From a bacterium (GTDB lineage: Bacteria > Patescibacteriota > Minisyncoccia > Portnoybacterales > GWB1-42-6), in contig JAZDMV010000023.1 in assembly GCA_043800535.1 (NCBI GenBank), positions 111,186-175,185 of the forward strand: a stretch of 64,000 nt of DNA, read 5' to 3'. Positions 1 to 64,000 of this stretch are shown in pieces. The notes beneath the pieces were generated by a model that saw only the letters and a program-made list of their open reading frames with translations, did not search any database and was not told the origin of the DNA. The position numbers and the translations under genes were made by a program. Position 1 is the stretch's first letter. The number at the start of each line of letters is the position of its first letter.

Positions 1-450
1 TTTTATAAAACTTGTCAGCACAATTAAAAACTTCGCTTTCTGCCAAATCTTCCTGTGAGATTTTTTGATTTTTTCTGGTAGAGAATGGACTTCCAGTGCA
101 AAATCCTCGAAAAATAAACCAGCTGCCCGCTCGCGCGTGTATAAAATATCATAACTTTTGCCTGACAAATAAATTCTTGCCGCGATCAAAAAACTGGCTA
201 ACCTGATCCAGAAATTAAAACGGCCGGCACTGCCGGGATTCAGATCCAGACAAAACAACTGCGTTATTTTAAAATTATCTTTTACGCCGTAATGTGCAAA
301 AAAATCTTCTTTTAAATTTGATGACCGCCGGGGAACCACCAGCTCAACCTCCAGCCCGTTTGCGCCAAACGCCTCGCACATCTTCATTATCTGAATTTCG
401 TGAGCCCAGTTTGCCGGCAAACCGATATTGGCTAAATAGATTAGTTTCAT
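1..450 (-). CDS. Glycosyltransferase family 4 (N-terminal ~150 aa only; the gene continues past the window start)
   Basis: Minus-strand ATG at 450-448 overlaps the gmd stop as ATGA. The translation MKLIYLANIGLPANWAHEIQIMKMCEAFGANGLEVELVVP has the N-terminal GT4 fold signature. The ORF runs open to position 1. Confidence 0.55.
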   Translation of the reverse strand, partial: MKLIYLANIGLPANWAHEIQIMKMCEAFGANGLEVELVVPRRSSNLKEDFFAHYGVKDNFKITQLFCLDLNPGSAGRFNFWIRLASFLIAARIYLSGKSYDILYTRERAAGLFFEDFALEVHSLPEKIKKSHRKIWQKAKFLIVLTSFIK

Positions 451-1451
451 ATGTGCTTCAAAAATTGCTGGCTGTGTTTTAACGGTTCCCGATATTTTTC
501 CAGATCCGCCTCAACCATCATTTTGACCAGTTCCTTAAAGGTGACTTTCGGCTGCCAGCCAAGTTTTTCTCTGGCTTTTGATGGGTCACCCAAAAGATAT
601 TGCACGTCATTTGGCCGATAGAACTTTTTATCCGTCTCTACATATTGGCTCCAATCAAGACCAATACAACCAAAGGCCTCCTGGCAGAACTCTTTGACAG
701 TGTGAGATTCCCCTGTGGCAATAACATAATCATCGGCTTCTTTTTGCTGCAGCATCAACCACATTGCTTTAACATAATCGCCGGCAAATCCCCAATCCCG
801 TTTGGCCTCAAGATTCCCCAAATAGATCTTGTCGCTATAGCCCATTTTAATCCGGGCTGCTCCATCGGTGATTTTTCTGGTCACAAATTCAACCCCCCTA
901 ATGGGTGACTCATGGTTGAATAAGATGCCGGAGCAGGCAAATAGGCCGTAGCCTTTGCGATAGCTTTTGGTGACCCAGTGGGCATAGAGCTTGGCCGCCG
1001 CATACGGACTGTTTGGCTCAAAAGGTGTATTCTCGTTTTGTGGCGGCGGCGCGTCACCGAACAATTCCGAGGTTGAGGCCTGATAAAATCTTATTTTTGG
1101 ATCCAATATGCGGATAGAATCCAGGATCCTTGTGACGCCAAGACCCGTTATTTCTCCCGTGGCGATTGCTTCATCAAACGAGACGCCGACAAAGCTTTGG
1201 GCGGCCAGATTATAGATCTCATCGGGCTCACACTGCTTGATGGCGGATAAAATGGAGGTCTGGTCAAGCAAGTCCAGCGGAATGAGTTCGATGTTCTTTT
1301 TGACATCAAGATAATGCAGGCGCCAAAAATTTCTGGTGCTTGAACGCCTATAGCCGCCATAAACTTTGTATCCTTTCTCGATCAAAAATTTGGCCAGATA
1401 CGGCCCGTCCTGGCCGGTAATGCCTGTGATTAAAGCGCGTTTGTTGAACAT
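447..1451 (-). CDS. gmd: GDP-mannose 4,6-dehydratase
   Basis: Rossmann N-terminus ALITGITGQDGPYLAKFLIEKGY. YAAAKLY is the SDR YxxxK motif. Length 334 aa is typical for Gmd. Confidence 0.9.
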   Translation of the reverse strand: MFNKRALITGITGQDGPYLAKFLIEKGYKVYGGYRRSSTRNFWRLHYLDVKKNIELIPLDLLDQTSILSAIKQCEPDEIYNLAAQSFVGVSFDEAIATGEITGLGVTRILDSIRILDPKIRFYQASTSELFGDAPPPQNENTPFEPNSPYAAAKLYAHWVTKSYRKGYGLFACSGILFNHESPIRGVEFVTRKITDGAARIKMGYSDKIYLGNLEAKRDWGFAGDYVKAMWLMLQQKEADDYVIATGESHTVKEFCQEAFGCIGLDWSQYVETDKKFYRPNDVQYLLGDPSKAREKLGWQPKVTFKELVKMMVEADLEKYREPLKHSQQFLKHI

Positions 1452-1492
1452 AGTTTTTTTTAATTTTAATAATAAATTTGTCTTTTAATATT

Positions 1493-3058
1493 CTATTCCC
1501 AGCCCAAAATTTCGGGAATTTTATCTTTTATCTTTTCGTAATTGCGCTCTTTGATGATATCGTAGGCCAAATTAAAAATTTTCATCACGTCTTCTTTGCT
1601 AAAATCCTTGGTCTGAACCACCGGCATATCGGGCCTCAATCTCAGCTTATCAAGCTCAAGATTGTTGTCCAGTGCCCCCATTTCCTGGGCCATTTGGAAT
1701 GCTTTGGTGCCGGGCAATGGTTGAAAAACATAGAATCTGGCTCCATCCATGCCCGATTCAAAGGCGAATTTTAACGTTTTTATCATGGTCTGACGCGTCT
1801 CGCCCGGATAGCCAAAGATAAAAAATCCACGGGTGCGCAAGCCAACCTCTTTTGCCTGCGCAATAATTTCTTTAATTTTTTCTAGCCTCAGGTTTTTACA
1901 GATGACTTTATCCAAAAATTCCTGGTCGCCATTTTCAACGCCAAACTGCAATTCTCTCAAGCCAGCTTTATATAGATATTCAAGGGCTTCTTTGTCAAGC
2001 GAAGGGAGAAAAACGCCGCTGGGCGTGACCAAGCGGACATTATGTTTGCGTTCAATAATACCCTTGCATATCTCAATGGTCCGGGATTTTGAAACGGTAA
2101 AATTATCGTCAACGATAACGATCTCTTTGGCGCCGTGCTTAACTAAAATGTCGATTTCGTCCAAAACATTTTTTGAAGAACGTATCCGATAAGTTTCTCC
2201 CCAAACCGCGTGAATGGCACAAAAGGTGCATCGGTTAGGGCAGCCGCGGCTGGTAATAATAAAACCGTGGGGCATAAAAAGCGCTTTTGGCTTGTTTCTG
2301 TGCCGCCAATTGAAAAATCTGGCAAAAATATAGCGAATTCCGGGGACAGAAAGAGACGCGTATAAAATCCAGCTTTTTACAAGCTTCTTTAAATTAAAAT
2401 GCCTGGAATAACCATAACCGGCTGGCTTTGAATAATTATAAAGTCCAAGAGAGCCGCGATGCGGAAAAATAATTTTATCAAGGTCTGTTTGAACAGGCCG
2501 CGCCTGATTATAAATAATTTCGCCCGAACCGAGTTTACGGAAACAAATTCCTTTGACCGCTGCCAGATTATCTAAATTGTCCGCCAGGTCAACCGCCGTT
2601 TCCTCCCCTTCTCCCAAAACAATCGCGTCAAAGCTTTTGCACTCGCGCATAACCTCGGCCTTGTAAGAAGAAGGGAACGCTCCTCCGCCAAAAACGAAAA
2701 TGTCCTTGTCAGCTTCTTTTGCCAGGTCAGCTGTTTGATAAAAAGAGCTTGCCTGGGCGTAAAACATACCCGAAATCCCGATAATATCCGGCTTAAATTT
2801 TTTGACCTCTTTTGCAATGTGCCGTTTTTCGCTGCCGCAGTGAAAAAGATTTTTTTCAGGCAAAAACCGCACGTTTCTTGGATGCTCGACCAGACAGTCA
2901 TAAATTTTGACTTCGTGGCCATGAGCCAACAATGCTGACTGGATATATTGCAGGCCCAATGGTTCAAAGGGCAAAAAAACCAACTCATTTTCCTGCATTT
3001 CAAAAAAGGGCCTGACCAGCAAAATTCGGTGTTTCCCTTTTTTAAAAACATCATTCAT
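1493..3058 (-). CDS. B12-binding domain radical SAM protein (class B radical SAM, methyltransferase-like)
   Basis: N-terminal cobalamin-binding Rossmann-like region (ILLVRP...LGLQYIQSALLAHGHEV). Radical SAM cluster motif CPNRCTFC (CxxxCxxC). Confidence 0.85.
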   Translation of the reverse strand: MNDVFKKGKHRILLVRPFFEMQENELVFLPFEPLGLQYIQSALLAHGHEVKIYDCLVEHPRNVRFLPEKNLFHCGSEKRHIAKEVKKFKPDIIGISGMFYAQASSFYQTADLAKEADKDIFVFGGGAFPSSYKAEVMRECKSFDAIVLGEGEETAVDLADNLDNLAAVKGICFRKLGSGEIIYNQARPVQTDLDKIIFPHRGSLGLYNYSKPAGYGYSRHFNLKKLVKSWILYASLSVPGIRYIFARFFNWRHRNKPKALFMPHGFIITSRGCPNRCTFCAIHAVWGETYRIRSSKNVLDEIDILVKHGAKEIVIVDDNFTVSKSRTIEICKGIIERKHNVRLVTPSGVFLPSLDKEALEYLYKAGLRELQFGVENGDQEFLDKVICKNLRLEKIKEIIAQAKEVGLRTRGFFIFGYPGETRQTMIKTLKFAFESGMDGARFYVFQPLPGTKAFQMAQEMGALDNNLELDKLRLRPDMPVVQTKDFSKEDVMKIFNLAYDIIKERNYEKIKDKIPEILGWE

Positions 3059-4178
3059 CGGCTAATACACGCTTAAAATTACGGCAGATGAAACTGACTT
3101 GCTTTTCGGTCAGAAGCGTACTGCTTGGCAGACTGATACCGTGCTGATAGGCATATTCAGCATTGGGAAATTTTTGGTTCATGGCATACGGCTGAAAAGG
3201 TTTTTGCAGGTGCAGCGGCTTAAAAAACGGACGGGAGGCAACCCCTTTCTCTGAGAGCTTCTGGCGAACAGCGTCTATATCTTTATTTATTAACACACTG
3301 AAAAGCCAGCAGACGGCCTCGGCTTTTTTATCATTTGAAAGCTGAAAAGTAATGCTAGGGCAATTGGCCAGCAATTTTTCATAAAGCAATTTCATCGTCT
3401 TGCGCGCCTTAAGAAATTTCTGGAATCTTTCAAATTGAGCGCAACCAACAGCCGCTTGAAGATTCGTCATCCTGTAATTGTAGCCAACCACTTCGTGGTC
3501 ATAAACGCCCCGCGAACGCATTCCATGGTTCTTTAAAATGGCCATTTTTTCGTATAGTTCCTGGCTATCGGAAAGACAAACTCCGCCTTCGCCTGTTGTC
3601 AAAATTTTATTACCGTAAAAAGAAAAACAGCTGACTTCGCCAAAGTTGCCGACCGGTTTGCCACCAAAAAAGGCGCCGTGCGATTCAGCTGCATCTTCTA
3701 TCAAAAAGATCTTATGCGCTTTACACCAATGAACAATATAATCGTAATCGCATGGCATACCGTAAGTATCAACTGCTATCAATGCTTTAGTCCTCTTGGT
3801 CAATTTTTTATCCAATTCTTTTACGTCAAGATTCCAGTCGTTTTTATTGATATCGACAAAAACCAGCTTTGCGCCGCAATGGATGACAACCGCGGCCGGC
3901 GCGGCAAAAGTAAAAACTGGCACAATGACTTCGTCCCCTGGCCCAATACCCAGGGCCAGCAGGGCCAGATGCAAAGCCGTAGTTCCGCTTGAACAGCTTA
4001 ACGCAAATTTACGCCCAAAATTTTTGGCGGCCAAAACCTCAAACCTGTCAATATATTTTCCGGCCGAAGAAACTCTGCCTTCATTTTTTATCGCATCAAT
4101 CAGATATTTTACCTCGTTGCCTGAAAGGTCCGGTGCGGCCACTGGTATTTTTTTCATATTTTTATTTGTGCTTAGCAA
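3051..4178 (-). CDS. DegT/DnrJ/EryC1/StrS family PLP-dependent sugar aminotransferase
   Basis: FSFYGNKILTTGEGGV contains the conserved PLP-lysine motif. 375 aa. Overlaps its neighbours by 8 and 17 nt. Confidence 0.85.
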   Translation of the reverse strand: MLSTNKNMKKIPVAAPDLSGNEVKYLIDAIKNEGRVSSAGKYIDRFEVLAAKNFGRKFALSCSSGTTALHLALLALGIGPGDEVIVPVFTFAAPAAVVIHCGAKLVFVDINKNDWNLDVKELDKKLTKRTKALIAVDTYGMPCDYDYIVHWCKAHKIFLIEDAAESHGAFFGGKPVGNFGEVSCFSFYGNKILTTGEGGVCLSDSQELYEKMAILKNHGMRSRGVYDHEVVGYNYRMTNLQAAVGCAQFERFQKFLKARKTMKLLYEKLLANCPSITFQLSNDKKAEAVCWLFSVLINKDIDAVRQKLSEKGVASRPFFKPLHLQKPFQPYAMNQKFPNAEYAYQHGISLPSSTLLTEKQVSFICRNFKRVLADE

Positions 4179-4989
4179 TTATCGTCATGCTTTCCAATTC
4201 TCCTTCACGCTGAATACCCCTGAATTTTCCGCTGGGGAAAATATCAATTATTGATAAACCGACCTTATTTAATATTTTTTTTATTGACCTCTCTGTAAAA
4301 TGCCAGGTATGGTCAACTAAAGATAACCAAGGTCCTTGAGCACTCATTTTAGGAATCCGAATAACAAAAATTCCGTCTTGAGCCAAAAGTGGTTTTATTT
4401 TTTTAATAAACGATGATGGATTCTGAACGTGCTCAAGAAGGCTGTACATCGCGATAACATCGTAACGACTCTTTCTCAAAGAGTTGGTAAAAGAACCTTG
4501 CGGAGGAGAAAAAACCACTTTCAGCCCTTTTTTTTGACAAATTTTTATCGCTTCTTTTGAAAATTCAACGCCATCGGTTGTCTTAAAACCTTTTTCTTTG
4601 GCCGCTATCAAGGTGTGGCCGTAAGCGCAGCCAACCTCTAAAATCGACTCTGGATTCTTTTTGTATTTTAAAATTTCTTCTACCCTTATCTTGGCGATGG
4701 CCGTTGATTTTTCGTCGCTAACCGTTAACCCATACATATCGTCCGTACCTTTAAAATAAGAGGGGTGGTTATAGAGGCTGTCCAGATATTCTGGGCCTGG
4801 CTGAGGGAAAAGGAATAATAAATCATCAGCGACACAATGCCTGATCCTGTAAGTCTCTGCGTTGATGCTGAAAATAAATCTATCCGCTGTTTTATTTTTT
4901 CCGCGACAAAGGCAACAGCGCACAAAATGGCTGTCTTGAGATTTCAGCCACGGGTATTTTAAATTTAATTGGGGAAGATTTTTTTTCAT
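4162..4989 (-). CDS. Class I SAM-dependent methyltransferase (Cys-rich N-terminus)
   Basis: SAM-binding motif I ILEVGCAYGHTL. An acidic motif follows. The N-terminus carries a CCLC...C...C cluster. Confidence 0.7.
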   Translation of the reverse strand: MKKNLPQLNLKYPWLKSQDSHFVRCCLCRGKNKTADRFIFSINAETYRIRHCVADDLLFLFPQPGPEYLDSLYNHPSYFKGTDDMYGLTVSDEKSTAIAKIRVEEILKYKKNPESILEVGCAYGHTLIAAKEKGFKTTDGVEFSKEAIKICQKKGLKVVFSPPQGSFTNSLRKSRYDVIAMYSLLEHVQNPSSFIKKIKPLLAQDGIFVIRIPKMSAQGPWLSLVDHTWHFTERSIKKILNKVGLSIIDIFPSGKFRGIQREGELESMTIIAKHK

Positions 4990-6248
4990 TTCTGATTAAG
5001 CAGCTTTAATATTTCTCCGTACAGCAAGGCCGCTGTATTTTTTATATCAAATAAGGTCTTTGCCTTCGCAATATTGTTCTCTCTGAATACTTTCCTTTCT
5101 TCATCGCTCAAATGCCTCGTTTTTTCCAAGGCGTCGGCTATAGCCTGCCTATCGCCCAAAGGCACCAGAAAGCCGTTCTTTCCGTTTTCAATCGCTTCTT
5201 TGATGCCGCCGACGTCATAAGCGACAATCGGCAAACCAATAGACATTGCTTCTTTCATCGCCATGCCCATACACTGACGAATAGTGGTAGCTGTCACGCA
5301 GAAACAATCCATTGCCGAATAAAGCCGCGCCAAAGTTTCTTCAGTTAAGCCCTGAAATATAAATAATGAATCTAAGGGAAAATTCATTTCCTTGGCGTGT
5401 TTCCACATTTCTTCTGATGACCCCATTCCGCACAAAATAATAGCCATTTCTTTTAATTTTTCTGGTGCCAATTTCAATAAGGCCTCAAAAATATGTTCAT
5501 GTCCTTTTCGCATTGTCAGGGCCCCTACTGACATAACTAAAAATTTATCGTCCGGCAAATTAAACTCCTTCCTCGCGGCTCGCTTATCATTGATCATCTG
5601 CCCGTTAAAAATATCAAAATTCACACCGCTGTAAACTATCCTTATTTTGTCTGGATTTATTGAATACTTTCTCGGACCTTCGGTGCAGTGTTCGCTCGGC
5701 GGCACAACAAGGTCAACCCCGTTTACCAAATAGTTCCATAATGCCGCTTCGTCCTTGTATTGAAGCTCTGCATAATTTTCCAAAATGACCGGCAGCTTAT
5801 GTCGTTTTGCGATTTTCAAGGCGACCAGGCTTTGCAGACCGGCAGTCTCTGTAATGATGATGTCAGGCTTGATACTTTTGATGTTCTGATCCAGATATAC
5901 GGCGCGCCCGGCACAATAAAGAAATCTGGCAAAAATAAATTCCCGAGATAATTTCAATTGTGAATATAACGCCTGAATGAATACACCCGGACCGACAAGA
6001 AAATTTTTAAGCACATACCACAATTTATCAATAATGTCCGGCGTCTTTAAAAAATCATAAAAATACTGCGCTCCTGCTTCAAGGTCTTCTTCCATCTCAT
6101 GCTTTTGCCGGATATGGATAAAAACCTGCGCGCCGTAAGTATTCCATATCTTTGCGTGCAGAAGACAGCGTTTAATAATCCCGCCATAGGGCGGTGGCAA
6201 GCTTTCTCCGTTATCGCCGGTGATCAGAATCTTCATCTGATTATGCAT
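4986..6248 (-). CDS. Glycosyltransferase family 4
   Basis: C-terminal GT-B motif MKEAMSIGLPIVAYDVGGIKEAIENGKNGFLV. 420 aa. Confidence 0.8.
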   Translation of the reverse strand: MHNQMKILITGDNGESLPPPYGGIIKRCLLHAKIWNTYGAQVFIHIRQKHEMEEDLEAGAQYFYDFLKTPDIIDKLWYVLKNFLVGPGVFIQALYSQLKLSREFIFARFLYCAGRAVYLDQNIKSIKPDIIITETAGLQSLVALKIAKRHKLPVILENYAELQYKDEAALWNYLVNGVDLVVPPSEHCTEGPRKYSINPDKIRIVYSGVNFDIFNGQMINDKRAARKEFNLPDDKFLVMSVGALTMRKGHEHIFEALLKLAPEKLKEMAIILCGMGSSEEMWKHAKEMNFPLDSLFIFQGLTEETLARLYSAMDCFCVTATTIRQCMGMAMKEAMSIGLPIVAYDVGGIKEAIENGKNGFLVPLGDRQAIADALEKTRHLSDEERKVFRENNIAKAKTLFDIKNTAALLYGEILKLLNQK

Positions 6249-6326
6249 AATTTACTGTCAATTTAAGCACTCAAATTACATCACTATATTCGCATTTTTT
6301 GAGGTTTTTGTAAAGTTTTATGGACA

Positions 6327-6369
6327 CCTAAAATAAAAGGCTCAGAACTATTTTGAATAGTCCTGAGCC
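6327..6369 (-). terminator. Rho-independent terminator downstream of the 6378-7385 gene
   Basis: Hairpin ggctcag(17-nt loop)ctgagcc. It is followed on the minus strand by ttttatttt. Confidence 0.55.
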
Positions 6370-6377
6370 AAATTTGA

Positions 6378-7385
6378 TTAAATCATTCCTGGGCCTCTCG
6401 TGACCCAAGCATGGATAGCAATAAGGGCAGAGCGCGACTCAGTTGGATTCATGAAATCGCTGTCGATCACCTCAACCGTAGCTGAAATTTCCTGAGAGGA
6501 AGCGTTGATATATCTCACCAGTTCAATAAAATTTTCCTCTCCAATATTTCCCTCACCAGGAATTAGACCCTCTCTGAACCGACAAGTTCCCTCCCGCCAG
6601 ATACCCCAGACGTCAGACATATGGATATGAGGCGTCACGTCCTGCACTTGCTTATAGACATTTACCAAATTACCTTGCGCGCTTAATGTGCCCCAGTGAC
6701 ACGTATCGAATGTCATAAGAAACCCGTTCTTTTTAACGAATCCCCTTATCTCTAAGGGATCCGCGAACAAGGGATCGTAGACCATGTCATTGGAGGAAAA
6801 GAATGTATCGCCCATAAGAGGTACTGGCATGTTCTCGATGGCCAGCCCAACTCCCTGCTTTTTGACCCGCGAAAGGTTTCCAGCGACTTCCGAAAGAAGC
6901 TGGAGTCTATCACGATCAGTCAACCCCTCCATTTCTGCATGGCTCATAAGTGTCTCGGCGTGGACGTTTACCAAACTAGCGCCAATCCTGCTCGCGAGCG
7001 CGAAAACCTCATTGAGGATTTCCACGCTTTCAGGTCGCGAAAGATTGGTCGGCGCAGCCTCGTAATTATCACGGGTCACAGGCGCGTGGACCACGATCCG
7101 TTGCAGAGAAATCTCCTTTCTTGCTGCCTCCAGATTTTTGATGGTGTCATCCGCTTTTGAAACGGTGACAAAATTATCCAACGGCCCCACGATCTCAAGA
7201 CCCGTTGAGACACATAAATGCCGGTATCTCTCAATATGATCAAAGTCTCGAAGGCCCTTCAAAAGATCTACCCTTGTCGCCACATCCTTCTCCTTACTCG
7301 CCCTACAGGGCGTGCAGATAACGATCATCTCCAGTCCCTCCTTTTTTGCTATGGATTTTAGGTACAATCCAATATTATATACCAC
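6378..7385 (-). CDS. Sugar phosphate isomerase/epimerase, xylose-isomerase-like TIM barrel family
   Basis: Metal-ligand style motifs VVHAPV, VNVHAE, LAIENMP and FDTCHWG. The true start may be the internal MIVICTP. Confidence 0.55.
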   Translation of the reverse strand: MVYNIGLYLKSIAKKEGLEMIVICTPCRASKEKDVATRVDLLKGLRDFDHIERYRHLCVSTGLEIVGPLDNFVTVSKADDTIKNLEAARKEISLQRIVVHAPVTRDNYEAAPTNLSRPESVEILNEVFALASRIGASLVNVHAETLMSHAEMEGLTDRDRLQLLSEVAGNLSRVKKQGVGLAIENMPVPLMGDTFFSSNDMVYDPLFADPLEIRGFVKKNGFLMTFDTCHWGTLSAQGNLVNVYKQVQDVTPHIHMSDVWGIWREGTCRFREGLIPGEGNIGEENFIELVRYINASSQEISATVEVIDSDFMNPTESRSALIAIHAWVTRGPGMI

Positions 7386-7498
7386 CGATGACTAAAAGTC
7401 AAGAGCAAACAAAAAAGCCCATATACCTTAAAAATACACGGGCTTTCATATTTTTTATCAGTTGTCTTATCTTTGCTGTCCTAATTACGGAACTATCC

Positions 7499-8899
7499 TC
7501 ATATCCTCTGATAAACTTTGTAAACGCCAAATTCTTTGAGTAGGGCGTATTTTTTATCCAAAACATCCTGATATTGCACGGCATATTCGTCGCCTTTCCA
7601 CAAAACTATAAGTTCGGGCAATTTGTCATCTGAAAACGAAAGCGGATTCTCCCCTATCTGGCGGACGTCGGAAATGACGTGATATTTTTTTTCGGGCGGG
7701 ATAAACGCCGCCACCTGAGAAAGATTAATGATGCCGACGCTCTGGGCGGAGCGGCTGTTCACGAATGAAGACACCTCCTGGGGCCTGGTTGAATAAGCGA
7801 TATCTGAAAAAAAGAACAGCTGGACAACCTGAACTGAAATTAAAATGCCGCAAAAGACCAGTGCCTGCCACTTCTTAAAGATAAGTAAAAAAGAGGGGTA
7901 AATCAAAATAAGCGTTAAAAGCTCCAGGGCAAAAAGATATCTGAACCAGCCGGGGCTGCGCAAAAAATAAATAATAACAAGCGCGCCATAAATGCAGAAA
8001 AATAAAAAGGATTTCTGCCATATTTCCGGGATCGCTTTCCTGTGTCTGACAAAAGCGAAAACAGCCGCAAAGATCAAAAGAGAAAAATAGATCAGCGTGG
8101 TTTGCGAAAAGAACCCGGAAACATTATTCAAAAAATTAGTCGTCAGCGAAGGTGAATCAATGAACGGATTCTGATAAAGCTTATAAATATTTATCCAGCC
8201 GCCCACGGAAAAGAAATCCGGAATGATGAAAATAAAATATAAAAGCACGGGTAAAAAGCCGCCTGCCGCAAATTTAACTATTTTAAAAATTATATCCTTG
8301 CGAAAAAATAAAACATAGATTAAAAAAACCAGGGGTAAAGCGTGATAAATTGAGGGCTTGGCGGCCAAAGCCAGGCCGAAAAACAACCCAACCAACCAAT
8401 AATTCTCTCTTTTTATCAGATAATACAAACCCAGAAGCAAAAAGACAAAGCCCGGCACCTCTCCGGTCACGGGCCGGCCAATGCCAAAAAAAGAAGCGAA
8501 AGTGACGCATAATAATAAAGCATAAATAGCCGCCGGCTTGCCAAAAAAAGACCGCGTGACAAAATAAATCGTTGCTAGGGCGGCCAGGAGCCACAAAATC
8601 ATAAAGATCCTGGCCTGATCCCAGCCGAATCCAAAAATGGAGAAAAATCCCGCCAGAGGGACCATGGCCGGATAATTGCTTGTGACCAGAGTATAGGAAG
8701 CATTTGAAAATATCCCGGGAGCGGTTTGGATGTCCAGTTTGCCAAATAAAGAAAAATTTTGCGCCGCCTCAATATTAAAAGCTTCGTCAGGCCAGATGCT
8801 TGGTTTGGTCGCCAAGTTGTTCAGAGAAAAAACGACAACAAAAGCAAAAACCATTGTCAGTATCAGGACCTCATAATTTTTTTTAAAAAAATCAGCCAT
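7499..8899 (-). CDS. Polytopic membrane glycosyltransferase, GT-C fold (ArnT/PMT, GT39/GT83-like)
   Basis: More than 10 predicted TM helices. DE-type motif IWPDEAF lies in the first loop. AAKPSIYHALPL resembles the ArnT KPPL region. Confidence 0.5.
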   Translation of the reverse strand: MADFFKKNYEVLILTMVFAFVVVFSLNNLATKPSIWPDEAFNIEAAQNFSLFGKLDIQTAPGIFSNASYTLVTSNYPAMVPLAGFFSIFGFGWDQARIFMILWLLAALATIYFVTRSFFGKPAAIYALLLCVTFASFFGIGRPVTGEVPGFVFLLLGLYYLIKRENYWLVGLFFGLALAAKPSIYHALPLVFLIYVLFFRKDIIFKIVKFAAGGFLPVLLYFIFIIPDFFSVGGWINIYKLYQNPFIDSPSLTTNFLNNVSGFFSQTTLIYFSLLIFAAVFAFVRHRKAIPEIWQKSFLFFCIYGALVIIYFLRSPGWFRYLFALELLTLILIYPSFLLIFKKWQALVFCGILISVQVVQLFFFSDIAYSTRPQEVSSFVNSRSAQSVGIINLSQVAAFIPPEKKYHVISDVRQIGENPLSFSDDKLPELIVLWKGDEYAVQYQDVLDKKYALLKEFGVYKVYQRI

Positions 8900-9554
8900 T
8901 TTCTTTTAAAAACAAAATTGAACAATACCAAGAAAAGTTAATCGGCAGCCATCTGGGAAAAATTATCATTTTTTCAACTCTAAAATGTTTTTTTGCCGCC
9001 TCAATGATGTCTTTGTGGCTAGAAGGATGCATCGCTCTGGGGTTCCATTCTTTTTTGCTCCAGCCAAATGTCTGGAAAAAAAAATCCGTTATCATATTGC
9101 GCACGGGAAAGGAAATCACTGCTTTACCGCTTTTTTGCATAACCCTTTTGACTTCAAGAAACGCCTTATCGAGATCATTCGGAAAAATGTGCTCAAAAAT
9201 GCTAACTGCCACCACTCCGTCAAAAAACTCATCCTGATATGGTAATTCAAGAACCGAGCCCTGCAAAAGTTCCGCTTTGACCCCCATTTTTGCAAGCATC
9301 GCCTCAACATCAGGAATTTTTTCGTGGATATCTATTCCAAAAAGATTTTGAGAGCGGCGCGACAATTCCGGCAGAAGGATACCGCTACCAAAGCCGATCT
9401 CCAGCAAGTTTTTATAACTCTTGCCCAAAAGATCCAAGGTGTTCATCAGCCGCTTTTTAAAAACGTAGCCGACCAGAGGAACATAATGATAAAAAATCGG
9501 GTCTCCGGCGTCCGTTTTTAACATTTTTCTCCGCGGCGGCAATAGCATTTTCAT
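8892..9554 (-). CDS. Class I SAM-dependent methyltransferase
   Basis: Motif I LLEIGFGSGILL. Post-I acidic residue in FGIDIHE. Confidence 0.7.
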   Translation of the reverse strand: MKMLLPPRRKMLKTDAGDPIFYHYVPLVGYVFKKRLMNTLDLLGKSYKNLLEIGFGSGILLPELSRRSQNLFGIDIHEKIPDVEAMLAKMGVKAELLQGSVLELPYQDEFFDGVVAVSIFEHIFPNDLDKAFLEVKRVMQKSGKAVISFPVRNMITDFFFQTFGWSKKEWNPRAMHPSSHKDIIEAAKKHFRVEKMIIFPRWLPINFSWYCSILFLKENG

Positions 9555-9561
9555 AATATAT

Positions 9562-10299
9562 TTAGTATCGGGCTCTGATTATCAACGAACCAGAGGCCTC
9601 TCTAAGCACAGGGATTTTTTCCAAAGCCAATCCCAGTCCTGAAACTATTTTTATTAAAAACTGAGGGACAATAGGATGTAAAAAATCATAAGGCAGAACT
9701 TCAACATCTGAAAAATCTTGCCGTCTCAAAAATTTTGCCAACTTCCAGCGTAAAAAAGCTGTCTCTTCGGGCGAATTGAGCAACCAGCGGCCAAAAAATC
9801 TGATATTTCTTTCCAAAAAGATCTCCGGGTTCAGCATATTGGGCTCGGAAAAAAAGATTTTTCCTCCTCTTTTGAGCACCCGCCTTATCTCACGAAAAGT
9901 TTTTTCCATATCAATATGGTGCAAGATCGAATTCCCGACTACCGCATCAAAGGATTGGTCCAAAAAAGGCAGTCCACCCACGTCAGCTACGGCAAAAACA
10001 ACATTGGGGAGCGCCAGGGTTTTTTCCGCGAATCTGATTGATTCGCCTGAAATATCAATGGCCGCAATCTGGGCTGATGGCAGAACAGGGGGAAGATATT
10101 TGGTCAGGTCGCCTATGCCGCAGCCTATTTCCAATATCTTGAGCTGCCCGCCGCTCCCAAGATAATCCGCGATTAAGTTTGCCCGACGAATTAATCTCTG
10201 CTTGCCAGCTTCGGTCTGATGCCCCCACCAGCTTATTCCCTTATTTGTAACTAAATAGTCAAAATGCTCTGCTTCTTTAATTTTTGAATGTTCAATCAT
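9562..10299 (-). CDS. Class I SAM-dependent methyltransferase
   Basis: Motif I ILEIGCGIGDLT. AIDISGESI follows. Motif region DAVVGNSILHH. Confidence 0.75.
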   Translation of the reverse strand: MIEHSKIKEAEHFDYLVTNKGISWWGHQTEAGKQRLIRRANLIADYLGSGGQLKILEIGCGIGDLTKYLPPVLPSAQIAAIDISGESIRFAEKTLALPNVVFAVADVGGLPFLDQSFDAVVGNSILHHIDMEKTFREIRRVLKRGGKIFFSEPNMLNPEIFLERNIRFFGRWLLNSPEETAFLRWKLAKFLRRQDFSDVEVLPYDFLHPIVPQFLIKIVSGLGLALEKIPVLREASGSLIIRARY

Positions 10300-10315
10300 A
10301 AATTATTAATGTCTC

Positions 10316-10687
10316 TTATGGCTTTGTCAATAAAAAGATCCCGCCGATGATCAGGGCCACTCCTAAAATCTGCGCAAAATTAAGACTTTCTTTAAAAATG
10401 ACAGAAGAGGCAATAACGATCGCAATCAAATTTAAGCTGGCTGTAATGGGGTATATAATATTTAAGTTAAGCCGGGAAAGAGTTAAAAGCCACGTTACAA
10501 AACCAAAAACCAAAAGAGCTAATCCTCCCAAAATATAGAAGTTCTTGAAAATTAACAAAAAGGCATTCCATAAATTGGCGAACGATATATCCATCGCCCC
10601 TTGGACTGCCATCCCTTTTTTCAAAAGCAGCTCCGCAGCGGCCAAAAATATAATGTTTGCGGCGACTAGAACATATAATGGTATCAT
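10316..10687 (-). CDS. Small 4-TM SMR/EamA-like membrane protein (ArnE/ArnF-like candidate lipid-linked sugar flippase subunit)
   Basis: 123 aa with four hydrophobic helices. Its size and topology match ArnE/ArnF. It sits between a radical SAM gene and methyltransferase genes. Confidence 0.5.
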   Translation of the reverse strand: MIPLYVLVAANIIFLAAAELLLKKGMAVQGAMDISFANLWNAFLLIFKNFYILGGLALLVFGFVTWLLTLSRLNLNIIYPITASLNLIAIVIASSVIFKESLNFAQILGVALIIGGIFLLTKP

Positions 10688-10695
10688 GATTTGGT

Positions 10696-12099
10696 TTAAT
10701 TATTGCTTAATTTAATAAATCTTAACAAGGCCAGAAGCGATCTAATATCCCGCTTTAGCTCGTCCCAGTTCCTTAATCTCATCAAACGTCGCAGAACAAG
10801 CTTTGGCCGGAAAAAGAATTTTTTATTAGCTAGACGGTAGTAATATTGCAGCTTCTCCCGGCTAAGCCCGGGCAGTTCCAGGACGGCATTTGATAAATTA
10901 TAATCATCCCAGTTAAAACTTTTGATGCATCCTCTTTCTTTTGCCCATTCAAAAAGATAGGTTCCGGGAAATGGAATGGCAACATTAAATTGGGCAATAT
11001 CAAGGTCCAGTTTCAAGGCAAAATCAATTGTTCTTTTTACGGTCTCTTCCGTTTCTCCCTGGTTGCCGAACATAAAAGACGCTCTTGTTTCTATGCCTAT
11101 TTTCCTTGCTGTCTTGATTATTTTTTCCACCCTTTCAAGAGAGATCTTTTTGTTTATAGCTTTTAGGATCTCCTCATCGCCCGACTCGACCCCGAATAAT
11201 ATCTGATAGCAGCCGGCTTTTTTCATTAATTTCAGAAGATCTTCGTCAACATAATCAACCCTGGTGATACAGGACCAGCTGATGTCTATTTTCTCATCAA
11301 TGAGCAGATTGCAAAACTCAACTACAACATCCTTAAAAAGAGTAAAGGTATCGTCCACTATTGATATTCCTTTTATGCCGTAATCCCGCTGCAGCGTTTT
11401 GATCTCATCCACAATATTCCTGGCCGATCTTTTCCTGAGCACGCCCCGGAAACAGCGATAACAAAAGGTACATCTTCCCGGGCAGCCCCTGGTGGCAAAA
11501 ATTGTCATGGCTGGCAATTTTTTGTAATTGCCGGGCGCCGGATAATATTTTTTTATCGGCAGCAAATGGTAGGCAGGATGAGGAATATCGTCCAGGTTTT
11601 TGATCAGAGGCCTCAATTCGTTTCTAATGGTGCGGCCGTTTTCCTTGTAGCATATGCCAAGGATCTCCTTTGGAGATTTTCCTGCCACTATTTCTTTTAT
11701 CGTTTCCTCTCCCTCGTCTATCACCACAAAGTCCACATACGAATGAGATATCACTTCTTCGGGCATAATCGAAGGATGCACGCCTCCCATGACAATTTTG
11801 GCGCTGGGAAATTCTTTTTTTGCAATTTTTGCAATTCTCAACGCATTATTGATCAGGGGGGTGGTGGCGGTCAGGCCAATAAAATCCAAACTATCATATC
11901 TTTTTAAAACCTGGTTCATATCATTGACCGTGTAATGTTCGGCCGAACAGTCAAGATAAAAAACTTTGTGATCCTCTTTTTCCAAGACAGCCGCTATTAA
12001 AGCCAGTCCCAAACTTGGCCAGCAGCCGGCAATTTGCTTCCATAAATTCCTGTCCTCCCCTATGACCCAGGGCGGATTTATCAATAATATCTTTTTCAT
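10696..12099 (-). CDS. B12-binding domain radical SAM protein (paralog of 18962-20383)
   Basis: KKILLINPPWVIGEDRNLWKQIAGCWPSLGLALIAAVLE. CxxxCxxC motif GCPGRCTFC. The likely start is MKKILL at 12099 (the six-frame ORF extends to 12144). Confidence 0.85.
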   Translation of the reverse strand: MKKILLINPPWVIGEDRNLWKQIAGCWPSLGLALIAAVLEKEDHKVFYLDCSAEHYTVNDMNQVLKRYDSLDFIGLTATTPLINNALRIAKIAKKEFPSAKIVMGGVHPSIMPEEVISHSYVDFVVIDEGEETIKEIVAGKSPKEILGICYKENGRTIRNELRPLIKNLDDIPHPAYHLLPIKKYYPAPGNYKKLPAMTIFATRGCPGRCTFCYRCFRGVLRKRSARNIVDEIKTLQRDYGIKGISIVDDTFTLFKDVVVEFCNLLIDEKIDISWSCITRVDYVDEDLLKLMKKAGCYQILFGVESGDEEILKAINKKISLERVEKIIKTARKIGIETRASFMFGNQGETEETVKRTIDFALKLDLDIAQFNVAIPFPGTYLFEWAKERGCIKSFNWDDYNLSNAVLELPGLSREKLQYYYRLANKKFFFRPKLVLRRLMRLRNWDELKRDIRSLLALLRFIKLSNN

Positions 12100-12119
12100 T
12101 TTAACCAAGTTTCTGAATG

Positions 12120-12776
12120 TTATATCCACTTGAACATCTTCCAAAAAATTTTCAACCCATCCTTGAAAGCGTTTACCCGCGAAACATCGGCATACCGCGC
12201 TTTTTCAAAACAAGGCACTTCACCGAACTTATAGCCGGCTTTTTTGGCTTTGGCTAAAAATTCAATGCATAAAGAAAAATCATCGGCCTTCAGATCCAAA
12301 GAGTTAAAAACTTCTTTTTTTGCCGCTACAAAAAAATACAAACTGTCAGAAACCTTTGTGCCGTAAAAAAGATTTGTCAAAAAAGTGAATATTTTATTGC
12401 CTATGCTCCGGATGAAAGTGTCGTCTTCGGTACCTGCGCCTGGCATATAACGGGAGCCCATGGCAATATCGTATCCCTCCGCCAACTTGGCCACCAACCT
12501 TGGGATGTCCTTGGGATTTTGAGAATAATCAGCATCCAGAGTCACAACAATATCGCCGGACGCATTTTTGAAACCATGCCGATAGCCGTCGCCAAATCCT
12601 TTTCCCGGCTGGACCAAAACCCGGCACCCAAGAGATTCTGCGATTTGGGCTGTTCTGTCTTTGGAATGACCGTCAACCACCAATATCTCATCCACCGAAT
12701 CTCTGGGAATATTTTTAATGGTCTGGGCAATACATTTTTCTTCGTTCAAGGCCGCAATTAGGGCTGTGATTTTCAT
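12120..12776 (-). CDS. Glycosyltransferase family 2, polyprenyl-phosphate sugar synthase-like (DPM1/ArnC/GtrB-like)
   Basis: ITALIAALNEEKCIAQTI...VVDGHSKDRT...TLDADYSQNP carries the DxD-type GT-A signature. The short 218-aa form is typical of lipid-phosphate GT2 enzymes. Confidence 0.8.
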   Translation of the reverse strand: MKITALIAALNEEKCIAQTIKNIPRDSVDEILVVDGHSKDRTAQIAESLGCRVLVQPGKGFGDGYRHGFKNASGDIVVTLDADYSQNPKDIPRLVAKLAEGYDIAMGSRYMPGAGTEDDTFIRSIGNKIFTFLTNLFYGTKVSDSLYFFVAAKKEVFNSLDLKADDFSLCIEFLAKAKKAGYKFGEVPCFEKARYADVSRVNAFKDGLKIFWKMFKWI

Positions 12777-13852
12777 AGATAGAAGTTCTTTATTTTATTA
12801 CAAATTAATTTTACCTGATTTTCGGTCAAAGAAACAGAGGACGGCAGCCAAAGGCCGGTTTTCGCGATTTTTTCGGCTATCGGGTAGCGGCCTGGCTTTT
12901 TATAGGCGGGCTGGCTGTGAAGCGCCGGATATATCGGCCGGGAACCTATCTGCTCGTCTTTTAAAAAAGCGATTAATTTTTTCCGGTCAGGCACGAAAAT
13001 ATCCGCAAACCAGGGCGTTGTCTGTTTTAGATCCGTCCCAATGAATTTTATCTGCTTTACGCCGGCCAAAAGCTTTCTATATAAAGCAAATATTTTTTTC
13101 TTTTTGGTCATACGCGCTTTTATTTTTTTCATCTGCGCCACGCCAAAAACCGCCTGCAGATCGGTAAATTTAAAATTCCAGCCGACCTCTTCATAAAAAT
13201 CTGCCCCGCCTTGCAGGCGGCCAAAATCTTTAATCCGTTTAATTTTTTCAAAGATTTTTACGTCGTTTGTCACAAGCGCCCCGCCCTGGCCGGTTGTTAT
13301 GATCTTTGGCGCGCTGAAAGAAAAACTACCGATAACTCCAAAAGTGCCCAGGTGCCGTCCGCGATAAAAAGACCCCAACGACTGAGCCGCGTCCTCAATG
13401 AGATAAACGTGCTTTTTTGAACAAAGCTTTTTTAATTTCGCCAGTTCTCCCGCCCGTCCGTTCAAAGAAACATGCATCACCGCTTTTGTCTTTTTGTTTA
13501 TGGCCTCCGTAACCTTTTCAACGTCAAGGCACAAACTTTTTTCTTCAATATCAACAAAAACCGGTTTGGCGCCCGCCAGAATGACCGCATTAGGAGTGGC
13601 AGCCATTGTGATGTCTGGCACAATGACCTCGTCGCCTGAACCAACGCCCAAAGCACGAAGCGCGACAAATAAGCTGACTGTACCATTGGAAACAACCGAA
13701 CAATACCTAGCGCCACAAAAACGCGCAATCATTTCTTCAAATTCGCGCGTTTTTTTAAATTCCATCAGCCAGCCGCCGGAATTTAAATAATCGCTGACTG
13801 CTTTTATTTCTTCCCGGCCGTAGGATGGCTCAGTCTGGTGAATAAACTTCAT
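12773..13852 (-). CDS. DegT/DnrJ/EryC1/StrS family sugar aminotransferase
   Basis: FSFSAPKIITTGQGGALV is the PLP-Lys motif. 359 aa. ATGA overlap with the GT2 gene. Confidence 0.85.
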   Translation of the reverse strand: MKFIHQTEPSYGREEIKAVSDYLNSGGWLMEFKKTREFEEMIARFCGARYCSVVSNGTVSLFVALRALGVGSGDEVIVPDITMAATPNAVILAGAKPVFVDIEEKSLCLDVEKVTEAINKKTKAVMHVSLNGRAGELAKLKKLCSKKHVYLIEDAAQSLGSFYRGRHLGTFGVIGSFSFSAPKIITTGQGGALVTNDVKIFEKIKRIKDFGRLQGGADFYEEVGWNFKFTDLQAVFGVAQMKKIKARMTKKKKIFALYRKLLAGVKQIKFIGTDLKQTTPWFADIFVPDRKKLIAFLKDEQIGSRPIYPALHSQPAYKKPGRYPIAEKIAKTGLWLPSSVSLTENQVKLICNKIKNFYL

Positions 13853-13895
13853 ATGAAATCTTATAGAAAACTAAGCAGCTATGCCGCTCTTATAA

Positions 13896-14282
13896 TTAAA
13901 TCAAAATTTTATCTTCTATAAAAGGGCCATTTTTCGTCTCAACCATTTCTGCGTCTTCCAGGACATGGATCCCATAACCGCCATGCATCAATACAAAAAA
14001 ATCTCCACCAGATAAATAAATGAATTTTAAAAACTTTTTGTCGGGACCGTAGAGATCAAGTTTTATCCTTCCCTTTTTAACCATCAAAAATTCTTGGAGA
14101 CAATCAGTGGTTCTTTTTCTTGGCTTATGCATATGGGCTTTCAAATAAGCACCATTTTTATGCCGCAAGGTCACCACCTGCAGCGGTTCTTTTCCGTCGG
14201 TCAATGGAATAGACCCTTTTGGCAACGCCTTAACCCGAAAACCAATAAGTTTTTTTTTGTAAAATATTTTTTCCATTTTTTC
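13896..14282 (-). CDS. Cupin-fold WxcM/FdtA-like protein (putative NDP-4-keto-6-deoxyhexose 3,4-ketoisomerase)
   Basis: The HxH...E...G...H pattern (KAHMHKP...QEFLMV...GGDFFVLMHGGYGIHVLEDAEMV) resembles FdtA. The start is taken at the internal MEKIFYKK to avoid overlap with the gmd paralog. Confidence 0.45.
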   Translation of the reverse strand, partial: EKMEKIFYKKKLIGFRVKALPKGSIPLTDGKEPLQVVTLRHKNGAYLKAHMHKPRKRTTDCLQEFLMVKKGRIKLDLYGPDKKFLKFIYLSGGDFFVLMHGGYGIHVLEDAEMVETKNGPFIEDKILI

Positions 14283-14289
14283 AATCACC

Positions 14290-15357
14290 TTACATAAACG
14301 CTTTGCGCACCTTAAAATGCTTCCCCAGTAAGGCCTCCTGCTGCGCAATCTTGAAATCTTCTCTTGCCATGAGCTTGGCTAACGCCCTAAACGTCGTTTT
14401 TGGCCGCCAGCCCAAAACTTCTCTTGCTTTTGAAGAATCCCCTTGCAAAAAATCTACTTCAGACGGCCTGAAATAAAGAGGGTCCACTTTTACGACAACT
14501 TTTCCGGTCTTTTTATCAATGCCCTGCTCATTTAACTTTTTGCCCTTCCAGACAATATCCATACCCAGATTCCTGCCGACTTCTTCAACAAATTCCCTGA
14601 CCGTATGGCTTTCCCCGGTTGCCAGCAAAAAATCATCCGGCTTTTTGTGCTGGAGGATCATCCAAATACCCTCAACATAGTCCTTGGAATAACCCCAGTC
14701 CCTTTTTGAGTCCAGATTTCCGAGCTTTAAGACGTCCTGGAGGCCCAGCTTGACCCTTGATAACCCTAATGAAATTTTACGGGTAACAAAGTTAACCCCT
14801 CTCCTTGGCGATTCGTGATTAAAAAGTATGCCGTTGGAGGCAAAAATCCCGTAGCTGTTGCGGTATACTTTTGTTATATAGAAAGCGAACACCTTTGAAC
14901 ATCCGTAAGGAGACTGTGGATTAAAGTAGGTGTCTAAATTTTGCGGCGCGGGAGCTTTTCCAAACATTTCCGAAGAGCTTGCCTGATAGTATCTGGCAGG
15001 CATTTTGAGATTGTGAATTGCCTCCAGCACCCTTAAGGCACCAAGACCCGTTATGTTGCCGGTATATTCTGGCTTTTCAAAACTTATTCCAACGTGGCTT
15101 TGCGAAGCAAGATTATATATCTCGTCTGGCTCAATTTGAGATAAAACTCTATGTAAGCTGGCACTGTCGCTTAAATCTCCATAAACAGTCATAAAGTTCG
15201 GGAATTCGGGATTGTCGTAAAGATGATCAATTCTAAAAGTATTGGGCACACTTGAGCGCCTTTGAATTCCATATACTTTATAGCCCTTTTCCAGCAATAA
15301 TTCGGCCAAATACGAACCATCCTGGCCTGTTATGCCGGTAATTAATGCCTTTTTCAT
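14290..15357 (-). CDS. gmd: GDP-mannose 4,6-dehydratase (second paralog)
   Basis: ALITGITGQDGSYLAELLLEKGYKVYGIQRRSS. YGCSKVF is the YxxxK motif. 355 aa. Confidence 0.9.
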   Translation of the reverse strand: MKKALITGITGQDGSYLAELLLEKGYKVYGIQRRSSVPNTFRIDHLYDNPEFPNFMTVYGDLSDSASLHRVLSQIEPDEIYNLASQSHVGISFEKPEYTGNITGLGALRVLEAIHNLKMPARYYQASSSEMFGKAPAPQNLDTYFNPQSPYGCSKVFAFYITKVYRNSYGIFASNGILFNHESPRRGVNFVTRKISLGLSRVKLGLQDVLKLGNLDSKRDWGYSKDYVEGIWMILQHKKPDDFLLATGESHTVREFVEEVGRNLGMDIVWKGKKLNEQGIDKKTGKVVVKVDPLYFRPSEVDFLQGDSSKAREVLGWRPKTTFRALAKLMAREDFKIAQQEALLGKHFKVRKAFM

Positions 15358-15429
15358 ATGGGTTTATATTACACGAAAATATGTTTTTTGACAATATCGT
15401 TCGGCAATGTCTTTAATGCGTGAATACAC

Positions 15430-15467
15430 GAAGAAAACCCCTGACTTGGATTGTTCCAAGTCAGGGG
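15430..15467 (-). terminator. Rho-independent terminator after the Dabb gene
   Basis: 12-bp GC-rich stem cccctgacttgg/ccaagtcagggg. It is followed on the minus strand by ttttctt. Confidence 0.55.
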
Positions 15468-15490
15468 CTGTTGATCTTTCTAAATTATGT

Positions 15491-15814
15491 CTATGGCGGC
15501 ATCGGCGCGTATATATCGCCGGTCCACCAGTCGGCAATCTGCTTCATTAATTCGCCAATCTCTTTGTGCTTCGGGTGGTCTTTGAACTTCCGCAGGGCGG
15601 CATAGTTTTTAAAAGCAGAGACTTCTACTAAATGCACGCTTTTGCGCAAATCCATATTCTCTCTTACTGTCCAAAAAAGAATCCCCGCCTCTTTGCCTCC
15701 GCAATCCTCACCCATGGATTGTAGCCTCAAAAACGCTTCCTGTCTCTGCCCCTCTGTCGATCCGGGCTTAAAAGAAAAAAGGATAACATGAAAAACATTT
15801 TCATCCTTCTGCAT
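15491..15814 (-). CDS. Dabb (stress-responsive dimeric alpha/beta-barrel) family protein
   Basis: 107 aa. The pattern HVILFSFKPG...LVEVSAFKNYAALRKF is characteristic of the Dabb domain. Confidence 0.55.
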   Translation of the reverse strand: MQKDENVFHVILFSFKPGSTEGQRQEAFLRLQSMGEDCGGKEAGILFWTVRENMDLRKSVHLVEVSAFKNYAALRKFKDHPKHKEIGELMKQIADWWTGDIYAPMPP

Positions 15815-15947
15815 CTCTCTCTCCTTTCCCTCGGATTTTTACCCAAATTTGAAGAACAATAAAGCAGGATAACATCTTTCTGTTTTTCTGTCAAACGGAA
15901 AAGCCAAAGCACATGATCACCTAGGCTAACATTACAAAACTGTTTCT

Positions 15948-17615
15948 TTATTCGCAAACAGTTATTTCTTTTAACTCGTTGTTTGTATTTTCTGTGATGA
16001 TTTCTGTTAATTCTTTATCATAGCCAGCAAAACTGGTAATGCCGTATTTTTTAAAAACCTGCTTAAGCTCGTTTTTAGCGGCCAGCTTTTTGATCGTAGA
16101 GGGCGCAAAATAAATAAAATTTCTGTCCAGATAATAAGCCAGCGCTTCAGGCATTTCAGACGCCCAGCCCACGACCGTCACGCCGTTTTTACCAAATAAA
16201 TTTTTATTTTCTTCATTCCTGGCGAAAGCCAGGATCTGACGTGTCTGGCCAGGATTGGCATATGCCTCGTGAAGATTCCACCAGCTGATCTGAAAAAAGA
16301 AAAATACCAAAACTGCTGTTACGCCCCCCATTATCATTTTCGCGGATTTTTGTTCTAGATCAAAATGTTCCGCCGCCAGTTTGGCGATACGGCTGATGCC
16401 CAACGCCAAAAAAATCGAAGCCGGCAGATTCAAAACTGCCAAATGTGCAAAATTGGAAGTTTTCAAAAACGTCAAAATTGCCAGCCATGAAACGATGAAT
16501 GACAAGCCAAAAACAAACCAATTGTGCTTTTTCTGCCGCCAGAGTTCCTGCCCGCCCAAGAAAATCAAAAGCCAAGAAAAAGCCCCGCCAAAAACAATTA
16601 GAGAAAGAAACAGCCCCTTAAAATACATCCAGGCCGAAAAAGCACGTGTTACAATTTCGCTTTTGAAAAAACCTATGGATACGCCGTAATCCTTAAAGAA
16701 CATTCCGAAATCGCCCCAGAAACTAAACTGTTTTATCAACGAAATTCCCTGATTTTGGACATAAACTTCCCGCAAAAATTCCTGCCTTTTATTATAAAAT
16801 GTGTAAGGGTCAGGAAAAACATAACCATAGATATAAGATGGCTCGTTGGGGCTTTGATTGACTCCCAACATTACTCCAAAATAGGAATTTCCGCCGATCA
16901 AGAAGAAAGGGAACGCCACCAACAGGAACGATAAACCAAACCAGAAACATCTTTGCAGCGCAATTTTCAGGTTTTTCCTCTGCGCCAAAAATTCGAGAAC
17001 TAAAAATGCCGGGAACGCTACTATAAAATTATTCTTTGCCGCGGCTGATAGCCCCAAAAATAATCCGGCCAAGAGCAGATAGATTATTTTTCTGTCTTTC
17101 GGCCAAAAATAAATAAAAGACGCGATCGTCAAAAAAAGATATGCCCACTCCTGCGTGCCGGCCGCGTTAGAAAATGGCAAAGCGTATGGAGCAAGGATCG
17201 CCAAAAATGCCGCCGTGAGCGCTATTTCACGCCTAAAATGTCTGCTCGCGATAAAATATAAAATTACAGCGCAAAGTGAATAAATAAAAAAAGAAACAAA
17301 AATCGGCAGATCGGGATGGAATCCAGTAGTTCTGAATAGTAGACCGTAAAGTAAAAAGGTCAGTTTGTTTCCCAACTCTGCCCCCACTCCCTGCGTTTTT
17401 ACCGCTTCCAGCGATAAAACAGCACCGTTAGCGTTTTCATATGCAAAACTGTTGTTCTCGGACCAATTGCGCGAAACTAAAAGATTAAAATAAGAAGTGC
17501 TGGTAAGGCCAATAGCCCGATACACAAAATAATGCGCAAAAAAACTGAACAAAAAAATAACGGCCACTAAAATAATAACTCTGGCGATTTTATTTTCTTT
17601 AAGAAATTTGTTCAT
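15948..17615 (-). CDS. Polytopic membrane protein, GT-C fold glycosyltransferase-like (ArnT/PMT-like)
   Basis: 555 aa with more than 10 TM helices. An AAKNNF region follows TM. Its topology resembles ArnT/PMT-family transferases. Confidence 0.45.
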   Translation of the reverse strand: MNKFLKENKIARVIILVAVIFLFSFFAHYFVYRAIGLTSTSYFNLLVSRNWSENNSFAYENANGAVLSLEAVKTQGVGAELGNKLTFLLYGLLFRTTGFHPDLPIFVSFFIYSLCAVILYFIASRHFRREIALTAAFLAILAPYALPFSNAAGTQEWAYLFLTIASFIYFWPKDRKIIYLLLAGLFLGLSAAAKNNFIVAFPAFLVLEFLAQRKNLKIALQRCFWFGLSFLLVAFPFFLIGGNSYFGVMLGVNQSPNEPSYIYGYVFPDPYTFYNKRQEFLREVYVQNQGISLIKQFSFWGDFGMFFKDYGVSIGFFKSEIVTRAFSAWMYFKGLFLSLIVFGGAFSWLLIFLGGQELWRQKKHNWFVFGLSFIVSWLAILTFLKTSNFAHLAVLNLPASIFLALGISRIAKLAAEHFDLEQKSAKMIMGGVTAVLVFFFFQISWWNLHEAYANPGQTRQILAFARNEENKNLFGKNGVTVVGWASEMPEALAYYLDRNFIYFAPSTIKKLAAKNELKQVFKKYGITSFAGYDKELTEIITENTNNELKEITVCE

Positions 17616-17619
17616 ACGA

Positions 17620-18978
17620 TTAAAAAAGCCCGATCTTCTCCTTGAATCTTTCCAGATTCAGCAATAGATCGACCAGTCCGTTTAAAAAAATTAAACCTAT
17701 CGCGGCCCACAAAATTTTATTATACGCCCAGGTTTTTATTCTGCCCAGCGCCACCAAAAAATAAGCGGCAAAGATCGCCAAAGCCGGATAAATCTGGAAA
17801 CGGTATCTGGTTTCCACCACCGTCACAAAAACAAGCAAAGAAACACTCAAGGCAAAAACTGCTAGATACGCCAACGCTTCTCGCTGCGTTTCTTTTTTAA
17901 AAAATACTGACTTTATTATTCCGCCAAGTCCCAGAACAAATAAAAAACAAGAAGCCAAAGCAGAAGACAAAACAAATAACATCTGTCCAAGGCCGGTCTG
18001 GTAGAACCAGAATCCCATTGGTCTGGCGACGCTGAAATACTTGCTTATCCTAAAAATCGTCAGTTTTAAAAATTCAGCCGGGTAATCGCGCAAAAATTCC
18101 TTAAACCGCGCTAGCGACTCGCCATTGATGTTTTTCACTTCCTCTGTGGCGGCAAACTGACGCTGTTCGTCCGTCGGCTCTTGTTCGCCGTTGCCGTTGT
18201 GATAATTGCCTATCCAGAAATTAAAATTGCCCGCGGCGCCAAACGGCATAAATTCTTGATACACCGCATAATTTCTGACTGTCCAGGGCGTAAAAACCGC
18301 TGCTAAAATTATCAAAAACAAAATTCCCTGGCGCCACAGTTTTCCTCGATAAAAATAAAAAATAATAACCGGAGTGAATAAAAGAACTGTCGGCCGCGCC
18401 AGAACCGCCAGCCCGGAAGCCAAAGCTAAACAAGCAACCAGCCAATAACTTTTCTGCCGGAAGTGCCAAAAGAAAAAATAAAGCATCAGGCACAATAAAA
18501 AAAGATACAATGTTTCGCTCATCAGCATCGCCGAAATTTCTATCAGGTCCGGATAAAATCCGAAAATTGCCGATGCCCACAATCCTATTGTTTTTTTCCT
18601 TTCGGAATTGAAAAATATTAAAAGTACCGTAAGATAGACCAGCCACGCCGATAAAGCGTGAACTACCGCCTGCAAAATCCAGACCGGCCGCAAGTCATGC
18701 CCGAAAATTTTATATGCACCCGCCAAAAAATACTGATACAGCGGCCCGACTCTGGCAATCGCGTAGTCATGCGCCAAATCTTTGTCCAAATCTTCCCGAT
18801 ATCCCTGGCCGCTGACGATATTGAAAGCGATCTTATCATAAGCCCGCGCGTCCACCAGAGGCTTGATCTTAAAATGGAAAGAATAAAATAAGCTGGCGCA
18901 AAAAGACAGCAACAAAATTATGAGCAAAATCTTGTTGTTTTTTAAAAAATCCTTAAGCTCGCTATTTAAGATTTTCAT
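17620..18978 (-). CDS. Polytopic membrane protein, GT-C fold glycosyltransferase-like (ArnT/PMT-like)
   Basis: 452 aa with multiple TM helices. The first-loop acidic motif is DARAYDKIAF. Its start overlaps the radical SAM gene stop by 17 nt. Confidence 0.45.
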   Translation of the reverse strand: MKILNSELKDFLKNNKILLIILLLSFCASLFYSFHFKIKPLVDARAYDKIAFNIVSGQGYREDLDKDLAHDYAIARVGPLYQYFLAGAYKIFGHDLRPVWILQAVVHALSAWLVYLTVLLIFFNSERKKTIGLWASAIFGFYPDLIEISAMLMSETLYLFLLCLMLYFFFWHFRQKSYWLVACLALASGLAVLARPTVLLFTPVIIFYFYRGKLWRQGILFLIILAAVFTPWTVRNYAVYQEFMPFGAAGNFNFWIGNYHNGNGEQEPTDEQRQFAATEEVKNINGESLARFKEFLRDYPAEFLKLTIFRISKYFSVARPMGFWFYQTGLGQMLFVLSSALASCFLFVLGLGGIIKSVFFKKETQREALAYLAVFALSVSLLVFVTVVETRYRFQIYPALAIFAAYFLVALGRIKTWAYNKILWAAIGLIFLNGLVDLLLNLERFKEKIGLF

Positions 18979-20383
18979 AGATAAATTTAAGCAGGACCAG
19001 TCCGCCTTTGAATTCCTGCTTGAACTGCTCCCAGCTTCTTATATGTGCCAGACGCCGCAAAATTATTTTTGGCCGGAAATAAAATTTTCGGTGCGCCAGC
19101 TCGTAATAATGCTGGAGCGTTTTTGCGTTTAGGCCCGGCACCTCCCAGACCACGTTTGACATGCTATAATCGTCCCAGTCAAAGCTTTTTACATATCCTT
19201 TCTTCCTGGCCCAATCAAAAAGTTCGGTTCCTGGATACGCTGTGGCGATGTTAAACTGCACCTCGTCAGGATCAAGCTTAATCGCAAAATCAATCGTCTT
19301 TTTTATCGTTTCTTCCGTCTCCCCCTGATTGCCGAACATGAACGAAGCGCGCGTTTCAATCCCCACGCGCCTGGCCGCCCTTACAACCTGCCTGACCTGG
19401 TCCAAAGAGATCCGCTTATTGATATTTTCCAAAATTTGCTCGTCAGCCGATTCCACTCCAAATAAAATCAGATGGCAGCCGGCCTGTTTCATCAGCGACA
19501 AAAGCTCCTCGTCAACCCGATCAACCCTGGTAAAACACGACCAGGTTATGTCAATTCCCTCTTCGATTATTGTACCACAGAATTCCCTGACCACATCTTT
19601 GAACAAAGTAAACGTGTCATCGTAAAAAGCCACTTCCTTTATGCCATAATTTTTCTGCAGGATTTTAATTTCGTTTAAAATATCGGCCGCCGATCGCTTT
19701 CTGACAATTCCTCGAAACGCGCGGTGGCAAAAGGTACATCTTCCCGGACACCCCCGCGTGGCAAACAATATCATGGCCGGCAGGCGTTTGTAACTGCCAA
19801 TTGCCGGATAATATTTTCCCATCGGCAGAAGATGATAAGATGGCGGCGGAATGGTATCCAGATCACTTATCAACGGCCGTGATTCGTTTTTAATAACCTG
19901 GCCGCTATCTTTAAAAACCAATCCTAAAATTTCTTTGGGATCCCGGCCAACAACTAATTCTTTCATCGTTTCTTCTCCCTCGTCAACAACCACAAAATCA
20001 ACATTCTCGTCCGCGATGACTTCTTCTGGCATAACCGAAGGATGAACACCGCCCAGCACTATTTTCGCTTCCGGAAAAACTCTTCTGGCTTGCCGCGCGA
20101 TAGCCAAAGCGTTATTGATCATCGGCGTTGTGGCGGTCAGGCCGACAAAATCGGGCTTTTCGCCCAGGCTTTTAAGAAATTCACCGGTTTCGCCAACAGT
20201 GTATCGCTCGGCCGTGCAGTCAAGGTATCGAACAATGTGCCCTCCCTGTTCCAAGACCGCCGCAATATAAGCCAAACCTAAACTCGGCCAGCAACTGGCT
20301 ACTTGCTCCCACAAATTCTTATTTTCGCCTATAACCCAGGGTGGATTAATGAGTAAAACTTTTTTTGCCGAGCCAATATTCAT
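18962..20383 (-). CDS. B12-binding domain radical SAM protein (paralog of 10696-12099)
   Basis: KKVLLINPPWVIGENKNLWEQVASCWPSLGLAYIAAVLE. Cluster motif GCPGRCTFC. High similarity to 10696-12099 along the whole length. Confidence 0.85.
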   Translation of the reverse strand: MNIGSAKKVLLINPPWVIGENKNLWEQVASCWPSLGLAYIAAVLEQGGHIVRYLDCTAERYTVGETGEFLKSLGEKPDFVGLTATTPMINNALAIARQARRVFPEAKIVLGGVHPSVMPEEVIADENVDFVVVDEGEETMKELVVGRDPKEILGLVFKDSGQVIKNESRPLISDLDTIPPPSYHLLPMGKYYPAIGSYKRLPAMILFATRGCPGRCTFCHRAFRGIVRKRSAADILNEIKILQKNYGIKEVAFYDDTFTLFKDVVREFCGTIIEEGIDITWSCFTRVDRVDEELLSLMKQAGCHLILFGVESADEQILENINKRISLDQVRQVVRAARRVGIETRASFMFGNQGETEETIKKTIDFAIKLDPDEVQFNIATAYPGTELFDWARKKGYVKSFDWDDYSMSNVVWEVPGLNAKTLQHYYELAHRKFYFRPKIILRRLAHIRSWEQFKQEFKGGLVLLKFIYENLK

Positions 20384-21072
20384 TTCTTAAACCTATATTT
20401 TAACAGAGTGACTACTGCCTTAAACGCGTCGCGCCAGCCGATTTTTTTCCCTTCGTTTTTATGACGTGGTGAATAACTTATCGGCACCTCATAAATAGGG
20501 ATTTTTCTTTTAGCGACCTTGGCCGTCACCTCGGGACAGAATTCAAAACGCTGGCATTCCAGGTTTATGCTTTTGAGTAGCTCTGTTTTAAACATCTTAT
20601 AGCAGGTCGGCTCGTCCGTGATTTTTATTCCGTACAATAAATTCGTCACCCAGGTCAAAAATATCCCGCCCAAAGCAAAAATATGACCAGAATGACGCCG
20701 CTTAAAGTAGCTGTGATGAAGGCGCCGCGAGCCGTAAACCACTTTCACCTGCACTTCTTTGGCCTTTCCAACCAATAATTTCAAATCATTCGGGTCATAT
20801 TCCAGGTCCGCATCCTGTATCACTACCCAGTCGCCGCTCGCGTTTGCAAGCCCGGTCCGAATGGCCTTCCCCTTACCATGGTTTTTTTCATGACGCAGAA
20901 CGATATATTTATCTCTATATTTTTCTAGAATTTCTCTGGTGCCGTCTGTCGAGCAATCGTCCACAATAATAATTTCTTTTTCCACTCCCAAATCAGCATT
21001 TTGGACTTTGGCCAGCAGCTCTTCAATGGTCTGCGCTTCATTGAACACTGGAATGATAATAGACAGCTTCAT
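20380..21072 (-). CDS. Glycosyltransferase family 2, polyprenyl-phosphate sugar synthase-like (DPM1/ArnC-like)
   Basis: MKLSIIIPVFNEAQTIEELL...IIVDDCSTDGT...VIQDADLEYDP. Paralog of 27070-27765. Confidence 0.8.
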   Translation of the reverse strand: MKLSIIIPVFNEAQTIEELLAKVQNADLGVEKEIIIVDDCSTDGTREILEKYRDKYIVLRHEKNHGKGKAIRTGLANASGDWVVIQDADLEYDPNDLKLLVGKAKEVQVKVVYGSRRLHHSYFKRRHSGHIFALGGIFLTWVTNLLYGIKITDEPTCYKMFKTELLKSINLECQRFEFCPEVTAKVAKRKIPIYEVPISYSPRHKNEGKKIGWRDAFKAVVTLLKYRFKK

Positions 21073-22145
21073 TATTTTAAATCTATTAAATTAAAAATTT
21101 CTAAAAGTTTGGCCACAAGTCGTTTTAAACTGTGCTCCTTGACTATAATTTCCCTCAGGCGGCGGCCGATTTCCTGGCGCTCCTGCCTATCAATACCCGC
21201 CAGCCAAAGAATTCTTTTTGCCAGTTCCTCGCTGTCTTTTTCTTTAAAAATTAATTTGTCGGCCAGATCAGGCGGGAAAATATCACAAAAAGATCGGTTA
21301 CAAACTAAAACTGGCCGTTCACAGGCCATTGCTTCGAGCGTTGTTTTATCAAAACTGCCCGTGCGCGTCAGATTAATAAAAATGTCGTTTTTGTTATAAA
21401 ACTTCAGTGTTTCTCTGTTACTGACTTTCCCCCAAAATTTTACCACTTCAGATAATCCGAGCTCCTCTACCAAATTTTTTATACCGTCAGAATATTTTTC
21501 GTCGGCAGGAGTCGGCGCACCGACGATAGTTAAATAAATGCCGCCGCTCTGCTGTCTGGCAAGACCGACGGCTCGAATCAAAGTTTCCAAATCCTTAACC
21601 GGCGAAATTCGGCCCAAAAACAGAAAATTTATTTGACCTCCAAAAACGTAATCACTCAGATCTCTGAAGTATTCAGTGTCTATTCCCTGGCCGACGACCA
21701 TTAGCTTGACGGATTTTAGCTTACAGGCAAAGCTGGTTGAGGTGACAACGCGGTGCGATAAAAGCGCGGCTAATTTTATCCGCCAGTCAATAAGATAATG
21801 GGCATACCAAAGAATGACCTTTTTGCCCAAAAGCCGCCACAAAAGACCGCCGAACAACACGTATTCACAGTTCATATGGACAAAAATATAGTCATATTGC
21901 CTCCGCTCGCGCCAGATATGTTTGTAAAAGTTGAATATATATTTTAGACGCGACGCACCTTTCTCTTTGCCAAGCGAAAGAACCTTAACGTTTTGCGGCA
22001 GATCATAGCTTCCGGCACCAAGACAAATTGCTGTCACCTGCTCGCAACGGTTAGCAAACTCTTTTACCCAGCCATGCATAAAACCAAGCAGGTCGTCATT
22101 TTGGTCAATTTTTTGCGTTAAAATAAGAATTCTCATTTTAAACAA
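21072..22145 (-). CDS. Glycosyltransferase family 4
   Basis: GT-B C-terminal domain with FDKTTLEAMACERPVLV. Confidence 0.75.
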   Translation of the reverse strand: MFKMRILILTQKIDQNDDLLGFMHGWVKEFANRCEQVTAICLGAGSYDLPQNVKVLSLGKEKGASRLKYIFNFYKHIWRERRQYDYIFVHMNCEYVLFGGLLWRLLGKKVILWYAHYLIDWRIKLAALLSHRVVTSTSFACKLKSVKLMVVGQGIDTEYFRDLSDYVFGGQINFLFLGRISPVKDLETLIRAVGLARQQSGGIYLTIVGAPTPADEKYSDGIKNLVEELGLSEVVKFWGKVSNRETLKFYNKNDIFINLTRTGSFDKTTLEAMACERPVLVCNRSFCDIFPPDLADKLIFKEKDSEELAKRILWLAGIDRQERQEIGRRLREIIVKEHSLKRLVAKLLEIFNLIDLK

Positions 22146-23266
22146 AACTCCCAGGAGTTTTTATATTTAGCAAAATACTCTTCCTTCGTCATCAGAAAGT
22201 CTTTTATTTTTAAACCTGACTCTTTAAATTTTTGGATCAGCGCCGGCTCGCTTATGATTCTTTCAATCGTCTCGCAAACCGCCGCCCTGTCATTGACCGG
22301 CACGACAAGGCCGTTTTCATTATTCACTACGACCTCGCCCGCGCAACCGACATCTGTCATCAAAACCGGACAGCCAGCTGCCATGGCTTCTGGCACGCTC
22401 ATCCCCCAACCCTCATAGTTAGAAGCCAGCAGGAATAGATCCGCGCTTTTATAATATGAAGCTAGATCATCTGCCCGGGGCTCGAAAACAACAGAATCAG
22501 CCAACTTTAAATTTCTAACTTTTGACTTTAAACTTTCTTCCTCGTCGCCCGAGCCGACTACTATCAGACCGGCTTTTGGATATTTTTTTATAATATCTAA
22601 CATCGCTTCAATCGCCAGTCCAATATTTTTTTCACGGCTTAAGCGGGAAGCCATCAATATTAAAAAATCAAACTGCGGATACTTTTCTTTTAAGCTCGCG
22701 CCAGGCAAGGACGCCTGAATTTTCCCAACATCAACAAAGATCGGCAGAACAAAAATTTTTTCTTCGACCACGCCAAGAGCTATTAACGACATTTTTATCC
22801 TCTCGCTGACCACCCGAAAACCGTCGGCTCGGCGGATTAAAAACTTGCCCAGCCGCACCCGAAGCTTATTAGCCAAGGATTCGCGCCAAAAATATGGGCT
22901 CAAAAAATCAGTGTGTACCTGTAATTGCAGTCTGGTTCTATTTTTTCTGGCAATAAACCATCCTGCCAATCCCGTTTCAAACGGATCTTGCGTGAATATA
23001 AGATCGATTTTATGCTCTTTTAATATCTTACGGCTGATCTTAAAAGTATCAAAATAGTATGAAAGGCGGCTCGCGGAATTAGTCGGATAAATAAAAAGCT
23101 TGTTCTCAAAAACAATCGGCTCTTCTTTGTTTCTTGTCCATACAATAACAAAAATCTTATCAACCAGCTGGCTGTATTCTTTCAATCTTTCCAGGCTCTT
23201 TGAGCCAGGCGAGAAAATCGCTTTATCCAGATTTATTACAAGAATGTTCATCTTACTGTTTTTCAA
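22133..23266 (-). CDS. Glycosyltransferase family 4
   Basis: YEGWGMSVPEAMAAGCPVLMTDVGCAGEVV contains the E-x7-E-like GT4 motif. Confidence 0.8.
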   Translation of the reverse strand: MKNSKMNILVINLDKAIFSPGSKSLERLKEYSQLVDKIFVIVWTRNKEEPIVFENKLFIYPTNSASRLSYYFDTFKISRKILKEHKIDLIFTQDPFETGLAGWFIARKNRTRLQLQVHTDFLSPYFWRESLANKLRVRLGKFLIRRADGFRVVSERIKMSLIALGVVEEKIFVLPIFVDVGKIQASLPGASLKEKYPQFDFLILMASRLSREKNIGLAIEAMLDIIKKYPKAGLIVVGSGDEEESLKSKVRNLKLADSVVFEPRADDLASYYKSADLFLLASNYEGWGMSVPEAMAAGCPVLMTDVGCAGEVVVNNENGLVVPVNDRAAVCETIERIISEPALIQKFKESGLKIKDFLMTKEEYFAKYKNSWEFCLK

Positions 23267-23969
23267 AAATGCAGACGAGCGACTGGCCGAGTTTTTTAAA
23301 AATCGGAAGTCGGCAAAAAAAATTATCTAAAGCGTGAATAAATTTATTAGAAAACCAAAATTTCGGGATCCCCAAATAATGCAAAGGCGGCCAAAGGGTG
23401 CTGGCACGGCTTTTGACAAGGCGAAAGCCACCGTTTTCCAAAATCCTCTGCCATTTTTTAAGATCATAGGGGTATTGATGGGCGTCCGGGTCCCAGCCCG
23501 TCTTCTTGACGGTTTTCCCTTTTCGTCTCAGAACTTTACGTCCAACAAACCTGAAAAAATTCTCCCATTTGTCGTGCATCGCCGGGAAAGTGACCAAAAC
23601 CCGGCCGCCGTCCTTAAGCAGGCGCCATAGCTCTTTTACCACGCTTTCCGGGTGTTCTACATGCTCAATTATATCAATCGCTATGGCTTTATCAAATTTT
23701 TCATCAAGCGGAATTTTTTCAACGTTAGCACGAAGCGACTGCCAGTTTTGAATACCGTTTGCCTCGGCCAATTGACGCGCCACCAAAAGCCGATCTTCAT
23801 TTATGTCCACGCCCGTCATTTTTTTAAAATTCCCTTTGTATATGACCGCCTGCACGCCGTCGCCGCAGCCGATATTCAATACTAAATCCTCTTTTGAGAA
23901 CGGAAAAAATTCTGGATAGATGATGCCGGATAACAATTTTCCGCGGTTAAAATTAATTTCCTCTGACAT
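23253..23969 (-). CDS. Class I SAM-dependent methyltransferase
   Basis: Motif I VLNIGCGDGVQA. TGVDINE follows. 238 aa. Confidence 0.7.
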   Translation of the reverse strand: MSEEINFNRGKLLSGIIYPEFFPFSKEDLVLNIGCGDGVQAVIYKGNFKKMTGVDINEDRLLVARQLAEANGIQNWQSLRANVEKIPLDEKFDKAIAIDIIEHVEHPESVVKELWRLLKDGGRVLVTFPAMHDKWENFFRFVGRKVLRRKGKTVKKTGWDPDAHQYPYDLKKWQRILENGGFRLVKSRASTLWPPLHYLGIPKFWFSNKFIHALDNFFCRLPIFKKLGQSLVCIFEKQ

Positions 23970-23972
23970 AAA

Positions 23973-25403
23973 TTATTTTTTTGATTTAACTAAACTGTAT
24001 GTTCGCCGCAAGAACTTACCCAACCAGTTTTTTTCCTCAATCGCCAGCCCGGCCAAAAATTCAATAAAATAAATATCCAGCGGCAGGGCAAAAAATCTGT
24101 GTCTGATCCTAAATTCAAACCATCTGTTTGCCGGCCCCAGTTTGAATTTCAGCAATTTAAAACACTCCCTTATCCGCCAGACGTATCCGCCATCAACCCA
24201 GGGCGAAGCAAAATCCTTTCTGAACCTATCAATCCTGCCCCAATCCTCGGTCCGCTCCGGCGGTCTGAACCCTTTTTCTTTCGCAAGCTCGTACATGGTC
24301 GAGCCGGGATACGGCATATAGGCGCCGAGAGTAAAAGCGGCTCTGGGATGAATTTTGTAGATCGTATAAAGCAGGTCTATGGTTGACTCAAATTCTTCTT
24401 TCGTTTCCGTCGGCAAACCCACAATTGCCGAATAACTGGCTGGCACGTCATATTTGGCCAGCGACCTGACCGCTGAAATAATTCTTTCTACGGTTATTCT
24501 TTTATTGATCATCTCAAGAATCCTGTCGCTGCCTGACTCAACGCCTATCAAAAGGTCAAAAACGCGTAACTCTTTAAGCCGTCTCGCTAATTCGTCATCG
24601 ATCATATCAATCCGCACTTCAAGATGCGCCGGCAAATTTATTTTTTCCAGGATCTCAAGCGCCCTTGCCTTATCAACGAAAAAATTGTCGTCGTAAAACT
24701 TAATGGCATCAATATGGTATTTTTGCTTCAAGAATTCTATATCCTTGGCCACCATATCAGACGACCAGGCGCGCCAACGATTTTGGTTAAAGATCTTATT
24801 GTAACAAAACCCGCAGCTAAAAGGGCAACCGCGGCTTGCTTTGTAAGCAACAACTCTTTTGTATCTGTCCAGCCTATAAACATATTTCTCCATATCCAGC
24901 AGCGAAAAATCCAATGGCCAATCGTCCAAATTTTTAATCAAGGGCCTTGAATCACCAAGATGCGCCTGACCATCTTTTTTGTAGCCGAGGCCAAGAACAT
25001 TATCAAATGCCTCGCCCTGGCTTAATTTTTGTGAAAATTCCACAATCGTCTCTTCGCCTTCGCCTACAATTACAAAATCTATATAAGATTCCGCGAGGCA
25101 CTGTTCAGGCAAAAGAGACGGGTGAATGCCGCCCCAAACGACTTTAACCGCCAAACTCTCTTTTATTTTTTTTGACAGCTCGGCGCTGTGCTTTGTCTGG
25201 ATACCTGTCATAACAGAGATTCCCACAAAAAGAGGGTTTTTGGCCGCAATGTAAGCAGCGGTTTTTTCTATCTCTTTTTCCGTGATATTTAAAAGCTCCA
25301 CAAAAAAACCATGCTTTTTTAAAGCGCTGCCAATGGATAATATCCCAAGCGGCAGAATCTTTTCTGAATGGTCTTCTGAATAATTTATCTGGACTAAAAT
25401 AAT
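23973..25403 (-). CDS. B12-binding domain radical SAM protein
   Basis: Cluster motif GCPFSCGFC. A B12-domain-like N-terminus (LGILSIGSALKKHGFFV). The start is taken at the internal MIILVQ to avoid overlap with the upstream methyltransferase (the six-frame ORF reaches 25478). Confidence 0.8.
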   Translation of the reverse strand: MILVQINYSEDHSEKILPLGILSIGSALKKHGFFVELLNITEKEIEKTAAYIAAKNPLFVGISVMTGIQTKHSAELSKKIKESLAVKVVWGGIHPSLLPEQCLAESYIDFVIVGEGEETIVEFSQKLSQGEAFDNVLGLGYKKDGQAHLGDSRPLIKNLDDWPLDFSLLDMEKYVYRLDRYKRVVAYKASRGCPFSCGFCYNKIFNQNRWRAWSSDMVAKDIEFLKQKYHIDAIKFYDDNFFVDKARALEILEKINLPAHLEVRIDMIDDELARRLKELRVFDLLIGVESGSDRILEMINKRITVERIISAVRSLAKYDVPASYSAIVGLPTETKEEFESTIDLLYTIYKIHPRAAFTLGAYMPYPGSTMYELAKEKGFRPPERTEDWGRIDRFRKDFASPWVDGGYVWRIRECFKLLKFKLGPANRWFEFRIRHRFFALPLDIYFIEFLAGLAIEEKNWLGKFLRRTYSLVKSKK

Positions 25404-25407
25404 CATC

Positions 25408-25965
25408 TTATTTAAAAGCCCGCGCAAAAAGATTATAACCGAATTCAAATTTCTCAATAATAATTTTATCTTTTTCAAAACCGGCCGCCGCCAACAAGAT
25501 AGATAATGTTTCCCTGCTAAAATAATTTACGTGGCCTCTAATCTGCTCTCTCGAAACAATTCCTAATTTGAGCGAAAGAAATTCAAGCAGGCCCCGGCCG
25601 CTCAGATCTGGAGTCGTTAAAAGCAGCAACCCGCCCGGCTTTAAAATTCTTAGACATTCTTTTAAAATCTCTTCCGGTTTTCCAAGATGCTCCAGCGCCG
25701 CTAGCATTGTGATACAATCAAAATGATCGGATTCTTCAGGAATTTTTCCAAGCAGCTCAGTTTTTTTCAGAGTGATATTGCCCGTTTTCTGCTCATTGAC
25801 TTCTTTGTCATAGCCAACGCCTTCGACTATTAAATCCTTGACCTCAAAAAGAAGCTGGCCTTGAGCGCCGCAGCAAATATCGCAAACTCTTCCGGCCTTG
25901 GGAATATACTTTTTTATCTTGGCAAATCGCAGGCAGAAAAGTATCGGTTCCAAAAATGGCGTCAT
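25408..25965 (-). CDS. Class I SAM-dependent methyltransferase
   Basis: VCDICCGAQGQLL. LLLTTPD. 185 aa. Confidence 0.65.
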   Translation of the reverse strand: MTPFLEPILFCLRFAKIKKYIPKAGRVCDICCGAQGQLLFEVKDLIVEGVGYDKEVNEQKTGNITLKKTELLGKIPEESDHFDCITMLAALEHLGKPEEILKECLRILKPGGLLLLTTPDLSGRGLLEFLSLKLGIVSREQIRGHVNYFSRETLSILLAAAGFEKDKIIIEKFEFGYNLFARAFK

Positions 25966-25969
25966 TGCT

Positions 25970-27073
25970 TTAATAAGTTATCTTAAATAAGCCGTTTATC
26001 AGCAAGCGCAGCCCATCGTCGTATATTAACCAGAAATAATTGCCCGCCAGAATTATTGTAAGCAAGAGAGCATAAGCGTAAGTTTTGTGCACCCAGTTGC
26101 CCAAGTTAACCATCCCGAAGCTGGCAAAAATACAGAGCAAAAATGCAATTACGTAAAAGAGACGGGAAGAGGCGCCTATCCAGAGAAGCGGCAAAAGAGA
26201 CGGCGCAAAAAGCGCTAATAAAATTTTCTTATTCTCGTTTGCCATCTTTTTTATTTTCAAAACGCCGGCAAAAACTAAAAGCCAACCCAGCAAGAAAGTT
26301 GCGCCTAAACTTTTGGCCACTACCTGAACAAGCTGCTCTTTATACAGTTCGGCCCGACCCAACGAAAACCAGTCAAAATATGAAAAATGGAATTTAAAAT
26401 AAACAAATGCCTGCCAAGCCAGAAACACAGGCGCAAAAAACAAGCCATAAACCGCCAGATACTTTATTTTCTGCAAAAAATCTCCTTTATAAATAAAAAA
26501 CAGGCAAATGAAAAAAAACAGGATCCCGACCGCGGCATATTCTTTTGTCAAGAACCCGGCTAGGCAAATCAAGCCGTTTAAAATTATCCATTTGTATCGC
26601 GGCTCTTTCAAAAAAACCAGCGTCAAATAGATCGAAAGCGCGCAGAAAAACCAGCTTGCCAGATCCGTCATATAAGTTATGCCGTATTCCAGCATCGGAT
26701 AGCTGGCTAAAAAAAGAACCGAAGCAATAAACGCCTGCTTATCGTCGTCAAACATCAACTTCACTATTTTAAAAATGACGAAAGCTATCAAAAAATAAAA
26801 AATACTGTTCAAAAAAAGGAAAGACGCCTTAAGGCCGAACACATACGAGCTTATTGCGATAAAAAAAGGCATTAATGGTTTAAGCAGGCGCTGGGCCACG
26901 GGCGCTGCCTCCCCCCTAAAATATTGGGCTGTCATGGCATAGCCTTCTGAATCAGAGCTGAAAGGAGCGGTAAATTTCAACAAAAAAACATTTATAATAA
27001 AAATATTAAGCAGGGCAAAGATCGCCAGGCCGACAAAATAACTCCGCGGAATTTTTGAATCCAAAACGTTCAT
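25970..27073 (-). CDS. Polytopic integral membrane protein of unknown function (possible GT-C-like transferase or polymerase)
   Basis: 367 aa, about 10 hydrophobic helices and no soluble domain recognised. It sits between a GT2 gene and a methyltransferase gene. Confidence 0.4.
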   Translation of the reverse strand: MNVLDSKIPRSYFVGLAIFALLNIFIINVFLLKFTAPFSSDSEGYAMTAQYFRGEAAPVAQRLLKPLMPFFIAISSYVFGLKASFLFLNSIFYFLIAFVIFKIVKLMFDDDKQAFIASVLFLASYPMLEYGITYMTDLASWFFCALSIYLTLVFLKEPRYKWIILNGLICLAGFLTKEYAAVGILFFFICLFFIYKGDFLQKIKYLAVYGLFFAPVFLAWQAFVYFKFHFSYFDWFSLGRAELYKEQLVQVVAKSLGATFLLGWLLVFAGVLKIKKMANENKKILLALFAPSLLPLLWIGASSRLFYVIAFLLCIFASFGMVNLGNWVHKTYAYALLLTIILAGNYFWLIYDDGLRLLINGLFKITY

Positions 27074-27765
27074 CGCAGTAAATTAAATCTTATGATATGC
27101 CAAAAAGTGGCCAGGCCGTCTTTCCAATTGATTTTTTTGCCCTCCTGGTATGTCCTGCCTGAATACGAAATGCCAATTTCGTAAATTCTGAATTTGCCCT
27201 TGGCAAAACGTGCCGTCAACTCCGGCTCAATGCCAAAGCGCCTTGACTTAAGTTTTGGCAGAATTTTATCCAGAACTTCCTTGGTAAAACATTTATAGCA
27301 GGTTTCCATGTCCGTTAACGTCAAATTCGTCAGCATATTTGAAAAGAATGTCAGCAACTTATTGCCCAAATAATGCCAAAAGAACAGAACCCGATGAGGA
27401 TTGGCCGTCAGCATGCGCGAACCATAAACAACATCTGCTTTGCCTTTAAGAATCGGTTCGAGCATTGTCGGATATTCGGCCGGGTCATATTCAAGGTCCG
27501 CGTCTTGGATGATAATAATGTCTCCTGAGGCCTGCAAAAAGCCGCTGCGCAGTGCCGCTCCCTTGCCGTAATTTTTGTCGTGAAAAATAATTTTATAATT
27601 ACCCTGCAACGCCTTAAGAATTTCCCGCGTGCCGTCATCTGAAAAATCATCCACCAAAATTATTTCTTTTGCCAGGTTTTCGGCCGGGCTTTTTTCTACG
27701 CGCCTGACAATTTCGCGGATCGTATTTTTTTCGTTATAAACAGGGATAACAATAGAAAGTTTCAT
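27070..27765 (-). CDS. Glycosyltransferase family 2, polyprenyl-phosphate sugar synthase-like (DPM1/ArnC-like)
   Basis: MKLSIVIPVYNEKNTIREIV...ILVDDFSDDGT...IIQDADLEYDP. Confidence 0.8.
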   Translation of the reverse strand: MKLSIVIPVYNEKNTIREIVRRVEKSPAENLAKEIILVDDFSDDGTREILKALQGNYKIIFHDKNYGKGAALRSGFLQASGDIIIIQDADLEYDPAEYPTMLEPILKGKADVVYGSRMLTANPHRVLFFWHYLGNKLLTFFSNMLTNLTLTDMETCYKCFTKEVLDKILPKLKSRRFGIEPELTARFAKGKFRIYEIGISYSGRTYQEGKKINWKDGLATFWHIIRFNLLR

Positions 27766-27774
27766 AATTTATAA

Positions 27775-29226
27775 TTAAGCAGTCCTCTTTTTAAAAAAGA
27801 AGGAGAGCAGCGCCAATCCTCCGCTTAGCATAATTCTTATATCGCCCAGCGACCTTATGCCAAAAATCTTTTTTAGGATATATTTTGGCCGGAAATAAAA
27901 ACTACGATACATTATCTGATACAGCCCGGATATCTCATTCTCGGTCAGATTTTCCAGACGCATGACGGGCTTGGCCAAAGTATAATCATCCCAGTCATAA
28001 GTCAGAAGTAATTTCCGTTCGTGGGCCCATTTAAACATTTCGGTGCCGGGAAAAGGGGTAGTTATATTTACAATCAACAGATCAGGATTTATTCTGTTCA
28101 CGAATTTGATATTCTTTTTTATAACCTCAAGATCGTCACCCGGATTTCCCACCATAAAAGCGAGGCGGCATTCAATCCCCGCTTTTTTTGTCCAGGAAAC
28201 AGCATTTATTACCTGCTCAAGATTTATTTTCTTATTGATATTTTTCAAAACTGTTTCATCGATATTTTCCACGCCATACATTATCTGATGACAACCGGCT
28301 TGTTTCATTTTTGCCAGCATTTCTTCGTCAACGAAATCCACCCGCGCAAAACACGTCCAGGTTAGGTCTATTTTATTTTTGAGCAACAAATCGCAAAGTT
28401 TAATTACGTTATCTTTGAAGACAGTAAAGGTGTCGTCATAAAACAAAATTTCCTTAATGCCATAGTTGCCAATCAAAAATTCTATTTCCTTAAAAATCGC
28501 CTCAGCGGACTTAAAAACCATCTGTTCGCCGAGGGTCTTTGAGCAAAAAGTACACCTGCCCGGACAGCCACGCGAAGTCATCATGCTCATTGCCGGCAGG
28601 CGTTTATATGAGCCCTTGGCAGGCCGGTATTTTTCAACAGGCAAAAGGTCATAAGCCGGCATGGGCAACGAATCCAAATCCGTAATGCGTTCTCTTGGTT
28701 TGTTTTTTATTATTTTTACTCCGCCAGGCAAATTCTTTTTAAAAACGATCCCATCTATTTCTTCTAAATTTTTCCCGGCTACAAGCTCCCCTGCCGTTAT
28801 CTCACCTTCGCCTACAACCACGACGTCAATAAATTCTTTGGCAATTACTTCGCCAACCACAAAGGTTGGATGCACTCCGCCAAAAACAATCAACGCTTCA
28901 GGGTATAATCTCTTGCATATTTGCGAGATCTCGTACGCTTTTTTTATTGTGCCCGTCACGGCCGTTATCCCGATTACTTTTATTTTATCAAATTTTTCGC
29001 TGAAGTTCTGCCGGAAATACTGTTCAAAAGCGTCAACCGACGGACAGAATATGTCGCAATCAAGGATCCGGACAGAGTGGCTTTTACTGCGCACATAGCC
29101 CGCTATGGAAGCCAGGCCGAGCGGCGGAAAATTTGAATTTATTCGCTTCCAGATGTTTTCGTCGTCCTTATAAAACATGGGTGGCGAGATCAGGAGGCAA
29201 TCCAACTGTCTGTTTTTTTCTTCCAT
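27775..29226 (-). CDS. B12-binding domain radical SAM protein
   Basis: GCPGRCTFC. The N-terminal B12-binding region LGLASIAGYVRSKSHSVRILDC. Confidence 0.85.
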   Translation of the reverse strand: MEEKNRQLDCLLISPPMFYKDDENIWKRINSNFPPLGLASIAGYVRSKSHSVRILDCDIFCPSVDAFEQYFRQNFSEKFDKIKVIGITAVTGTIKKAYEISQICKRLYPEALIVFGGVHPTFVVGEVIAKEFIDVVVVGEGEITAGELVAGKNLEEIDGIVFKKNLPGGVKIIKNKPRERITDLDSLPMPAYDLLPVEKYRPAKGSYKRLPAMSMMTSRGCPGRCTFCSKTLGEQMVFKSAEAIFKEIEFLIGNYGIKEILFYDDTFTVFKDNVIKLCDLLLKNKIDLTWTCFARVDFVDEEMLAKMKQAGCHQIMYGVENIDETVLKNINKKINLEQVINAVSWTKKAGIECRLAFMVGNPGDDLEVIKKNIKFVNRINPDLLIVNITTPFPGTEMFKWAHERKLLLTYDWDDYTLAKPVMRLENLTENEISGLYQIMYRSFYFRPKYILKKIFGIRSLGDIRIMLSGGLALLSFFFKKRTA

Positions 29227-29228
29227 AA

Positions 29229-30695
29229 TTAAGCGTTTGTAATGAATCTTTTTGCGAATTTGTACTCAACCGGCCATTTAAAAAATCTTAACTTCCAGCG
29301 CAATTTGCAGATAAGTGAAAATCCTAACTTCAGAATTTTTGAACTTTGCACCGTTGAACTCATGGCGCTCGCTAGGCTATGGGCACCAAATCTTGTATAG
29401 GCCTCAAGCGAATCAACCAGATCCGGGTTAGCAACCCAGGGAAAGTGATATGGCGTCAGATAATTCATTTCGTTTTCCACCGCTTCGGCCCAGGCCTTAA
29501 GGCCGCTAGGCGCCTGCCAGCCAGAAGCCAGACATTCCTCATAAAGAGTTGAGCCAGGATACGGCCTGAACGCCTGCGGCCCCAAAATCTGGATCTTCGG
29601 GCTTAGCCGCACCAACTCATCAATTAAACTTATTGTCTGCCGAATATCGTCTTTGGTTTCACCTGGCAGGCCGACCATAAACGAATACTGCGGGATAATA
29701 TCGTGTTTAAGACATTTTCGCGCTGAACCAAGAATTTCCTCACGAGTGATATCTTTATCTATTTTTTTTAGCATTCTTGCCGAGCCGGATTCCGCGCCAA
29801 AAGACAAAAGATAGCAACCGCTGATGCGAAGTTTTGCCAAAAAATCATCCGTCATTTCCGGCCGCGAAAAATAATCCGCCCGAATGGTCGTCTCCCAAGG
29901 AATAGCCAAATTTTCGTTTATCATTCCATCTATAATTTCTTCAACGCGCTTAATGTCAACAAAAAAATTCTCGTCCCAGAAGCGCAATTTCTTGACCGAA
30001 AACTCGGGCTTTGATCTTATGATCTGCAGATCCTGTAAAACAGCTTCTGGCTTTCTCATGCGCCAGCGATTTTTGGTTATCGCGTTGATGCAAAAAGCGC
30101 ATCTATGGGGACAGCCCCGCGAGGTATGCGTTGGCACAAGTTCCAGGCGCTCCAAAACTTCTCCCGGCATCAAGTCCCAATTTGGCAGAGGGATTTGGTC
30201 CATCATCAAAAGTTCTCTTTTTTCGTTAATAAAAATTTTATCATTATCTTTCCAGCCAAGCCCCTTAATTTTTGAAAAATCCTGATGTCTCACGTCTTCC
30301 AGCATAGAAAGCAATTCCCAGAGCGTTTCTTCACCTTCATTTAAAATGACAAAATCAACCAGATTGCTTTTGAGCATCTCTTCGGGGAAAAAAGTGGCGT
30401 GCGGCCCGCCCCAGATCAGTCTTATGCGCGAGCCGGCCTGCCGCACCCGCCAGGCAATTTGCATAGCTGAAGGAATCTGCGTCGTCATGACAGATAAACC
30501 GACATAACTGGCAGAAGACAATTCCTCGTCCAGAATTTTTGACCAGTTTTCCTGCCGCGCGCAGTCAATAATTTTTACCGGCACGCCTTTTTTATAAAGA
30601 TAAGAAGCCAGACATAAAAGCCCAACAGATAAGCTCGTATCATATTTTGACTTGACGATATTAAAAGATGGATTGATAAGAATTAATTTTCTCAT
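29229..30695 (-). CDS. B12-binding domain radical SAM protein
   Basis: GCPHRCAFC. N-terminal VGLLCLASYLYKKGVPVKIIDC. Confidence 0.85.
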   Translation of the reverse strand: MRKLILINPSFNIVKSKYDTSLSVGLLCLASYLYKKGVPVKIIDCARQENWSKILDEELSSASYVGLSVMTTQIPSAMQIAWRVRQAGSRIRLIWGGPHATFFPEEMLKSNLVDFVILNEGEETLWELLSMLEDVRHQDFSKIKGLGWKDNDKIFINEKRELLMMDQIPLPNWDLMPGEVLERLELVPTHTSRGCPHRCAFCINAITKNRWRMRKPEAVLQDLQIIRSKPEFSVKKLRFWDENFFVDIKRVEEIIDGMINENLAIPWETTIRADYFSRPEMTDDFLAKLRISGCYLLSFGAESGSARMLKKIDKDITREEILGSARKCLKHDIIPQYSFMVGLPGETKDDIRQTISLIDELVRLSPKIQILGPQAFRPYPGSTLYEECLASGWQAPSGLKAWAEAVENEMNYLTPYHFPWVANPDLVDSLEAYTRFGAHSLASAMSSTVQSSKILKLGFSLICKLRWKLRFFKWPVEYKFAKRFITNA

Positions 30696-31837
30696 AAGTT
30701 ACTTCCCGCCAAATCCTTAAATATGGCGGCCGTTTTTTCTATAACATCGCCCCATTTGAATTTTTCCGCCATTTTTTTGCCGGCAACAATAAATTTTTCA
30801 CGCAGGTCCTCATTTTCCAAAAGCTGTCTTATCGCTTTCTCCCAGGCGCGTTCATAGTTATACGGCACCAGCAGCCCGCTTTCTTCATCTTCAATAAGTT
30901 CCGGGTTGCCGCCAACAGGAGTCGTGATGACCGGCACACCCACCTGCATGGCGTTTAATATCGCATGCGACAGGCCTTCATAATTTGTGTTCAGAACGAA
31001 AATTGTTGAACGGGCAAAAATTTTATGGGTTTCCTGTTCCGAAATCTTGCCGTGGAATCTGACGTTTTTTTCCAGCTCCAGCTCCCGTACCAGCTTTTTT
31101 AATTTTCCCAACTCGCTCCCGCTCCCCAAAACATCAAAAATTATATCAGGATACTGCGTTTTGAGTCTGGTCACAATTTTAACAAGCATGTCCACACCCT
31201 TCCAGGGAGTGAGGCGTCCCGAAAAAACCAGGGTCGGCGAATCAGGCATCTGGCGCTCGGGCAGGACGCCAAAAAAATCAACTGCGTTGTAAATAACTCT
31301 AACTTTTTTGGAAGAGACGCCGATCCTGATTGCCAGATCCCGCATAAAATTACTGACCGCTACAACCGTGTTTGCTGACTTTAAAATTTTTGTTCTTTGG
31401 TTTTTTCGCTTCTCGATATATCCGCCGTATGTTCTTTCCTGAAAAACCAAAATGTCATCACCTGTTAAGCCGCGGTTGGCGGCCGCTTCCCAGGCCGAAT
31501 CGCCGGCAAAACGGACAATAAATTTCTTGCGCCAGAATTTGGCAGCCAGCATTGAGCTGTAGCCGGGCGCGTATAGATCGGTTGTGTAAATAATGTCTGC
31601 ATGGCGCGCCAGAAAAAAAGTCCTGATAAGAAACATCATCTGGCGCAAACCCGCCGGCCACCGCCGCGAAACGCTCGCTAGCTTAAACGGCCGCGCCTTT
31701 TTTTCTGGCGCGCCATAAGTCAAAACTGTTATTTCAAAACCGGCCCCGCTTAAATCCGAAGCCAGCCGCTCAATAAAAGTGGCCGGGCCGCCAATATCGG
31801 GCGGAAAAATTCCGGTGGTAATTAGTACTTTTTTCAT
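30692..31837 (-). CDS. Glycosyltransferase family 4
   Basis: YEGLSHAILNAMQVGVPVITTPVGGNPELIEDEESGLLV. Confidence 0.8.
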   Translation of the reverse strand: MKKVLITTGIFPPDIGGPATFIERLASDLSGAGFEITVLTYGAPEKKARPFKLASVSRRWPAGLRQMMFLIRTFFLARHADIIYTTDLYAPGYSSMLAAKFWRKKFIVRFAGDSAWEAAANRGLTGDDILVFQERTYGGYIEKRKNQRTKILKSANTVVAVSNFMRDLAIRIGVSSKKVRVIYNAVDFFGVLPERQMPDSPTLVFSGRLTPWKGVDMLVKIVTRLKTQYPDIIFDVLGSGSELGKLKKLVRELELEKNVRFHGKISEQETHKIFARSTIFVLNTNYEGLSHAILNAMQVGVPVITTPVGGNPELIEDEESGLLVPYNYERAWEKAIRQLLENEDLREKFIVAGKKMAEKFKWGDVIEKTAAIFKDLAGSNL

Positions 31838-31841
31838 CAGA

Positions 31842-32372
31842 TTAATTTTCCTGTATTGCCAGATGACGCCGCGCCGCCAAATATAAAATCAATTCATAGG
31901 CCCCGAAAAAGATCGCTGAATAAACCAGATCCCCTGCCAATGTGTTGCGGAAAAACGGCAAAGCTAAGGTAAAGCAGGAAATAAGGCCGGCGAAAGTATG
32001 CGGATACCAACTGAAAAATGCCCAAACCGCAAAGTTAGTGACTATAAAAAACGCGACAGACGAAAGCAAAGAAGCAAAACCGACATTATACCATTTAAGA
32101 TGTTTGCTCAAAAACCAGCCGATGACAAAAGCCAACGCCAAAGAAATATAAACCGATAACATCACCTGCCAATCATAAAACCCGATAAAAAAATCACTGA
32201 CAAACATAGCGGCTAACGGCAAAATAACCCCCCATTTTTTACCTAAATAACAGCCGGCAAACAAACTCATCGCTGCGATCGGCGCAAAATTAAAGGGGTG
32301 CTTAACCAGCCGCGAAGCAGCTGCCAACAAGATTATCAAAGCCGCAATAATAATTTTTGTTTTTTTACTCAT
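31842..32372 (-). CDS. Small polytopic membrane protein (5-6 TM), possibly an ECF-transporter S-component-like substrate-binding protein
   Basis: 176 aa, hydrophobic throughout. The assignment rests on size and topology only; no diagnostic motif was seen. Confidence 0.35.
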   Translation of the reverse strand: MSKKTKIIIAALIILLAAASRLVKHPFNFAPIAAMSLFAGCYLGKKWGVILPLAAMFVSDFFIGFYDWQVMLSVYISLALAFVIGWFLSKHLKWYNVGFASLLSSVAFFIVTNFAVWAFFSWYPHTFAGLISCFTLALPFFRNTLAGDLVYSAIFFGAYELILYLAARRHLAIQEN

Positions 32373-32381
32373 AATATTTTA

Positions 32382-33560
32382 TTATTTATTATTAATTATT
32401 ATCTGATTAAAAATATTCTTAATTTCCTCAGTGATTAAATTCCAATCATATTTTTCTTCAACCAGTTTTTTTGCGTTAACAATAAGTTTCTGCCGCAGCT
32501 CGTTGTTTTCTAAAATCATTTTTACTTTTTCCGCGATGCTTTCGGGATTTTTCACTTCACAAAATAGACCCGTAGCTTGCTCTAAGCTTGTCGAAGGGTC
32601 TTTTAAAAAATCAGGAATTCCGCCAACAGCCGTTCCGATAATCGGCACTCCAGCCGCCATTGCTTCTAAAAAAGAATTGCCCAGCCCTTCGGATAACGCC
32701 GGCCTGACAAACACATCCGAGATCGCCAAGTATTCGGGCACCTTATCGTTCGAAACATTCCCCAAAAATAGGACCCTATCCTGCAACTTCAAACTTTTGA
32801 CTTTTGACTTTAAGCTTTCCTCCAACTCGCCCGTGCCAAGAATTAAAAATTTTATATTCTCCGGCAGATATTGCATCGCGTCAATTATGTCCCCAACCGC
32901 GTTCTTCTTCACCAGCCGCGACGTGGTAATTACTACTTTTTCACCGTCTCTTATCCCTAATTTCTGCTTTAATTCATCAATTTTAAACTTTTCACTTTGC
33001 ATTTTAAACTTTTCTATGTCCACTCCATTTGGCACAATTTCAATAGGACATTTCGCACCCATTTCCCCTGCCCAATCAACTAAAAATCTGCTTATACATT
33101 GAATACGGTCAGCCTGAACAAAAATTTGTCTGAATCTGCCCTGCGCCATCCCCACTCTCTTTCTTATATATTCCGGGTCATCGCCCTCTTGTAAGGTAAG
33201 CAAAAACGGGATTTCTTTGTTTCTATTTTTAAAAGACAGCGCCGCAAAACCGCCATAGCTTGCCATTACTGACCAGATCGCATCATACTTGTTTCTCTCA
33301 TGCATTTTCTGCGCCAGGCGGCCGCCAAAAAATGACAGCCAATATTTATCAAACTTTGCGACTCCAATGCCAATTCTAAAAACATTGACATTACCCACGC
33401 GCTCTTCTTTTGGTAATTTCCTGTCCAGCCGCGCCGTTATCATGTCAAACTGAAATCCGCCAGCTGGCGGACTGGGCAGCCGATCGGTGATCTCCTTGAC
33501 CGCCACCTCTGCCCCGCCGACAAACGGAAAATATGCAGTTGAAAAAATAAGAATGCGCAT
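32382..33560 (-). CDS. Glycosyltransferase family 4
   Basis: EGLGNSFLEAMAAGVPIIGTAVGGIPDFL. Confidence 0.8.
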   Translation of the reverse strand: MRILIFSTAYFPFVGGAEVAVKEITDRLPSPPAGGFQFDMITARLDRKLPKEERVGNVNVFRIGIGVAKFDKYWLSFFGGRLAQKMHERNKYDAIWSVMASYGGFAALSFKNRNKEIPFLLTLQEGDDPEYIRKRVGMAQGRFRQIFVQADRIQCISRFLVDWAGEMGAKCPIEIVPNGVDIEKFKMQSEKFKIDELKQKLGIRDGEKVVITTSRLVKKNAVGDIIDAMQYLPENIKFLILGTGELEESLKSKVKSLKLQDRVLFLGNVSNDKVPEYLAISDVFVRPALSEGLGNSFLEAMAAGVPIIGTAVGGIPDFLKDPSTSLEQATGLFCEVKNPESIAEKVKMILENNELRQKLIVNAKKLVEEKYDWNLITEEIKNIFNQIIINNK

Positions 33561-33568
33561 TTTAGCGG

Positions 33569-34534
33569 TTAAATAATTTTTCTAAAATATTCTATTGTTT
33601 TTTTAAGCCCCCCTTCAAGCGGAATTTTCGGCTGCCAGCCCAGCATCTTTTTGGCCAAGGAAATATCGGGCCGCCGCTGTTTCGGGTCGTCGGAAGGCAA
33701 CGGCTTAAAAACAATTTTGCTTTTTGAACCGGTCAATTTAATTACTTTAGCTGCTAATTCTTTTATGGCGAACTCATTCGGATTGCCAAGATTAACCGGC
33801 CCGACGAAATTTTCCTCCTTCATCATCAAAATCAGCCCTTTGATCAAATCGTCTATGTAACAAAAACTTCTTGTCTGGCTACCATCGCCATAAATTGTAA
33901 TTGGATCTCCTTTCAATGCATGAAAAATAAAATTCGGCACCGCCCTTCCGTCATTATGGCTCATTCTTGACCCATAGGTGTTAAAAATTCTGACCACTTT
34001 TATATCAACGCCGTATTCGTTCCAATAATCAAAAAATAAAGTTTCGGCACATCGCTTCCCTTCGTCATAACAGCTTCGCAAGCCGAACGGATTGACATTA
34101 CCCCAGTAACTTTCCGGCTGCGGATGAATTTCCGGGTCTCCATATATTTCAGAAGTTGAGGTTTGCAAAACCCGGCATTTTAATTTTTTAGCCAACTCTA
34201 AGGCGTTAATCGCGCCCAAGATATTCGTCTTAACGGTTTTGACGGGATCTTTCCGATACCAAATCGGGGCGGCCGGACAAGCCAAATTATAAATCTCGTC
34301 TACTTTGAAATAATAAGGTTTTTCTGCGTCATGTTTAACCAGCTTAAAACTTTTATTTTTTAAAAGATGAGCGATATTGTTGCGCGAGCCCGCAAAAAAA
34401 TTATCAAGGCAGATAACTTTATCGCCCCGCCTAATCAGATATTCGCACAAATGCGAGCCGATAAAACCGGCGCCGCCGGTTACCAAAGCGGTTTTTTGAT
34501 TTTTCGATTTTTTACCTGTCTTTTGCCTGTTCAT
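33569..34534 (-). CDS. UDP-glucuronate decarboxylase (UDP-xylose synthase)-type NAD-dependent epimerase/dehydratase
   Basis: [27 protein letters not shown] is the YxxxK motif. Strong overall similarity to UXS/ArnA-decarboxylase family members. Confidence 0.8.
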
Positions 34535-35315
34535 CTTTCTTTATAAGTTCGTCATTAATCTTCTCCGCTATTTTTAGCAACTTAAGGTCAACGCCCAAAT
34601 CATCCCCTTTTTGGATTAAGGCCTTGATATCTTTTGGTAGGCATTTACCGCCATAGCCGCGATATCCTTTATGGAAAATTTCAAGATGCGTCCGGCCGAT
34701 TCTTTTGTCAGCCGCGGCGCATTCCATCATCCGGCTATAATCTATTTTCAGGGCCTGGCAAAGATCATACATCTGGTTGGCAAAAATCACTTTCACCGAA
34801 AACCATGTATTGCCAAAATATTTGATCATTTCCGCTTCGGTAGCCGGGATAATTCTTTCAAGCGGGGCCAAGGGCAAAATTTGCATGATATCGCCGGCGA
34901 TGCTATAACTCTTTTTTGTGTAGCCGACAATCTGCCGGTCAGGATAGCGCATATCCTGATCAGCGGACAGCTCGGTCAAAAATTCAGGATTGAACAAAAT
35001 TTTGTGCCGGGGATATTTTTTCTGAAAATATTCCGTGGTGCCGGGCAAAACAGTTGATTTGATGACAACGATTCTCGGGCCATTTAACAATTTAAAGGCC
35101 TCTTCCACCGCCGACAGGTCAAATCCACCTCTTTTATCAAAAGGCGTCGGCACGCATATAAAAATGACATCTGCTTTATTGACGTCTTTTGACGAACCCA
35201 GGCCTGCGTACTTATCATACAAAAGCGGCTTTTCCCCGCTCGACTCAAAATAACGGACCATTGCTCCGCCCACCATGCCAACTCCAATAATGCCAATTTT
35301 ATGTTTTTTTATCAT
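34512..35315 (-). CDS. Nucleotide-sugar (UDP-glucose/GDP-mannose) 6-dehydrogenase family, short form lacking the C-terminal NDP-sugar-binding domain
   Basis: [33 protein letters not shown] carries the catalytic Cys motif. Only 267 aa, and it ends right after the central domain. Confidence 0.65.
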
Positions 35316-35343
35316 TGGCTTGCTTATTTGTTCGTTATTTTAT

Positions 35344-35372
35344 ATTCTAAATTGAGAAGGGCTAAAAGTCAA
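35344..35372 (-). promoter_or_regulatory. Sigma70-like promoter for the long minus-strand glycan operon
   Basis: Minus strand reads TTGACT, a 17-nt spacer, then TAGAAT. It lies about 25 nt upstream of the 35315 start codon. Confidence 0.4.
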
Positions 35373-35375
35373 TTT

Positions 35376-36521
35376 ATGGACCAGACGAAAAAAAGAATCC
35401 TATATCTAATAACCCAATCAAATTTTGGCGGCGCCCAAAAATACGTTTTTGATTTGGCGACCAATCTAGATAAGCGTGATTTTGATGTGGCGGTGGCAGC
35501 TGGCGGCAATGGCGAACTTTTTTCTCGTCTTGGGGCAGCGGGAATCAAGGTTTTCGAGCTCAAATGGCTACGCCGTTCAATCCTCAACCCAATAGCCGAC
35601 TTAATGGCTTATTTTGAGATTAAAAAACTGCTTGAAACCTGGCAGCCGGATGTACTCCATCTTAATAGCTCAAAAATCTCGGTTTTAGGCGCTTTAGCCG
35701 CCCGCAACCTGCCTATAAAAGTTATCTACACAGTTCATGGCGTTGTTTTTAAAGGGTCTTTCTCCTGGCTGGCAAAAAGGTTTTTCCTTTGGGCCGAAAC
35801 TTGGACCGCCCAATTCAAACACAAGATCATCTGCGTTTCCGAATACGACCGCGCTCTTTGGCAAAGGCATTGCGTTGCTCCGCCAGAAAAATTAATCACC
35901 ATCCACAACGGCATAGATTTAAACATGAATTTTCTGCCCAAAGACCAGGCGCGAAAAATCATTTTTAATAATTGCGCGCTGCCGGACAATTGTCATATCG
36001 TCGGCTGGCTCGGCTATTTTTACCCTGAAAAGAATCTTCTTACTTTGCTTACCGCCGCCGAGCTCCTTTTGCCTGTTCAAAGGACTAAACGCAAAAACGT
36101 AATTTTTGCCATTATCGGCAACGGGCAACTGGAAAAGGAGTTAAAAGCAAAAGTAAAAAATTCCGGCCTGCAGGACAAAATCCTGTTTTTTGGCGCAATT
36201 CAGGAAGCCAAACAATATATCAAGGCCTTTGATGTTTTAACTTTACCCTCTACCAAAGAAGGCCTGCCCTACACAATTATGGAAGGGATGGCCGCCGGCG
36301 TGCCAATTGTGGCAAGCCGCGTTGGCGGTATACCGGAAATGATAACTGACAATTTCAACGGATTCTTAATTTCGCCAAGAGACCCAGAAGCATTAGCCGA
36401 AAAAATAATGCAGATCATTGAAAACCCGGCGCTCGCCCGCCAGTTTTCCCAAAATTCGCTCCAGCGCGTTAAGGAATTTTCTCTGGAAAAAATGACCATG
36501 CAAACCCAGGCGTTGTATTAA
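35376..36521 (+). CDS. Glycosyltransferase family 4 (divergently transcribed)
   Basis: RILYLITQSNFGGAQKYVF. EGLPYTIMEGMAAGVPIVASRVGGIPEMI. The start is taken at MDQTKK (the six-frame ORF starts at 35301). Confidence 0.8.
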   Translation: MDQTKKRILYLITQSNFGGAQKYVFDLATNLDKRDFDVAVAAGGNGELFSRLGAAGIKVFELKWLRRSILNPIADLMAYFEIKKLLETWQPDVLHLNSSKISVLGALAARNLPIKVIYTVHGVVFKGSFSWLAKRFFLWAETWTAQFKHKIICVSEYDRALWQRHCVAPPEKLITIHNGIDLNMNFLPKDQARKIIFNNCALPDNCHIVGWLGYFYPEKNLLTLLTAAELLLPVQRTKRKNVIFAIIGNGQLEKELKAKVKNSGLQDKILFFGAIQEAKQYIKAFDVLTLPSTKEGLPYTIMEGMAAGVPIVASRVGGIPEMITDNFNGFLISPRDPEALAEKIMQIIENPALARQFSQNSLQRVKEFSLEKMTMQTQALY

Positions 36522-36539
36522 CAGTACTTTCACATTTTT

Positions 36540-36582
36540 ATCCCCACACCAGACCATGGTCTTATGCCTGTGGTGTGGGGAT
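36540..36582. repeat. Palindromic hairpin element with a 12-bp stem atccccacacca/tggtgtggggat (copy 1 of 2)
   Basis: Perfect 12-bp inverted repeat with a 19-nt loop. The identical stem recurs at 53002-53046. It sits just 3-prime of the GT4 gene. Confidence 0.5.
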
Positions 36583-36645
36583 TTATCTGCGGCAGTCGGC
36601 TAGGACTTATAAAAACTTTTCTACCTAAGCGAAAGGAGGCCCGCT

Positions 36646-36978
36646 ATGAATAGTAAAAAACACTGGTATCTGGCACTGATCAAGATTTGGATTTTTGTTG
36701 TAATCGTCTATGATGCAATCTGCCTCTATTTCCTCTTCACTGAATCCTGGATTTTTTCATACACCTACCAAGATGGCATGCCCGCTCTTTTGGCGCTTGT
36801 CCTTTTCTCCTTTTTCACTCTCACGGCAGCAGCCATCTTTTTGTTCTACTGCCCTCCTATATCGGCAGAAAAAACCCAGCAACCTGCCCCTAATCACAAA
36901 AGTCGATTTCACGATTTATGCCATAGACTGTCCGGATCCATTTCTTCGTTCTTCCACAGACCCAGACCCGCAACTTAA
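36646..36978 (+). CDS. Small hypothetical membrane protein
   Basis: Strong Shine-Dalgarno aaaggagg 8 nt upstream of the ATG. Two or three predicted TM helices. 110 aa. Confidence 0.45.
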   Translation: MNSKKHWYLALIKIWIFVVIVYDAICLYFLFTESWIFSYTYQDGMPALLALVLFSFFTLTAAAIFLFYCPPISAEKTQQPAPNHKSRFHDLCHRLSGSISSFFHRPRPAT

Positions 36979-37055
36979 CTGCATAATCCCGCCGCCAATC
37001 AAAAAAGGCCCTGCAACCGCCGGGCCTTTTAAAATTCTTACATAATATTTATTTC

Positions 37056-37095
37056 ATGTAATTCTTTCATACTTGCAAGTATGAAAGAATTACAT
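37056..37095. terminator. Perfect 40-bp palindrome between convergent genes, likely a bidirectional terminator
   Basis: atgtaattctttcatacttg/caagtatgaaagaattacat. AT-rich flanks and a T-run follow. Confidence 0.4.
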
Positions 37096-37130
37096 AGACG
37101 CATTTTTCCCTCTTCGCATCAAAATCCCAA

Positions 37131-37176
37131 TCGTACATACACTCCCGTGCTCGGGAGCACGGGAGTGTATGTACGA
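37131..37176. repeat. Palindromic repeat family A copy 1 (core actcccgtgctcgggagcacgggag)
   Basis: 22-bp perfect stem with a gg loop. It lies immediately after the stop of 37193-41011. Confidence 0.5.
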
Positions 37177-37192
37177 TACTAAATTAAAGGTG

Positions 37193-40100
37193 TCACTCAA
37201 CCTGTCCGCTGGTATAGTAAACTTGATAATTCTGCGCACCGCCGTAAAAGACGAGACGCAAAATATTCTGAGCGTCTATCACTCCCCTTGCCCACCTGAC
37301 GTAAAACGGAAATTCAAGAATTTTTCTGGGTTGCCGCCACCGGCCACCTTCTCTTTGCAAAACCATATACATTTCATAATTAACTCCGTTGTTGGCACAA
37401 AAAATCAAATACGGCTTACCCGAACTATTCAAAATTAATTCCGGCAAACTTAGAATTTCTGCGGGGTCGCCCAATGAAAAAACTTGCACTGTTGAGGTAG
37501 CAATACCGTCAAATTCTATCATGCGAATCTCGCGAACCCTCCATTCCCAACTAATTAAAAGCTTGCCCTCTTTATTAAATATCATTTCCGGCTTTTCACC
37601 GAGCGACCACACCTCGCTGAAGTTAAAAATTTTCCGTGCTTCGCTCCAGCCAAAACCATCCTGATTATTAAATGCATAATAGATGCCGTCACAAGCCCCA
37701 CTCTGGCAGCGATACCAGACCGCATGCAATTTCCCATTTCCGTCTAAAACTATATTTGGCGTAACGCCATAATCAGAATCAATAATTTTTTCAATAGCCT
37801 CCGCAAACGAACCGTCTGCGCCGAGCTTTCTATAAAGTATTGCCGAAACGTATGAAGTCGTGGAGACTGTGCCTTGCCAAATAATATGAGTGCTGCCAGT
37901 TTGATCAATTACGCCAGACGGCGAAAAATTATTACGGCCGTCTCCGGAAACATTCTGCACCGCCTCCCAAACGCCAGCGTTATAGCGCGAATAAAAAACA
38001 TCAAAACCCGGCGGGCTGCCCCAGGGCCGCGGTTTCACTTCCCCGTCAAAAATGACACTCACATTGTTTTCTCTTATAAAGATTTGCGGCGGATAGCTCC
38101 ACGGACCAAATTCGCTTCCGATGTTTTCAATCTCGCCCCAGCTGCCACCGCTATTTTTATTTGAAACAGCAATAAAAGTATTCTCTGTTGTATAAGCAAA
38201 ATGCCAAATAACCGATGGCCTGCTTTCGCTGTTTAAAACAATCCCCGGCAAAACAGAAGTTGTTGTTGTCGCATTGCCCGAAATTATTTCCGGCTCAGCC
38301 AAAGAGATTGGGAATATTACAGAAGTCGTTGAAGCGACATTACTGAAAACACAATAATCCAAATTATCACAGGCCGCAATCCTGTAATAATAATCTGTTT
38401 CTGATTCTAATGTGGTGTCACGAAAATTTGTCGCGCTAATATTATCTGTGACACTCGTCGTCGCAAATGAATTATCATAAGACCGGATCACTTTATATTT
38501 TTCCAGGCCCGGCAGGGCGCTCGCTGTCCATTCAAGCAAAGTTGATGTCGCGGTTGTTTCTTTGACGGGATAAAGATAGAAAAATTCCAAATTGAAAACA
38601 CTGTTTTGGGATTTTGGAGTACCATTTATTGCCCGGCCGTCCGCGTTAATGCCCGAACGCGTGCTGGTGCTATTACTTTTCCAATTCCCAGGCACATCCC
38701 AGGCCAAATAAGGATTTACGCGTTCCATGCTCAAGTAGTGCGGGCCAGCCGTGCCTGCTGGCCAGCCGATTGAAAAATCAGCCCAATCAATTATCCCGCC
38801 AGTATTATCTATAAGGCGCAAATTTTCTCCAGAGTTTGATAGACCGCTCCCGCCAAAACTATGTGCTAAATCAGCCACTATGTCACTAACCGTGCCATCG
38901 TCTCCGCGTTCAATTAAATAATATGATCTTGGCGCTATCGTATTTTGCAAATTTGCCACAGTGGTCGTGGCGCCTACTACCTCCGCTATTTGCCAACCGG
39001 TTAAATCTATTGTTCCGTCCGTTTTATTATAGAGTTCTATCCACTCGTCAGCCGAAGTCGAAGCGCTTGTCCCTGCCCAGGCAATTTCGTTAATAACGAC
39101 GGGATAAAAATTTATTGACGCGGCAACTTCCTGCCATTCGCCTGCGCTGCTGCTTGCGTTAGTAGCGCGTGCCCGAAAATAATAAATTGTTAAATCCTGC
39201 GACCCCTCAAAAATTTTGCTTTCGCTCGTTGTCGCAATTTCCCAATCCTGCCAAACAATAGCCGAGCTTGAGCCAATTTTGTATTGAACGCTATAGGACG
39301 CAACGTCTGTTGATGAACTATGCCAATTGACGTCAAAACTTCGCGCTGCATTTTTGTAATCCGAAAGCCAAATTGAAATTTCGGGCGGCGAACTGCTATT
39401 TTCATCTGGCTCTTCTGATTCATCTTGCGTTCCTGACTGTTCATCTCCTATTTCATCGGAGCTACTGCTCCGATGAAAAATAGCTCGCTCATGTAGCGGG
39501 CTTGATGTCGCTTTTGGTAAATTTAATTTAAAAATCTGTTCTGAAATTTGCGGTGTTTCTGGTGCAAAAACCTCTTCTGTTATTTGCGGCTGTTGCGGCA
39601 AATTACCGCTAGAATCGGTTTGGATGACATTGGCCGGCATTATTGGTTTTTGCGGAGCAGCTGTTCCGAGAACTAAATTTTTTGACGTCTGCGCTGATGT
39701 TGCGGCCGGCGGCGAACTGACCACCGATGGCTTAGCAACCTGACCCGTATCGCCTTGGGAAACCTGCGTCTGCGTTGAAAAAAACAAAGATGCAAATAAG
39801 CCAGAAACACCATTGTATGTTGTGCCCCAGGCCGACGATATCTGACCAAAAATGTCCTGTATCCCCGGCCAAATTTTTATAAACTCTCCATATGGAGAAA
39901 ATAATGGAGTCAGCTCGCGCGCCGAAAGAATGGCGGTCAAGCCGGTTGTAAACTTAAGCATGCCATTTGAAACATTCGGCGGCGGCTTTAATAAATTTCT
40001 GTCTTTTTCCGCTTTGGCGACTTCTTCGTGAAAAATTCTGATAACCTCCGTTCCGGCTAAGACGGCCTGTTTGGAAAGAAGACGCCAATAGGAGGACAGG

Positions 40101-41011
40101 ACTACTTTTTGGCTCACTAAAATTTCTCCGCTTCTCATGTCTTTTTCTGCCATTATATATTCTTCGCCTTTAGAATCTATTCTATAATATTCCTCAAAAA
40201 TTCCTACAATTTCTTTTCTGTCAGCGATTATTCTTTTATATGCGACGTCATTAATGCTATTAGCGCTAAAAAAATTCTCATTTGAGTATCTGGCAACTTT
40301 CACAAAGCAATCGTCTAAATTTGAACAATAAAAGTTTTCCTGCCGTAAATTTAAATTGTTAATATGCGATAGATCAGTATTCTCTTTTGCCCATTTTTCA
40401 TACGGCTCGCCCGGATCGCCGGCCAGGCCATCAACATGCGTGTCCTGCCGCGTGTGCGCCGGAACTGACATATCTTCTATTAGATGCAGAATATGGCCAA
40501 GCGACTTAAGTGCCTCTTTTTTGTCACCGTTGACGTAATCATAGACAGCTTTCTCAAAAGTCCGGTTGCCTTCGTAGCGCGCGTATTGGCTCTGCAAGCC
40601 CTGGTTATGCAGCCAATCAAGAGCCGAAACAGCACTTTCGGCTGAAAGCCCGATTTCCGACAAAAGCCGCACCATTGCCGGCGAAACACTGCCCAGCCGC
40701 TCGCCCTGCCAGCCAAGACCAGTTGTCGGGTCGTAAAAATGGTTAATCCAGCGTGGCGGTGTATCTTCATTTCGGGCGCCTTCGGCTATCAAGTTGATTT
40801 CCTCGCTGCTTAACGGCCTACCTAATTGGCCATAAATTTCTGCCGACTTTCTAGCTAATGAAGAATGGGTCGGATCCGGCTCATATGCCTGCGCGTAAAA
40901 AAATACAACCGCAAAAACCAACAAAAAAAGCCAAACGCAAAAGCATGGCTTCTTAAATAATGCCCTCCTCATTATTACATAAGCAAAACGTAAATTTTTT
41001 ATTTTGTGCAC
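37193..41011 (-). CDS. Large secreted multidomain protein: N-terminal Zn-dependent phospholipase C-like domain, fibronectin-III-like and lamin-tail (LTD) domains, C-terminal beta-rich repeats
   Basis: N-terminal signal/TM segment. NHFYDP and LHLIEDMSVPAHT match the Zn-PLC signature HxxxDxxxPxH. The LTD motif is NEIAWAGTS...EWIELYN...LTGW...NSGENLRLID. Confidence 0.65.
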   Translation of the reverse strand: MHKIKNLRFAYVIMRRALFKKPCFCVWLFLLVFAVVFFYAQAYEPDPTHSSLARKSAEIYGQLGRPLSSEEINLIAEGARNEDTPPRWINHFYDPTTGLGWQGERLGSVSPAMVRLLSEIGLSAESAVSALDWLHNQGLQSQYARYEGNRTFEKAVYDYVNGDKKEALKSLGHILHLIEDMSVPAHTRQDTHVDGLAGDPGEPYEKWAKENTDLSHINNLNLRQENFYCSNLDDCFVKVARYSNENFFSANSINDVAYKRIIADRKEIVGIFEEYYRIDSKGEEYIMAEKDMRSGEILVSQKVVLSSYWRLLSKQAVLAGTEVIRIFHEEVAKAEKDRNLLKPPPNVSNGMLKFTTGLTAILSARELTPLFSPYGEFIKIWPGIQDIFGQISSAWGTTYNGVSGLFASLFFSTQTQVSQGDTGQVAKPSVVSSPPAATSAQTSKNLVLGTAAPQKPIMPANVIQTDSSGNLPQQPQITEEVFAPETPQISEQIFKLNLPKATSSPLHERAIFHRSSSSDEIGDEQSGTQDESEEPDENSSSPPEISIWLSDYKNAARSFDVNWHSSSTDVASYSVQYKIGSSSAIVWQDWEIATTSESKIFEGSQDLTIYYFRARATNASSSAGEWQEVAASINFYPVVINEIAWAGTSASTSADEWIELYNKTDGTIDLTGWQIAEVVGATTTVANLQNTIAPRSYYLIERGDDGTVSDIVADLAHSFGGSGLSNSGENLRLIDNTGGIIDWADFSIGWPAGTAGPHYLSMERVNPYLAWDVPGNWKSNSTSTRSGINADGRAINGTPKSQNSVFNLEFFYLYPVKETTATSTLLEWTASALPGLEKYKVIRSYDNSFATTSVTDNISATNFRDTTLESETDYYYRIAACDNLDYCVFSNVASTTSVIFPISLAEPEIISGNATTTTSVLPGIVLNSESRPSVIWHFAYTTENTFIAVSNKNSGGSWGEIENIGSEFGPWSYPPQIFIRENNVSVIFDGEVKPRPWGSPPGFDVFYSRYNAGVWEAVQNVSGDGRNNFSPSGVIDQTGSTHIIWQGTVSTTSYVSAILYRKLGADGSFAEAIEKIIDSDYGVTPNIVLDGNGKLHAVWYRCQSGACDGIYYAFNNQDGFGWSEARKIFNFSEVWSLGEKPEMIFNKEGKLLISWEWRVREIRMIEFDGIATSTVQVFSLGDPAEILSLPELILNSSGKPYLIFCANNGVNYEMYMVLQREGGRWRQPRKILEFPFYVRWARGVIDAQNILRLVFYGGAQNYQVYYTSGQVE

Positions 41012-41066
41012 TTTTTTAAATTTTTACCCCAAAACAGAATTAAAAAATCATTTATCTAGCCAAATT

Positions 41067-41603
41067 CTACAAACTGTAAATTTTCCAGATATTAGCGTAC
41101 TTGTTTAATTGAAATGTCACCGTGCCGCTATATGTGCCCGCCTCTAAAATTGCATTCCTGCCAAGAAGTTCGTCAAAATACTCTCTATCTTTTTCCACGA
41201 TAAAAGTAAACGAATATTGTTTCCCATCCTTATCCCAATACTCCTCCTCTTTCATCTCCTCCCATTTCGGCAAATCATCAATATACTTCTGCAATTCGCC
41301 TTTGGCGGCCAAGTCCTGCAATTTGGCTTTTTGCCCGTCTTCTTTCTGAAAATAAAAATAGCGGCTGGCTGATTCCAGGTCTCCACGTTTCAAAGCCGCG
41401 ACATACAAATCGTACGTTTCCTGCGGCGTTGCGCCGCCGTATGTGTCGCTCTTAAAATAACTAGTCAGCTCATTCTCAACTGCCTGCCAGTCACGGCCGA
41501 TCTTCCAGCTTTGATAATAAGGCCAGGCAAAAAAATAAACCACCCAGATAAAGGCGGCCGCAATTAAAATAAAAATCCCGCTTGCAATAATTTTTTTTCG
41601 CAT
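41067..41603 (-). CDS. Hypothetical membrane-anchored protein
   Basis: Single N-terminal TM segment (IIASGIFILIAAAFIWVVYFF) then a charged soluble domain. The start is taken at the internal MRKK. Confidence 0.4.
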   Translation of the reverse strand: MRKKIIASGIFILIAAAFIWVVYFFAWPYYQSWKIGRDWQAVENELTSYFKSDTYGGATPQETYDLYVAALKRGDLESASRYFYFQKEDGQKAKLQDLAAKGELQKYIDDLPKWEEMKEEEYWDKDGKQYSFTFIVEKDREYFDELLGRNAILEAGTYSGTVTFQLNKYANIWKIYSL

Positions 41604-41723
41604 ATTTATTTTCAATCTAAATATAAACCAGCTGATTTTTCCTGCCTCTATTCTAAAACCAATGTCCACCGCTGTCTATCCCCAATTCTTTCTTCCCGCG
41701 GCCACCAATTTCGCAATCTTGCA

Positions 41724-41772
41724 ATCGCACATAAACTCCCGCGCTCGGGAGCACGGAAGTTTATGTCTGATC
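41724..41772. repeat. Palindromic repeat family A copy 2
   Basis: aatcgcacataaactcccgcgctcgggagcacggaagtttatg. It shares the core with copies at 37131 and 42320 and overlaps the stop of 41761-42303. Confidence 0.5.
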
Positions 41773-42303
41773 GTTGATTTTGATAGTTTTGAAAGCCGAA
41801 TTTATTTGCTTATACAGGGCTGATTTTTTATCCATTTTAGCAATCGCAGCTTTTAATCTGTTTTTATTACGGTAATTCGCCGCCTTAATTATTTCTTCCA
41901 AAACAATCTGCGGCCAGTAGTAAGATGGGTACCTCTTTTTTATTTGTTCAAAAGGCGTTTTCTCTCCGTAATTTTTTTTCACTCCTTTATTCTTTTTTGT
42001 CCTTTCTAGTACTAAACGATATCCTTCGCCTGAATATTTTAACCATTCTCCCACCCGCGCTATTTTTGATGCTCCGACTTTCAAATGACGCATTATCTCT
42101 GTATAACCAAATCCGTCAAGCAATAATTCTGCTATCTTTAACCTTTTAGCCAGCATTTCCAGCTCCTGCACAGTGATTAGATCGCGCATAAATTCTGCCG
42201 CTTCAACAGAATCTCGCAGAGACGCCAAAGCTTCACAGAACTGTATCGTCAATCTCTCGATCTCTTCCTTGCTAAGCTTTGAATTTATACTAAATTTATT
42301 CAT
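41761..42303 (-). CDS. TrpR/YerC/YecD-family helix-turn-helix DNA-binding protein
   Basis: EFMRDLITVQELEMLAKRLKIAELLLDGFGYTEIMRHLKVGASKIARV is the TrpR-like HTH. The start is taken at MNKFSIN. Confidence 0.55.
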   Translation of the reverse strand: MNKFSINSKLSKEEIERLTIQFCEALASLRDSVEAAEFMRDLITVQELEMLAKRLKIAELLLDGFGYTEIMRHLKVGASKIARVGEWLKYSGEGYRLVLERTKKNKGVKKNYGEKTPFEQIKKRYPSYYWPQIVLEEIIKAANYRNKNRLKAAIAKMDKKSALYKQINSAFKTIKINDQT

Positions 42304-42319
42304 TTTAACGCCCAAATAT

Positions 42320-42368
42320 AATCGCACAGAAACTCCCACGCTCCCGAGCACGGGAGAAGACGTGCGAT
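42320..42368. repeat. Palindromic repeat family A copy 3
   Basis: atcgcacagaaactcccacgctcccgagcacgggagaagacgtgcgat. It lies between the stop of 42397-44652 and the start of the TrpR-like gene. Confidence 0.45.
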
Positions 42369-42396
42369 AGCGAATTCAGAAAATGACGGAAAATGC

Positions 42397-44652
42397 CTAG
42401 AGGCCGGAAGCTTTCAGAAACTGATCAACGTAATCTTTTTGCGAGGGGTCGATCTCAACCACTTTCAAAGCCGCTTCTTTCGCCTTGTCTCGCTGTCCGT
42501 CTGCCAGATAACTGTCTGCCAAAGCGGCATAGATGTCCGCGTTTTGCGGCGAGAGCTGCAGGCCTTTCAATAAACAAGAGATGGAACGACCAAGATCGTT
42601 ATTGTTCCGCAGAATCATCCCCAGTCTTAAATAATTGCTGGCGGTCAGGGCGTCAGGCCCGAATCTTTGCTGAATATCGGCGAGCTTCGCTTCGCCGTCC
42701 TGTATCCTGCCAATCGCAAAATACATCAATGCTAAATTCCAATGAGGATCAAGAATTTTATCGTTCAGGGCGATCGCTTTTTTGAAAAGCTCCAGCCCCT
42801 CGTCGATTTTGCCAAGCCGCAGTTTCGTCTCCCCAAGCCCGAAATAGAGAAGTTCTTTTGTCGGGCTAAGTTTTAAGGTGTCAGAAAAAATTTCTTCAGC
42901 GCGCACAAGGCGGCTGGCATCCATTGGCACGGCGGCAAGATTCAATTCACCGATGCTCACGGCATAACGGGCGTCCTGCGGCCTTTCTTTTATATTTTTG
43001 TCGCCTTCCTCAAGCGCCAAACGGACAAAATCATCCACCGGCCCTTTATTCTGATATTTGTCGTAACTAGTCATCAGATTTTTTGCTATGTCAAAAAGCT
43101 GAAGCCGCACCTCAAACCGGCCAAAAGTCCCGTAGCTCAATGCTTTTCTAAAATTAGCGTCAACCGCCTGCAGGCTTTCCTGCTGGGCGGCTAAGGCCTT
43201 TATGCCCCAGATCCCCGCCAAAGCCGGCTTAATGTTCAAAAAATAACCAAAGAAAATAAGAACGACAGCCACTGCCACCTGCAGAAAAACATTTGGCCTG
43301 ATAGGATGCGGAGTCGCGACAGCGCGTTTCTCTGATTTACCAATCCAGTCAATAAACGCCAAGAAAGTAAAAAGTGGCAAATAAGAGTAAATCATATCAA
43401 AAACGAAAAAGTCCTGCGCCAGATATCCAAGCGGCAAGATCGCAAAAAGCGCGGCGTTCAGAAAATCAATTCTTTTTTGTTTATAGGCGCGCCAGATAAT
43501 GACCAGAACCAAACCAAAAATAGAAAGAAAACTCAAAAATCCCAAAAAACCAGTTGTAACAAGCGTGTCAAAAACAATGTTGTGCGCCCGGTCAAACCAG
43601 TTCTCAACCGGATAGAGCTGCGGATCGTAGAATTTATTAAACACCACGTTATAGTTTTCCCAGCCCCAGCCCAAGATCGGCCTCTCCTTGACCCCTTCCC
43701 AGCTCATTCCCCAGGCCAGAAGCCGTGTCTGGGAAGTGGTCTCGCTTGCAGAGATATTTGCCAAACGCCGCAGGGTATAGGAGTTCCGGACCCATCCCGA
43801 ATTTTTGAAAACAAAAACTGATGCGGAAAACAGGACAAAACAAATTAAGATCACGGCAGAAATTCTTTTCAGTTTTTTCCTGATTGTAGCAAAAGCAGGC
43901 GTTTCTTCGACGCTTCTCGGCCAAAAAATCATGGCCACAAGGAACAGAATAAGCGAAGCGCCAAAAGCCAGCAAACCGCCTCTGGTCTGCGTCCAGAAAA
44001 GGATCACAAACGCAAAAAGGAAAGCGGCCGCGTAATAGATCCTGGCCAAATTTCGGCGCCGCTGAAAATACATAAAAACGATGAAAAACAGAAGAAACAA
44101 AAGATAGGCGGCAAAATAAGCACCGTTGCCAAAAGTCGCCGAAATTCTGCCAACACCGGCCAGAAAAAATCCCTGAACTCCCAGTTTTTGGAAAAGACCG
44201 ATAAAGCAAAGCGCCAGGCCAGCTGCGATAAAAAAGTCAAAAACCATCAGCCAGTCCTTTTTGGTCTTAAAAACAGAGCTCAAGATCACAAAAAGCGCAA
44301 AATAATGCAGCATGGTGATAAATCCGGTCATTCTTTCATACGAACTCCAGAAGCTTAGGAAAAAATCAACTCCCAAAACGCCGCTCAAAAAAACAATGAA
44401 CATAAAAACGGCGACCACCCAAAAAAGGCGCGAAAGCCGCGGCCGGAATTCCGGGCGATCAAACATCAAAAGAAGCCAGGCAAAAAAAGCGATTTCAACC
44501 AGAACCTGGAAAAGCGCGGTTTTGGGAAAAACAAAAGGAAAAATAAAAGCGTCGCTGACAAAAAGCGGCGTGAAAAAAGAAGCGATAACGGCCGCCTTAA
44601 CAATAAACAGCAAGATTGAATTTTTTGTCCCATTGGAAATTTGGTTGTTCAT
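42397..44652 (-). CDS. O-antigen ligase (Wzy_C) family membrane protein with C-terminal TPR repeats
   Basis: About 12 TM helices. FWTQTRGGLLAFGASL is the Wzy_C loop motif. The C-terminal roughly 250 aa carry TPR-like repeats (ALNDKILDPHWNLALMYFAIGR...). Confidence 0.7.
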   Translation of the reverse strand: MNNQISNGTKNSILLFIVKAAVIASFFTPLFVSDAFIFPFVFPKTALFQVLVEIAFFAWLLLMFDRPEFRPRLSRLFWVVAVFMFIVFLSGVLGVDFFLSFWSSYERMTGFITMLHYFALFVILSSVFKTKKDWLMVFDFFIAAGLALCFIGLFQKLGVQGFFLAGVGRISATFGNGAYFAAYLLFLLFFIVFMYFQRRRNLARIYYAAAFLFAFVILFWTQTRGGLLAFGASLILFLVAMIFWPRSVEETPAFATIRKKLKRISAVILICFVLFSASVFVFKNSGWVRNSYTLRRLANISASETTSQTRLLAWGMSWEGVKERPILGWGWENYNVVFNKFYDPQLYPVENWFDRAHNIVFDTLVTTGFLGFLSFLSIFGLVLVIIWRAYKQKRIDFLNAALFAILPLGYLAQDFFVFDMIYSYLPLFTFLAFIDWIGKSEKRAVATPHPIRPNVFLQVAVAVVLIFFGYFLNIKPALAGIWGIKALAAQQESLQAVDANFRKALSYGTFGRFEVRLQLFDIAKNLMTSYDKYQNKGPVDDFVRLALEEGDKNIKERPQDARYAVSIGELNLAAVPMDASRLVRAEEIFSDTLKLSPTKELLYFGLGETKLRLGKIDEGLELFKKAIALNDKILDPHWNLALMYFAIGRIQDGEAKLADIQQRFGPDALTASNYLRLGMILRNNNDLGRSISCLLKGLQLSPQNADIYAALADSYLADGQRDKAKEAALKVVEIDPSQKDYVDQFLKASGL

Positions 44653-44802
44653 ATTTTTGATAATTATTAATTTTGTTTAGAACAAGTATCAAATTGCTTT
44701 AATTAAAATGAAATAACTCCTTATCGATCAAAAAACGGGATTGCTTCGTCGTCCCGCACTGTGCGGGGCTCCTCGCAATGACATGCTTTATAACTTAATC
44801 TC

Positions 44803-47046
44803 CTATTGCCCCATTTTTTTCCTGACGACTTCAATAAATTTATCCACGGTTTCTTTGGTAGAAGGATTAAGCTCGGCTGATTTTTGCGCTGCTTCAATCG
44901 CCTTTTGGTATTGTCCAGTTTGATAATAAGCGTTGGCCAGAGAGGAATAATAGAGATAGTTGGTTGTGCCGTTCTTTATCACAAGATTAAGCCAGCGAAT
45001 TTCATTCTCTTTGCTTGAAGCCGGCGCAAAAAGCGGCATAAACCTGTCTAAATTTTCCTGGCCCACGTGATGTCCCATATCAATGGCTTTGACAAATGCC
45101 TCTTTGGCATTTTCAAAGTCCTGTTTCTGGAATAGGATCTTTGCCAATTCCCAATAGGAACCGGGGACTTTATCGTTCAGCGCGATCGCTTTTTCAATGA
45201 CACTCTGCGCCGCGTCAAATTTTCCGGCAAACATCAGGTTTTCCATCAAAATATAATAAAGCGTGACGCGGTTGGGGGAGCTGGCGATCGCTTTATCAAT
45301 ATAGATTTTGGCTTCGTCCCTGAAGCGCGTGTCCAGATCAGTGGCATATCGGACGTCAAGCAGTTCGGCCAGCTTATAGTTGTAATAAGTATCGTCCGGC
45401 ACATATCTTAAATTCTGCTTGTGCAGATCAATGGCAAAGTCCAGATCAAATTTCTGGTTGGGGTTTTGGGCCACGGCCGTGTAATAATTATGGATCGCGT
45501 TGGCCGCCACGGTTTTCAGATCCAGGTCCCAGAAAGTGTTATAGGAAACTGATTTTTTCAGATAGCTCATGCCAGCCTGATACGCCTGCTGCTGCTGGCC
45601 TTCATAGGGCTGGAAAAGATAGACCTGGGCCATGACACTGTCTTTGAAGGCCTTATATGGCTTTACGACAAAAAGATTCGTTGAATAGTAAAGACCTGCC
45701 CCAAAAATGATTGCGGCCACAATAACTAAAGCGGGCCGAAATTTTAGCGCCGAAACTTTTTGTGCGCCTGGCTCCTGTTTTTCGTCAGCCCAAAATTTCC
45801 CGACAAAAACTAAGAGTACAGACAAACCAAGCAAGGCGGGCAGAGAGTCAAACAAAAACAGATTCTGGACAAAATACGCGATGACTAGGCCGCCAAAAGC
45901 ACCCAAAAAGACAAAATCCTTGTCTTTTTTGTAGAGCTTGACTACGCAGTAAAAAACGCAGGACAAGAATACAAGATATGTTAGCAGCCCTAAAATTCCG
46001 GTTGCGGCCAGGTGCTCAATTATGACATTGTGCGCTCGGTCAAAATATTCTTCAGCCGCAAAATTATAGTATCTGGCATCAAAATATTTATTGAACGGCT
46101 GGGTAAAATTTTCATATCCCCAGCCAAGCACTGGCTTATCCAAAAACCCCAGCCAACCGGCTTTCCAGGCGATAAGACGGCCTTGGATAGTTGCGTCTCC
46201 GGATGAAAAATGCACGAGCCGATACAAATAGGCACTGTTTTTTATGAAGCCTTGGTTCTGCAGCGCGAAAAACATGCCATACACCGCCACCAAAAAAAGA
46301 AATCCGGCAACCAGGCCCCTGCGCAATTTAGGACTGCCCAAATTTTTGACGATCGCAAAGAAAGCGAAAACAAAACCGACGGCAATTCCCAAAAAAGCAC
46401 CGCGGGTCCCAGTCAGAAAAATAGCCAGGCCGTGAATCGCAAAAACGCCGCCATAAACAACACGCCAGGACCATTTTGAATTTTTCAGGCAGAGATATGC
46501 GGAGAAGAACAAGCCAAAAATAAGATAGGCCGCCAGTTTGGCCGCGTTGCCAAACATGGCAAAAATTCTATTCTCGCCGGCGATGCTGGTCAGCCCAAGT
46601 TTCTGCAAAAGCCCATAGACGGCAACAATAGTGCTGGCCGCCAAAAAAACATTAAGCAAAAAGTTGACTTCTTTTTTTTCACCAAAGATGCTCGTGCCGA
46701 CCAGAAACAAAACAAAGAAATAAAGCATGCCAAACAATCCCGTCATTCTTTCCACGTCCCCCCAGAAACTTAAGAACGGACTGGCGCTAAAAACAGTTGA
46801 AGCCGCCAAAGCCAAAAGATAAAGGCCGAAAGACCCGAGCAAAATGCTGAAGCGCGGCCGTTCTTTTGGAAAAAGCAAAATAAAAACCAGCCAGGCAAAA
46901 AATAAGATGTTGACAACTAGACGGAAAAATAAAGTGCTTGAAGAAACATAAGGGAAAAAAAGATAACGGTCAATCACCAGAGGAGAAAATAAAGAAACAA
47001 AAAATAAAATTTGGAGGATTCGTTTAAAGATATTTTGTTTGGGCAT
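44803..47046 (-). CDS. O-antigen ligase (Wzy_C) family membrane protein with C-terminal TPR repeats (tandem paralog)
   Basis: FLTGTRGAFLGIAVGF is the Wzy_C motif. TPR-like C-terminus (AIALNDKVPGSYWELAKILFQKQDFENAKEAF). Confidence 0.7.
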   Translation of the reverse strand: MPKQNIFKRILQILFFVSLFSPLVIDRYLFFPYVSSSTLFFRLVVNILFFAWLVFILLFPKERPRFSILLGSFGLYLLALAASTVFSASPFLSFWGDVERMTGLFGMLYFFVLFLVGTSIFGEKKEVNFLLNVFLAASTIVAVYGLLQKLGLTSIAGENRIFAMFGNAAKLAAYLIFGLFFSAYLCLKNSKWSWRVVYGGVFAIHGLAIFLTGTRGAFLGIAVGFVFAFFAIVKNLGSPKLRRGLVAGFLFLVAVYGMFFALQNQGFIKNSAYLYRLVHFSSGDATIQGRLIAWKAGWLGFLDKPVLGWGYENFTQPFNKYFDARYYNFAAEEYFDRAHNVIIEHLAATGILGLLTYLVFLSCVFYCVVKLYKKDKDFVFLGAFGGLVIAYFVQNLFLFDSLPALLGLSVLLVFVGKFWADEKQEPGAQKVSALKFRPALVIVAAIIFGAGLYYSTNLFVVKPYKAFKDSVMAQVYLFQPYEGQQQQAYQAGMSYLKKSVSYNTFWDLDLKTVAANAIHNYYTAVAQNPNQKFDLDFAIDLHKQNLRYVPDDTYYNYKLAELLDVRYATDLDTRFRDEAKIYIDKAIASSPNRVTLYYILMENLMFAGKFDAAQSVIEKAIALNDKVPGSYWELAKILFQKQDFENAKEAFVKAIDMGHHVGQENLDRFMPLFAPASSKENEIRWLNLVIKNGTTNYLYYSSLANAYYQTGQYQKAIEAAQKSAELNPSTKETVDKFIEVVRKKMGQ

Positions 47047-47079
47047 TTGTTTATTAGCGCTTAAATTAAATTATGTTTC

Positions 47080-47139
47080 AAAATCTCCCCTAGCCCCTCC
47101 CCGTATCAAGTACGGGGTAAACTCTAAAGGAGGGGAACT
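47080..47139. repeat. Short direct-repeat element (aaatctcccctNNcccctcc ... actctaaaggaRgggaact), left copy flanking DUF559
   Basis: Nested hairpins cccctcc/ggagggg and ccccgta/tacgggg. The same motifs recur at 47549-47581 and 47607-47707. Confidence 0.5.
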
Positions 47140-47174
47140 CGGTCTCCCTCCCTTTAGGGAGGGCTGGGGAGGAT

Positions 47175-47528
47175 TTATATTTCGTTATATATTTTTTCTA
47201 CTACATTCTCAATATTTTTCAAAACGTCCAAGTTTGTAAATCGCAAAATGCGTAAATTTAATCTATTCAAAGATTCTTCCCGTTTTTTATCTTCTTCTAT
47301 ATTTTTATTTTCGTAATGCTGTCCCCCATCAATTTCTATCACAAGCCTAGCATCTTTGCAATAAAAATCAGCGATATAATTGTCTATCGGTTTTTGTCTG
47401 TAAAATTGAAAGTCCTTTATCTGCCGCCTTCTTATCTTTGACCATAATAATTTTTCTGCGTCTGTAGAATTTCTACGCAACTGACGGCTTAGTGATTTAA
47501 GATTTTCGCCGTATGAGAAAAATTCCAT
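47175..47528 (-). CDS. DUF559 endonuclease-domain protein (restriction-endonuclease-like fold)
   Basis: ADFYCKDARLVIEIDGGQH is the signature DUF559 motif. 117 aa. Confidence 0.65.
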   Translation of the reverse strand: MEFFSYGENLKSLSRQLRRNSTDAEKLLWSKIRRRQIKDFQFYRQKPIDNYIADFYCKDARLVIEIDGGQHYENKNIEEDKKREESLNRLNLRILRFTNLDVLKNIENVVEKIYNEI

Positions 47529-47548
47529 TTTAAATCTTGCCGAGTTTA

Positions 47549-47581
47549 AAAAATCTCCCCTAACCCCTCCTAAAGGAGGGG
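47549..47581. repeat. Direct-repeat element, short copy (aaaatctcccctaacccctcc with hairpin)
   Basis: cccctcc taaa ggagggg hairpin. Matches the 5-prime part of the 47080 copy. Confidence 0.45.
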
Positions 47582-47606
47582 AAAATTAAATATGTCCAAA
47601 TTTAAT

Positions 47607-47707
47607 AAATCTCCCCTCGCCCCTCCCTTCGACCCATTCGACTACCGCTCAGGGTGGTGAGCAAAGTTGAACCACAAGCTCAGGACAGACTCTAAAGGAA
47701 GGGAACT
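47607..47707. repeat. Direct-repeat element, right copy flanking DUF559
   Basis: aaatctcccctcgcccctcc ... actctaaaggaagggaact. It matches both ends of the 47080-47139 copy. Confidence 0.45.
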
Positions 47708-47740
47708 TTTAGGGGAACCTAAAAGAAATATACCAAACTT

Positions 47741-47784
47741 TTTTAAAAAAAACAACACCCCGCTAGTCACAAGCAAGCGGGGTG
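47741..47784 (-). terminator. Rho-independent terminator of the surface-protein gene
   Basis: caccccgc(13-nt loop)gcggggtg. On the minus strand it is followed by ttgtttttttt. Confidence 0.6.
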
Positions 47785-47834
47785 TTTTGGAAATAGTCGC
47801 TAAAGAGGGACGACTATTTAATCCTTATTAAGTT

Positions 47835-50800
47835 TTACGGAGTAAGAGTGATAGATGGCAATGGCAAACTCTTTACGAGGAAGCCGTTAAACCAGTCAGC
47901 TGAAACACTGCCCGAAGTGCTCACATGAGGTATAACGCTGCGGTCTGACCAGATGAAGTAGTAGAACGTTGAAGCGTCGCCAGTGTTGCTGTCATCCAAT
48001 CCCCAATAAGTACTGGCTGGATAGTTGGCATACAACTTGGTGCGTTCAAGGTTCGTTGTATCTTTGGTCAGAGTTAAGGTCACGCTGTCGGAGCTGGTCG
48101 TGCCCTTGTCAAACAATCTTGGCGTGGCCTTCAGAGTAAACTCTGTGGCCGTTGTGACTGTTTTTTCCGTCGGGAAAGCGACTATCAAGCCCTTGGTCGT
48201 GTCTGCTTCTGTAATACCGCTGTTTCCGGTCGCGTCACCGGTTGTGCCGTCGTCCTTAATCGTGGCTGCAGCCGTAATGTCAGTAGCGCCTTCGTAGAGC
48301 AACCAATAATCCAGTTCCAGGGTGTCCACTGTCGGACCAGCATCAGTCCAGGCCACGTCAAATCCGATCTGTTTCAAAGAAACAGAGCCGCCGGCCGAAG
48401 GAGTGACTGTGAATTTCGCCACTTCGCCTGAAACGTTGTTTGTGATGGTCTTGCCGGACGAACTGGTCAGGGCTAATGTCGGATAGCTCTTATAGACAAC
48501 AACAGCATTGCCTTCGCGGTCAGTGCTTTCATAGGTAGGCGTGCCGTTTGAGTCATAGATATAGAGCGTATCCAGCGTGGTTGAAGCATTCAAGGCCGCG
48601 TTAGTCGCGCCAGTGCCAATTGTGTTAAGCCCGAGCTTAACGGTCAGGGTCTTGGTTGTGTTGGAAGGAATCTGCCAGGACAAACCAGTGGTCGTGGAAA
48701 TACCGCTGCCGTCAACCACTGAGCCACCCGGATTCAGCAGGGTTGCACCGTCGTACAAGAGAACCGAATTGACAACTGCCGCCTGGGTCACGTTGCGGAA
48801 TTTGATAGCAATCTGATTAACGGTGTAAGTGTCGCTGGCTGCCGTTAGATCAAAGTTGGCTGCTTCAATTGTCTGGCCGCCGTAGGCCAGTTGGTCAAGC
48901 GGGGTCTCGGTAGCGGCGGTTGTGAATGAACCACTGCCCCAGGTGATGGTTTGACCCAGAACCTCGCTTGCGTTAGCAGTAGCTCCGGAGTTTGCGGCTG
49001 TGCCGCCAACTGCGGTTCTGATGCCTGTAGTGCCTGAAATTGTGGTGTTGGTGGTGCAGTAGAGCGCAATAGGAATCGTGGCGCCGGGCTGCAACGTATA
49101 GCTAACTGAAAAGCTCTCTGAAGTTGAAGAGGTGAGTGTGCTCTTGAGCGACGTTGTCTTGTCAGCGTAGGTGTAGTAACAATTTGACAGGTCAGCGACG
49201 CCAAGGATTGAGTTCTCCGCGTCCTCAAAGTCAGGCGATATGCTTGTCAGATTGACCGGTTCGGTTGTCCCGGACGTCAGCCGCCATTCGCCCAATTTAA
49301 AGGCGGTCTTTGGCGGAACTGCGGTTTGACTGGTATAGCCGGTGTATTTAACTATGGTTATGGTCCCCTCTTTAACGGTCAAAACGTTGCCTGATTTTAT
49401 CGTGGCGGGAGAAACAAAATAAGTGCCGGAGACCGTTCTCTGCGCATTACTGACTGCGCTTGCAAGAACATCGCCGCGCACTTGCCAGTCAGCTACCACC
49501 TGGTTTGTTCCATCGTTGTCATAAATGTCCATTCTGATCTCTAAAACTCTATCAGTGCCAGGAGTGACAACTAAGGAAGAACCAAGAGAAAAGCGGGTAT
49601 ACTGGGCTGTCACATCATTGTCAGATGAGATAGATTGTGTGCTGCCGACCTGAATGCCGTCAGCGAACAAAGCGCCGTTCCGCCATGTGACTGCATCGGT
49701 ATTGGCTGTAGCCGAAGAAGTATAGATCGCAATATCAAGCGACTCAATCTTAATCGGTTCGCCCAGCGCCTTTAAGTCAAATTTAGCTATGGTAGCGCTG
49801 CTGCCGCCATTGGTAACATTGCCCGAAGGCGAAGTAGTTGCCTTGGATATCGTCAAACTGCCGGCCGCAATGGTTTGGGCAGTTGAGCTCTGGGCAGAAA
49901 ATGTGGTGCTAGCTGCCTGAACGAGAATTGTTGAGGCATATTCACTATCAGTGAAAATAACATCTGCCGCGTATCTCAATGACAAGCTAGTGGTTCTGGT
50001 TGAACCACCAACGATATCTACCAAAACTTTGAACTCGCGGGCGCCTGTCTGCAGTGTCTTGGGCGAGCTGGTTATGTCAAAAGCGACATATCCATTAGCA
50101 TCCATGGCCGCCACAGTTGAACCAACCTGAACGCCGTCAACTAACAGCTTGAAATTGGCCAGGTCGGCTGTATTAACCGAACCGATCTGTCTGAATGTTA
50201 TGTATTTCAGATAAACGGATCTGGTTGAAATAGTGACTGTGCTCTGCCAGAGATTGAATTCGGTCTGAGGGCTTGGCGTGCCATCAGATGAAGGCGTCAC
50301 TGTGCCAAAACTGACTCCGCCCAAAGTACCAGACGCGATAGTGTGGAAATTACCGTTGATCGGGAAACTGCCGGTGACAGTCGCGCCATCGGTCACGATA
50401 TAGCTGCTTTCAAACATGCTGACTCCAATCGTTTCGCCGGCTGTGCCGTCAATGTCTGATTTGACAGTGATGGTTTTGGTTGTGCCGGCAGGGATCGTGA
50501 AGATTCCCGTGCTGTTATTCCAAGATACGATGTTTGAGCTAACCGAAGCGTTGTCGGTTATTCTGGTGTTACCATCGTAAAGATAAACATTCGTCAAAGT
50601 GGCATCAGCTGAAACGCCGATTCTCTTGACCTTGAAGGTGGTCACCTTAACAGCGCCGTTTGAAGGAGCCGTCAAATTGAACGAAGCCAAAGGATTAGCC
50701 GCCGAACCGTCAACAATGGTTGTTGATGGCTGGGTGTTTGGAGACAGGGTCACTTGTAAAGTGGTGCCCGGCGTTATGCCGCTGCCTTCAGTTGACAAAG

Positions 50801-51308
50801 TGCAAGTCGTGTCATCGTTGCTTGCAGTGTAGCTGTCACGGTCAACAGTGTTAATCTGATAAACTGAATCCCAATCAAACAAGGCGTTGCTTGAATTGCA
50901 AGCAGTAAACTGTTCTGCGGTCATGTTGACCCAGTGTTTGCCGCCATTATCGCTATTGGCAACTGGGGCCAGGTTATAGACCTTTGGGTCGCCAACGGCT
51001 CTCACCAAAGTGGAAATCGTGAACTGATCCATTGTCGCCTGGCTGACGGTCTTGACATTGCTCCAGCTAAGATGTCCGTAGCTATTGAAAACGCTCGGGC
51101 TAAGAATCAATCTCTTGAAAGCCTTGGCTCCGAGATATTTTGCAATATAAACATCAGGACTGGCGGCCGTCTTTATAAGCGCGCCCTCGGCGATGTTGTC
51201 AATGACAGCGTTAGCCATCATTGGAGCAAGCATACCGATACCGCTCATAGTCGCGATCGTTGCGATAGAAGCCGTAACAGAAATAAGTTTTTGAATTTTT
51301 TTACTCAT
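47835..51308 (-). CDS. Large (1157 aa) Thr/Ser/Gly-rich secreted cell-surface protein with repeated beta-rich (Ig-like) regions; candidate S-layer/adhesin-like glycoprotein
   Basis: N-terminal signal peptide (ISVTASIATIATMSGIGMLAPMMANA). Extreme T/S/G/A/V-rich composition with repeated TxTV-type beta-strand patterns. Its own promoter, leader and terminator. Confidence 0.6.
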   Translation of the reverse strand: MSKKIQKLISVTASIATIATMSGIGMLAPMMANAVIDNIAEGALIKTAASPDVYIAKYLGAKAFKRLILSPSVFNSYGHLSWSNVKTVSQATMDQFTISTLVRAVGDPKVYNLAPVANSDNGGKHWVNMTAEQFTACNSSNALFDWDSVYQINTVDRDSYTASNDDTTCTLSTEGSGITPGTTLQVTLSPNTQPSTTIVDGSAANPLASFNLTAPSNGAVKVTTFKVKRIGVSADATLTNVYLYDGNTRITDNASVSSNIVSWNNSTGIFTIPAGTTKTITVKSDIDGTAGETIGVSMFESSYIVTDGATVTGSFPINGNFHTIASGTLGGVSFGTVTPSSDGTPSPQTEFNLWQSTVTISTRSVYLKYITFRQIGSVNTADLANFKLLVDGVQVGSTVAAMDANGYVAFDITSSPKTLQTGAREFKVLVDIVGGSTRTTSLSLRYAADVIFTDSEYASTILVQAASTTFSAQSSTAQTIAAGSLTISKATTSPSGNVTNGGSSATIAKFDLKALGEPIKIESLDIAIYTSSATANTDAVTWRNGALFADGIQVGSTQSISSDNDVTAQYTRFSLGSSLVVTPGTDRVLEIRMDIYDNDGTNQVVADWQVRGDVLASAVSNAQRTVSGTYFVSPATIKSGNVLTVKEGTITIVKYTGYTSQTAVPPKTAFKLGEWRLTSGTTEPVNLTSISPDFEDAENSILGVADLSNCYYTYADKTTSLKSTLTSSTSESFSVSYTLQPGATIPIALYCTTNTTISGTTGIRTAVGGTAANSGATANASEVLGQTITWGSGSFTTAATETPLDQLAYGGQTIEAANFDLTAASDTYTVNQIAIKFRNVTQAAVVNSVLLYDGATLLNPGGSVVDGSGISTTTGLSWQIPSNTTKTLTVKLGLNTIGTGATNAALNASTTLDTLYIYDSNGTPTYESTDREGNAVVVYKSYPTLALTSSSGKTITNNVSGEVAKFTVTPSAGGSVSLKQIGFDVAWTDAGPTVDTLELDYWLLYEGATDITAAATIKDDGTTGDATGNSGITEADTTKGLIVAFPTEKTVTTATEFTLKATPRLFDKGTTSSDSVTLTLTKDTTNLERTKLYANYPASTYWGLDDSNTGDASTFYYFIWSDRSVIPHVSTSGSVSADWFNGFLVKSLPLPSITLTP

Positions 51309-51667
51309 TTTTTATTTTAATTTTGATCACTCCGGGATTGATTTTCGAAAATCAAGCCAGGAGTTTGTTGAGATGTTTTAAAGGAAGTCAAACTTCCCAA
51401 ACCTTTCGGTTTTATTTAAGCGACTGCTTCGACATCGCAGTCTACTCTCCCCCCGCTTTAATAAGCGAGGTGTCCTCGAGGTTGTCCTTACACCCCCCCT
51501 ATTTCTTTACGGGGGTAACATCTCTTTTTTACTATCCGGCTATGCCTGGAGTTCTACTCCGGCCAGCCGAACGGATTATTTTTCTGTCTTTCTCAAAAAT
51601 AAAACAAGAACAAACCCCCGGGGAGTTTCACCCCACGGGCTGTCGACCTTTTCCTTGTTTCTTCCAA

Positions 51668-51697
51668 ATTTTAGCTTTTTTAGCATGTAATTGTCAA
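51668..51697 (-). promoter_or_regulatory. Sigma70-like promoter for the surface-protein gene, giving a roughly 350-nt leader
   Basis: Minus strand reads TTGACA, a 17-nt spacer (attacatgctaaaaaag), then CTAAAAT. Confidence 0.5.
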
Positions 51698-51764
51698 ATT
51701 TTTACCTGTGGATAAAAAAAACGGTTTTATATGCCAACCACACCTTTTAACCTTAATTTTCCGC

Positions 51765-52934
51765 CTAAAAAGTCGTTACCTGGATAGGAGCCGGCGGGAT
51801 GGTTAACGGCAATTCAATGTATGAGCTGGTAGAAGTCGCACTCGGCAAGGCATTTTCCGTGCTGGAAGCGTTTTTCTTATCGGAAACCGGCTCGGCCGCT
51901 TTATCAGCATCAGAACCAGCCGCTGGCGTGGCATTCCCGCTTTCTACTATCTTTTCAGCGTTTTTTACCATTTCGTTGATGGCCTTGATCATCTCCAACG
52001 CCGCGACTGTGTCATTGTTCTGCAAACTCTCTTTTGCCTGGCTGACCGCCTTATCTGATTCATCAAGAATGATTGTCGCGTTTATCGCCAATTTATTGGA
52101 AATCGTTGAACTGGCAACTGACATTTCCAAATTCTTTATTCTCATTTCCGTTTTTTGTATCTTCTCGCCTAAATTGGCAACAATATCTGCCTGGTCTCCG
52201 GCATCGCTTTGTTTACTCATCATCATTTCCAGCGCTTTTGTGCTGGTTTTATCCGCCTCATCAGCCGCTTCGGTTATTTTTTCTGCTAAACTTGGCTTCA
52301 TTTCTGCAGAAAGCGTCAATCTTGCCTGGCCTAACGCATGCTCGGCCTGAACCGCGTTTTTATCTATTTTTTTAGCTACCTCAACCGCTTTTTTTGCGTC
52401 TGTTCCGCTTAATTTTGGCAAATCGTCTTTCGCGGTCAGAAGATACCTCTGCAAATTAGTGACTGCCTGTTCAATCCTCGGCTGCCTTGCCTCAATGGAA
52501 TCACTGGCATTTATCACCCTATTCAACTCATCAAGCCGAGAGGCAATCATTTCGCTCTGAAACTCTGCCTTTCCTTCGGCAGAAGTAGTTGTAAAAAGCC
52601 GGGCTTGTTCAAGCGCGATTTTAACCGAATAAAGGCGGTCGCCGGGCAAACTCTCTTTTGCCATAGTCAATGCGCCTAAGCTGCTGCTAAAAATAAGCAC
52701 AAAAACAACTGTCATTATAGATATTGGCTTTAGAGCAGGCCCGAATACATTTAACTGGCGCAGCCAGGTGAAAAATCCGATTGAATTGGCATTGACTGCC
52801 ATTTTCTGTTCCCGGCCATTCTCAAACATTGAAACCAGATTTTGCCGACAAAAAACCGCCCAATTTTCATCAGGGGTTATTTCCTTTAATTCGCGAAGCC
52901 GTTCTATAAGCTGGTTTTCGGTTATTTTTGTCAT
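51765..52934 (-). CDS. DUF5667-like membrane protein, putative anti-sigma factor partner of the upstream ECF sigma factor
   Basis: N-terminal cytoplasmic segment, one TM helix (ISIMTVVFVLIFSSSLGAL), then a long helical extracytoplasmic domain with a low-complexity tail. It lies immediately downstream of the ECF sigma gene. Confidence 0.45.
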   Translation of the reverse strand: MTKITENQLIERLRELKEITPDENWAVFCRQNLVSMFENGREQKMAVNANSIGFFTWLRQLNVFGPALKPISIMTVVFVLIFSSSLGALTMAKESLPGDRLYSVKIALEQARLFTTTSAEGKAEFQSEMIASRLDELNRVINASDSIEARQPRIEQAVTNLQRYLLTAKDDLPKLSGTDAKKAVEVAKKIDKNAVQAEHALGQARLTLSAEMKPSLAEKITEAADEADKTSTKALEMMMSKQSDAGDQADIVANLGEKIQKTEMRIKNLEMSVASSTISNKLAINATIILDESDKAVSQAKESLQNNDTVAALEMIKAINEMVKNAEKIVESGNATPAAGSDADKAAEPVSDKKNASSTENALPSATSTSSYIELPLTIPPAPIQVTTF

Positions 52935-53001
52935 CCTAATAAATAAGACGGAAAAACGCCTATTCTATTACACCTGGGACACGAACAAAATAAGCATATA
53001 A

Positions 53002-53046
53002 ATCCCCACACCATGGGCTTACGCAGAGTTTTTCTGGTGTGGGGAT
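53002..53046. repeat. Palindromic hairpin element with a 12-bp stem atccccacacca/tggtgtggggat (copy 2 of 2)
   Basis: The stem is identical to the one at 36540-36582. The 21-nt loop is different. It lies between the sigma and anti-sigma genes. Confidence 0.5.
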
Positions 53047-53104
53047 AAACAAAAACAGTCCCGACGTGATATCGGGACCGCTTTAAATCCATAGTTTATC
53101 CTCA

Positions 53105-53632
53105 TTACCGATTATTAGCCCTTTTTGCCTCTAAAACGGCCTTTAGAGCCCCTATTGCCCTGGAAAGCGAGGTTCTGACCGCTCCTTCTGATTTACCCCA
53201 AATTTCACAGATTTCAGGCACGCTGAAGTCGTCAATATAGTGCCAGATAATAAGCTCCTGATATTCGTCTTTCAGCTCTCGCAAGCATTCTCTGACCTTA
53301 TCCAATTCCAGGCCTGTTTCCGCGCCACCAATCACTTCTTCCTCTGATTCGCTTAAATCCAATTCGGAAGTCGTTTCCAAAGATATTGGCAATTTGGAAA
53401 CGTTCCGGAAATTATCGGCAATCATATTTCGGCAAATTTGGTAGACCATTGCCGATAAATTTCCAATTTCTTTTCCGCCTTTTATGTACTGCCACATCTT
53501 CATAAAGGCCTCTGCTGATATATCCTGAGCGACTTGTTCCGAGCCAACCCGAAAATAAACATAGCGATAAATCTTCGTTATGCTTTGATCGTAAAATTCA
53601 AGAAATTTTCGTTCATTTTCCGCTAATGTCAT
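53105..53632 (-). CDS. RNA polymerase sigma-70 family ECF sigma factor
   Basis: Region 2 (FYDQSITKIYRYVYFRV...AEAFMKMW). Region 4 HTH (ELIIWHYIDDFSVPEICEIWGKSEGAVRTSLSRA). 175 aa. Confidence 0.8.
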   Translation of the reverse strand: MTLAENERKFLEFYDQSITKIYRYVYFRVGSEQVAQDISAEAFMKMWQYIKGGKEIGNLSAMVYQICRNMIADNFRNVSKLPISLETTSELDLSESEEEVIGGAETGLELDKVRECLRELKDEYQELIIWHYIDDFSVPEICEIWGKSEGAVRTSLSRAIGALKAVLEAKRANNR

Positions 53633-53645
53633 TATTTATGCAATA

Positions 53646-54509
53646 TCACTGGCAATTCTTATCAATGAATGCCTTCAAATCATCTTTCAGGTCTTCCCGG
53701 TCCAGCGCATATTTCAATGTGGCTTTTAAATAGTTTAACGGGTCTCCTGTTGTCAGCCATTCGCCGCCTTCAACCTTTTTGGCCAAAAATTTGCCGCCCG
53801 TTTTAATATAAGATCTGATTGCGTCAGTCAGCCAAAGCTCATTGCCCTTACCCAAGGCCGTTTCTCTTAAAACCTCAACAATTTCCGGATTCAAGATCAT
53901 CCGGCCAAACGCAGCAAAGCGTGATGGCGTTTCTTCAACTTTGGGCTTTTCAACAATGTCTTCTATTTCCATCGTGCCCTCTTTAAGTTTTACTATCCCG
54001 TAACGCACCACGTCTTCCAGTGCTATTTCCTGAACACCCATTATCATCTGGCCGTGTTTCTCATAATCATCAACCATTTGTTTTGTAAAAGAAACTTTGG
54101 ATTTAACCAGATCATCGCCAAAACAAAAAACAAATGGTTCGTCATCAACCAAGCTCGCTGCCGAGAGCACGGGCGTGCCGTTGCCATAGGGCCCCTTCTG
54201 TCTGATATAAACAAAATTGGCCGATTCAGATATCTTTTTTATTTTTTCCCAGAGTTCAATCTTGCCGGCCTTTTTGAGCTCATCGGCCAGCGCCCAATTG
54301 TGGTCAAAATGATCTTCCAGCGGCTTTTTATCCCATTTTGTGACCAAAATTATATCCTCAATTCCGCCATCAACCAGCTCCTCAACAATAAGTTGGATTA
54401 TTGGTTTATCCACTATCGGCAGCATTTCTTTGGGCATGGCCTTGGTCACGGGCAGAAATCTTGTACCGGAACCTGCCACCGCCACTACCGCTTTTTTAAT
54501 TTTCTTCAT
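53646..54509 (-). CDS. galU: UTP--glucose-1-phosphate uridylyltransferase
   Basis: AVVAVAGSGTRFLPVTKAMPKEMLPIVDKPIIQ is the canonical GalU N-terminus. 287 aa. Confidence 0.85.
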   Translation of the reverse strand: MKKIKKAVVAVAGSGTRFLPVTKAMPKEMLPIVDKPIIQLIVEELVDGGIEDIILVTKWDKKPLEDHFDHNWALADELKKAGKIELWEKIKKISESANFVYIRQKGPYGNGTPVLSAASLVDDEPFVFCFGDDLVKSKVSFTKQMVDDYEKHGQMIMGVQEIALEDVVRYGIVKLKEGTMEIEDIVEKPKVEETPSRFAAFGRMILNPEIVEVLRETALGKGNELWLTDAIRSYIKTGGKFLAKKVEGGEWLTTGDPLNYLKATLKYALDREDLKDDLKAFIDKNCQ

Positions 54510-54549
54510 AGATTAAGTGCAAACTGTTATTAGCAAGCGAACAAAAAAA

Positions 54550-55191
54550 TTATACCAACATATACCTTGCCCCTCTGCGGCTGCCTATTCTTTTTATGAG
54601 GTTTTTATCCATTAATTCGGTCAGGTCGTTCCTGATAGTCCGCTCGCTCACGCCCGAAACCACACCCAATAGATCAGGCACTTTTGCTTCGCCATTTTTT
54701 GAAAAATGGCCAAGGATCAATCTCTGGCGCTTTTCCATTTCAGCAAAAATCAGCCTGTATTTCGGCTTTTTTTCGGCTTTTTGCGCGTTATCTTTTCTTT
54801 CTTCTGCAATTAATTTTGGCGATGGGGGAGTCATGTTTTCTTTTTTTTCTGTCCCCTCTTTTACTTTGTCTTCCGCCTGCGCCAGCGCCTCAATAAACAT
54901 AGAATAAGCCGTTTTCAATAAATCAAAATTTATGGACTTAACCCATTCCTGTTCTCGCGCAATCGCAAGATAAATTTTTATTTCTTCTCCTTTTAAAATT
55001 GTATCACGAATCCTTTCCTGCGCCAACAGAACAATTATTTTTGCCGCGGCGGCCCGCAATTGTTTTGTCAGAATTTCGCCTGGCGGAAAAATTTTTGTCA
55101 CCCGATATATTGCCAGGCATAACTCAAAAGCCCTCCTCTTTAAATTTTCCAAATTTTTTGCCCCAATTCGGCAATCGTCGCTCTGCAACAT
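54550..55191 (-). CDS. Hypothetical protein with a C-terminal DeoR-type winged-helix HTH
   Basis: C-terminal LILGHFSKNGEAKVPDLLGVVSGVSERTIRNDLTELMDKNLIKRIG. The N-terminal domain is of unknown function. Confidence 0.4.
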   Translation of the reverse strand: MLQSDDCRIGAKNLENLKRRAFELCLAIYRVTKIFPPGEILTKQLRAAAAKIIVLLAQERIRDTILKGEEIKIYLAIAREQEWVKSINFDLLKTAYSMFIEALAQAEDKVKEGTEKKENMTPPSPKLIAEERKDNAQKAEKKPKYRLIFAEMEKRQRLILGHFSKNGEAKVPDLLGVVSGVSERTIRNDLTELMDKNLIKRIGSRRGARYMLV

Positions 55192-55290
55192 ATTTAATCT
55201 ATTCTATTTGCCAAATTGCCGAAATGTCAAGCAAATTAAAATGGCCTCGGTAACAACCGAGGCCATTTGTACATAAAATGACATCTAGAA

Positions 55291-56817
55291 CTATTGTATG
55301 CTGGCAGGTTCCAGCATCTCTCTGATCTTGGCGGACGGCTCAAGCGTCCGCTCTTTCAGATCTGCCAAAGAGATCTCTTCCACTTTTTTAAGAAGTATGG
55401 AAAGATCTCCATCAATGGGAGTGGCAACAACCCTGATCCCTTGCTTAGTCCGTGAATTAAATACCACAAAACAATCAGACTCCGCGCCATCGCCCTTGAA
55501 CAAATGGAAGGCCGCCTCGGGAACCTGCACCATTACCGCACCATCGATTGGACGGATTACAGCAAGAGGATGATGATTTATTTCGGCCGGAACCTGGTTT
55601 GGTGCAGACGCAGAAGATGGAACCGATTCTTTCTTGTCTTCTGTTACCGCTTTCCCCTTGCTCATGAGCTCGCGGCAGAATTCCGTCAATTCCCCAATCG
55701 ACTTATTTTTTTCGAGTTTCCTGGCCAGGTCTTTGTTCAACTTCATGTTGAAATCAGCTGGTTCAAGTCCGAAAAGCACTTTTACCAAAGCCGCGGGTGG
55801 CACTTTAAAAAGGTCGTAGAGCTTGAAATAAAGATCTCCTCTCGCTGGATTCTTATCCCCGGTGTGTGATTTGATTGCGTTCCAAAGGGTTTCTAACCCC
55901 TCCTTCTGCCTCACCGAAATGTCACGTGTATCCCTTTCCTTTTTCATATCCCTCTCTCCTTTTTTGCCTTTTTCTGCTGACCGTTTTCCGTTTGCCGATA
56001 GTTCAGACGCTTGGTCAACCCGAATATCAATAGTTGGCGTATCTTTGGGTGGTAATGAAAATTCCGGAGATGTTGGCTTCGAATCTTTTTGCCGTGGCTC
56101 TGACCTGGCTTCCTCAAATTTTGCCTCTAACTGCACCTTCTCTTTTTCTACAGAACCCATCTCTGCCAAAATTTCTTCTTCTTGCCCTAATTCTTCCACC
56201 AACTCTTCTGCTCCCTCTCCGGATTCCGTTGTCTTTTCCTCAAGCTCCGCTATCTTGTCGGAAGCAAACCGCTCTCTGCTCGGTCTAAAATTCATGGCGT
56301 CTAATGCCCCTGGTCTGCGATTGTGACTCTTTTCCACTTCAATCTCTTCTTGTTCATCCATCTCGCTCCGCGGAATAAACGGCAGATTGTGCCCCGGCCG
56401 CAGAACGTTTTTTTGACTGCTTCGCTGGACACGGGGCTCGTCCTTGATATTCTTTGCCAATTCAAGAATCTTATTTTTGCCTTCGCCATCAAGACGCTCA
56501 ATGATTCTCTTAAACTCCGGCCTGCTTAATCTGACGCCTCCGGAAATGCCATGTTGCTTGCACCCTTCTTTTACCGTCTTAAATGCAAGTTTCCCGTCTT
56601 CATCCAGAATTATTACCGGCTTAATAATTTTAGGACAACGCTCCCAGCTATTCTTGCCGCTAAGGCCGGCCTCATTGGCGCAGGTAAAAGGCGGAAGAGA
56701 AATTAGAAAGACCAAACTCCCAAAAATATCAGCAATCCTTGTTTTTATGAACTCTGGAATATCAATATCCCTGAACCGGATCTTTTCAAAAACAAGCTCC
56801 TGTCCCATTCTTTTCAC
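55291..56817 (-). CDS. Hypothetical protein with a long acidic low-complexity central region
   Basis: 508-aa ORF. Conserved-looking N- and C-terminal domains flank an E/K-rich disordered stretch. No recognisable motif. Confidence 0.35.
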   Translation of the reverse strand: MKRMGQELVFEKIRFRDIDIPEFIKTRIADIFGSLVFLISLPPFTCANEAGLSGKNSWERCPKIIKPVIILDEDGKLAFKTVKEGCKQHGISGGVRLSRPEFKRIIERLDGEGKNKILELAKNIKDEPRVQRSSQKNVLRPGHNLPFIPRSEMDEQEEIEVEKSHNRRPGALDAMNFRPSRERFASDKIAELEEKTTESGEGAEELVEELGQEEEILAEMGSVEKEKVQLEAKFEEARSEPRQKDSKPTSPEFSLPPKDTPTIDIRVDQASELSANGKRSAEKGKKGERDMKKERDTRDISVRQKEGLETLWNAIKSHTGDKNPARGDLYFKLYDLFKVPPAALVKVLFGLEPADFNMKLNKDLARKLEKNKSIGELTEFCRELMSKGKAVTEDKKESVPSSASAPNQVPAEINHHPLAVIRPIDGAVMVQVPEAAFHLFKGDGAESDCFVVFNSRTKQGIRVVATPIDGDLSILLKKVEEISLADLKERTLEPSAKIREMLEPASIQ

Positions 56818-57239
56818 CCCCTCCCTTTCTGAGTTTTAATGCGTTACCAAATAGATTTTTAATGACCTGGCCAAACAATAAACTTACAGACAATCATTTG
56901 TTGTTTTATAGCACAAGCAGGGGACAAACGCAAATTGTTTTGGCAATGCCGGACACCGTCATTGAACTATGTCTCTTTAGGAATAAAACACACAGCCAAA
57001 CGCGTTACGACTTTAGACATTATATTTTTTACACTTCTCATATTGTGCGACATAATATTCGCAGTTTTCTGAAAATAAATTTTACGAAAAATCTATTTAG
57101 AATTTTGCTAATAAAAATCAGGAAGCAAAAATTTATTTTTTGACAAATAATTTTTGCCTGTTGATACATAAATATCAGTCGCGTCCAATATACTCCCCTA
57201 TCGCTATCCCCTTCTGTGGAACAAAAATTTTTGCGGATA

Positions 57240-57285
57240 AATTAAAAACCCCGCCACGCAAAATGCGGGGCGTGGGGTGTTTTCT
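57240..57285 (-). terminator. GC-rich hairpin with T-runs on both strands (terminator after 57299-58084)
   Basis: aaaaaccccgccacgcaaaatgcggggcgtggggtgtttt. Confidence 0.45.
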
Positions 57286-57298
57286 AAAAAAATACCTC

Positions 57299-58084
57299 TT
57301 ATTTCATTAAGTCCCTAATCTGCGAAACCACGACTATTTTGCCTTGTCCGCTTGCATCAACCAGATTCATTCCAATTATTTCACTCTTTACACTAAATAT
57401 CGGGCTGCCGTTGCTATCCTTACCTAAAAAATCAATTGCCAAAGCCGGCGAAGTTTGCTTGGCCAGGCTCAAGTCAGTAAATTTTGAAACTTGATTCTGG
57501 CCATTTGCCAGAACCGTATTTTTCGCTCCGACAAGAAACAACCGCTCACCTAATTTTACATTCTGCTCCAAAAACGGCAGGACCGGCAGATTATTTTCAT
57601 TTATTTTGAGCAAGGCCAGGCCAGAATTTTTGTCGCGTTTTCTGATTTCAGCAGTCGCTTCTTTTCCGCCAAAAGACACCGCTATTTTCTGCGCAGTTTC
57701 CGGAACTAAATTATCCGCTGTCACAACCAGGCCGTCGCTTGAAACAATAAATCCTGAGCCCTGCGCCAGAATTTCCGCTTTTGCCAACGCCACCTTCTTT
57801 CCCCCAACAATTTTTTCTGTTTTTTGCGCCGTTACCATAACCACTATGTTCTGCGCTTTATCTATTGCCTGTTCAAACGCCTCGTTTTCAGTCACCACTA
57901 TCCTCTCCGTTTTGTTGATGATAGTTACGCCTTCGCGGATTTCTCGCAGCCAGGCAATTTTATTAAAAATCGGAATGCCGCCCAACCACGGCAAGAAAAC
58001 CTGACAGCCGATAACCCCAGCCATTCCGCCCACAACAAAAATCACCGCCAATTCAGACAATCTGTTTTTTGCCTTATTTTCCAT
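57299..58084 (-). CDS. Membrane-anchored trypsin-like (HtrA/S1C-like) peptidase-domain protein, possibly catalytically inactive
   Basis: An N-terminal TM helix. GSGFIVSSDGLVVTADNLV aligns to the HtrA His region, but N replaces the catalytic His. The Ser region is altered to KDSNGSPI. No PDZ domain. Confidence 0.45.
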   Translation of the reverse strand: MENKAKNRLSELAVIFVVGGMAGVIGCQVFLPWLGGIPIFNKIAWLREIREGVTIINKTERIVVTENEAFEQAIDKAQNIVVMVTAQKTEKIVGGKKVALAKAEILAQGSGFIVSSDGLVVTADNLVPETAQKIAVSFGGKEATAEIRKRDKNSGLALLKINENNLPVLPFLEQNVKLGERLFLVGAKNTVLANGQNQVSKFTDLSLAKQTSPALAIDFLGKDSNGSPIFSVKSEIIGMNLVDASGQGKIVVVSQIRDLMK

Positions 58085-60720
58085 TAAATTGTCTTGGAGG
58101 TGACCTTTTCCGCTTCTTTAATCGTTACCTCTCCTGAAACTTCGTCAAAAGTGATTGTGTCCCCCTCTTTTATTTTTCCGTCAATAATATCGCGCGCGAT
58201 TCTGTCCAGGATCACCTGCTGGATAACACGTTTTAGCGGCCGCGCCCCGTAATTTGGGTCGTAGCCATTCTGGGCCAGCAGCTTTTTGGCTTCTTTGGTC
58301 ACTCTAATTTTGATTTTTTTGGCAGCCAGCCGTTTCTGCACTTCTTCAATCTGCAGGTCAACAATTTTTGCCAGGTCTTCGGGCGTCAAAGAATCAAAAA
58401 CGACAATCTCGTCAACGCGATTGAGAAACTCCGGCTTGAACTGCTGCCGCAACGCTTCAAGAACCTTATTTTTCATCTGCTGGGCTTCGCGTTCCATCCG
58501 TTCTGCCGCAAAACCAAGAACGTATTGCTTAACAATTTCGTTGCCAACGTTTGAAGTCATGATTATAATCGCATTTTTGAAATTCACGTGCCTGCCTTTT
58601 GCATCAGTCAAGCGACCATCGTCCAAAATTTGCAGAAGTATGTTAAAAATTTCCGGATGCGCTTTTTCAATTTCGTCAAACAAAACAACACTGTATGGCC
58701 GGCGCCTGATTGATTCAGTCAATTGGCCGCCTTCCTCAAACCCAATGTAGCCCGGAGGAGAACCGATCATGCGCGCGACCGTGTGCTTTTCCATATATTC
58801 TGACATGTCCAACCGCACCAGCGCGTTTTCATCATTAAACATAAATTCGGCGAGCGCCTTGGCCAATTCTGTTTTGCCAACACCCGTCGGCCCCAAAAAT
58901 ATGAACGAGCCGATCGGTTTTTTCTCTTCCGAAATTCCCGCCCGCGCCCGCCTGACGGCATTTGCCACCGCCTTGATTGCCGCTTCCTGGTCAATAATCC
59001 GCTTATGCAATTCTTCCTCCATGCGCGAAAGCTTTGTCATCTCGCCTTCAAGCATTTTTTGCACCGGAATACCCGTCCATCGCGAGACAACCCGCGCCAC
59101 ATCCTGCTCGCCGATCTCTTCCTTGAGCAACGGGTTGCCCCGTTGCACCTCAACAAGTTTTTTTTGCAGCACCTTAATTTCCTTATCCATGCCCGGAATT
59201 TTGCCGTATCTTATTTCCGCCACCTTCTGCAGGTTTGCCTGGCGTTCGGCAATCTCCGCCTCCTGTTTCAAAACATCTATCTGTTTTTTTGTTTCCCGGA
59301 TTTTGGCGATAATATCATGCTCTGCCCGCCATCTAAGCTCCATGCCGTGACTTTTTTCTTTAAGCTCGCCTAGCGCCTTGTTCACTTTTCTCAACTGCTG
59401 CTGAGCATCTTTTGTCTTTTCTTTTTTAAGCGCCTGCGCTTCAATTTCAAGTTTCATGATCTGACGCTTGGCCTGGTCCAGATCAGAAGGCATGCTATCG
59501 ATTTCCATCCGCAGCGCCGAGGCGGCTTCATCTATCAGGTCAACCGCTTTATCCGGCAGAAACCTATCTGAAATATAACGGGCCGAGAGCGTGGCCGCCG
59601 CGATGAGCGCCGCGTCAGTTATGCGCACGCCGTGATGGACTTCATATTTTTCTTTGATGCCGCGCAAAATGGCGATTGTATCTTCAATTGACGGCTCCGA
59701 AACAAACACTGGCTGGAATCGCCGCGCCAGAGCCGGGTCTTTTTCAATATATTTCTGGTATTCTTTCAGGGTTGTCGCGCCGATGGCATGCAATTCGCCT
59801 CTGGCCAAAGCCGGTTTCAACAAATTAGACGCGTCAATCGCGCCCTCGGCCGCACCCGCGCCGACCAAGGTGTGCAACTCGTCAATGAATAACATAAATT
59901 TTCCTGCCGAGCGCTCAATTTCTTTCAGCACCGCCTTAATCCTATCTTCGAATTCGCCGCGGAATTTTGTGCCCGCAACAAGACCACCCAAATCAAGACC
60001 GATAAGTTCTTTATCTTTTAAGCTTTCAGGCACGTCGCCCGCCACAATCCGCTGGGCCAAGCCCTCAACGATCGCTGTTTTTCCTACGCCCGCTTCACCG
60101 ATCAGAACCGGGTTATTTTTTGTCCGCCGGCTCAATACCTGCATCACCCGCCTTATTTCTTCATCGCGGCCGATAACCGGGTCCAGCTTTTCTTTGCGCG
60201 CCAGATCCGTTAAGTTCCGCGTGTATTTTTCCAAAACCTGATATTTGCTTTCCGGCTCCATGTCTGTGACGTGCTGGCCGCCCCTGACTTCTTCAACCAC
60301 ATTAAGAATTTTTTGCTTGTCCACACCAAATAGTCCCAAGATTTCTTTGATTTTGACTGAGCTTTCAAAAATTGCCAGAAGCAGATGTTCGCAGCTAATA
60401 AATTCATCTTTCAGATTCTGCGCTTCTTTGCTGGCCTGGTTAATAAGGCGACCGAGCTCCGGGCTCAAAAAAACCTGACCAAATGGTACTTCGCCGGAAA
60501 CCTTTGGCAGGCGTGCCAGTTCTTTTTCGATTTCACCTTCAAGCAAAGCCAGGTTGACACCTAACCGCTGCAGAATCGCCACCACTATGCTTTCTCCCTG
60601 CCAAATCAAAGCCAACGCCAGATGTGCCACGTCAATCTGCTGCTGGCCGCGCTCGCTCGCCAGATTATGCGCGTCTCTTAGCGCCTCCTGGGCTTTTATT
60701 GTAAATTTGTCTATCTGCAT
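58084..60720 (-). CDS. clpB: ATP-dependent chaperone ClpB
   Basis: Clp N domain. Two AAA+ modules with Walker A GEAGVGKT and GPTGVGKT. A long coiled-coil M-domain sits between them. 878 aa. Confidence 0.9.
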
Positions 60721-60749
60721 ACTCTTAAAAATTTATACTTTTACAAAAA

Positions 60750-61115
60750 CTATTTTTTTGACCGATAATCTTCAATCGCTTTTTTCAACGCTTCGGCCGC
60801 CATGTTTGAACAGTGTATTTTTATCGGCGGCAGGCCGCCAAGCTCTTTGGCCACGTCATCACGTGTCAGTCTCTCCGCCTCTTCAATTGTTTTGCCTTTC
60901 GCCATTTCCGTTATCATTGAAGAAGTAGCGATAGCGGCCGCGCAACCAAACGACTCAAACTTAATATCCGCTATCACGTCATTTTTTATCTTTATATAAA
61001 GTGTCATCTGGTCGCCACACATAATATTGCCGACTGTTCCCACACCATCGGCATTCTCCATCCCACCCATATTTTTTGGGTGCAAAAATTGTTCAATGAC
61101 CTCTTTGGAATACAT
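60750..61115 (-). CDS. iscU: Fe-S cluster assembly scaffold, IscU/NifU N-terminal domain family
   Basis: NIMCGDQMTLYIKI. FESFGCAAAIATSS. IHCSNMAAEAL carries the three conserved Cys. 121 aa. Confidence 0.8.
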   Translation of the reverse strand: MYSKEVIEQFLHPKNMGGMENADGVGTVGNIMCGDQMTLYIKIKNDVIADIKFESFGCAAAIATSSMITEMAKGKTIEEAERLTRDDVAKELGGLPPIKIHCSNMAAEALKKAIEDYRSKK

Positions 61116-61158
61116 CTGATTGAATTATGGCAAATAAAGATCAAAGTTGCAGTAAATT

Positions 61159-62391
61159 TTAGCAGCCAAAGTCATCGGGCAGCTTCTTTTTGGCGTTTTG
61201 TCCGCTGCCGCTGATCTGGCGCAAACGTTCAACTACCTTTGGCAAAACTTCCAGAAATTTCTCAACCTCCTCTTCGGTTGTGTATTTTCCTAACGTAACC
61301 CTAATGCTTGTGTGCGAGTCCTCCGGCGCAAGGCCCAGGGCGGTTAAAACATGTGAGGGCTGAAGATTTTCAGAAGCGCAGGCCGAGCCCGTTGAGACAG
61401 CAATACCTTCCAAGTCCAAAGCCATCATTATCGCCTCACCCTCTGCCCCGCGTAAACTAAAATTACAGTTATTGACAAGCCGTTTGTCGGCCGAGCCATT
61501 AACTTTAGAATCTGGAACATTTTCTAAAACGCCTTCTATCATTTTGTCACGTAATTTTTTGACCCGTTCTGCTGTTTCTTGGCTAACCATAGAAATTGCC
61601 TTGCCCAGCCCGACAATTCCTGGAATATTATAGGTTCCGGCCCGCAGATCAAATTCATGCGCTCCGCCTTCCTGGATTTTTTTTATCGGTGTCCCTTTTC
61701 TTATAAATAACGCACCCACTCCCTTTGGCCCGTAAAACTTATGGCCTGACATAGAAAGCATATCAACACCAAGCTCGTCAACTTTGCAGCCTAGATAATT
61801 TATCGCCTGGACAGCGTCGGTGTGAAAATATATCTTGCTTTCAGGCGAGCGACTGTGGTTCGTCTTTTCTACAAGCTGACCACTTTCGGCAATCGGCTGG
61901 ACCGTCCCGATCTCGTTATTGGCATACATTATGGAAACAAGAACGGTATTCTCTTTTATTGCTTTCTGGACCGCTTCAATTTCAACCAGGCCTTCTCTAT
62001 TGACCGGCAAAAATGTCACCTCTGCCAGACCGTCTTGCTCCAAGCTTTTGCACGTATCCATCACGCAATGATGTTCTATCTGTGAAGTAATTATATGCGG
62101 TTTATTGTTAAGTTTCCTGCTTACTGCCTTAATAACGCCCTTGATCCCTAAGTTGTTACTTTCCGTCGCCCCGCTGTTAAAAATGACTTCCTGGGGCTGG
62201 CAACCCAAAAATTCCGCCACCTGAGAACGCGCGTTATCAAGCGCGGCCCTCGCCTCCTGGCCAAATTGATGGGCCGAAGAAGCATTGCCAAATTTTTCGC
62301 AAAAATACGGCTTCATCGTCAAAAAAACCTCCTCGTCAACCGGGGTTGTCGCAGCGTAATCAAAATAGATCCTGGCTCTTTCTCTTCCCAT
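61159..62391 (-). CDS. iscS: Cysteine desulfurase (NifS/IscS family)
   Basis: IYFDYAATTP. SMSGHKFYGPKGVGALFIRKG is the PLP-Lys motif. 410 aa. Confidence 0.9.
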   Translation of the reverse strand: MGRERARIYFDYAATTPVDEEVFLTMKPYFCEKFGNASSAHQFGQEARAALDNARSQVAEFLGCQPQEVIFNSGATESNNLGIKGVIKAVSRKLNNKPHIITSQIEHHCVMDTCKSLEQDGLAEVTFLPVNREGLVEIEAVQKAIKENTVLVSIMYANNEIGTVQPIAESGQLVEKTNHSRSPESKIYFHTDAVQAINYLGCKVDELGVDMLSMSGHKFYGPKGVGALFIRKGTPIKKIQEGGAHEFDLRAGTYNIPGIVGLGKAISMVSQETAERVKKLRDKMIEGVLENVPDSKVNGSADKRLVNNCNFSLRGAEGEAIMMALDLEGIAVSTGSACASENLQPSHVLTALGLAPEDSHTSIRVTLGKYTTEEEVEKFLEVLPKVVERLRQISGSGQNAKKKLPDDFGC

Positions 62392-62589
62392 AAATTTATG
62401 TATAATTTTGCTCCTTACGCAATAATTTTAGCAGAAAACATTACCGCAGTCAATTAGCGAATTACGGCAAAAAATAAGACCCCGCCTAAAAAGACAGGGC
62501 CAAAACTTGATTATGCCGATGATTGAGGCCGGACGCGATAAATAGTGAAGTGTGCCTTTGATATTTCCGGTTCACATTTGTCGCAGCCC

Positions 62590-62784
62590 TTAGTTGCGAT
62601 TGAAGCGCCGATTTTCAATCTTTTTGTGAAAGGTGGCTTCAATCAACTCCTGATCCTGATTGGTTATATCCATTTTTGCCCCGCATGCAGTACAAGTCAC
62701 AATAATCTTCAACGGGTCCCCGCACTCTCCGCAAATGCCATCTTCCTCTGCCACAACGCCACAAATCACGCATTTACCGCCCAT
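62590..62784 (-). CDS. Small zinc-ribbon protein
   Basis: Four CxxC pairs: CVICG...CGEC...CTAC. 64 aa. Confidence 0.4.
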   Translation of the reverse strand: MGGKCVICGVVAEEDGICGECGDPLKIIVTCTACGAKMDITNQDQELIEATFHKKIENRRFNRN

Positions 62785-62811
62785 ATGGCCTCCTTTTTGA
62801 TAGGAACTTTG

Positions 62812-63429
62812 CTATTTTTGAAGTTGTTTTCCTTTTTCTGTCTTTGCCTGCAAGACCTCAAAAAACTGTTTGGCGTAATTGTCCGCCACCTCCACTATCC
62901 GTTTATCAAAACTTTCATCGCTTGGGTCTGGCACGTCATTTCCCACAACCACATCAACGCTCGGCCTCTTTATTTTCTCTTCTTTCTCCGTGATGTCAAA
63001 CACAATTGTATTCTCCTTGCCGTTTTTGTCTGCATAACTGATGAAAAAATCAGCTCCATGATAGAAATCAGCCGGGCTGATCTTTGCCTCTCCTTCTCCT
63101 CCGACGCCCGTATAAATCTTTATCCTCTCCATTTCTTCATCACTCTCCAGCCCAAGCTTTTCAGCGCAGGCAATTCTTAACTCCCTGGCAAACGGCCTCT
63201 TTGGGTTTGTCGGGTCGTCTGACTGAAACTCTTTTGCCAGCTACAGGGCCTCGCCAAAAGGCAAATAGAACGGTTTTCCTTCTTCAAATTTAAAACCTCT
63301 TTTTTCAGCCCCCTTCCTCAATTCAGCCAGCCTGGCAAAGTATTTCGGGTCCTCAAAATTAATCTCGCCTACCAGATCAAATTCATATACTTTACCCGGA
63401 TATTTTTTGTCAATTCTTTCAAATCTCAT
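62812..63429 (-). pseudogene. Hypothetical gene interrupted by a single in-frame TAG (ORFs 63241-63429 and 62812-63132 share a frame)
   Basis: Translation reads ...YLPFGEAL*LAKEFQSDDPTNPKRPFARELRIACAEKLGLESDEEMERIKIY... The reading frame is open on both sides of the TAG at 63241-63243. Confidence 0.3.
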
Positions 63430-63466
63430 AATCGATATTACATTTAGTCATAAATCTAGGTAAATG

Positions 63467-64000
63467 TCAATCGGCGACATCAAACAGCAGCGCCGCGCCC
63501 AGTGCCCCGCCTAAGCGGCCAAGTTCAGAAAATAAAATTTTTGTCTCTTTGGCCGCCGGCGAAATAACGTATTTTTCAATAGATTCGCTGATTCCCGCCA
63601 ATATAAAATCTTTTGATCCAGCAATCCCTCCGCTCAAAATTATTGCCTCGGGGTCAAAAGAATTGATGATGTTGGCAATGCCAATGCCCAGATTTTTACC
63701 CAGTTCATAAAAAGTTTTTAAAGCCGCCTCGTCTCCGGACTGCGCCATTTTATGCGCTTCCATAGAACCAACCTTCAACGTTCTTTTAATAAATTTATTG
63801 GAAGCCACTTCTTCCAAATCAACGCCATTTACAATATCAACTATCGTATGACCGACTTCGCTTGAGGCGCCGTGCGCTCCCAAAATTATTTTTCCGTCAA
63901 TCATATAAGCGCCGCCGATGCCTGTACCCAGCGTCAGATAAAATACGTTTTTTAAATCCTTTGCCAGACCAGCTTCTTTTTCCGCCAGCAAAAAGCAATC
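63467..64000 (-). CDS. ROK family sugar kinase/regulator (C-terminal part; N-terminus beyond the window end)
   Basis: LTLGTGIGGAYMIDGKIILGAHGASSEVGH is the ROK signature region. The ORF is open to the window edge. Confidence 0.65.
   Translation of the reverse strand, partial: DCFLLAEKEAGLAKDLKNVFYLTLGTGIGGAYMIDGKIILGAHGASSEVGHTIVDIVNGVDLEEVASNKFIKRTLKVGSMEAHKMAQSGDEAALKTFYELGKNLGIGIANIINSFDPEAIILSGGIAGSKDFILAGISESIEKYVISPAAKETKILFSELGRLGGALGAALLFDVAD

Follow-up and report, generated by a model that had tools for sequence, protein, structure and literature searches.

The stretch at positions 1-36521 of the 64-kb window (the window being the whole stretch of DNA that was analysed) is, as judged from its genes and their order, a genuine surface-sugar (cell-envelope glycoconjugate) biosynthesis locus of uncultured Patescibacteria (Portnoybacteria-like) with a conserved core. 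Its feature most deserving attention, which was absent from the original prediction made for this DNA, is an uncharacterised triad of a lipid-phosphate sugar synthase (GT2), a B12-type radical SAM protein and a membrane glycosyltransferase (GT-C), which recurs in several phyla. The observation behind that prediction, a glycan locus rich in B12-type radical SAM and methyltransferase genes, was confirmed and its interpretation is partly supported.

Results and Discussion

Between 447 and 35315 every main ORF lies on the minus strand, with small or negative spacing, including overlaps of 1, 4 (six times), 8 (twice), 13, 14, 17 (twice), 23 and 25 nt, while two apparent overlaps of 59 and 71 nt probably result from start codons called too far upstream. 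The twenty consecutive genes from 35315 to 15948 are spaced by at most 9 nt. The proposed single orientation holds for this range but not for the last gene, a GT4 on the plus strand, and as the window outside 1-36521 is also nearly all on the minus strand, a shared orientation does not set the locus apart. Several promoter-like sites and three strong terminator-like hairpins break up 1-36521, so that at least five transcription units are predicted instead of a single operon, and an open frame at 1-446 shows that the locus continues past the left window edge. B12-type radical SAM genes make up 6 of about 35 genes in 1-36521, while the other 27 kb of the window have none. Two genes form stand-alone units and their membership in the locus is uncertain:

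6378-7385, minus: xylose-isomerase-like TIM-barrel protein (PF01261 57 bits); promoter-like site 7402-7374 (11/12 matches), terminator-like hairpins 7447-7413 and 6369-6339
15491-15814, minus: Dabb (stress-responsive alpha/beta barrel) protein (PF07876 46 bits); promoter-like site 15894-15866, terminator-like hairpin 15469-15436

The genes for sugar-nucleotide supply are the following:

447-1451, minus: Gmd (GDP-mannose 4,6-dehydratase) no. 1 (PF16363 425 bits, TIGR01472 425.5 bits)
14290-15357, minus: Gmd no. 2 (TIGR01472 489 bits)
3051-4178, minus: DegT/LegC/PseC-type sugar aminotransferase no. 1 (PF01041 360 bits)
12773-13852, minus: DegT-type sugar aminotransferase no. 2 (PF01041 335 bits)
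13896-14348, minus: small cupin-like protein (WbuC cupin 26 bits, sub-threshold, cut-off 42)
33569-34534, minus: UXS (UDP-glucuronate decarboxylase/UDP-xylose synthase), matching human UXS1 2B69
34512-35315, minus: truncated UDP-glucose/NDP-sugar 6-dehydrogenase (UGDH), 267 aa (PF03721 and PF00984 only)

As proposed, there are two Gmd, both at or above the TIGR01472 equivalog cut-off of 415, and two DegT enzymes, the first of which reaches 314 bits for the LegC family (cut-off 420). The proposed pair of a short UGDH and a UXS was also recovered, with UXS aligning end to end to human UXS1 (E 9e-116, 390 bits) and UGDH retaining the GGxCxPKD motif and matching residues 94-316 of the 444-aa UGDH 3VTF, without the C-terminal UDP-binding domain. 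UGDH is the first gene of the main unit and has a promoter-like site at 35372-35344. The cupin, probably starting at an internal Met at about 14276, had been called FdtA-like, a name we drop as it showed no match in the Pfam search and is weakly WbuC-like.

The sugars would be handled by these glycosyltransferases and candidate flippases:

12120-12776, minus: GT2, polyprenyl/dolichyl-phosphate hexose synthase-like, no TM segment (PF00535 97 bits)
20380-21072, minus: GT2, DPM1/AglJ/ArnC-like polyprenyl-phosphate sugar synthase candidate, 230 aa (PF00535 135 bits)
27070-27765, minus: GT2, paralogue of 20380-21072 (44.5% identical; PF00535 120 bits)
7499-8899, minus: GT-C (PMT_2/ArnT-like; PF13231 39.5 bits, about 11 TM helices)
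15948-17615, minus: GT-C (PMT_2; PF13231 27.4 bits, about 10 TM helices)
17620-18978, minus: GT-C (PMT_2), conserved partner of the pair of GT2 and radical SAM no. 3 (PF13231 36.8 bits)
25970-27073, minus: GT-C (PMT_2), 367 aa, accessory block (PF13231 43 bits, about 11 TM helices)
1-446, minus: GT4-like N-terminal fragment, cut by the window edge (open frame, sequence judged by eye)
4986-6248, minus: GT4, heading the leftmost predicted transcription unit, hairpin 6369-6339 upstream (PF00534 100 bits)
21072-22145, minus: GT4, conserved core, syntenic in loci L001, L004 and L006 (PF00534 78.5 bits)
22133-23266, minus: GT4, conserved core (PF00534 130 bits)
30692-31837, minus: GT4, conserved core (PF00534 142 bits)
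32382-33560, minus: GT4, conserved core (PF00534 141.5 bits)
35301-36521, plus: GT4, divergently transcribed, probably starting at a Met at about 35376 (PF00534 130.5 bits, PF13439 105 bits)
10316-10687, minus: small SMR/EamA-type membrane protein, candidate ArnE/F-like polyprenyl-phosphate-sugar flippase (weak matches)
31842-32372, minus: DUF6580 membrane protein, ECF S-component-like fold (PF20221 176 bits)

Thus the three DPM1/ArnC-like GT2 were verified, the expected three or four GT-C are four (all above the PF13231 gathering cut-off of 26.1 bits, with about 9-11 predicted TM helices), and the seven GT4 comprise five complete genes on the minus strand, the one on the plus strand and the edge fragment. 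The nearest solved relatives of the GT2 are Dol-P-Man synthase and ArnC, and among NCBIfam models AglJ, Dol-P hexose transferase, ArnC and PpgS come closest to them. The GT2 at 20380-21072, whose orthologues are 62-87% identical, matches the P. furiosus Dol-P-Man synthase 5MLZ with E 7e-20 and ArnC with E 2e-15 and has no clear membrane anchor, showing a single weak hydropathy peak within the catalytic domain; the one at 12120-12776 scores 126 bits for AglJ and 86 bits for the Dol-P hexose transferase, both sub-threshold. No curated NCBIfam cut-off is reached by any of the three GT2 or by the ArnE/F-like protein. For the latter the proposed flippase role keeps a weak likeness (TMEM234 30 bits, EamA 21 bits), but ArnE (36.7 bits) and ArnF (35.9 bits) stay below their cut-offs of 92 and 99. 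The DUF6580 protein is a putative small-molecule transporter or flippase: phmmer matched it to 4HZU_S with E 1e-3, and its AF2 model (pLDDT 89.7) gave ThiT, FolT, RibU and PanT as best Foldseek matches (TM 0.5-0.62) with non-significant E-values.

Several of these genes are joined in one unit from 15357 to 7499 with the order Gmd, cupin, DegT, GT2, radical SAM, ArnE/F-like protein, two methyltransferases and GT-C. It is opened by Gmd no. 2, with the hairpin 15469-15436 just upstream, closed by the GT-C at 7499-8899 and bordered by terminator-like hairpins on both sides. This unit is a predicted self-contained Arn-like operon that would supply a GDP-mannose-derived amino-deoxy sugar.

The six radical SAM proteins are encoded as follows:

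1493-3058, minus: radical SAM no. 1 (PF02310 74 bits, PF04055 90 bits)
10696-12144, minus: radical SAM no. 2, HpnJ-like clade (PF02310 86 bits, PF04055 110 bits)
18962-20383, minus: radical SAM no. 3, HpnJ-like clade (PF02310 96 bits, PF04055 107 bits)
23973-25478, minus: radical SAM no. 4, second clade with no. 6 (PF02310 78 bits, PF04055 91 bits)
27775-29226, minus: radical SAM no. 5, HpnJ-like clade (PF02310 66 bits, PF04055 86 bits)
29229-30695, minus: radical SAM no. 6, conserved core, between GT4 genes (PF02310 64 bits, PF04055 66 bits)

All six combine a PF02310 B12-binding domain (64-96 bits, gathering cut-off 32 bits) with a PF04055 Radical_SAM domain in the Pfam HMM search and carry the CxxxCxxC motif, as had been claimed. 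Nos. 2, 3 and 5 form one paralogous clade (44-64% identical; no. 3 shares 64% with no. 2 and 46% with no. 5) and each of them adjoins a GT2, no. 2 that at 12120-12776, no. 3 that at 20380-21072 and no. 5 that at 27070-27765. Nos. 4 and 6 share 31% identity, no. 4 having class I methyltransferase genes on both sides and no. 6 having 55-56% orthologues at the equivalent position in L001, L004 and L015. The divergent no. 1 (24-29% identity to the other five) has a spacer of about 100 aa between its two domains and a 55% orthologue in locus L011. HpnJ is the nearest named family for the GT2-linked clade, which is colinear with the HpnJ model from end to end and has BchE as a further closest named relative. 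Membership in the HpnJ family was rejected for all three since the scores are under the cut-off (no. 2: 269 bits versus 577), and none of the six proteins reaches a curated NCBIfam family cut-off. The nearest structures to the AF2 model of no. 3 are AprD4, TsrM and MgmA, of which AprD4, the closest structure to the clade, has a Rossmann-like N-terminal domain yet does not bind cobalamin (PMC12931638). Cobalamin binding in the locus is thus a prediction from PF02310 and unproven, and neither a cobalamin riboswitch nor a recognisable B12 transporter was found within the 64-kb window. The radical chemistry could be C-methylation, deoxygenation/dehydration, oxidation or epimerisation.

The five class I methyltransferases that had been proposed all gave Pfam HMM matches:

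4162-4989, minus: class I SAM methyltransferase (Methyltransf_23 75 bits)
8892-9554, minus: class I SAM methyltransferase (Methyltransf_11 60 bits)
9562-10299, minus: class I SAM methyltransferase (Methyltransf_11 78.5 bits)
23253-23969, minus: class I SAM methyltransferase, accessory block (Methyltransf_11 65 bits)
25408-25965, minus: class I SAM methyltransferase, accessory block (Methyltransf_23 75 bits)

Natural fusions of radical SAM and class I methyltransferase domains were found in the proteins P0122, which is followed by a PMT_2 GT-C, and P0209, and an uninterrupted 1879-aa ORF elsewhere has the domain order radical SAM, methyltransferase, GT2, methyltransferase, GT2, radical SAM, its GT2 domains not being of the DPM1 type (26% identity). 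Among the best 120 GT2 homologues no DPM1-type GT2 was directly fused to a radical SAM protein.

From a GTDB-wide scan we collected 282 relatives and fetched 80 of the loci. In the 25 loci of close orthologues (identity of at least 54%; Patescibacteria, Elusimicrobia and DPANN archaea) a GT2 is directly adjacent on the same strand within 600 nt in 23 and a GT-C follows within 2.5 kb downstream in 16, whereas among orthologues below 50% identity GT2 adjacency was seen in only 14 of 53 at the tblastn thresholds used. The identity of the radical SAM gene co-varies with that of its neighbouring GT2 (r = 0.89). Radical SAM no. 3 is the most conserved gene of the locus (60-82% identity across Patescibacteria), the GT-C at 17620-18978 has 54-63% orthologues immediately downstream of the radical SAM gene in loci of Patescibacteria, and Phycisphaerae loci show GT2, radical SAM and DegT together. 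The core order UGDH, UXS, GT4, DUF6580 or GtrA, GT4, radical SAM no. 6, GT4, GT4, GT2, radical SAM no. 3 and GT-C is kept in L001 and L008 and partially in L004, L006, L009, L013 and L015. Accessory gene content differs among related genomes, and the six genes at 23253-29226 resemble an inserted accessory block relative to L001. The original prediction had named a lack of the cobalamin-binding domain on HMM search or scattered gene families as evidence against it; we found neither, as this domain matched well above threshold in all six proteins and the core order recurs in homologous Patescibacteria loci.

The statement that the locus contains no wzx/wzy is correct inside 1-36521, but 6-10 kb past its end, on the same strand, we identified candidate final transferases whose linkage to the locus is itself a candidate one:

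42397-47046, minus: two paralogous Wzy_C (O-antigen ligase/O-oligosaccharyltransferase family) plus TPR polytopic proteins (PF04932 81 and 76 bits), with 30% identity between them and about 15 TM helices in each

Large candidate surface proteins are encoded beside them. In the 64-kb window we identified neither an initiating phosphoglycosyltransferase nor a Wzx or ABC exporter, nor an acceptor.

From homology and gene context we slightly favour a two-compartment glycoconjugate locus with GT4 steps and three donor modules that include radical SAM sugar editing. Both Gmd would form GDP-4-keto-6-deoxymannose, from which the DegT enzymes, with the cupin, would make 6-deoxy-amino-hexoses, and the truncated UGDH together with UXS would yield UDP-xylose. 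The seven GT4 may glycosylate a lipid or polymer primer at the cytoplasmic face. In each donor module the soluble DPM1/AglJ/ArnC-like GT2 would load a sugar onto polyprenyl phosphate, the adjacent HpnJ-like radical SAM enzyme would probably edit it at or near this stage, presumably on or just before the lipid-linked form, a flippase candidate (the small SMR-like protein or DUF6580) would follow, and the PMT_2 GT-C would transfer the edited sugar to an acceptor outside the membrane. GT2, then flippase, then GT-C is the natural reading and upholds the proposed lipid-linked pathway. Further modifications may come from radical SAM nos. 1, 4 and 6 and from the five class I methyltransferases. Gene adjacency as such would fit radical SAM action on an NDP-sugar, a lipid-linked sugar or the finished polymer alike.

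A less probable but serious alternative is that all six are cobalamin-dependent C-methyltransferases acting on cytoplasmic nucleotide sugars, like GenK and GenD1, which act on aminoglycoside intermediates, so that GT2, GT4 and GT-C would move already methylated sugars. The strong PF02310 and PF04055 matches in all six, the cobalamin-dependent methyltransferases MgmA (9CCB), TsrM, TokK and CysS among the closest structures, and the predominance of methyltransferases among the class B enzymes characterised so far (PMC12931638) speak for it, and the class I methyltransferases interleaved here and fused to the family elsewhere would suit a methyl-rich product. However, the best named matches of the GT2-linked clade, HpnJ, BchE and AprD4, are all non-methyltransferases, no curated methyltransferase family cut-off was reached, and tight pairing with one GT2 family across phyla is unexpected of generic NDP-sugar tailoring. 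C-methylation is plausible and unproven, and the heavily C-methylated glycan of the original prediction becomes an inference to that extent.

A presumed general reliance of Patescibacteria on scavenged lipids would suit a target in the polyprenyl carrier or in scavenged membrane lipids, with lipid remodelling coupled to glycolipid synthesis as in HpnP/HpnR, ladderane-associated enzymes and archaeal tetraether and ring synthases. Sub-threshold NCBIfam matches to HpnJ, HpnR and the lipid-biosynthesis family TIGR04072 point the same way, as does a conserved C-terminal helical tail (model residues 420-472) that could associate with the membrane. We nevertheless regard a lipid target as improbable, as the conserved neighbours are sugar-loading GT2, GT-C and sugar aminotransferases and not lipid-synthesis genes, the closest structure AprD4 binds and acts on an aminoglycoside sugar, and HpnJ, according to its deletion-mutant phenotype, works on the sugar head group of a lipid and not on the hydrocarbon (PMC13459092). 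Equally improbable is a mosaic of independent glycan operons, e.g. for protein O-glycosylation, a wall polymer and a glycolipid, whose adjacency would reflect nothing more than a compact genome with a strong strand bias. The almost uniform strand of the window, the hairpins and internal promoter-like sites and the variable accessory content with the apparent insertion are in line with it, whereas the order from UGDH to GT-C is kept as a block in several genomes and the twenty tightly spaced genes argue against it; it is also largely compatible with the two-compartment scheme, as independence of the modules would not keep them from functioning in the way described. Very unlikely are protein or peptide targets (RiPP-like maturases or surface-protein modifiers decorating jointly with the glycosyltransferases). 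In their favour are matches below threshold to the RiPP radical SAM families ApyD and TIGR03975 and to the protein methylase MgmA, along with the large candidate surface proteins near the locus. Against them, the Pfam search of 1-36521 turned up neither a precursor-peptide gene nor a RiPP recognition element or peptidase/exporter genes, and the neighbour that is conserved across phyla is a GT2 instead of a peptide or protease.

Conclusion

In summary, the two-compartment scheme, with GT4 steps inside and lipid-linked, radical SAM-edited sugars transferred outside the membrane, would liken this locus to the Arn pathway and to the mycobacterial lipoglycan and arabinogalactan pathways.

Gene content of the glycan locus

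As a whole, the locus at positions 1–36521 is a glycan biosynthesis cluster of a known kind, and the conserved unit of a GT2 glycosyltransferase, a class B-type radical SAM protein and a GT-C transferase that it contains (the triad) is an uncharacterised variant. Using a Pfam scan of all ORFs of the window we found six proteins that combine a B12-binding domain (PF02310, 64–96 bits, gathering cut-off 32.1) with a radical SAM core (PF04055, 66–110 bits, gathering cut-off 29.5) as well as five class I methyltransferases, and both counts agree with the original prediction, which had been made from the sequence alone. The scan also identified three short GT2 proteins of 218–231 aa that have no clear membrane anchor. 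The PMT_2-type GT-C proteins, which are polytopic with about 9–11 predicted transmembrane (TM) helices, were assigned at scores closer to the threshold (PF13231, 27.4–43 bits, gathering cut-off 26.1, n = 4), and a sequence search of the PDB gave no match of these proteins to solved structures. The seven GT4 enzymes counted previously were recovered as six complete genes and an open, GT4-looking fragment at 1–446, a putative GT4 that runs off the window.

For the nucleotide-sugar genes, both Gmd proteins score above the curated equivalog cut-off, and the UXS call is unambiguous (human UXS1, E 9e-116 over residues 7–319, the next family being about 240 bits lower). The proposed ArnE/F-like protein scores below threshold with both models (ArnE 36.7 vs 92 bits; ArnF 35.9 vs 99 bits). 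The assignment of the cupin to FdtA was dropped, as it has no Pfam match and its WbuC match is weak and sub-threshold. The reported lack of wzx and wzy holds within the locus. No match to PF00953, PF02397 or a Wzx-type (polysaccharide biosynthesis) family was found anywhere in the window, and its only Wzy_C genes, two in number, are located at 42397–47046, outside the locus. No ORF of the window of at least 100 aa carries a formyltransferase or polysaccharide-deacetylase domain, and the window has no hopanoid genes, with squalene-hopene cyclase, HpnH, HpnG and HpnK all absent.

Radical SAM proteins

The six radical SAM genes are numbered here in the following order:

1493–3058, minus strand, radical SAM no. 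1
10696–12144, minus strand, radical SAM no. 2, linked to a GT2
18962–20383, minus strand, radical SAM no. 3, linked to a GT2
23973–25478, minus strand, radical SAM no. 4
27775–29226, minus strand, radical SAM no. 5, linked to a GT2
29229–30695, minus strand, radical SAM no. 6

Their translations contain the CxxxCxxC motifs CPNRCTFC, CPGRCTFC (three times), CPFSCGFC and CPHRCAFC, and in all six the B12-binding (Rossmann) domain is N-terminal to the core. By sequence identity they fall into three groups, namely nos. 2, 3 and 5 (44–64%), nos. 4 and 6 (31%), and no. 1 alone.

None of the six reaches the cut-off of any NCBIfam model, and thus no match above cut-off to a characterised subfamily with known chemistry was obtained. 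The best score is that to the hopanoid-related HpnJ model TIGR03471 (133–275 bits for the six, cut-off 577.6), with which the GT2-linked proteins nos. 2, 3 and 5 align end to end at 215–275 bits, followed by BchE. Membership in HpnJ was considered and rejected, as ten representatives of the family of no. 3 score only 223–265 bits or less and a hopanoid context is missing. Because these representatives also stay below the HpnJ cut-off, the GT2-linked radical SAM proteins are, as judged from model scores, a family distinct from HpnJ. A phmmer search with one family member as query gave 14,768 cluster representatives at E ≤1e-30, a total that takes in a large part of the B12-type radical SAM proteins as a superfamily and not the GT2-linked family alone.

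The nearest solved proteins by sequence are AprD4, which matches the core only, and the cobalamin-dependent methylase MgmA/QCMT, which matches both domains. The AlphaFold model of no. 3 (pLDDT 78) is closest to AprD4 as well (E 4e-24, TM-score 0.66–0.69) and then to TsrM, MgmA, OxsB, CysS and TokK. AprD4, which dehydrates a sugar diol, binds no cobalamin although its N-terminal domain is related (PMC12931638). All six proteins are therefore best described as having a predicted class B architecture that does not by itself prove use of B12, their putative cofactor, and as the closest structure is a dehydratase without cobalamin, the GT2-linked enzymes may catalyse a chemistry other than the methylation proposed originally.

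The GT2 / radical SAM / GT-C triad

Radical SAM nos. 2, 3 and 5 each adjoin a GT2 gene, two of these GT2 being paralogues with 44.5% identity. Of the related loci compared, 25 (in Patescibacteria, Elusimicrobia, DPANN archaea and some other groups) encode a radical SAM protein that shares 54% identity or more with no. 3; in 23 of them a GT2 on the same strand lies within 600 nt, and in 16 a GT-C lies within 2.5 kb downstream. The identity of the radical SAM protein co-varies with that of the adjacent GT2 (r = 0.89). Outside this set, distant orthologues in Phycisphaerae show the order GT2 / radical SAM / DegT, and in Planctomycetota and other phyla the radical SAM–GT2 pair is found mostly without an adjoining GT-C. 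Four loci fetched from related genomes (L010, L012, L019 and L048) have Gmd, SDR and DegT directly upstream of the triad, which parallels the arrangement around no. 2 in the window.

The GT2 proteins comprise the GT-A catalytic domain of the DPM1/GtrB/ArnC/AglJ/PpgS subgroup. Their best match in the PDB is the Pyrococcus Dol-P-Man synthase 5MLZ (residues 1–212, E 7e-20), followed by ArnC (E 2e-15) and GtrB, and the nearest NCBIfam models are AglJ, Dol-P hexose transferase, ArnC and PpgS (51–54 bits for the last), all of them sub-threshold. These GT2 are best read as polyprenyl-phosphate sugar synthases lacking a clear membrane anchor.

On three DPANN contigs, L024 (Nanoarchaeota archaeon SCGC AAA011-G17), L018 and L028, orthologues of no. 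3 with 54–63% identity are preceded by the same GT2. As many as five radical SAM paralogues occur there within 21 kb. This pattern suggests that the cassette has been exchanged between CPR bacteria and DPANN archaea.

Natural fusions were also found in this radical SAM family. Two proteins of about 700 aa, P0122 and P0209, join a radical SAM protein to a class I methyltransferase, with a PMT_2 gene after P0122. A further uninterrupted ORF of 1879 aa has the domain order radical SAM–methyltransferase–GT2–methyltransferase–GT2–radical SAM, its GT2 domains not being of the DPM1 type. Among the 120 best homologues of the 230-aa DPM1-type GT2, all of about 230 aa, there is no direct fusion to a radical SAM protein, and the existing fusions pair the latter with class I methyltransferases and non-DPM1 GT2 domains. 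A 2633-aa fusion of radical SAM, DUF362, ferredoxin, three GT4 domains and TPR was observed in addition. The sites and proteins are:

L083, 2649–8288, and L084, 174–2279, fusion sites in related loci
P0142, P0122, P0209 and P0183, fusion proteins

Locus layout and conservation

All substantial ORFs between 447 and 35315 are on the minus strand, so that the co-directional locus described previously is real, the exception being its final gene, the GT4 at 35301–36521, which is on the plus strand. As the other 27 kb of the window are likewise almost wholly on the minus strand, co-directionality is a property of the genome and not of the locus. The genes from 447 to 35315 are tightly packed with frequent overlaps of 1–25 nt, and only four gaps exceed 100 nt. 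Consensus scans, which do not prove transcription boundaries, gave the following elements:

15469–15436, minus strand, terminator-like hairpin of 14–16 bp in a larger intergenic gap
7447–7413, minus strand, terminator-like hairpin of 14–16 bp in a larger intergenic gap
6369–6339, minus strand, terminator-like hairpin of 14–16 bp in a larger intergenic gap
35372–35344, 15894–15866 and 7402–7374, promoter-like sites

The position of the hairpins exactly in the larger gaps, together with the promoter-like sites, suggests a division of the locus into at least five predicted transcription units:

35315 to 15948, minus strand, unit (a), twenty genes from UGDH through the second GT-C
unit (b), the single Dabb gene
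15357 to 7499, minus strand, unit (c), Gmd, cupin, DegT, GT2, radical SAM no. 2, ArnE/F-like protein, two methyltransferases and GT-C
unit (d), the single TIM-barrel gene
6248 to past the window edge, minus strand, unit (e), GT4, methyltransferase, DegT, radical SAM no. 1, Gmd and GT4

The Dabb and TIM-barrel genes are set apart by the three hairpins as single-gene units within the locus.

In database searches radical SAM no. 3 is matched best by proteins of Patescibacteria (Portnoybacteria, Staskawiczbacteria and "Parcubacteria") with 60–82% identity, apart from a 100% match in an NCBI MAG. A Portnoybacteria-like genome shows the order UGDH-SDR fusion, GT4, GtrA-GT4, radical SAM, GT4, GT4, GT2, radical SAM, GT2, GT-C, GT-C, Gmd-like SDR, DegT, GT2, GT-C, and the core gene order of the window is the same. 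For a broader comparison the window proteins were searched by tblastn against 80 loci from GTDB contigs (one genome per species), each extending from the radical SAM gene by 10 kb in both directions. Several Patescibacteria possess parts of the core UGDH-UXS-GT4-(DUF6580 or GtrA)-GT4-radical SAM no. 6-GT4-GT4-GT2-radical SAM no. 3-GT-C with variable insertions. Relative to the related locus L001, the region 23253–29226 is an accessory block of six genes (methyltransferase, radical SAM no. 4, methyltransferase, GT-C, GT2 and radical SAM no. 5). Since as many as four or five such radical SAM genes can occur in a related locus of 21 kb, richness in these genes recurs among the glycan loci of CPR and DPANN, and the window ranks at the upper end. 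The B12-binding domain is matched by HMM in the proteins for which it was predicted, and the gene families are kept together in homologous loci instead of being scattered.

UGDH, DUF6580 and cobalamin

Two genes of the conserved core were analysed further:

34512–35315, minus strand, UGDH homologue of 267 aa with the N-terminal and central domains only and the catalytic motif GGxCxPKD kept
31842–32372, minus strand, DUF6580 membrane protein in the conserved core, 60–80% identical across Patescibacteria

The short UGDH noted originally is indeed a truncated form, ending at the equivalent of residue 316 of the 444-aa UGDH 3VTF and missing the C-terminal UDP-binding domain PF03720. It may be a minimal or complex-dependent sugar dehydrogenase. 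Its gene overlaps the UXS gene by 23 nt, and in a related genome (L001, 868–2853) the same short UGDH is fused to an SDR in a protein of 661 aa.

The model of DUF6580 (pLDDT 89.7) resembles the ECF S-components ThiT, FolT, RibU and PanT (TM-score 0.5–0.62) with non-significant Foldseek E-values of 0.7–5, and phmmer gave a weak match to the S-component of 4HZU (E 1e-3). Judged from this fold, DUF6580 might import a vitamin (B12?) or flip a lipid-linked sugar, and a role as cobalamin importer in particular is speculation. Genes for ECF A or T components are absent from the window, and in L001 a GtrA-GT4 fusion takes the place of DUF6580.

Rfam and tRNA scans of the window revealed no cobalamin riboswitch, no other Rfam family and no tRNA. 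Adjacent genes for a NifU-like scaffold and a class V aminotransferase (IscS/NifS-type cysteine desulfurase) are present at 60750–62391 (minus strand); they are probably housekeeping genes for the Fe–S assembly that the six radical SAM proteins would need.

Neighbouring genes

Beyond the locus the window contains the following genes:

37193–41011, minus strand, 1272-aa protein with a Lamin Tail Domain (LTD), fn3 and, at its N-terminus, a TM or signal segment
42397–44652 and 44803–47046, minus strand, two Wzy_C proteins with C-terminal TPR, about 750 aa and about 15 TM helices each, 30% identical
47175–47528, minus strand, small DUF559 / restriction-endonuclease-like gene between the Wzy_C genes and the Ser/Thr-rich gene, at the edge of a GC-rich stretch
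47835–51308, minus strand, 1157-aa Ser/Thr-rich protein (26.6% Ser plus Thr) with a signal-peptide-like N-terminus and no Pfam domain
53646–54509, minus strand, sugar-1-phosphate nucleotidyltransferase (NTP_transferase)
63467–63991, minus strand, ROK-family (sugar kinase-like) fragment

The Ser/Thr-rich protein could be an S-layer protein or surface glycoprotein and might serve as acceptor of the glycan; its gene lies in a locally GC-rich stretch (0.52 vs about 0.43). The LTD/fn3 protein, whose gene adjoins the glycan locus, is probably a surface protein and likewise a candidate acceptor. The Wzy_C genes (O-antigen ligase / O-oligosaccharyltransferase family) lie 6–10 kb past the end of the locus. 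The DUF559 gene may mark a mobile or acquired segment, and the NTP_transferase and ROK genes may supply NDP-sugar precursors.

Proposed pathway and its significance

From Pfam-level families, gene order, triad conservation and fusions we propose a two-compartment pathway, in which we infer what the radical SAM enzymes act on, in what order the steps occur, which sugars are involved and what the acceptor is, and which we are inclined to accept with little more than even confidence. First, Gmd, DegT and the cupin would make GDP-mannose-derived 6-deoxy-amino-hexoses, and UGDH and UXS would make UDP-xylose. The GT4 enzymes would then act at the cytoplasmic face. In three donor modules a GT2 would load polyprenyl phosphate and the adjoining radical SAM enzyme would edit the sugar, after which the SMR-like protein or DUF6580 would flip the donor and a GT-C would install the sugar outside the membrane. 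Finally, the class I methyltransferases would add O- or N-methyl groups.

A more far-reaching reading, which we regard as tentative and rather doubtful, is that the triad is an undescribed glycan-donor pathway, with the radical SAM enzyme editing a polyprenyl-phosphate sugar, the GT-C installing it at the surface and the surface of the symbiont being B12-dependent. Ultra-small symbionts of this kind are generally presumed unable to make cobalamin. If this reading were true, surface-glycan synthesis would be tied to B12 from hosts or neighbours, possibly imported via the DUF6580 protein of the locus, and use of cobalamin would point to envelope synthesis that depends on a vitamin which these organisms are presumed not to make. 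For the largely uncharacterised superfamily of B12-type radical SAM proteins the triad would represent a novel enzymological context, and it would provide a novel route to diverse lipid-linked sugar donors in the absence of oxygen. A literature search of incomplete coverage, and hence weak as evidence, gave only general reviews and no description of the triad cassette, of DUF6580 or of CPR glycan loci rich in radical SAM genes. The cell surface of Patescibacteria (CPR) and DPANN mediates host attachment and, as far as we are aware, almost nothing about it is known experimentally; for one such surface glycan the locus offers a set of genes that is concrete, conserved and amenable to testing.

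Comparison with known systems

The Arn pathway (PmrHFIJKLM), which attaches 4-amino-4-deoxy-L-arabinose to lipid A and consists of Ugd and the ArnA C-terminal domain, ArnB, ArnC, ArnD, ArnE/F and ArnT, has the same logic and set of families as the locus. Ugd and the ArnA C-terminal domain correspond to UGDH and UXS at the nucleotide-sugar step, ArnB to the DegT aminotransferase, ArnC to the GT2 (the match at E 2e-15), ArnT to the PMT_2-type GT-C and the SMR-like ArnE/F subunits possibly to the weakly matching small protein, and ArnD edits a lipid-linked sugar as is proposed here for the radical SAM enzyme. Unit (c) follows the Arn order, with the Arn-type GT2 (12120–12776), the PMT_2 (7499–8899) and the DegT (12773–13852) in one hairpin-bounded unit, a correspondence at the family level only, and all matches of the locus to Arn models are below the curated equivalog cut-offs. 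However, its precursor would be GDP-mannose-derived (Gmd) instead of UDP-GlcA, the Arn formyltransferase and the ArnD deformylase are absent, and the editor here would be a radical SAM protein with a B12-binding domain. Moreover, the GT2 lack the transmembrane helices of ArnC, one small membrane protein (123 aa, SMR-like) stands against the ArnE/ArnF pair, and none of the lipid A synthesis genes of the Arn context were seen in the window.

In mycobacteria the GT2 Ppm1 or PpgS make lipid-linked donors, one of which is edited by DprE1/DprE2 (DPR to DPA), and GT-C enzymes (PimE, Mpt, Emb, Aft, Rv3779) transfer them downstream of the cytoplasmic GT4 PimA/PimB. Like the mycobacterial system, the locus would combine cytoplasmic GT4 steps with several GT-C steps for which polyprenyl-phosphate monosaccharides are the donors. 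Its GT2 are predicted to be soluble and without TM segment, as are PpgS and the catalytic domain of Ppm1. Donor editing on the lipid-linked sugar is a further likeness to our model, and no Wzx, Wzy or initiating phosphoglycosyltransferase is needed. In contrast, no sequence orthology above threshold to any mycobacterial enzyme was found, editing in the locus would be radical SAM chemistry where mycobacteria use a flavin or NADH epimerase pair, and the locus belongs to an ultra-small member of the Patescibacteria. Since formyltransferase and deformylase are missing, the Arn scores are sub-threshold and mycobacterial orthology was not detected, the locus is, on these comparisons, not a member of either system. 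A classical Wzx/Wzy locus is not matched either, as phosphoglycosyltransferase and Wzx are lacking in the window.

The aminoglycoside-tailoring enzymes AprD4, GenK and GenD1 share the architecture of an N-terminal Rossmann/B12-like domain followed by the barrel, and AprD4 binds an amino sugar. Its identity to the GT2-linked proteins is only about 21%, it is without cobalamin, and the substrates of these enzymes are soluble secondary-metabolite intermediates, whereas genes of the radical SAM family found here lie within envelope-glycan loci next to those for GT2 and GT-C.

HpnJ has been assigned, via the phenotype of a deletion mutant, to the remodelling of hopanoid-attached glucosamine provided by the GT2-type HpnI, and the archaeal calditol synthase (Cds) is comparable to it (PMC13459092). 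In HpnI/HpnK/HpnJ and Cds a GT2-type transferase puts a hexosamine or hexose on a lipid, and this bound sugar is afterwards remodelled by a radical SAM enzyme, as proposed here for the triad. The difference is that the lipid in the locus is presumed to be polyprenyl phosphate and that the product would be passed on by a GT-C, a hand-over that a carbocyclic (ring-contracted) product would hardly permit.

Follow-up and report, generated by a model that had tools for sequence, protein, structure and literature searches.

A surface-glycan locus of 36 kb in the MAG of an uncultured, ultra-small bacterium of the CPR/Patescibacteria type contains a conserved cassette in which genes for a GDP-mannose 4,6-dehydratase, a sugar aminotransferase, a methyltransferase and two glycosyltransferases are found together with one for a class B radical SAM enzyme (rSAM). 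This raises the question of which sugar the cassette makes, and whether the rSAM is a step of its synthesis or an addition to it. In the window, the whole stretch of 64,000 nucleotides that was analysed, the best explanation is an operon of two modules, a perosamine-type pathway and a portable rSAM tailoring module, a reading given about an even chance of being right. The operon product is very probably a methylated GDP-perosamine-like amino sugar destined for a surface glycan.

Organization of the operon

The genes all lie on the minus strand and are transcribed in the order GT4-A, MT275, DegT2, rSAM, Gmd2 and GT4-B. The first one, GT4-A (4986..6248), encodes a 420-aa GT4 glycosyltransferase with the Pfam domains of the GT-B fold, Glycos_transf_1 (PF00534, 1.5e-28) and Glyco_transf_4 (PF13439, 6.9e-9). 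It overlaps by 4 bp with MT275 (4162..4989), a class I SAM methyltransferase of the Methyltransf_23 family with a zinc-ribbon-like N-terminal domain. DegT2 (3051..4178), a predicted PLP sugar 4-aminotransferase of the GDP-perosamine synthase type (DegT_DnrJ_EryC1, 2.4e-107), follows either with a 17 bp overlap from a TTG start or after a spacing of 4 nt from the ATG at 4157, the latter being the probable true start. DegT2 shares 8 bp with the rSAM gene (1493..3058), which is separated by 41 bp from Gmd2 (447..1451; GDP_Man_Dehyd, E 2.7e-127). Finally, the stop codon of Gmd2 and the ATG of GT4-B form an ATGA overlap; this second GT4, recognized on reading the sequence, is cut by the window end after its N-terminal 150 aa (1..450). 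The five-gene set and GT4-B are one real operon that runs on the minus strand from 6248 down past position 1. The original prediction had placed the five genes and named their domains correctly, as judged from open reading frames and Pfam, and their adjacency stood, but they had been listed in the reverse of the direction of transcription.

Upstream, the operon is bounded by a terminator-like hairpin with a 14-bp stem and a T-run (6369..6339, minus strand), located between the cassette and a xylose-isomerase-like TIM-barrel gene (6378..7385, minus strand; AP_endonuc_2, 2.8e-15). The latter lies between hairpins, and a promoter-like site is present at 7402..7374. It is a separate transcription unit, and its product had no match in NCBIfam and no sequence match in the PDB. 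An ortholog (303 bits) occupies the matching position upstream of GT4-A in L082/L099, the only other such locus, and is missing there in the related loci L001, L078 and L079. The TIM barrel had been put forward as a possible further epimerisation step; it is kept here as a possible accessory only.

The GDP-sugar core and its methyltransferase

Gmd2 scores above the equivalog cutoff of TIGR01472 by a narrow margin (425.5 vs 415 bits), the next-best NCBIfam model being a dTDP-glucose dehydratase at 112. The protein contains GITGQDG at 10-16, STSE at 126-129 and YAAAK at 150-154 (Y150xxxK154), which we take to be the SDR cofactor motif and, for the last two, the catalytic Thr/Glu and YxxxK of Gmd enzymes. 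It is 52% identical to Gmd1 (14290-15357) and is, as had been proposed, a true second paralog. From its family membership, Gmd2 would convert GDP-mannose into GDP-4-keto-6-deoxy-D-mannose.

In the same way, DegT2 finds its best PDB matches in perosamine synthetase (3bn1 and 3dr4, E 6e-82, with the alignment beginning at M8). The scores against 3bn1, 3dr4 and 3dr7 range from 276 to 279 bits over residues 8-370, and matches beyond the perosamine synthases begin at 195 bits, about 80 bits lower. The PLP Schiff-base lysine K191, within FSFYGNK (YGNK188-191), aligns with FSFFGNK of 3bn1, and its presence speaks for an aminotransferase and against a ColD-type dehydratase. DegT2 and the other DegT of the window (12773-13852) share 36% identity. 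DegT2 reaches no NCBIfam equivalog for Per, the best model being that of the LegC family (313.8 vs a cutoff of 420). Its assignment as a GDP-perosamine-type aminotransferase is well supported by these comparisons, and the predicted substrate, GDP-4-keto-6-deoxymannose, rests on the presence of Gmd2 in the same operon. Transamination at C4 would yield a GDP-perosamine-type sugar, and GT4-A and GT4-B may then transfer this sugar, its neighbour or both to a lipid-linked glycan. The earlier proposal of an amino sugar derived from GDP-4-keto-6-deoxymannose, transferred by a GT4 in the context of a cell-surface glycan, is in line with the Gmd equivalog and with a DegT nearest to the Caulobacter GDP-perosamine synthase.

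MT275 was expected to methylate the amine. Its Cys-rich N-terminus, pointed out in the original prediction, is borne out by the residues C25, C28, C52 and D55, which are invariant among 15 family members and define a CxxC...CxxD motif. According to two structure methods and to profile comparison, the best matches of its fold are the sugar C3-methyltransferases TcaB9, KijD1 and MtmC, and the structural alignment with TcaB9 spans 226 residues, putative zinc-binding N-terminal domain included. Nevertheless, Pfam found no match to PF08421 in the 15 family members, even at E<=10, and the C-terminal domain PF08484 is missing from MT275 and its relatives, the protein stopping at residue 275 right after the methyltransferase core. 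An hhalign alignment of 91% probability pairs H187 and H227 with invariant His residues of the TcaB9 family, those of NNVFAH and YHEH as read in fragments; they would correspond to the active-site His of TcaB9 (H181/H225), with the numbering of the latter deduced from the motif and the His of LEH being generic to Methyltransf_23. The same comparison gave no clear counterparts of Tyr222 and Glu224 of TcaB9.

The similarity of MT275 to the sugar N,N-dimethyltransferases DesVI/TylM1 does not exceed that to other class I methyltransferases. Its fold being nearest to C3-methyltransferases, C- or O-methylation is likelier than N-methylation, on modest evidence. Wider zinc-ribbon/Methyltransf_23 relatives of about 300 aa likewise contain neither PF08421 nor PF08484 and some have hydrophobic C-terminal tails, which suggests that the conserved His may serve O-methylation of membrane-bound substrates. 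Most likely, MT275 would methylate a carbon beside the 4-keto group before transamination, or otherwise a hydroxyl; methylation of the amine appears less likely.

The radical SAM enzyme and its genomic partners

The rSAM combines a B12-binding Rossmann domain (PF02310, 1.4e-20, residues 31-158) with a Radical_SAM core (PF04055, 2.3e-25) in which the CX3CX2C motif is intact (CPNRCTFC at 273-280); 24 orthologs all keep C273, C277 and C280. About 500 columns of its AF2 model (pLDDT 88.5) can be superposed on TsrM, TokK, OxsB and AprD4. Structural likeness is about equal for TsrM, MgmA, TokK, AprD4, CysS and OxsB, and identity to any solved class B member is 15-19%. Among the NCBIfam models for HpnJ, BchE, Sden_1168, AprD4, TsrM, KedN5, HpnR and PhpK, no cutoff was reached: the best sub-threshold profiles were Sden_1168, HpnJ and BchE (150, 148 and 144 bits vs 575, 578 and 481), with AprD4 at 87 vs 500 and TsrM at 52 vs 500. 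As judged from its sequence, the enzyme has class B architecture with putative cobalamin use and fits no named subfamily; the GenK- or TsrM-type identity looked for by profile and structure did not emerge. The B12-binding domain is found in AprD4 too, and no sequence motif reliably marks cobalamin binding. An insertion of 45 aa (about 218-262), specific to the orthogroup, contains 9 Lys/Arg, zero Asp/Glu and many aromatics, as might be expected of an element that binds phosphate or lies at a membrane interface.

Not all class B rSAMs are methylases, exceptions being for example AprD4, HpnJ, OxsB and BchE. The enzyme could likewise transform the aminosugar by radical chemistry without methylating it, all methyl groups being supplied by class I methyltransferases. 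Candidate reactions, with HpnJ, AprD4 and OxsB as models, are rearrangement, dehydration, deamination, epimerisation and ring contraction. AprD4 is the top match both by TM-score (0.67/0.76) and by PDB sequence search, and two of the best-scoring profiles below cutoff are those of HpnJ and BchE. Furthermore, the motif GGxH(P/A)(S/T), conserved in five paralogs among the six rSAM genes of the window, reads GGGAFPS in this rSAM, and HpnJ has been proposed in the literature to act on a lipid-linked free aminosugar. The genomic record is also consistent with this reading, as strings of DegT-(GT2)-rSAM recur in related loci and a separate class I methyltransferase accompanies the rSAM nearly always. 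On the contrary, all these matches are far under family cutoffs and nearly equal to those with the methylases TsrM, TokK and CysS, and the majority of characterised class B enzymes are methylases, as is generally known and as reviewed, so that a non-methylating enzyme is considered rather doubtful. Clustering with BchE or HpnP, which had been named as speaking against a sugar role, does not decide the matter, since according to a review HpnJ, MoeK5 and GenK, which all act on sugars or sugar-derived groups, share the main sequence-similarity network cluster with BchE and SD1168 (Sden_1168).

The neighbourhood of the gene is informative on the place of the rSAM. The metagenomic contig L001 contains the six genes in identical order, plus one extra methyltransferase between rSAM and Gmd, at 69-81% protein identity. 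The five complete genes score 590, 445, 681, 997 and 654 bits, and the partial GT4-B scores 194 bits, or 199 bits when compared with the 377-aa GT4 behind Gmd, which argues that the arrangement is not due to chance. Beyond this contig, the cassette splits into two modules. Module A is made of GT4-A, MT275, the Per-like DegT and Gmd, and module B of the rSAM, a methyltransferase of about 210 aa and GT4-B. In L079, module A and GT4-B occur without rSAM, as GT4(431)-MT282-DegT-Gmd-GT4(372). In L078, DegT is divergent from GT4(429)-MT282 and GT4-B is present, Gmd and rSAM being absent.

Across about 25 related loci, in tallies that are small and counted without phylogeny correction, the MT275 loci have the Per-like DegT (5/5) and mostly a Gmd2-type gene (4/5). 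In the rSAM orthogroup, the methyltransferase of about 210 aa is found in 12 of the 14 loci, and so are GT4-B orthologs, which also occur in the rSAM-less L078 and L079; of the 11 full loci, no more than 7 contain a Gmd-type gene and 4 a Per-like DegT. Module B is often found without DegT or MT275, and the usual methyltransferase partner of the rSAM is absent from the window. GT4-A orthologs (250-590 bits) are located directly upstream of MT275 in L001, L078 and L079 and of DegT in L082. Adjacency of DegT and rSAM recurs in the window, L001, L082 and the archaeal L012, and L014 has Gmd-DegT-GT4-rSAM, which argues for a real functional link of the rSAM to the aminosugar.

These loci bear on the linear pathway of the original prediction, in which the rSAM C-modifies GDP-4-keto-6-deoxymannose, DegT transaminates it, MT275 N-methylates it and GT4 transfers it. 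Orthologs of DegT2 and MT275 persist without rSAM in L079 and L078, so that the rSAM is dispensable for the DegT substrate. DegT2 is missing from most loci of the rSAM orthogroup, where the near-constant partners are the methyltransferase of about 210 aa and GT4-B rather than DegT or Gmd, and the best match of MT275 is with C3-methyltransferases. A linear order is therefore unlikely, and the rSAM looks more like a portable addition than a step that the pathway requires.

In the two-module operon, the rSAM, nested between DegT2 and Gmd2, would belong to the portable tailoring module with the methyltransferase of about 210 aa and GT4-B. It would most likely direct 5'-deoxyadenosyl radical chemistry, probably a cobalamin-mediated methyl transfer, at an unactivated carbon of a 6-deoxy/4-amino-sugar residue, either on the nucleotide sugar after transamination or on the lipid-linked glycan. 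That it targets a lipid (polyprenyl carrier or membrane lipid) and is merely co-regulated with the operon, as could be suggested by the B12-type domains of many lipid-modifying rSAMs in the literature (e.g. GrsA/B, Gmm and hopanoid methylases), a sub-threshold ladderane-lipid profile, the basic/aromatic insertion with its suggestion of membrane association and the LPG_synthase_TM genes of related loci, is very improbable given that the gene overlaps or directly adjoins GT4 and DegT genes in many loci and, in bacteria as well as in an archaeon, recurs in linkage with sugar-nucleotide genes.

Implications and comparison with known systems

In the literature searched, the class B rSAMs that have been characterised all belong to cofactor, antibiotic, RiPP or lipid pathways, and none was found assigned to a GDP-sugar or a primary surface glycan. 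We tentatively raise the possibility that this orthogroup, partnered by the methyltransferase of about 210 aa and GT4-B, is the first class B tailoring enzyme of a primary surface glycan, acting on an unactivated carbon of a GDP-derived 6-deoxy or 4-amino sugar and yielding, together with MT275, a doubly modified branched GDP-aminosugar. If true, MT275 would be a shortened C-methyltransferase of the TcaB9 kind with a GDP-4-keto sugar as its substrate, and the product would be of a type so far known only from antibiotic and mycobacterial glycolipid chemistry. CPR bacteria and related archaea have many class B rSAM genes in glycan loci, and the six paralogous rSAMs would then mark a widespread, unexplored radical system of glycan decoration in these organisms, whose surface chemistry probably governs host-cell attachment. 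The cassette is compact, conserved and testable, its sugar-nucleotide half is well anchored, L079 provides a natural minus-rSAM comparator and the methyltransferase gains a specific alternative assignment, C- rather than N-methylation. Should it be no more than a further perosamine pathway with decorations, the gain would be confined to better annotation.

The GDP-perosamine pathway of Caulobacter crescentus, E. coli O157 and Vibrio cholerae O1 relies on Gmd and Per/RfbE. The window likewise has a TIGR01472 Gmd, and the Caulobacter perosamine synthetases are the best solved relatives of DegT2 (278.7 bits, 363 residues aligned, PLP lysine in common). By contrast, the operon lacks any transferase for an N-acetyl, N-formyl or other N-acyl group, it has a zinc-ribbon methyltransferase and a class B rSAM inserted among its genes, and the host is a CPR-type MAG.

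MT275 appears to share the N-terminal and SAM-binding domains of TcaB9, KijD1 and MtmC, which methylate NDP-4-keto-6-deoxyhexoses at C3. It differs from this type in its length (275 vs about 410 aa), in the complete loss of the PF08484 domain, in its fourth metal ligand (Asp instead of Cys) and in its substrate, which would be a GDP-sugar and not a dTDP-sugar. In parallel, the rSAM has the B12-type Rossmann N-terminus, the CX3CX2C barrel and the helical C-terminus of GenK, MoeK5, AprD4 and HpnJ and, like them, is set among sugar-modifying genes, but in a primary cell-surface glycan locus instead of an antibiotic or hopanoid cluster.

Kansosamine, from the LOS of Mycobacterium kansasii, and sibirosamine are 3-C-methyl-4-amino-4,6-dideoxyhexoses. 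They are made by other organisms and, as far as their pathways are known, on other nucleotide carriers; N-acyl kansosamine is on record as a unique sugar of a surface glycolipid. Both belong to the product class expected when a C3-methyltransferase and then a 4-aminotransferase act on a 4-keto-6-deoxyhexose, the class to which the predicted product of the window would belong.

The operon and its probable sugar-nucleotide route

The operon at the start of the window is a perosamine-type nucleotide-sugar operon that carries an acquired, uncharacterised module with a class B radical SAM enzyme (rSAM) as well as an unusual truncated TcaB9-like methyltransferase. On the minus strand, it comprises a GT4 glycosyltransferase (GT4-A, 6248..4986), a 275-residue class I methyltransferase (MT275, 4989..4162), a DegT aminotransferase (DegT2, 4178..3051), the rSAM with its B12-binding domain (3058..1493) and Gmd (Gmd2, 1451..447), followed by a second GT4 (GT4-B) that starts with an ATG overlapping the Gmd stop codon and is truncated at the end of the window. 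The reading frames of the original prediction were present at exactly these coordinates, all on this strand, and every domain call was confirmed by Pfam. Neighbouring coding regions overlap or almost touch and a strong hairpin with a T-run (6369..6339) sets them off from the upstream TIM-barrel gene, so that the cassette forms a discrete operon. Chance reading frames or a chance juxtaposition were ruled out by the overlapping start and stop codons and by the synteny of L001, a related locus (rSAM 81% identical) that holds the six genes in window order with an extra methyltransferase of about 210 residues between rSAM and Gmd. A literature search retrieved nothing relevant on B12-rSAMs together with CPR, GDP-mannose, O-antigen or perosamine, nothing relevant on a GDP-perosamine C-methyltransferase, and no paper describing a class B rSAM module or a truncated TcaB9-like methyltransferase in a perosamine-type operon.

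The sugar-nucleotide half of the operon is well anchored. Gmd2 scores above the curated TIGR01472 cutoff (425.5 vs 415), contains the expected GxxGxxG, T/S-x-E and YxxxK motifs and shares 52% identity with the other Gmd of the window (Gmd1, 14290-15357). In the same way, DegT2 has its closest solved relatives in the Caulobacter perosamine synthetases 3bn1 and 3dr4 (E 6e-82), the alignment spanning M8 to residue 370 and conserving the Schiff-base lysine, and the best match beyond the perosamine-synthase group is about 80 bits weaker. Because of these relatives and of a Gmd in the same operon, the natural reading of the sequences would be a route from GDP-mannose through GDP-4-keto-6-deoxymannose to a perosamine-type GDP-4-amino-4,6-dideoxyhexose. 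The proposed core of the pathway, in which GDP-4-keto-6-deoxymannose is converted into an aminosugar, was supported. No acyl or formyl transferase was found in the operon.

The upstream gene encodes a TIM-barrel protein with only a modest AP_endonuc_2 match and no match among NCBIfam profiles or PDB sequences. On the minus strand it is bracketed by long perfect hairpins with T-runs at 7413-7447 (16-bp stem) and 6339-6369 (14-bp stem), which points to a transcription unit of its own. An 11/12 match to a sigma-70-like promoter (7374-7402) overlaps its annotated GTG start, and the real start may therefore be a downstream ATG. An ortholog (303 bits) takes the equivalent place in L082/L099 and is absent from L001, L078 and L079. 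The protein, to which a further epimerisation had tentatively been ascribed, is at most an optional accessory. In L082, an extra and apparently frameshifted copy of the rSAM orthogroup (4770-6320) lies upstream of the TIM-barrel gene.

Two modules in related loci

About 25 related loci from other genomes and metagenomic contigs were compared, orthologs being mapped by phmmer with queries drawn from the window proteins and their neighbours. A first module consists of GT4-A, MT275, a Per-like DegT and Gmd. The MT275 family is very small (16 clusters among 5.8 billion proteins); it is accompanied by a Per-like DegT in all five of its loci and by a Gmd2-type gene in four. GT4-A lies directly upstream of it in four of the five, a different GT4 (GT4-C) taking this place in L077. 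The rSAM is absent from two of these loci: L079 reads GT4-A, methyltransferase, DegT, Gmd and GT4-B, matching the window cassette except for the rSAM, and L078 reads GT4-A, methyltransferase, DegT and GT4-B, with no Gmd within the flanks fetched.

The second module consists of the rSAM, the methyltransferase of about 210 residues and GT4-B. At an identity of at least 48%, the rSAM orthogroup comprises 14 distinct loci. Its members were found in MAGs of Zambryskibacteria, Portnoybacteria and Saccharibacteria, so that the window most likely belongs to a member of the CPR/Patescibacteria. An orthologous small methyltransferase is present in 12 of the 14, almost always directly downstream, and GT4-B is also present in 12. 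Among the 11 loci with full flanks, a Gmd-type gene occurs within 10 kb in only seven and a Per-like DegT in only four. Tandem rSAM copies (rSAM-rSAM-small methyltransferase-GT4-B) were observed in the metagenomic contigs L085, L086, L087 and L088. No ortholog of the small methyltransferase exists anywhere in the window; the only other rSAM locus without it is L077, which also has MT275. These locus contents, namely the module partners and the rSAM-less L079 and L078, mark the rSAM as a portable tailoring gene that is dispensable for making the DegT substrate. It sits inside the perosamine module in one subclade (window, L001 and L082). An in-line C-modification by the rSAM, as first proposed, is not supported, since L079 and L078 keep DegT and the methyltransferase without it.

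The association of the rSAM with aminosugar genes is no accident: in the window, L001 and L082 the rSAM is immediately preceded by DegT, as it is in L012, a locus of a Candidatus Methanoperedens MAG with an rSAM of only 41% identity. There, a Per-like DegT, rSAM, methyltransferase and GT4 occupy 8911-13562, and a Gmd2-type gene (18564-19613) is located 7 kb from the DegT-rSAM group. As L012 is archaeal, the pairing crosses the domain boundary. In addition, the order Gmd-DegT-GT4-rSAM was found in L014 (Wolfebacteria, rSAM 35% identical). L080 and L081, from the wider rSAM clade, adjoin Wzx flippases, with Gmd and DegT absent nearby. Elsewhere in L001 (15071-19990), split transketolase genes (Transketolase_N, Transket_pyr) lie intermixed with an SDR and three methyltransferases, an arrangement that resembles a module for a two-carbon branched-chain sugar.

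MT275 and the rSAM enzyme

The AF2 model of MT275 (pLDDT 89) has as its top 18 Foldseek PDB matches the NDP-4-keto-sugar C3-methyltransferases MtmC, KijD1 and TcaB9 (TMq 0.62-0.71, whole query aligned), the remaining methyltransferases reaching a TMq of 0.54 or less. With the family profile, TcaB9 was a better match (2.6e-6) than the sugar N,N-dimethyltransferases (about 1e-3). By hhalign, MT275 was aligned at 91% probability with fragments of PF08484-containing proteins of the TcaB9 family, full-length proteins not being among the homologs retrieved. The invariant residues of MT275 are C25-x2-C28, C52-x2-D55, E186-H187 and D226-H227-x-W-H-F; in the fragment alignment, H187 and H227 match the invariant histidines of NNVFAH and YHEH, and by motif position they correspond to TcaB9 H181 and H225, mutated in the listed TcaB9 PDB entries. 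Unlike the TcaB9 family, MT275 lacks the C-terminal PF08484 domain. PF08421 gave no match even at E<=10, and PDB searches with sub-sequences gave no N-terminal matches and did not have TcaB9 among the matches listed. Wider profile relatives are zinc-ribbon/Methyltransf_23 proteins of about 300 residues with no assigned function, some with hydrophobic tails.

It is concluded that MT275 probably relies on a catalytic core of the TcaB9 type. Its single most likely role would, tentatively, be to methylate a carbon adjacent to the 4-keto group. O-methylation comes second and is unlikely, and the N-methylation of the original prediction, slightly less likely again, is not supported, as fold and profile favour the C3-methyltransferases. 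A lipid or small-molecule methyltransferase was rejected, the matches to CMAS, UbiG and MetW being weak, sub-threshold and limited to a generic Rossmann core. Should the methyl group go to C3, a 3-C-methyl-perosamine-type sugar would result, which is chemically akin to kansosamine. In the literature, kansosamine is described as a unique sugar of LOS.

In the rSAM, the CX3CX2C motif (C273, C277, C280) is invariant among orthologs and the AF2 model (pLDDT 88.5) predicts a class B layout. This model fits TsrM, MgmA, TokK, AprD4, CysS and OxsB about equally (TM 0.57-0.67, 15-19% identity). No NCBIfam cutoff was reached, the best scores being 150 bits for Sden_1168, 148 for HpnJ and 144 for BchE vs 481-578. 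NCBIfam profiles, PDB sequence search and Foldseek do not discriminate its subfamily, all giving low, near-equal scores, and by these profile and structure comparisons the enzyme is of neither GenK nor TsrM type. Closeness to BchE or HpnJ is no argument against a sugar substrate, since a review places HpnJ in one main SSN cluster with MoeK5, Fom3, GenK and SD1168. HpnJ itself has been proposed to contract the ring of lipid-linked glucosamine. The rSAM shares 25-33% identity with its five window paralogs, all of which lack an orthogroup-specific insertion of about 45 residues (about 218-262). This insertion is rich in aromatics, contains nine Lys/Arg, lacks acidic residues and is predicted to be helical. 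Tentatively, its composition suggests a membrane-interface or phosphate-binding element, which would suit a lipid-linked or nucleotide-linked sugar as substrate.

The surrounding glycan locus

Over its first 36 kb, the window contains nearly only minus-strand glycan genes, including six B12-type rSAMs, two Gmd, two DegT, three small GT2s, four GT-C (PMT_2) proteins and many class I methyltransferases and GT4s. The six rSAM paralogs lie within 31 kb (1493-30695), and each type has counterparts at other CPR loci. A UDP-glucose/GDP-mannose dehydrogenase frame of only 267 residues (34512-35315), seemingly N-terminally truncated, abuts a GT4 (35301-36521) that is the sole plus-strand gene of the locus; this junction may be a rearrangement scar. 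Further along, two Wzy_C-TPR fusion proteins are encoded at 42.4-47.0 kb (42397-47046). A 1157-residue frame without Pfam match (47835-51308) lies within a GC-rich patch (0.517 vs about 0.43 elsewhere), and a 1272-residue LTD/fn3 protein (37193-41011) is encoded near it.

An Arn-like lipid-linked aminosugar module lies on the minus strand at 7499-15357. It contains Gmd1, a 150-residue reading frame, the second DegT (DegT1, 12773-13852), a 218-residue GT2, the second B12-rSAM (HpnJ profile 269 bits, under cutoff), a 123-residue ArnE/F-like SMR protein, two methyltransferases and a GT-C (PMT_2) protein. Its DegT-GT2-rSAM(-rSAM) string was also found in L007, L011, L089 and L077. With an rSAM placed between a polyprenyl-P glycosyltransferase and a flippase, this module recalls HpnI/HpnK/HpnJ.

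Follow-up and report, generated by a model that had tools for sequence, protein, structure and literature searches.

Three-component glycosylation systems, such as GtrA/GtrB/GtrC, CsbB/GtcA/YfhO, and the GT136 pentofuranose systems, cluster a polyprenyl-phosphate-sugar synthase with a small flippase and a GT-C glycosyltransferase, and it is established that tailoring enzymes acting on the lipid-linked sugar, including the SDR epimerase ORF13 and DprE1/E2, are gained or lost within them and thereby diversify the sugar (PMC11127046). The Arn pathway of E. coli and Salmonella (PmrHFIJKLM), which adds L-Ara4N to lipid A, runs from an aminotransferase through the family 2 glycosyltransferase (GT2) ArnC, an on-lipid modification, and an SMR-type flippase (ArnE/F) to the GT-C enzyme ArnT. 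In hopanoid side-chain biosynthesis (HpnI/HpnK/HpnJ), an (amino)sugar is attached to a lipid by the GT2 HpnI and then remodeled by HpnJ, a neighboring B12-domain radical SAM enzyme (rSAM). The substrate of HpnJ is hopanoid-linked glucosamine, and its ring contraction is supported by genetics alone (PMC9204698, PMC13459092). Secondary-metabolite pathways likewise contain class B rSAMs that act as methyltransferases on unactivated sugar carbons, namely MoeK5 (moenomycin) and GenK/GenD1 (gentamicin); their products are not GT-C donors. MoeK5 acts on a phosphoglycerate-lipid-linked saccharide. AprD4, a radical SAM diol dehydratase with an aminosugar substrate, works with a partner reductase, AprD3.

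Here we describe a nine-gene operon on the minus strand of a 64,000-nucleotide window from a Patescibacteria-type MAG, where it forms one part of a cell-envelope glycan island of ~35 kb (Table 1). All nine genes listed in an earlier sequence-only reading of this DNA are present as ORFs. They are closely packed, with spacings of -8 to +43 nt, and the DegT gene overlaps the start of the GT2 gene by 4 nt. The order of functions follows the Arn logic, with an rSAM in the place of the on-lipid modification. We favor, at roughly even confidence, an Arn/Gtr-style lipid-sugar system into which an rSAM has been inserted that would tailor a polyprenyl-phosphate-linked sugar.

Table 1 Genes of the operon and the two paralogous modules in the window.
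Feature	Coordinates	Strand	Support
Gmd, 355 aa	14290..15357	-	TIGR01472 489 bits (cutoff 415); PF16363 440 bits
Small cupin-like protein, 126 aa	13896..14276	-	ORF runs to 14348; sub-threshold WbuC match
DegT-family PLP sugar aminotransferase, 359 aa	12773..13852	-	PF01041 335 bits
Polyprenyl-phosphate sugar synthase-type GT2, 218 aa	12120..12776	-	PF00535 97 bits
B12-binding-domain radical SAM enzyme, 467 aa	10696..12099	-	PF02310 86 bits; PF04055 110 bits
SMR/DMT-type small membrane protein, 123 aa, ~4 TM helices	10316..10687	-	ArnE/ArnF models, sub-cutoff
Class I SAM methyltransferase, 245 aa	9562..10299	-	Methyltransf_11/25/31, 68-78 bits
Class I SAM methyltransferase, 220 aa	8892..9554	-	Methyltransf_11, 60 bits
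GT-C fold glycosyltransferase (PMT_2 / GT39-83-like), 466 aa	7499..8899	-	PF13231 39.5 bits (cutoff 26.1)
Second module: GT2 20380-21072 (230 aa), rSAM 18962-20383, GT-C 17620-18978, GT-C 15948-17615	15948..21072	-	Pfam
Third module: rSAM 27775-29226, GT2 27070-27765, GT-C 25970-27073, methyltransferase 25408-25965	25408..29226	-	Pfam

Gmd, the cupin-like protein, and the aminotransferase would together supply a GDP-linked amino-6-deoxyhexose, and the sugar proposed in the sequence-only reading fits both Gmd and a perosamine-synthase-like aminotransferase. The best solved relatives of the latter are the sugar aminotransferase 7b0m, GDP-perosamine synthase (3bn1/3dr4, 2e-51), and QdtB; its catalytic lysine is present in the sequence SFSAPK, and it shares 73-74% identity with the DegT proteins of two relatives, L087 and L091. 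The cupin-like protein, which likely starts at the ATG at 14276, has no match in Pfam, to FdtA, or to any PDB sequence. The earlier label "FdtA-like" thus fails, the sole match being the WbuC cupin model of NCBIfam at 26.4 bits, below its threshold of 42. An HxH...H pattern is seen in the sequence, and the protein is possibly a sugar keto-isomerase or epimerase. Whereas the Arn sugar derives from UDP-GlcA, the sugar here would derive from GDP-mannose, and the operon contains no homolog of ArnA (UDP-GlcA decarboxylase/formyltransferase) or of the deformylase ArnD.

The GT2 is closest to glycosyltransferases that load sugars onto polyprenyl phosphates. Its NCBIfam matches comprise AglJ (126 bits) and the Dol-P-hexose transferase, PpgS, and ArnC models, and its PDB matches comprise P. 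furiosus DPMS (5mlz, 1e-20), ArnC (9bhc/8vxh, 1e-11), and GtrB (5ekp). It is 26% identical to residues 9-223 of E. coli ArnC and 61-65% identical to its orthologs in L087 and L091. Unlike GtrB and ArnC, it lacks C-terminal transmembrane helices, with none predicted anywhere in the protein; it has a DAD motif, and its C-terminal helix is amphipathic, with a hydrophobic moment of 0.64. A processive polysaccharide synthase, the identity that the earlier reading had itself named as refuting it, is ruled out by the small size of the protein and its lack of predicted helices.

Among NCBIfam models, the SMR protein scores best against ArnE (36.7 bits) and ArnF (35.9 bits), neither reaching its cutoff, with Qac SMR models next. 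Alignment with hhalign gives a probability of 97.5% for homology to E. coli ArnE (E 6e-12) and 71% for ArnF, making this protein a candidate flippase for the lipid-linked sugar, encoded here by a single gene and not by an E/F pair. Its ortholog in L091 (57% identity) lies between the GT2 and GT-C genes. The GT-C protein has ~11 transmembrane helices and a small beta domain at its C terminus; residues D38-E39 are near-invariant. Foldseek searches with its AF2 model (pLDDT 94.6) match ALG12, ArnT (5f15/5ezm), STT3, PglB, AglB, and ALG9 with a probability of 1.0 and TM scores of 0.55-0.65. Its sequence is remote from ArnT (hhalign probability 27%), although its DE motif lines up with PDET in the E. 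coli enzyme. The Arn-like logic that had been claimed is therefore borne out by the polyprenyl-phosphate GT2, the ArnE-like SMR protein, and the ArnT-like fold; the operon is nonetheless not a member of the Arn pathway, given the missing ArnA and ArnD homologs and the distant GT-C.

L087 and L091 carry orthologs of DegT, GT2, the SMR protein, a methyltransferase, and GT-C, arranged as DegT-GT2-SMR-GT-C in L091 and DegT-GT2-methyltransferase-GT-C in L087, with 46-74% identity (46-49% for GT-C). The methyltransferase at 8892-9554 is 66% identical to the one that lies between GT2 and GT-C in L087 and, judged by this similarity, is part of the conserved backbone, which constitutes a three-component extracytoplasmic glycosylation system. 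Both relatives lack the rSAM gene, and the exact order with the rSAM, whose conservation had been put forward as a check, is thus not conserved; the aminosugar-type GT2 of this operon was found together with an rSAM in no other genome compared. The methyltransferase at 9562-10299 is likewise missing from both orthologous modules, and the rSAM, with this methyltransferase, looks like an add-on to the backbone. Such presence in the window and absence in the relatives parallels the gain or loss of ORF13 and DprE1/E2, the auxiliary enzyme here being a B12-domain radical SAM protein.

For the rSAM, the ATG at 12099 is the most likely start, favored over a TTG-started ORF reaching 12144 because homologs span just 96% of the longer ORF. 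The protein contains the motif CPGRCTFC, an invariant W-S-C, and a basic C-terminal tail. Of the NCBIfam models, HpnJ fits the GT2-partnered rSAMs of the island best, matched along its full length with 215-275 bits, compared with 133-148 bits for three non-partnered paralogs. The rSAM itself scores 269 bits against HpnJ, 222 bits against BchE, and 123 bits against AprD4; every NCBIfam score is far under its family cutoff, the HpnJ scores of 269-275 bits falling well short of 577.6. It shares 32% identity with a bona fide HpnJ over 95% of their length, along with the TWSC and F[YF]FRP motifs, and its BLAST similarity to BchE is about the same. By these sequence measures, HpnJ is a close relative among the characterized enzymes compared, and BchE is about as close. 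The AF2 model (pLDDT 91.6) finds AprD4 (PDB 6fd2) as its top structural match, with a TM score of 0.77 and 22-23% identity, followed by MgmA, TsrM, OxsB, CysS, and TokK; the AprD4 sequence score is far under those for HpnJ and BchE. A review classes AprD4 as "unrelated" to the B12-dependent enzymes (PMC12931638), which leaves cobalamin use by the rSAM uncertain.

The likeness to HpnJ extends to gene order: bona fide hpnJ and hpnI, which encodes a GT2, overlap by 4 nt. One could accordingly propose that the GT2 and rSAM build a modified glycolipid head group, such as a cyclitol formed by ring contraction in the manner of HpnI/HpnJ or calditol synthase, with no GT-C donor being made and the GT-Cs using other substrates. 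Besides the shared W-S-C and the GT2 pairing, this proposal draws on the suggestion that HpnJ and Cds ring-contract lipid-linked hexoses (PMC13459092) and on the chemical argument that a phosphate-linked, ring-contracted carbocycle would be a poor GT-C donor. We regard it as improbable, since the partner GT2s are DPMS-like, match Dol-P/Und-P glycosyltransferases, and give no BLAST match to HpnI; among the conserved neighbors of the rSAM, the GT-C ranks second, often with overlapping start and stop codons; and the operon's SMR flippase and GT-C belong to a three-component system that is complete in L091. Hopanoid genes are absent, the lipid here would be polyprenyl phosphate, and the rSAM product would pass to the GT-C.

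The operon is one of three GT2-rSAM-GT-C modules in the window, whose rSAMs are mutual closest paralogs at 44-64% identity. The rSAM of the operon is 64% identical to that of the second module, where rSAM and GT2 overlap by 4 nt; the third rSAM, which carries WTC, shares 44-46% identity with the other two. The closest rSAM homologs elsewhere adjoin a different GT2 lineage, 28-29% identical to the GT2 of the operon. This lineage includes the second-module GT2, which is 45% identical to that of the third module and 51-73% identical to the GT2s beside rSAM orthologs in L001, L003, L005, L007, L008, L009, and L011; the gene order of the second module is repeated in L092 and L093. The conserved unit is a GT2 (~230 aa), the rSAM, and a GT-C, irrespective of aminosugar genes.

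A GT2 gene lies no more than two genes away in 12 of 17 orthologue-level rSAM loci and a GT-C gene in 11, compared with 10 and 7 of 64 distant B12-rSAM loci (Fisher p ~2e-5), the neighborhoods having been classified from ORFs with home-made HMMs of window proteins that may miss some divergent GT-Cs among the distant loci. No adjacent GT2 was detected in five orthologue-level loci, in some of them because the contig is short. GT2 and rSAM genes frequently touch or overlap: their spacing is 0, -4, -4, and -34 nt in four loci, and in three more it is +33 to +217 nt with the longest ORF taken as the gene. The orthologue-level loci span Patescibacteria, Endomicrobiales/Elusimicrobia (Elusimicrobiota), Thermoguttaceae (Planctomycetota), Desulfobaccales (Desulfobacterota), Hydrogenedentes, a DPANN-like archaeon, and Methanosarcinales. 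The partner GT2 carries a fused class I methyltransferase in L012, L015, and L016, and in L021 the rSAM adjoins a YfhO GT-C and a MraY/WecA-type PGT, a non-homologous lipid-sugar-forming enzyme. The W[ST]C motif tracks with the presence of a GT2 partner among the sequences sampled, and the rSAM clade that bears it appears strongly linked, as a habitual partner, to polyprenyl-phosphate-sugar-type GT2s and GT-Cs across many phyla.

Such adjacency might instead reflect island architecture, with the rSAM untied to the GT2/GT-C step and acting on an Und-PP-linked oligosaccharide or another cytoplasmic intermediate. Six B12-domain rSAMs lie in the island, arrays of 5-9 paralogs occur in L020, L031, and L076, and the arrangement of the nine-gene operon is unique so far. 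The enrichment, however, is confined to the orthologue-level clade when set against other B12-rSAMs from similar islands, and it holds across bacterial and archaeal phyla with several genes abutting or overlapping, leaving this explanation improbable in our judgment.

A further possibility is that the rSAM modifies a soluble GDP-6-deoxyhexose or GDP-amino-sugar, by C-methylation or rearrangement as for Fom3 or OxsB, before the GT2 loads it. Fom3 has a nucleotide-linked substrate. In sequence similarity networks, it falls into one cluster with HpnJ and MoeK5 (PMC9204698). GT2-rSAM pairs repeatedly have Gmd and SDR genes immediately before them in L092, L005, and the window, and a TylC3-like C-methyltransferase accompanies the rSAM-less modules of L087 and L088. 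Within the island, the rSAM at 1493-3058 is flanked by Gmd and DegT, and some island rSAMs therefore probably act at the nucleotide level. Yet this Gmd-linked paralog lacks the basic, hydrophobic C-terminal tail; the net charge at the C terminus is +7 to +11 in GT2-partnered rSAMs and 0 in the paralog. Moreover, the tightest and most conserved neighbors of the rSAM are GT2 and GT-C and not nucleotide-sugar enzymes, of which none adjoins the second and third modules; its neighbor in L021 is a PGT; and HpnJ works after glycosyl transfer to the lipid. Action on a soluble sugar nucleotide is, on balance, unlikely.

We therefore return to a lipid-linked substrate: action on a polyprenyl-phosphate sugar is the best inference from synteny and distant homology. 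The GT2 would load the sugar onto polyprenyl phosphate at the inner membrane face, and the rSAM, presumably held peripherally at the membrane by its basic tail, would remodel it after this step and before the ArnE-like protein flips it, an auxiliary tailoring with a logic like that of ArnD, DprE1/E2, or ORF13. The GT-C would then hand the sugar on to an acceptor outside the cytoplasm. This acceptor is probably a glycan of the wall or surface and not lipid A, which is not expected in a Patescibacteria-type bacterium. The sequence-only reading knew of no class B rSAM acting on a lipid-linked monosaccharide before periplasmic transfer; HpnJ with its hopanoid-linked glucosamine qualifies this statement (PMC9204698, PMC13459092), but we found no published account of a B12-domain rSAM acting on a polyprenyl-phosphate donor or belonging to a three-component glycosylation system. 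That this rSAM clade occurs next to lipid-sugar enzymes in many phyla of bacteria and archaea suggests that lipid-linked sugars undergo a radical modification not yet described.

Should the substrate be lipid-linked, the C-methylation suggested earlier is possible and can be held tentatively, with support no better than that for an HpnJ-like skeletal rearrangement or epimerization via the conserved Cys, which we hold just as tentatively; other chemistry, such as deoxygenation, is only slightly less likely. The class I methyltransferases may methylate O or N positions of the sugar while it is linked to either the nucleotide or the lipid. The PDB matches of the one at 9562-10299 are generic, including RebM and a glucose O-methyltransferase, and among the methyltransferases of the window it is weakly nearest to the GT2-fused domains of L012, L015, and L016.

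All nine minus-strand ORFs of the sequence-only reading (Gmd, cupin, DegT aminotransferase, GT2, radical SAM (rSAM), SMR-type membrane protein, two methyltransferases, and GT-C) are present, with intergenic gaps of -8 to +43 nt. This locus, here called module 1, sits in a co-directional glycan island that encodes six B12-domain rSAMs, three short GT2s, four PMT_2 GT-Cs, several methyltransferases, a second Gmd/DegT set, and GT4 glycosyltransferases, five of them on the minus strand and one divergent. The combination of a GT2, an rSAM, and a GT-C occurs three times in the window. The three GT2-adjacent rSAMs are mutually closest paralogs (64%, 46%, and 44% identity), and the remaining three are 25-35% identical to this trio. 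The module 1 GT2 shows just 28-29% identity to either of the other GT2s, a pair with 45% mutual identity. Homolog names (Portnoybacteria, Staskawiczbacteria, "Patescibacteria group"), together with accessory domains, indicate a patescibacterial source. GC content is uniform throughout the island (41-44%), which rejects a composition anomaly of the kind expected from horizontal transfer.

Coordinates of the features discussed; L numbers denote comparison loci in other genomes or contigs
Feature	Locus	Coordinates	Strand	Size
Glycan island	window	447-36521		~35 kb
Second sugar set	window	447-6248	minus	
Gmd, second set	window	447-1451	minus	
rSAM, second set	window	1493-3058	minus	
DegT, second set	window	3051-4178	minus	
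Module 1, nine ORFs	window	7499-15357	minus	
Module 1, GT2 + rSAM + GT-C	window	7499-12776	minus	
Module 1 GT-C	window	7499-8899	minus	
Module 1 methyltransferase a	window	8892-9554	minus	
Module 1 methyltransferase b	window	9562-10299	minus	
Module 1 SMR protein	window	10316-10687	minus	123 aa
Module 2, GT2 + rSAM + GT-C	window	15948-21072		
B12-domain rSAM paralog	window	23973-25478		
Module 3, GT2 + rSAM + GT-C	window	25970-29226		
B12-domain rSAM paralog	window	29229-30695		
DUF6580 membrane protein	window	31842-32372		176 aa
SDR	window	33569-34534		
UDP-glucose dehydrogenase ORF	window	34512-35315		267 aa
Divergent GT4	window	35301-36521		
LTD/fn3 surface protein	window	37193-41011		1272 aa
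Two tandem Wzy_C proteins	window	42397-47046		
Large ORF	window	47835-51308		1157 aa
UGDH-epimerase fusion	L001	868-2853		661 aa
GT2/methyltransferase fusion	L012	11478-12947		
GT2/methyltransferase fusion	L015	2901-4436		
GT2/methyltransferase fusion	L016	12148-13560		
Phosphoglycosyltransferase-rSAM locus	L021	6585-12020		
TylC3-like C-methyltransferase	L087	5925-7142		
TylC3-like C-methyltransferase	L088	13032-14261		
DUF6580 domain	L093	2326-2862		
Plasmid-borne rSAM locus	L094	7816-11986		

Three-component systems are a general route for decorating surface glycans in bacteria and archaea, and module 1 operates like those of the Arn/Gtr type, with their defining features: a polyprenyl-phosphate GT2, a flippase candidate, and a GT-C. 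The GT2 is a polyprenyl-phosphate glycosyltransferase of the DPM1/GtrB/ArnC-like class as judged from its sequence. It comprises 218 residues with no predicted transmembrane segment, its best family models (AglJ, Dol-P-hexose transferase, PpgS, and ArnC) are all polyprenyl-phosphate glycosyltransferases, and its solved relatives in a PDB sequence search are P. furiosus DPMS (1e-20), ArnC (1e-11), and GtrB. BLASTP aligns it with E. coli ArnC at 2e-18 and 26% identity over ArnC residues 9-223, ending at the start of the ArnC membrane helices. Given these relatives and the end point of the alignment, the GT2 is not a processive synthase, an assignment also rejected by its length and by the lack of both a transmembrane helix and a QxxRW motif.

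The SMR protein is a candidate flippase of the ArnE-F type. Its top NCBIfam matches are ArnE and ArnF, below the equivalog cutoffs, and its family profile aligns with E. coli ArnE by hhalign with a probability of 97.5% (E 6e-12) and with ArnF at 71%, bearing out the proposed homology to ArnE. The protein has only six database homologs. An ortholog in L091, one of two related loci described below, is placed between the GT2 and the GT-C.

The GT-C scores above the PMT_2 gathering threshold and has the conserved acidic motif expected in the first outer loop of GT-C transferases, where Asp38 and Glu39, at least 90% conserved, align with the PDET motif of ArnT. Its AlphaFold (AF2) model (pLDDT 94.6, built on a 45-sequence alignment) retrieves only GT-C enzymes that use polyprenyl-linked donors among the top 20 Foldseek PDB matches, including ALG12, ArnT (5f15/5ezm), STT3, PglB, AglB, and ALG9. 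The GT-C fold anticipated by the comparison with ArnT is thus common to both proteins, and their kinship in sequence is remote: the hhalign probability for E. coli ArnT is just 27%, and the GT-C has no NCBIfam match. Neither the GT-C nor the SMR protein nor the cupin ORF gave a match in PDB sequence searches.

The locus had been described as an Arn-like pathway with the rSAM in the ArnD position. The three-component logic of that description stands, with an ArnC-like GT2, an ArnE homolog, and an ArnT-fold GT-C; a true Arn pathway is rejected. No ORF of the island contains a formyltransferase or PF01522 domain, so that both ArnA (UDP-GlcA decarboxylase and N-formyltransferase) and ArnD (a polysaccharide deacetylase-family deformylase) are absent, and the GT-C is not an ArnT ortholog. 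The sugar route also differs, beginning in module 1 with Gmd (TIGR01472, 489 bits, above cutoff). The DegT ORF (PF01041, 335 bits) retains the catalytic lysine in an SFSAPK motif, and its closest solved relatives in the PDB sequence search include perosamine synthetase 3bn1 (2e-51) and QdtB (6e-50); fold, lysine, and nearest relatives are those of GDP-perosamine synthase-like sugar aminotransferases. It is reasonable to infer that the module 1 sugar is a GDP-derived amino-6-deoxyhexose. The label "FdtA-like" for the small ORF, whose probable start is the ATG at 14276, did not survive: a search even at E = 10 gave no PF05523, FdtA/QdtA, or any other Pfam match, which together with the PDB result rejects an FdtA/QdtA sugar 3,4-ketoisomerase. 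Its sole match is a weak, sub-threshold one to the WbuC cupin (NCBIfam). Both methyltransferases are generic class I enzymes by Pfam and NCBIfam, and their generic PDB matches do not distinguish O- from N-methylation.

The second sugar set comprises Gmd, an rSAM, DegT, a class I methyltransferase, and a GT4. Its rSAM, encoded between the dehydratase and the aminotransferase, has neither the basic tail nor the W[ST]C motif described below and may act on a nucleotide sugar.

The likely start codon of the module 1 rSAM is the ATG at 12099, since over 100 homologs align only from that point on; this gives 467 residues. The protein passes the cutoffs of PF04055 and PF02310, with scores of 110 and 86 bits, and contains a CPGRCTFC cluster motif whose three cysteines are invariant in the homolog alignment. 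The AF2 model (pLDDT 91.6) displays an N-terminal five-strand Rossmann domain followed by a barrel. Its nearest structure is that of AprD4, a diol dehydratase that modifies sugars (TM 0.77), followed by the cobalamin enzymes MgmA, TsrM, OxsB, CysS, and TokK. AprD4 has been placed apart from B12-dependent enzymes as "unrelated" (PMC12931638). Sequence and model together give the rSAM the hallmarks of class B, a CxxxCxxC core and an N-terminal Rossmann B12-binding domain, and it may use cobalamin.

The closest characterized precedent is the HpnI/HpnJ pair, in which a B12-domain rSAM remodels a lipid-linked aminosugar put on by an adjacent GT2 (PMC9204698, PMC13459092). The best family model for the module 1 rSAM is HpnJ (TIGR03471), which it matches end to end with 269 bits; BchE comes second with 222 bits, and neither score is anywhere near its cutoff. 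Against the TIGR03471 equivalog cutoff of 577.6 bits, the three GT2-partnered rSAMs of the window score 269, 275, and 215 bits and the other three 133-148 bits. A bona fide hpnJ on a Paraburkholderia plasmid overlaps hpnI (GT2) by 4 nt, and its product is 32% identical to the module 1 rSAM over 95% of its length. Two signatures, which we defined in this analysis rather than took from a curated source, are common to HpnJ and the GT2-partnered clade: a W-S-C motif, invariant and located on a strand of the barrel, whose cysteine is residue 277 of the module 1 rSAM, and a C-terminal basic tail, F[YF]FRP…W…G…FF. The W[ST]C motif is absent from the other three window rSAMs, from BchE, and from one Solidesulfovibrio rSAM. 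By BLAST bit score the clade is about equally far from HpnJ and BchE, so we do not claim it as the sister group of HpnJ, and HpnJ orthology is rejected on the same ground and on the sub-cutoff scores. An HpnI/HpnJ-type glycolipid head-group pathway, unrelated to the GT-C, is one way to read the shared signatures; with no BLAST match between the window GT2s and HpnI, we hold it to be improbable. No hopanoid genes were seen in the window.

Over the last 50 residues, net charge is +7 to +11 in the GT2-partnered rSAMs, compared with 0 in the Gmd-linked rSAM of the second sugar set, and this basic C-terminus is compatible with peripheral membrane binding. That the rSAM takes the GDP-sugar as its substrate, ahead of lipid loading, an order in keeping with the Gmd genes that recur close upstream of GT2-rSAM pairs, appears unlikely to us beside such a tail. 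We favor an action on the lipid-linked sugar, and the distribution of the genes bears on this reading.

The exact gene order proposed for module 1 is not conserved in the relatives found. Only two orthologous contexts were recovered, L087 and L091, which between them have orthologs of DegT (73-74% identity), GT2 (61-65%), SMR protein (57%), methyltransferase a (66%), and GT-C (46-49%). The order is DegT-GT2-SMR-GT-C in L091 and DegT-GT2-MT-GT-C in L087, and both lack the rSAM. Module 1 looks like an otherwise standard three-component system for an aminosugar, which acquired its rSAM and methyltransferase b from the canonical GT2-rSAM-GT-C lineage represented twice more in the island. Auxiliary epimerases that act on the lipid-linked sugar are gained and lost in three-component systems (PMC11127046), and the presence or absence of the rSAM across the module 1 relatives follows the same pattern. 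Near the GT2/GT-C genes of L087 and a further rSAM-less relative, L088, lies a TylC3-like NDP-hexose C-methyltransferase (Methyltransf_13/14), a hint that these relatives make C-methyl-branched sugars without radical chemistry. L088 also has a weak FdtA-type cupin beside its GT2/GT-C pair.

The rSAM clade has more than 1,800 database homologs. A single scan of 185,579 species genomes yielded 80 loci, whose raw ORFs were classified with HMMs made from the window proteins. At 17 non-redundant loci with an rSAM at ortholog level (a score of at least 440 bits), a GT2 lies within two genes in 12, a GT-C in 11, and both in 9, whereas the corresponding counts at 64 loci with more distant B12-rSAMs are 10, 7, and 2 (Fisher p about 2e-5). 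That the rSAM merely happens to lie in an island of glycan genes, a reading that the six rSAM paralogs of the window would fit, is improbable alongside this enrichment. The 17 loci derive from Patescibacteria, Endomicrobiales/Elusimicrobia, Thermoguttaceae, Desulfobaccales, Hydrogenedentes, Acidobacteriota, Chloroflexota, and Methanosarcinales, and one further contig, carrying archaeal ribosomal, RpoN, and Rpr2 genes, has the order SMR-SMR-GT2-rSAM-GT-C. GT2s adjoining clade rSAMs are of the GT2_20380/27070 type (45-73% identity). The two nearest homologs of the module 1 rSAM (70% and 68% identity) both lie in the order GT2(230)-rSAM-GT-C(450), one with Gmd and an SDR upstream. In three loci a class I methyltransferase is fused to the partner GT2, as GT2-MT in Desulfobaccales and Hydrogenedentes and as MT-GT2 in a Parcubacteria MAG. 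The genes of the Acidobacteriota locus L021 run YfhO-type GT-C, MraY/WecA-type phosphoglycosyltransferase, rSAM (42% identical, without W[ST]C), methyltransferase; the phosphoglycosyltransferase is a non-homologous route to a lipid-linked monosaccharide. The locus under study is a hybrid, and the conserved GT2-rSAM-GT-C module is the more general and better supported discovery.

This enzyme class also shows large expansions. Five loci (L020, L022, L031, L040, and L076) from Bacteroidales, Deltaproteobacteria, Bathyarchaeia, and Myxococcales MAGs hold 4-9 B12-domain rSAM paralogs per 20 kb, often with a GT-C or DegT nearby. Plasmid pDCAR1 of the cultured Solidesulfovibrio carbinolicus DSM 3852 (L094) encodes a glycosyltransferase (359 aa, ~3 TM), an rSAM without W[ST]C that shares 35% identity with the window clade, and a hypothetical protein of 501 aa and 7 or more TM helices. 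Genes for a sugar epimerase and an acyltransferase adjoin them, and the locus may offer a relative of the module that is open to experiment.

In the mechanism we propose, the GT2 would charge polyprenyl phosphate with the GDP-derived aminosugar, the rSAM would then modify this sugar on its lipid, on the cytoplasmic side, the SMR protein would flip it, and the GT-C would move the sugar onto an extracytoplasmic acceptor. The methyltransferases would add O- or N-methyl groups, and the GT2-methyltransferase fusions suggest that they act close to the GT2 step. Several types of rSAM reaction are plausible. Fom3 and MoeK5, both methylases, group with HpnJ, which is not one (PMC9204698). The conserved cysteine common to HpnJ would suit a rearrangement or epimerization needing a hydrogen-atom donor, and a dehydratase is the nearest structure to the rSAM model. 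A full HpnJ-type ring contraction would, on chemical reasoning, yield a carbocyclic phosphate, a poor GT-C donor.

The sequence-only reading knew of no class B rSAM that modifies a lipid-linked monosaccharide. This must be narrowed, since HpnJ remodels a lipid-linked aminosugar, and MoeK5, acting on a phosphoglycerate-lipid-linked sugar, is a second precedent. For three-component, polyprenyl-phosphate, and GT-C systems, a full-text literature search (incomplete in coverage and not proof of absence) returned no described rSAM. Tentatively, and with somewhat less than even confidence, we read these modules as a widespread undescribed three-component class of Patescibacteria, DPANN and other archaea, Elusimicrobiota, Planctomycetota, and others, in which an HpnJ-related B12-domain rSAM of the W[ST]C clade alters a monosaccharide carried on polyprenyl phosphate, on the inner side of the membrane, and the GT-C places the product on the cell surface. 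The remodeling could be C-methyl branching, epimerization, or skeletal rearrangement. To our knowledge, tailoring of the lipid-linked donor has so far been limited to deformylation (ArnD) and redox epimerization (DprE1/E2, ORF13); an rSAM step would bring a new class of chemistry to this stage and, if real, open a path to unusual surface sugars through radical reactions on the carrier lipid. Such sugars would be predicted on CPR and DPANN, the least-studied lineages, whose envelope composition is, as far as we know, essentially unknown. The class would also give a large uncharacterized class B rSAM clade a biological context and a tractable substrate hypothesis, and might help to explain what HpnJ, whose reaction is not yet proven, does. 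The presence of six B12-domain rSAMs within a single island of a reduced-genome organism implies heavy reliance on imported cobalamin, with envelope synthesis strongly dependent on an external supply.

Several other genes in and beyond the island merit mention. The two B12-domain rSAM paralogs flanking module 3 are 31% identical to each other and lie beside methyltransferases and GT4s. Among the GT4 genes, the DUF6580 protein (~5 TM helices) has a weak likeness to an ECF-transporter S component (4hzu_S, E 0.001) and may be part of a vitamin (B12?) uptake system or have a glycan-related role in the membrane; the domain recurs inside the related island of L093. The UDP-glucose dehydrogenase ORF lacks roughly the first 70 profile positions of the N-terminal domain and overlaps the following SDR; its equivalent in L001 is a single UGDH-epimerase fusion, and the window copy may be split or truncated. 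Beyond the island, the tandem Wzy_C proteins, which are O-antigen ligase/polymerase-like and have C-terminal TPR repeats, and the neighboring LTD/fn3 surface protein are a candidate polymerase/ligase and acceptor for the island glycan. Further along, a large ORF with no Pfam match sits in a region whose GC climbs to 0.52, compared with ~0.43 elsewhere, and the sign of the GC skew flips there.
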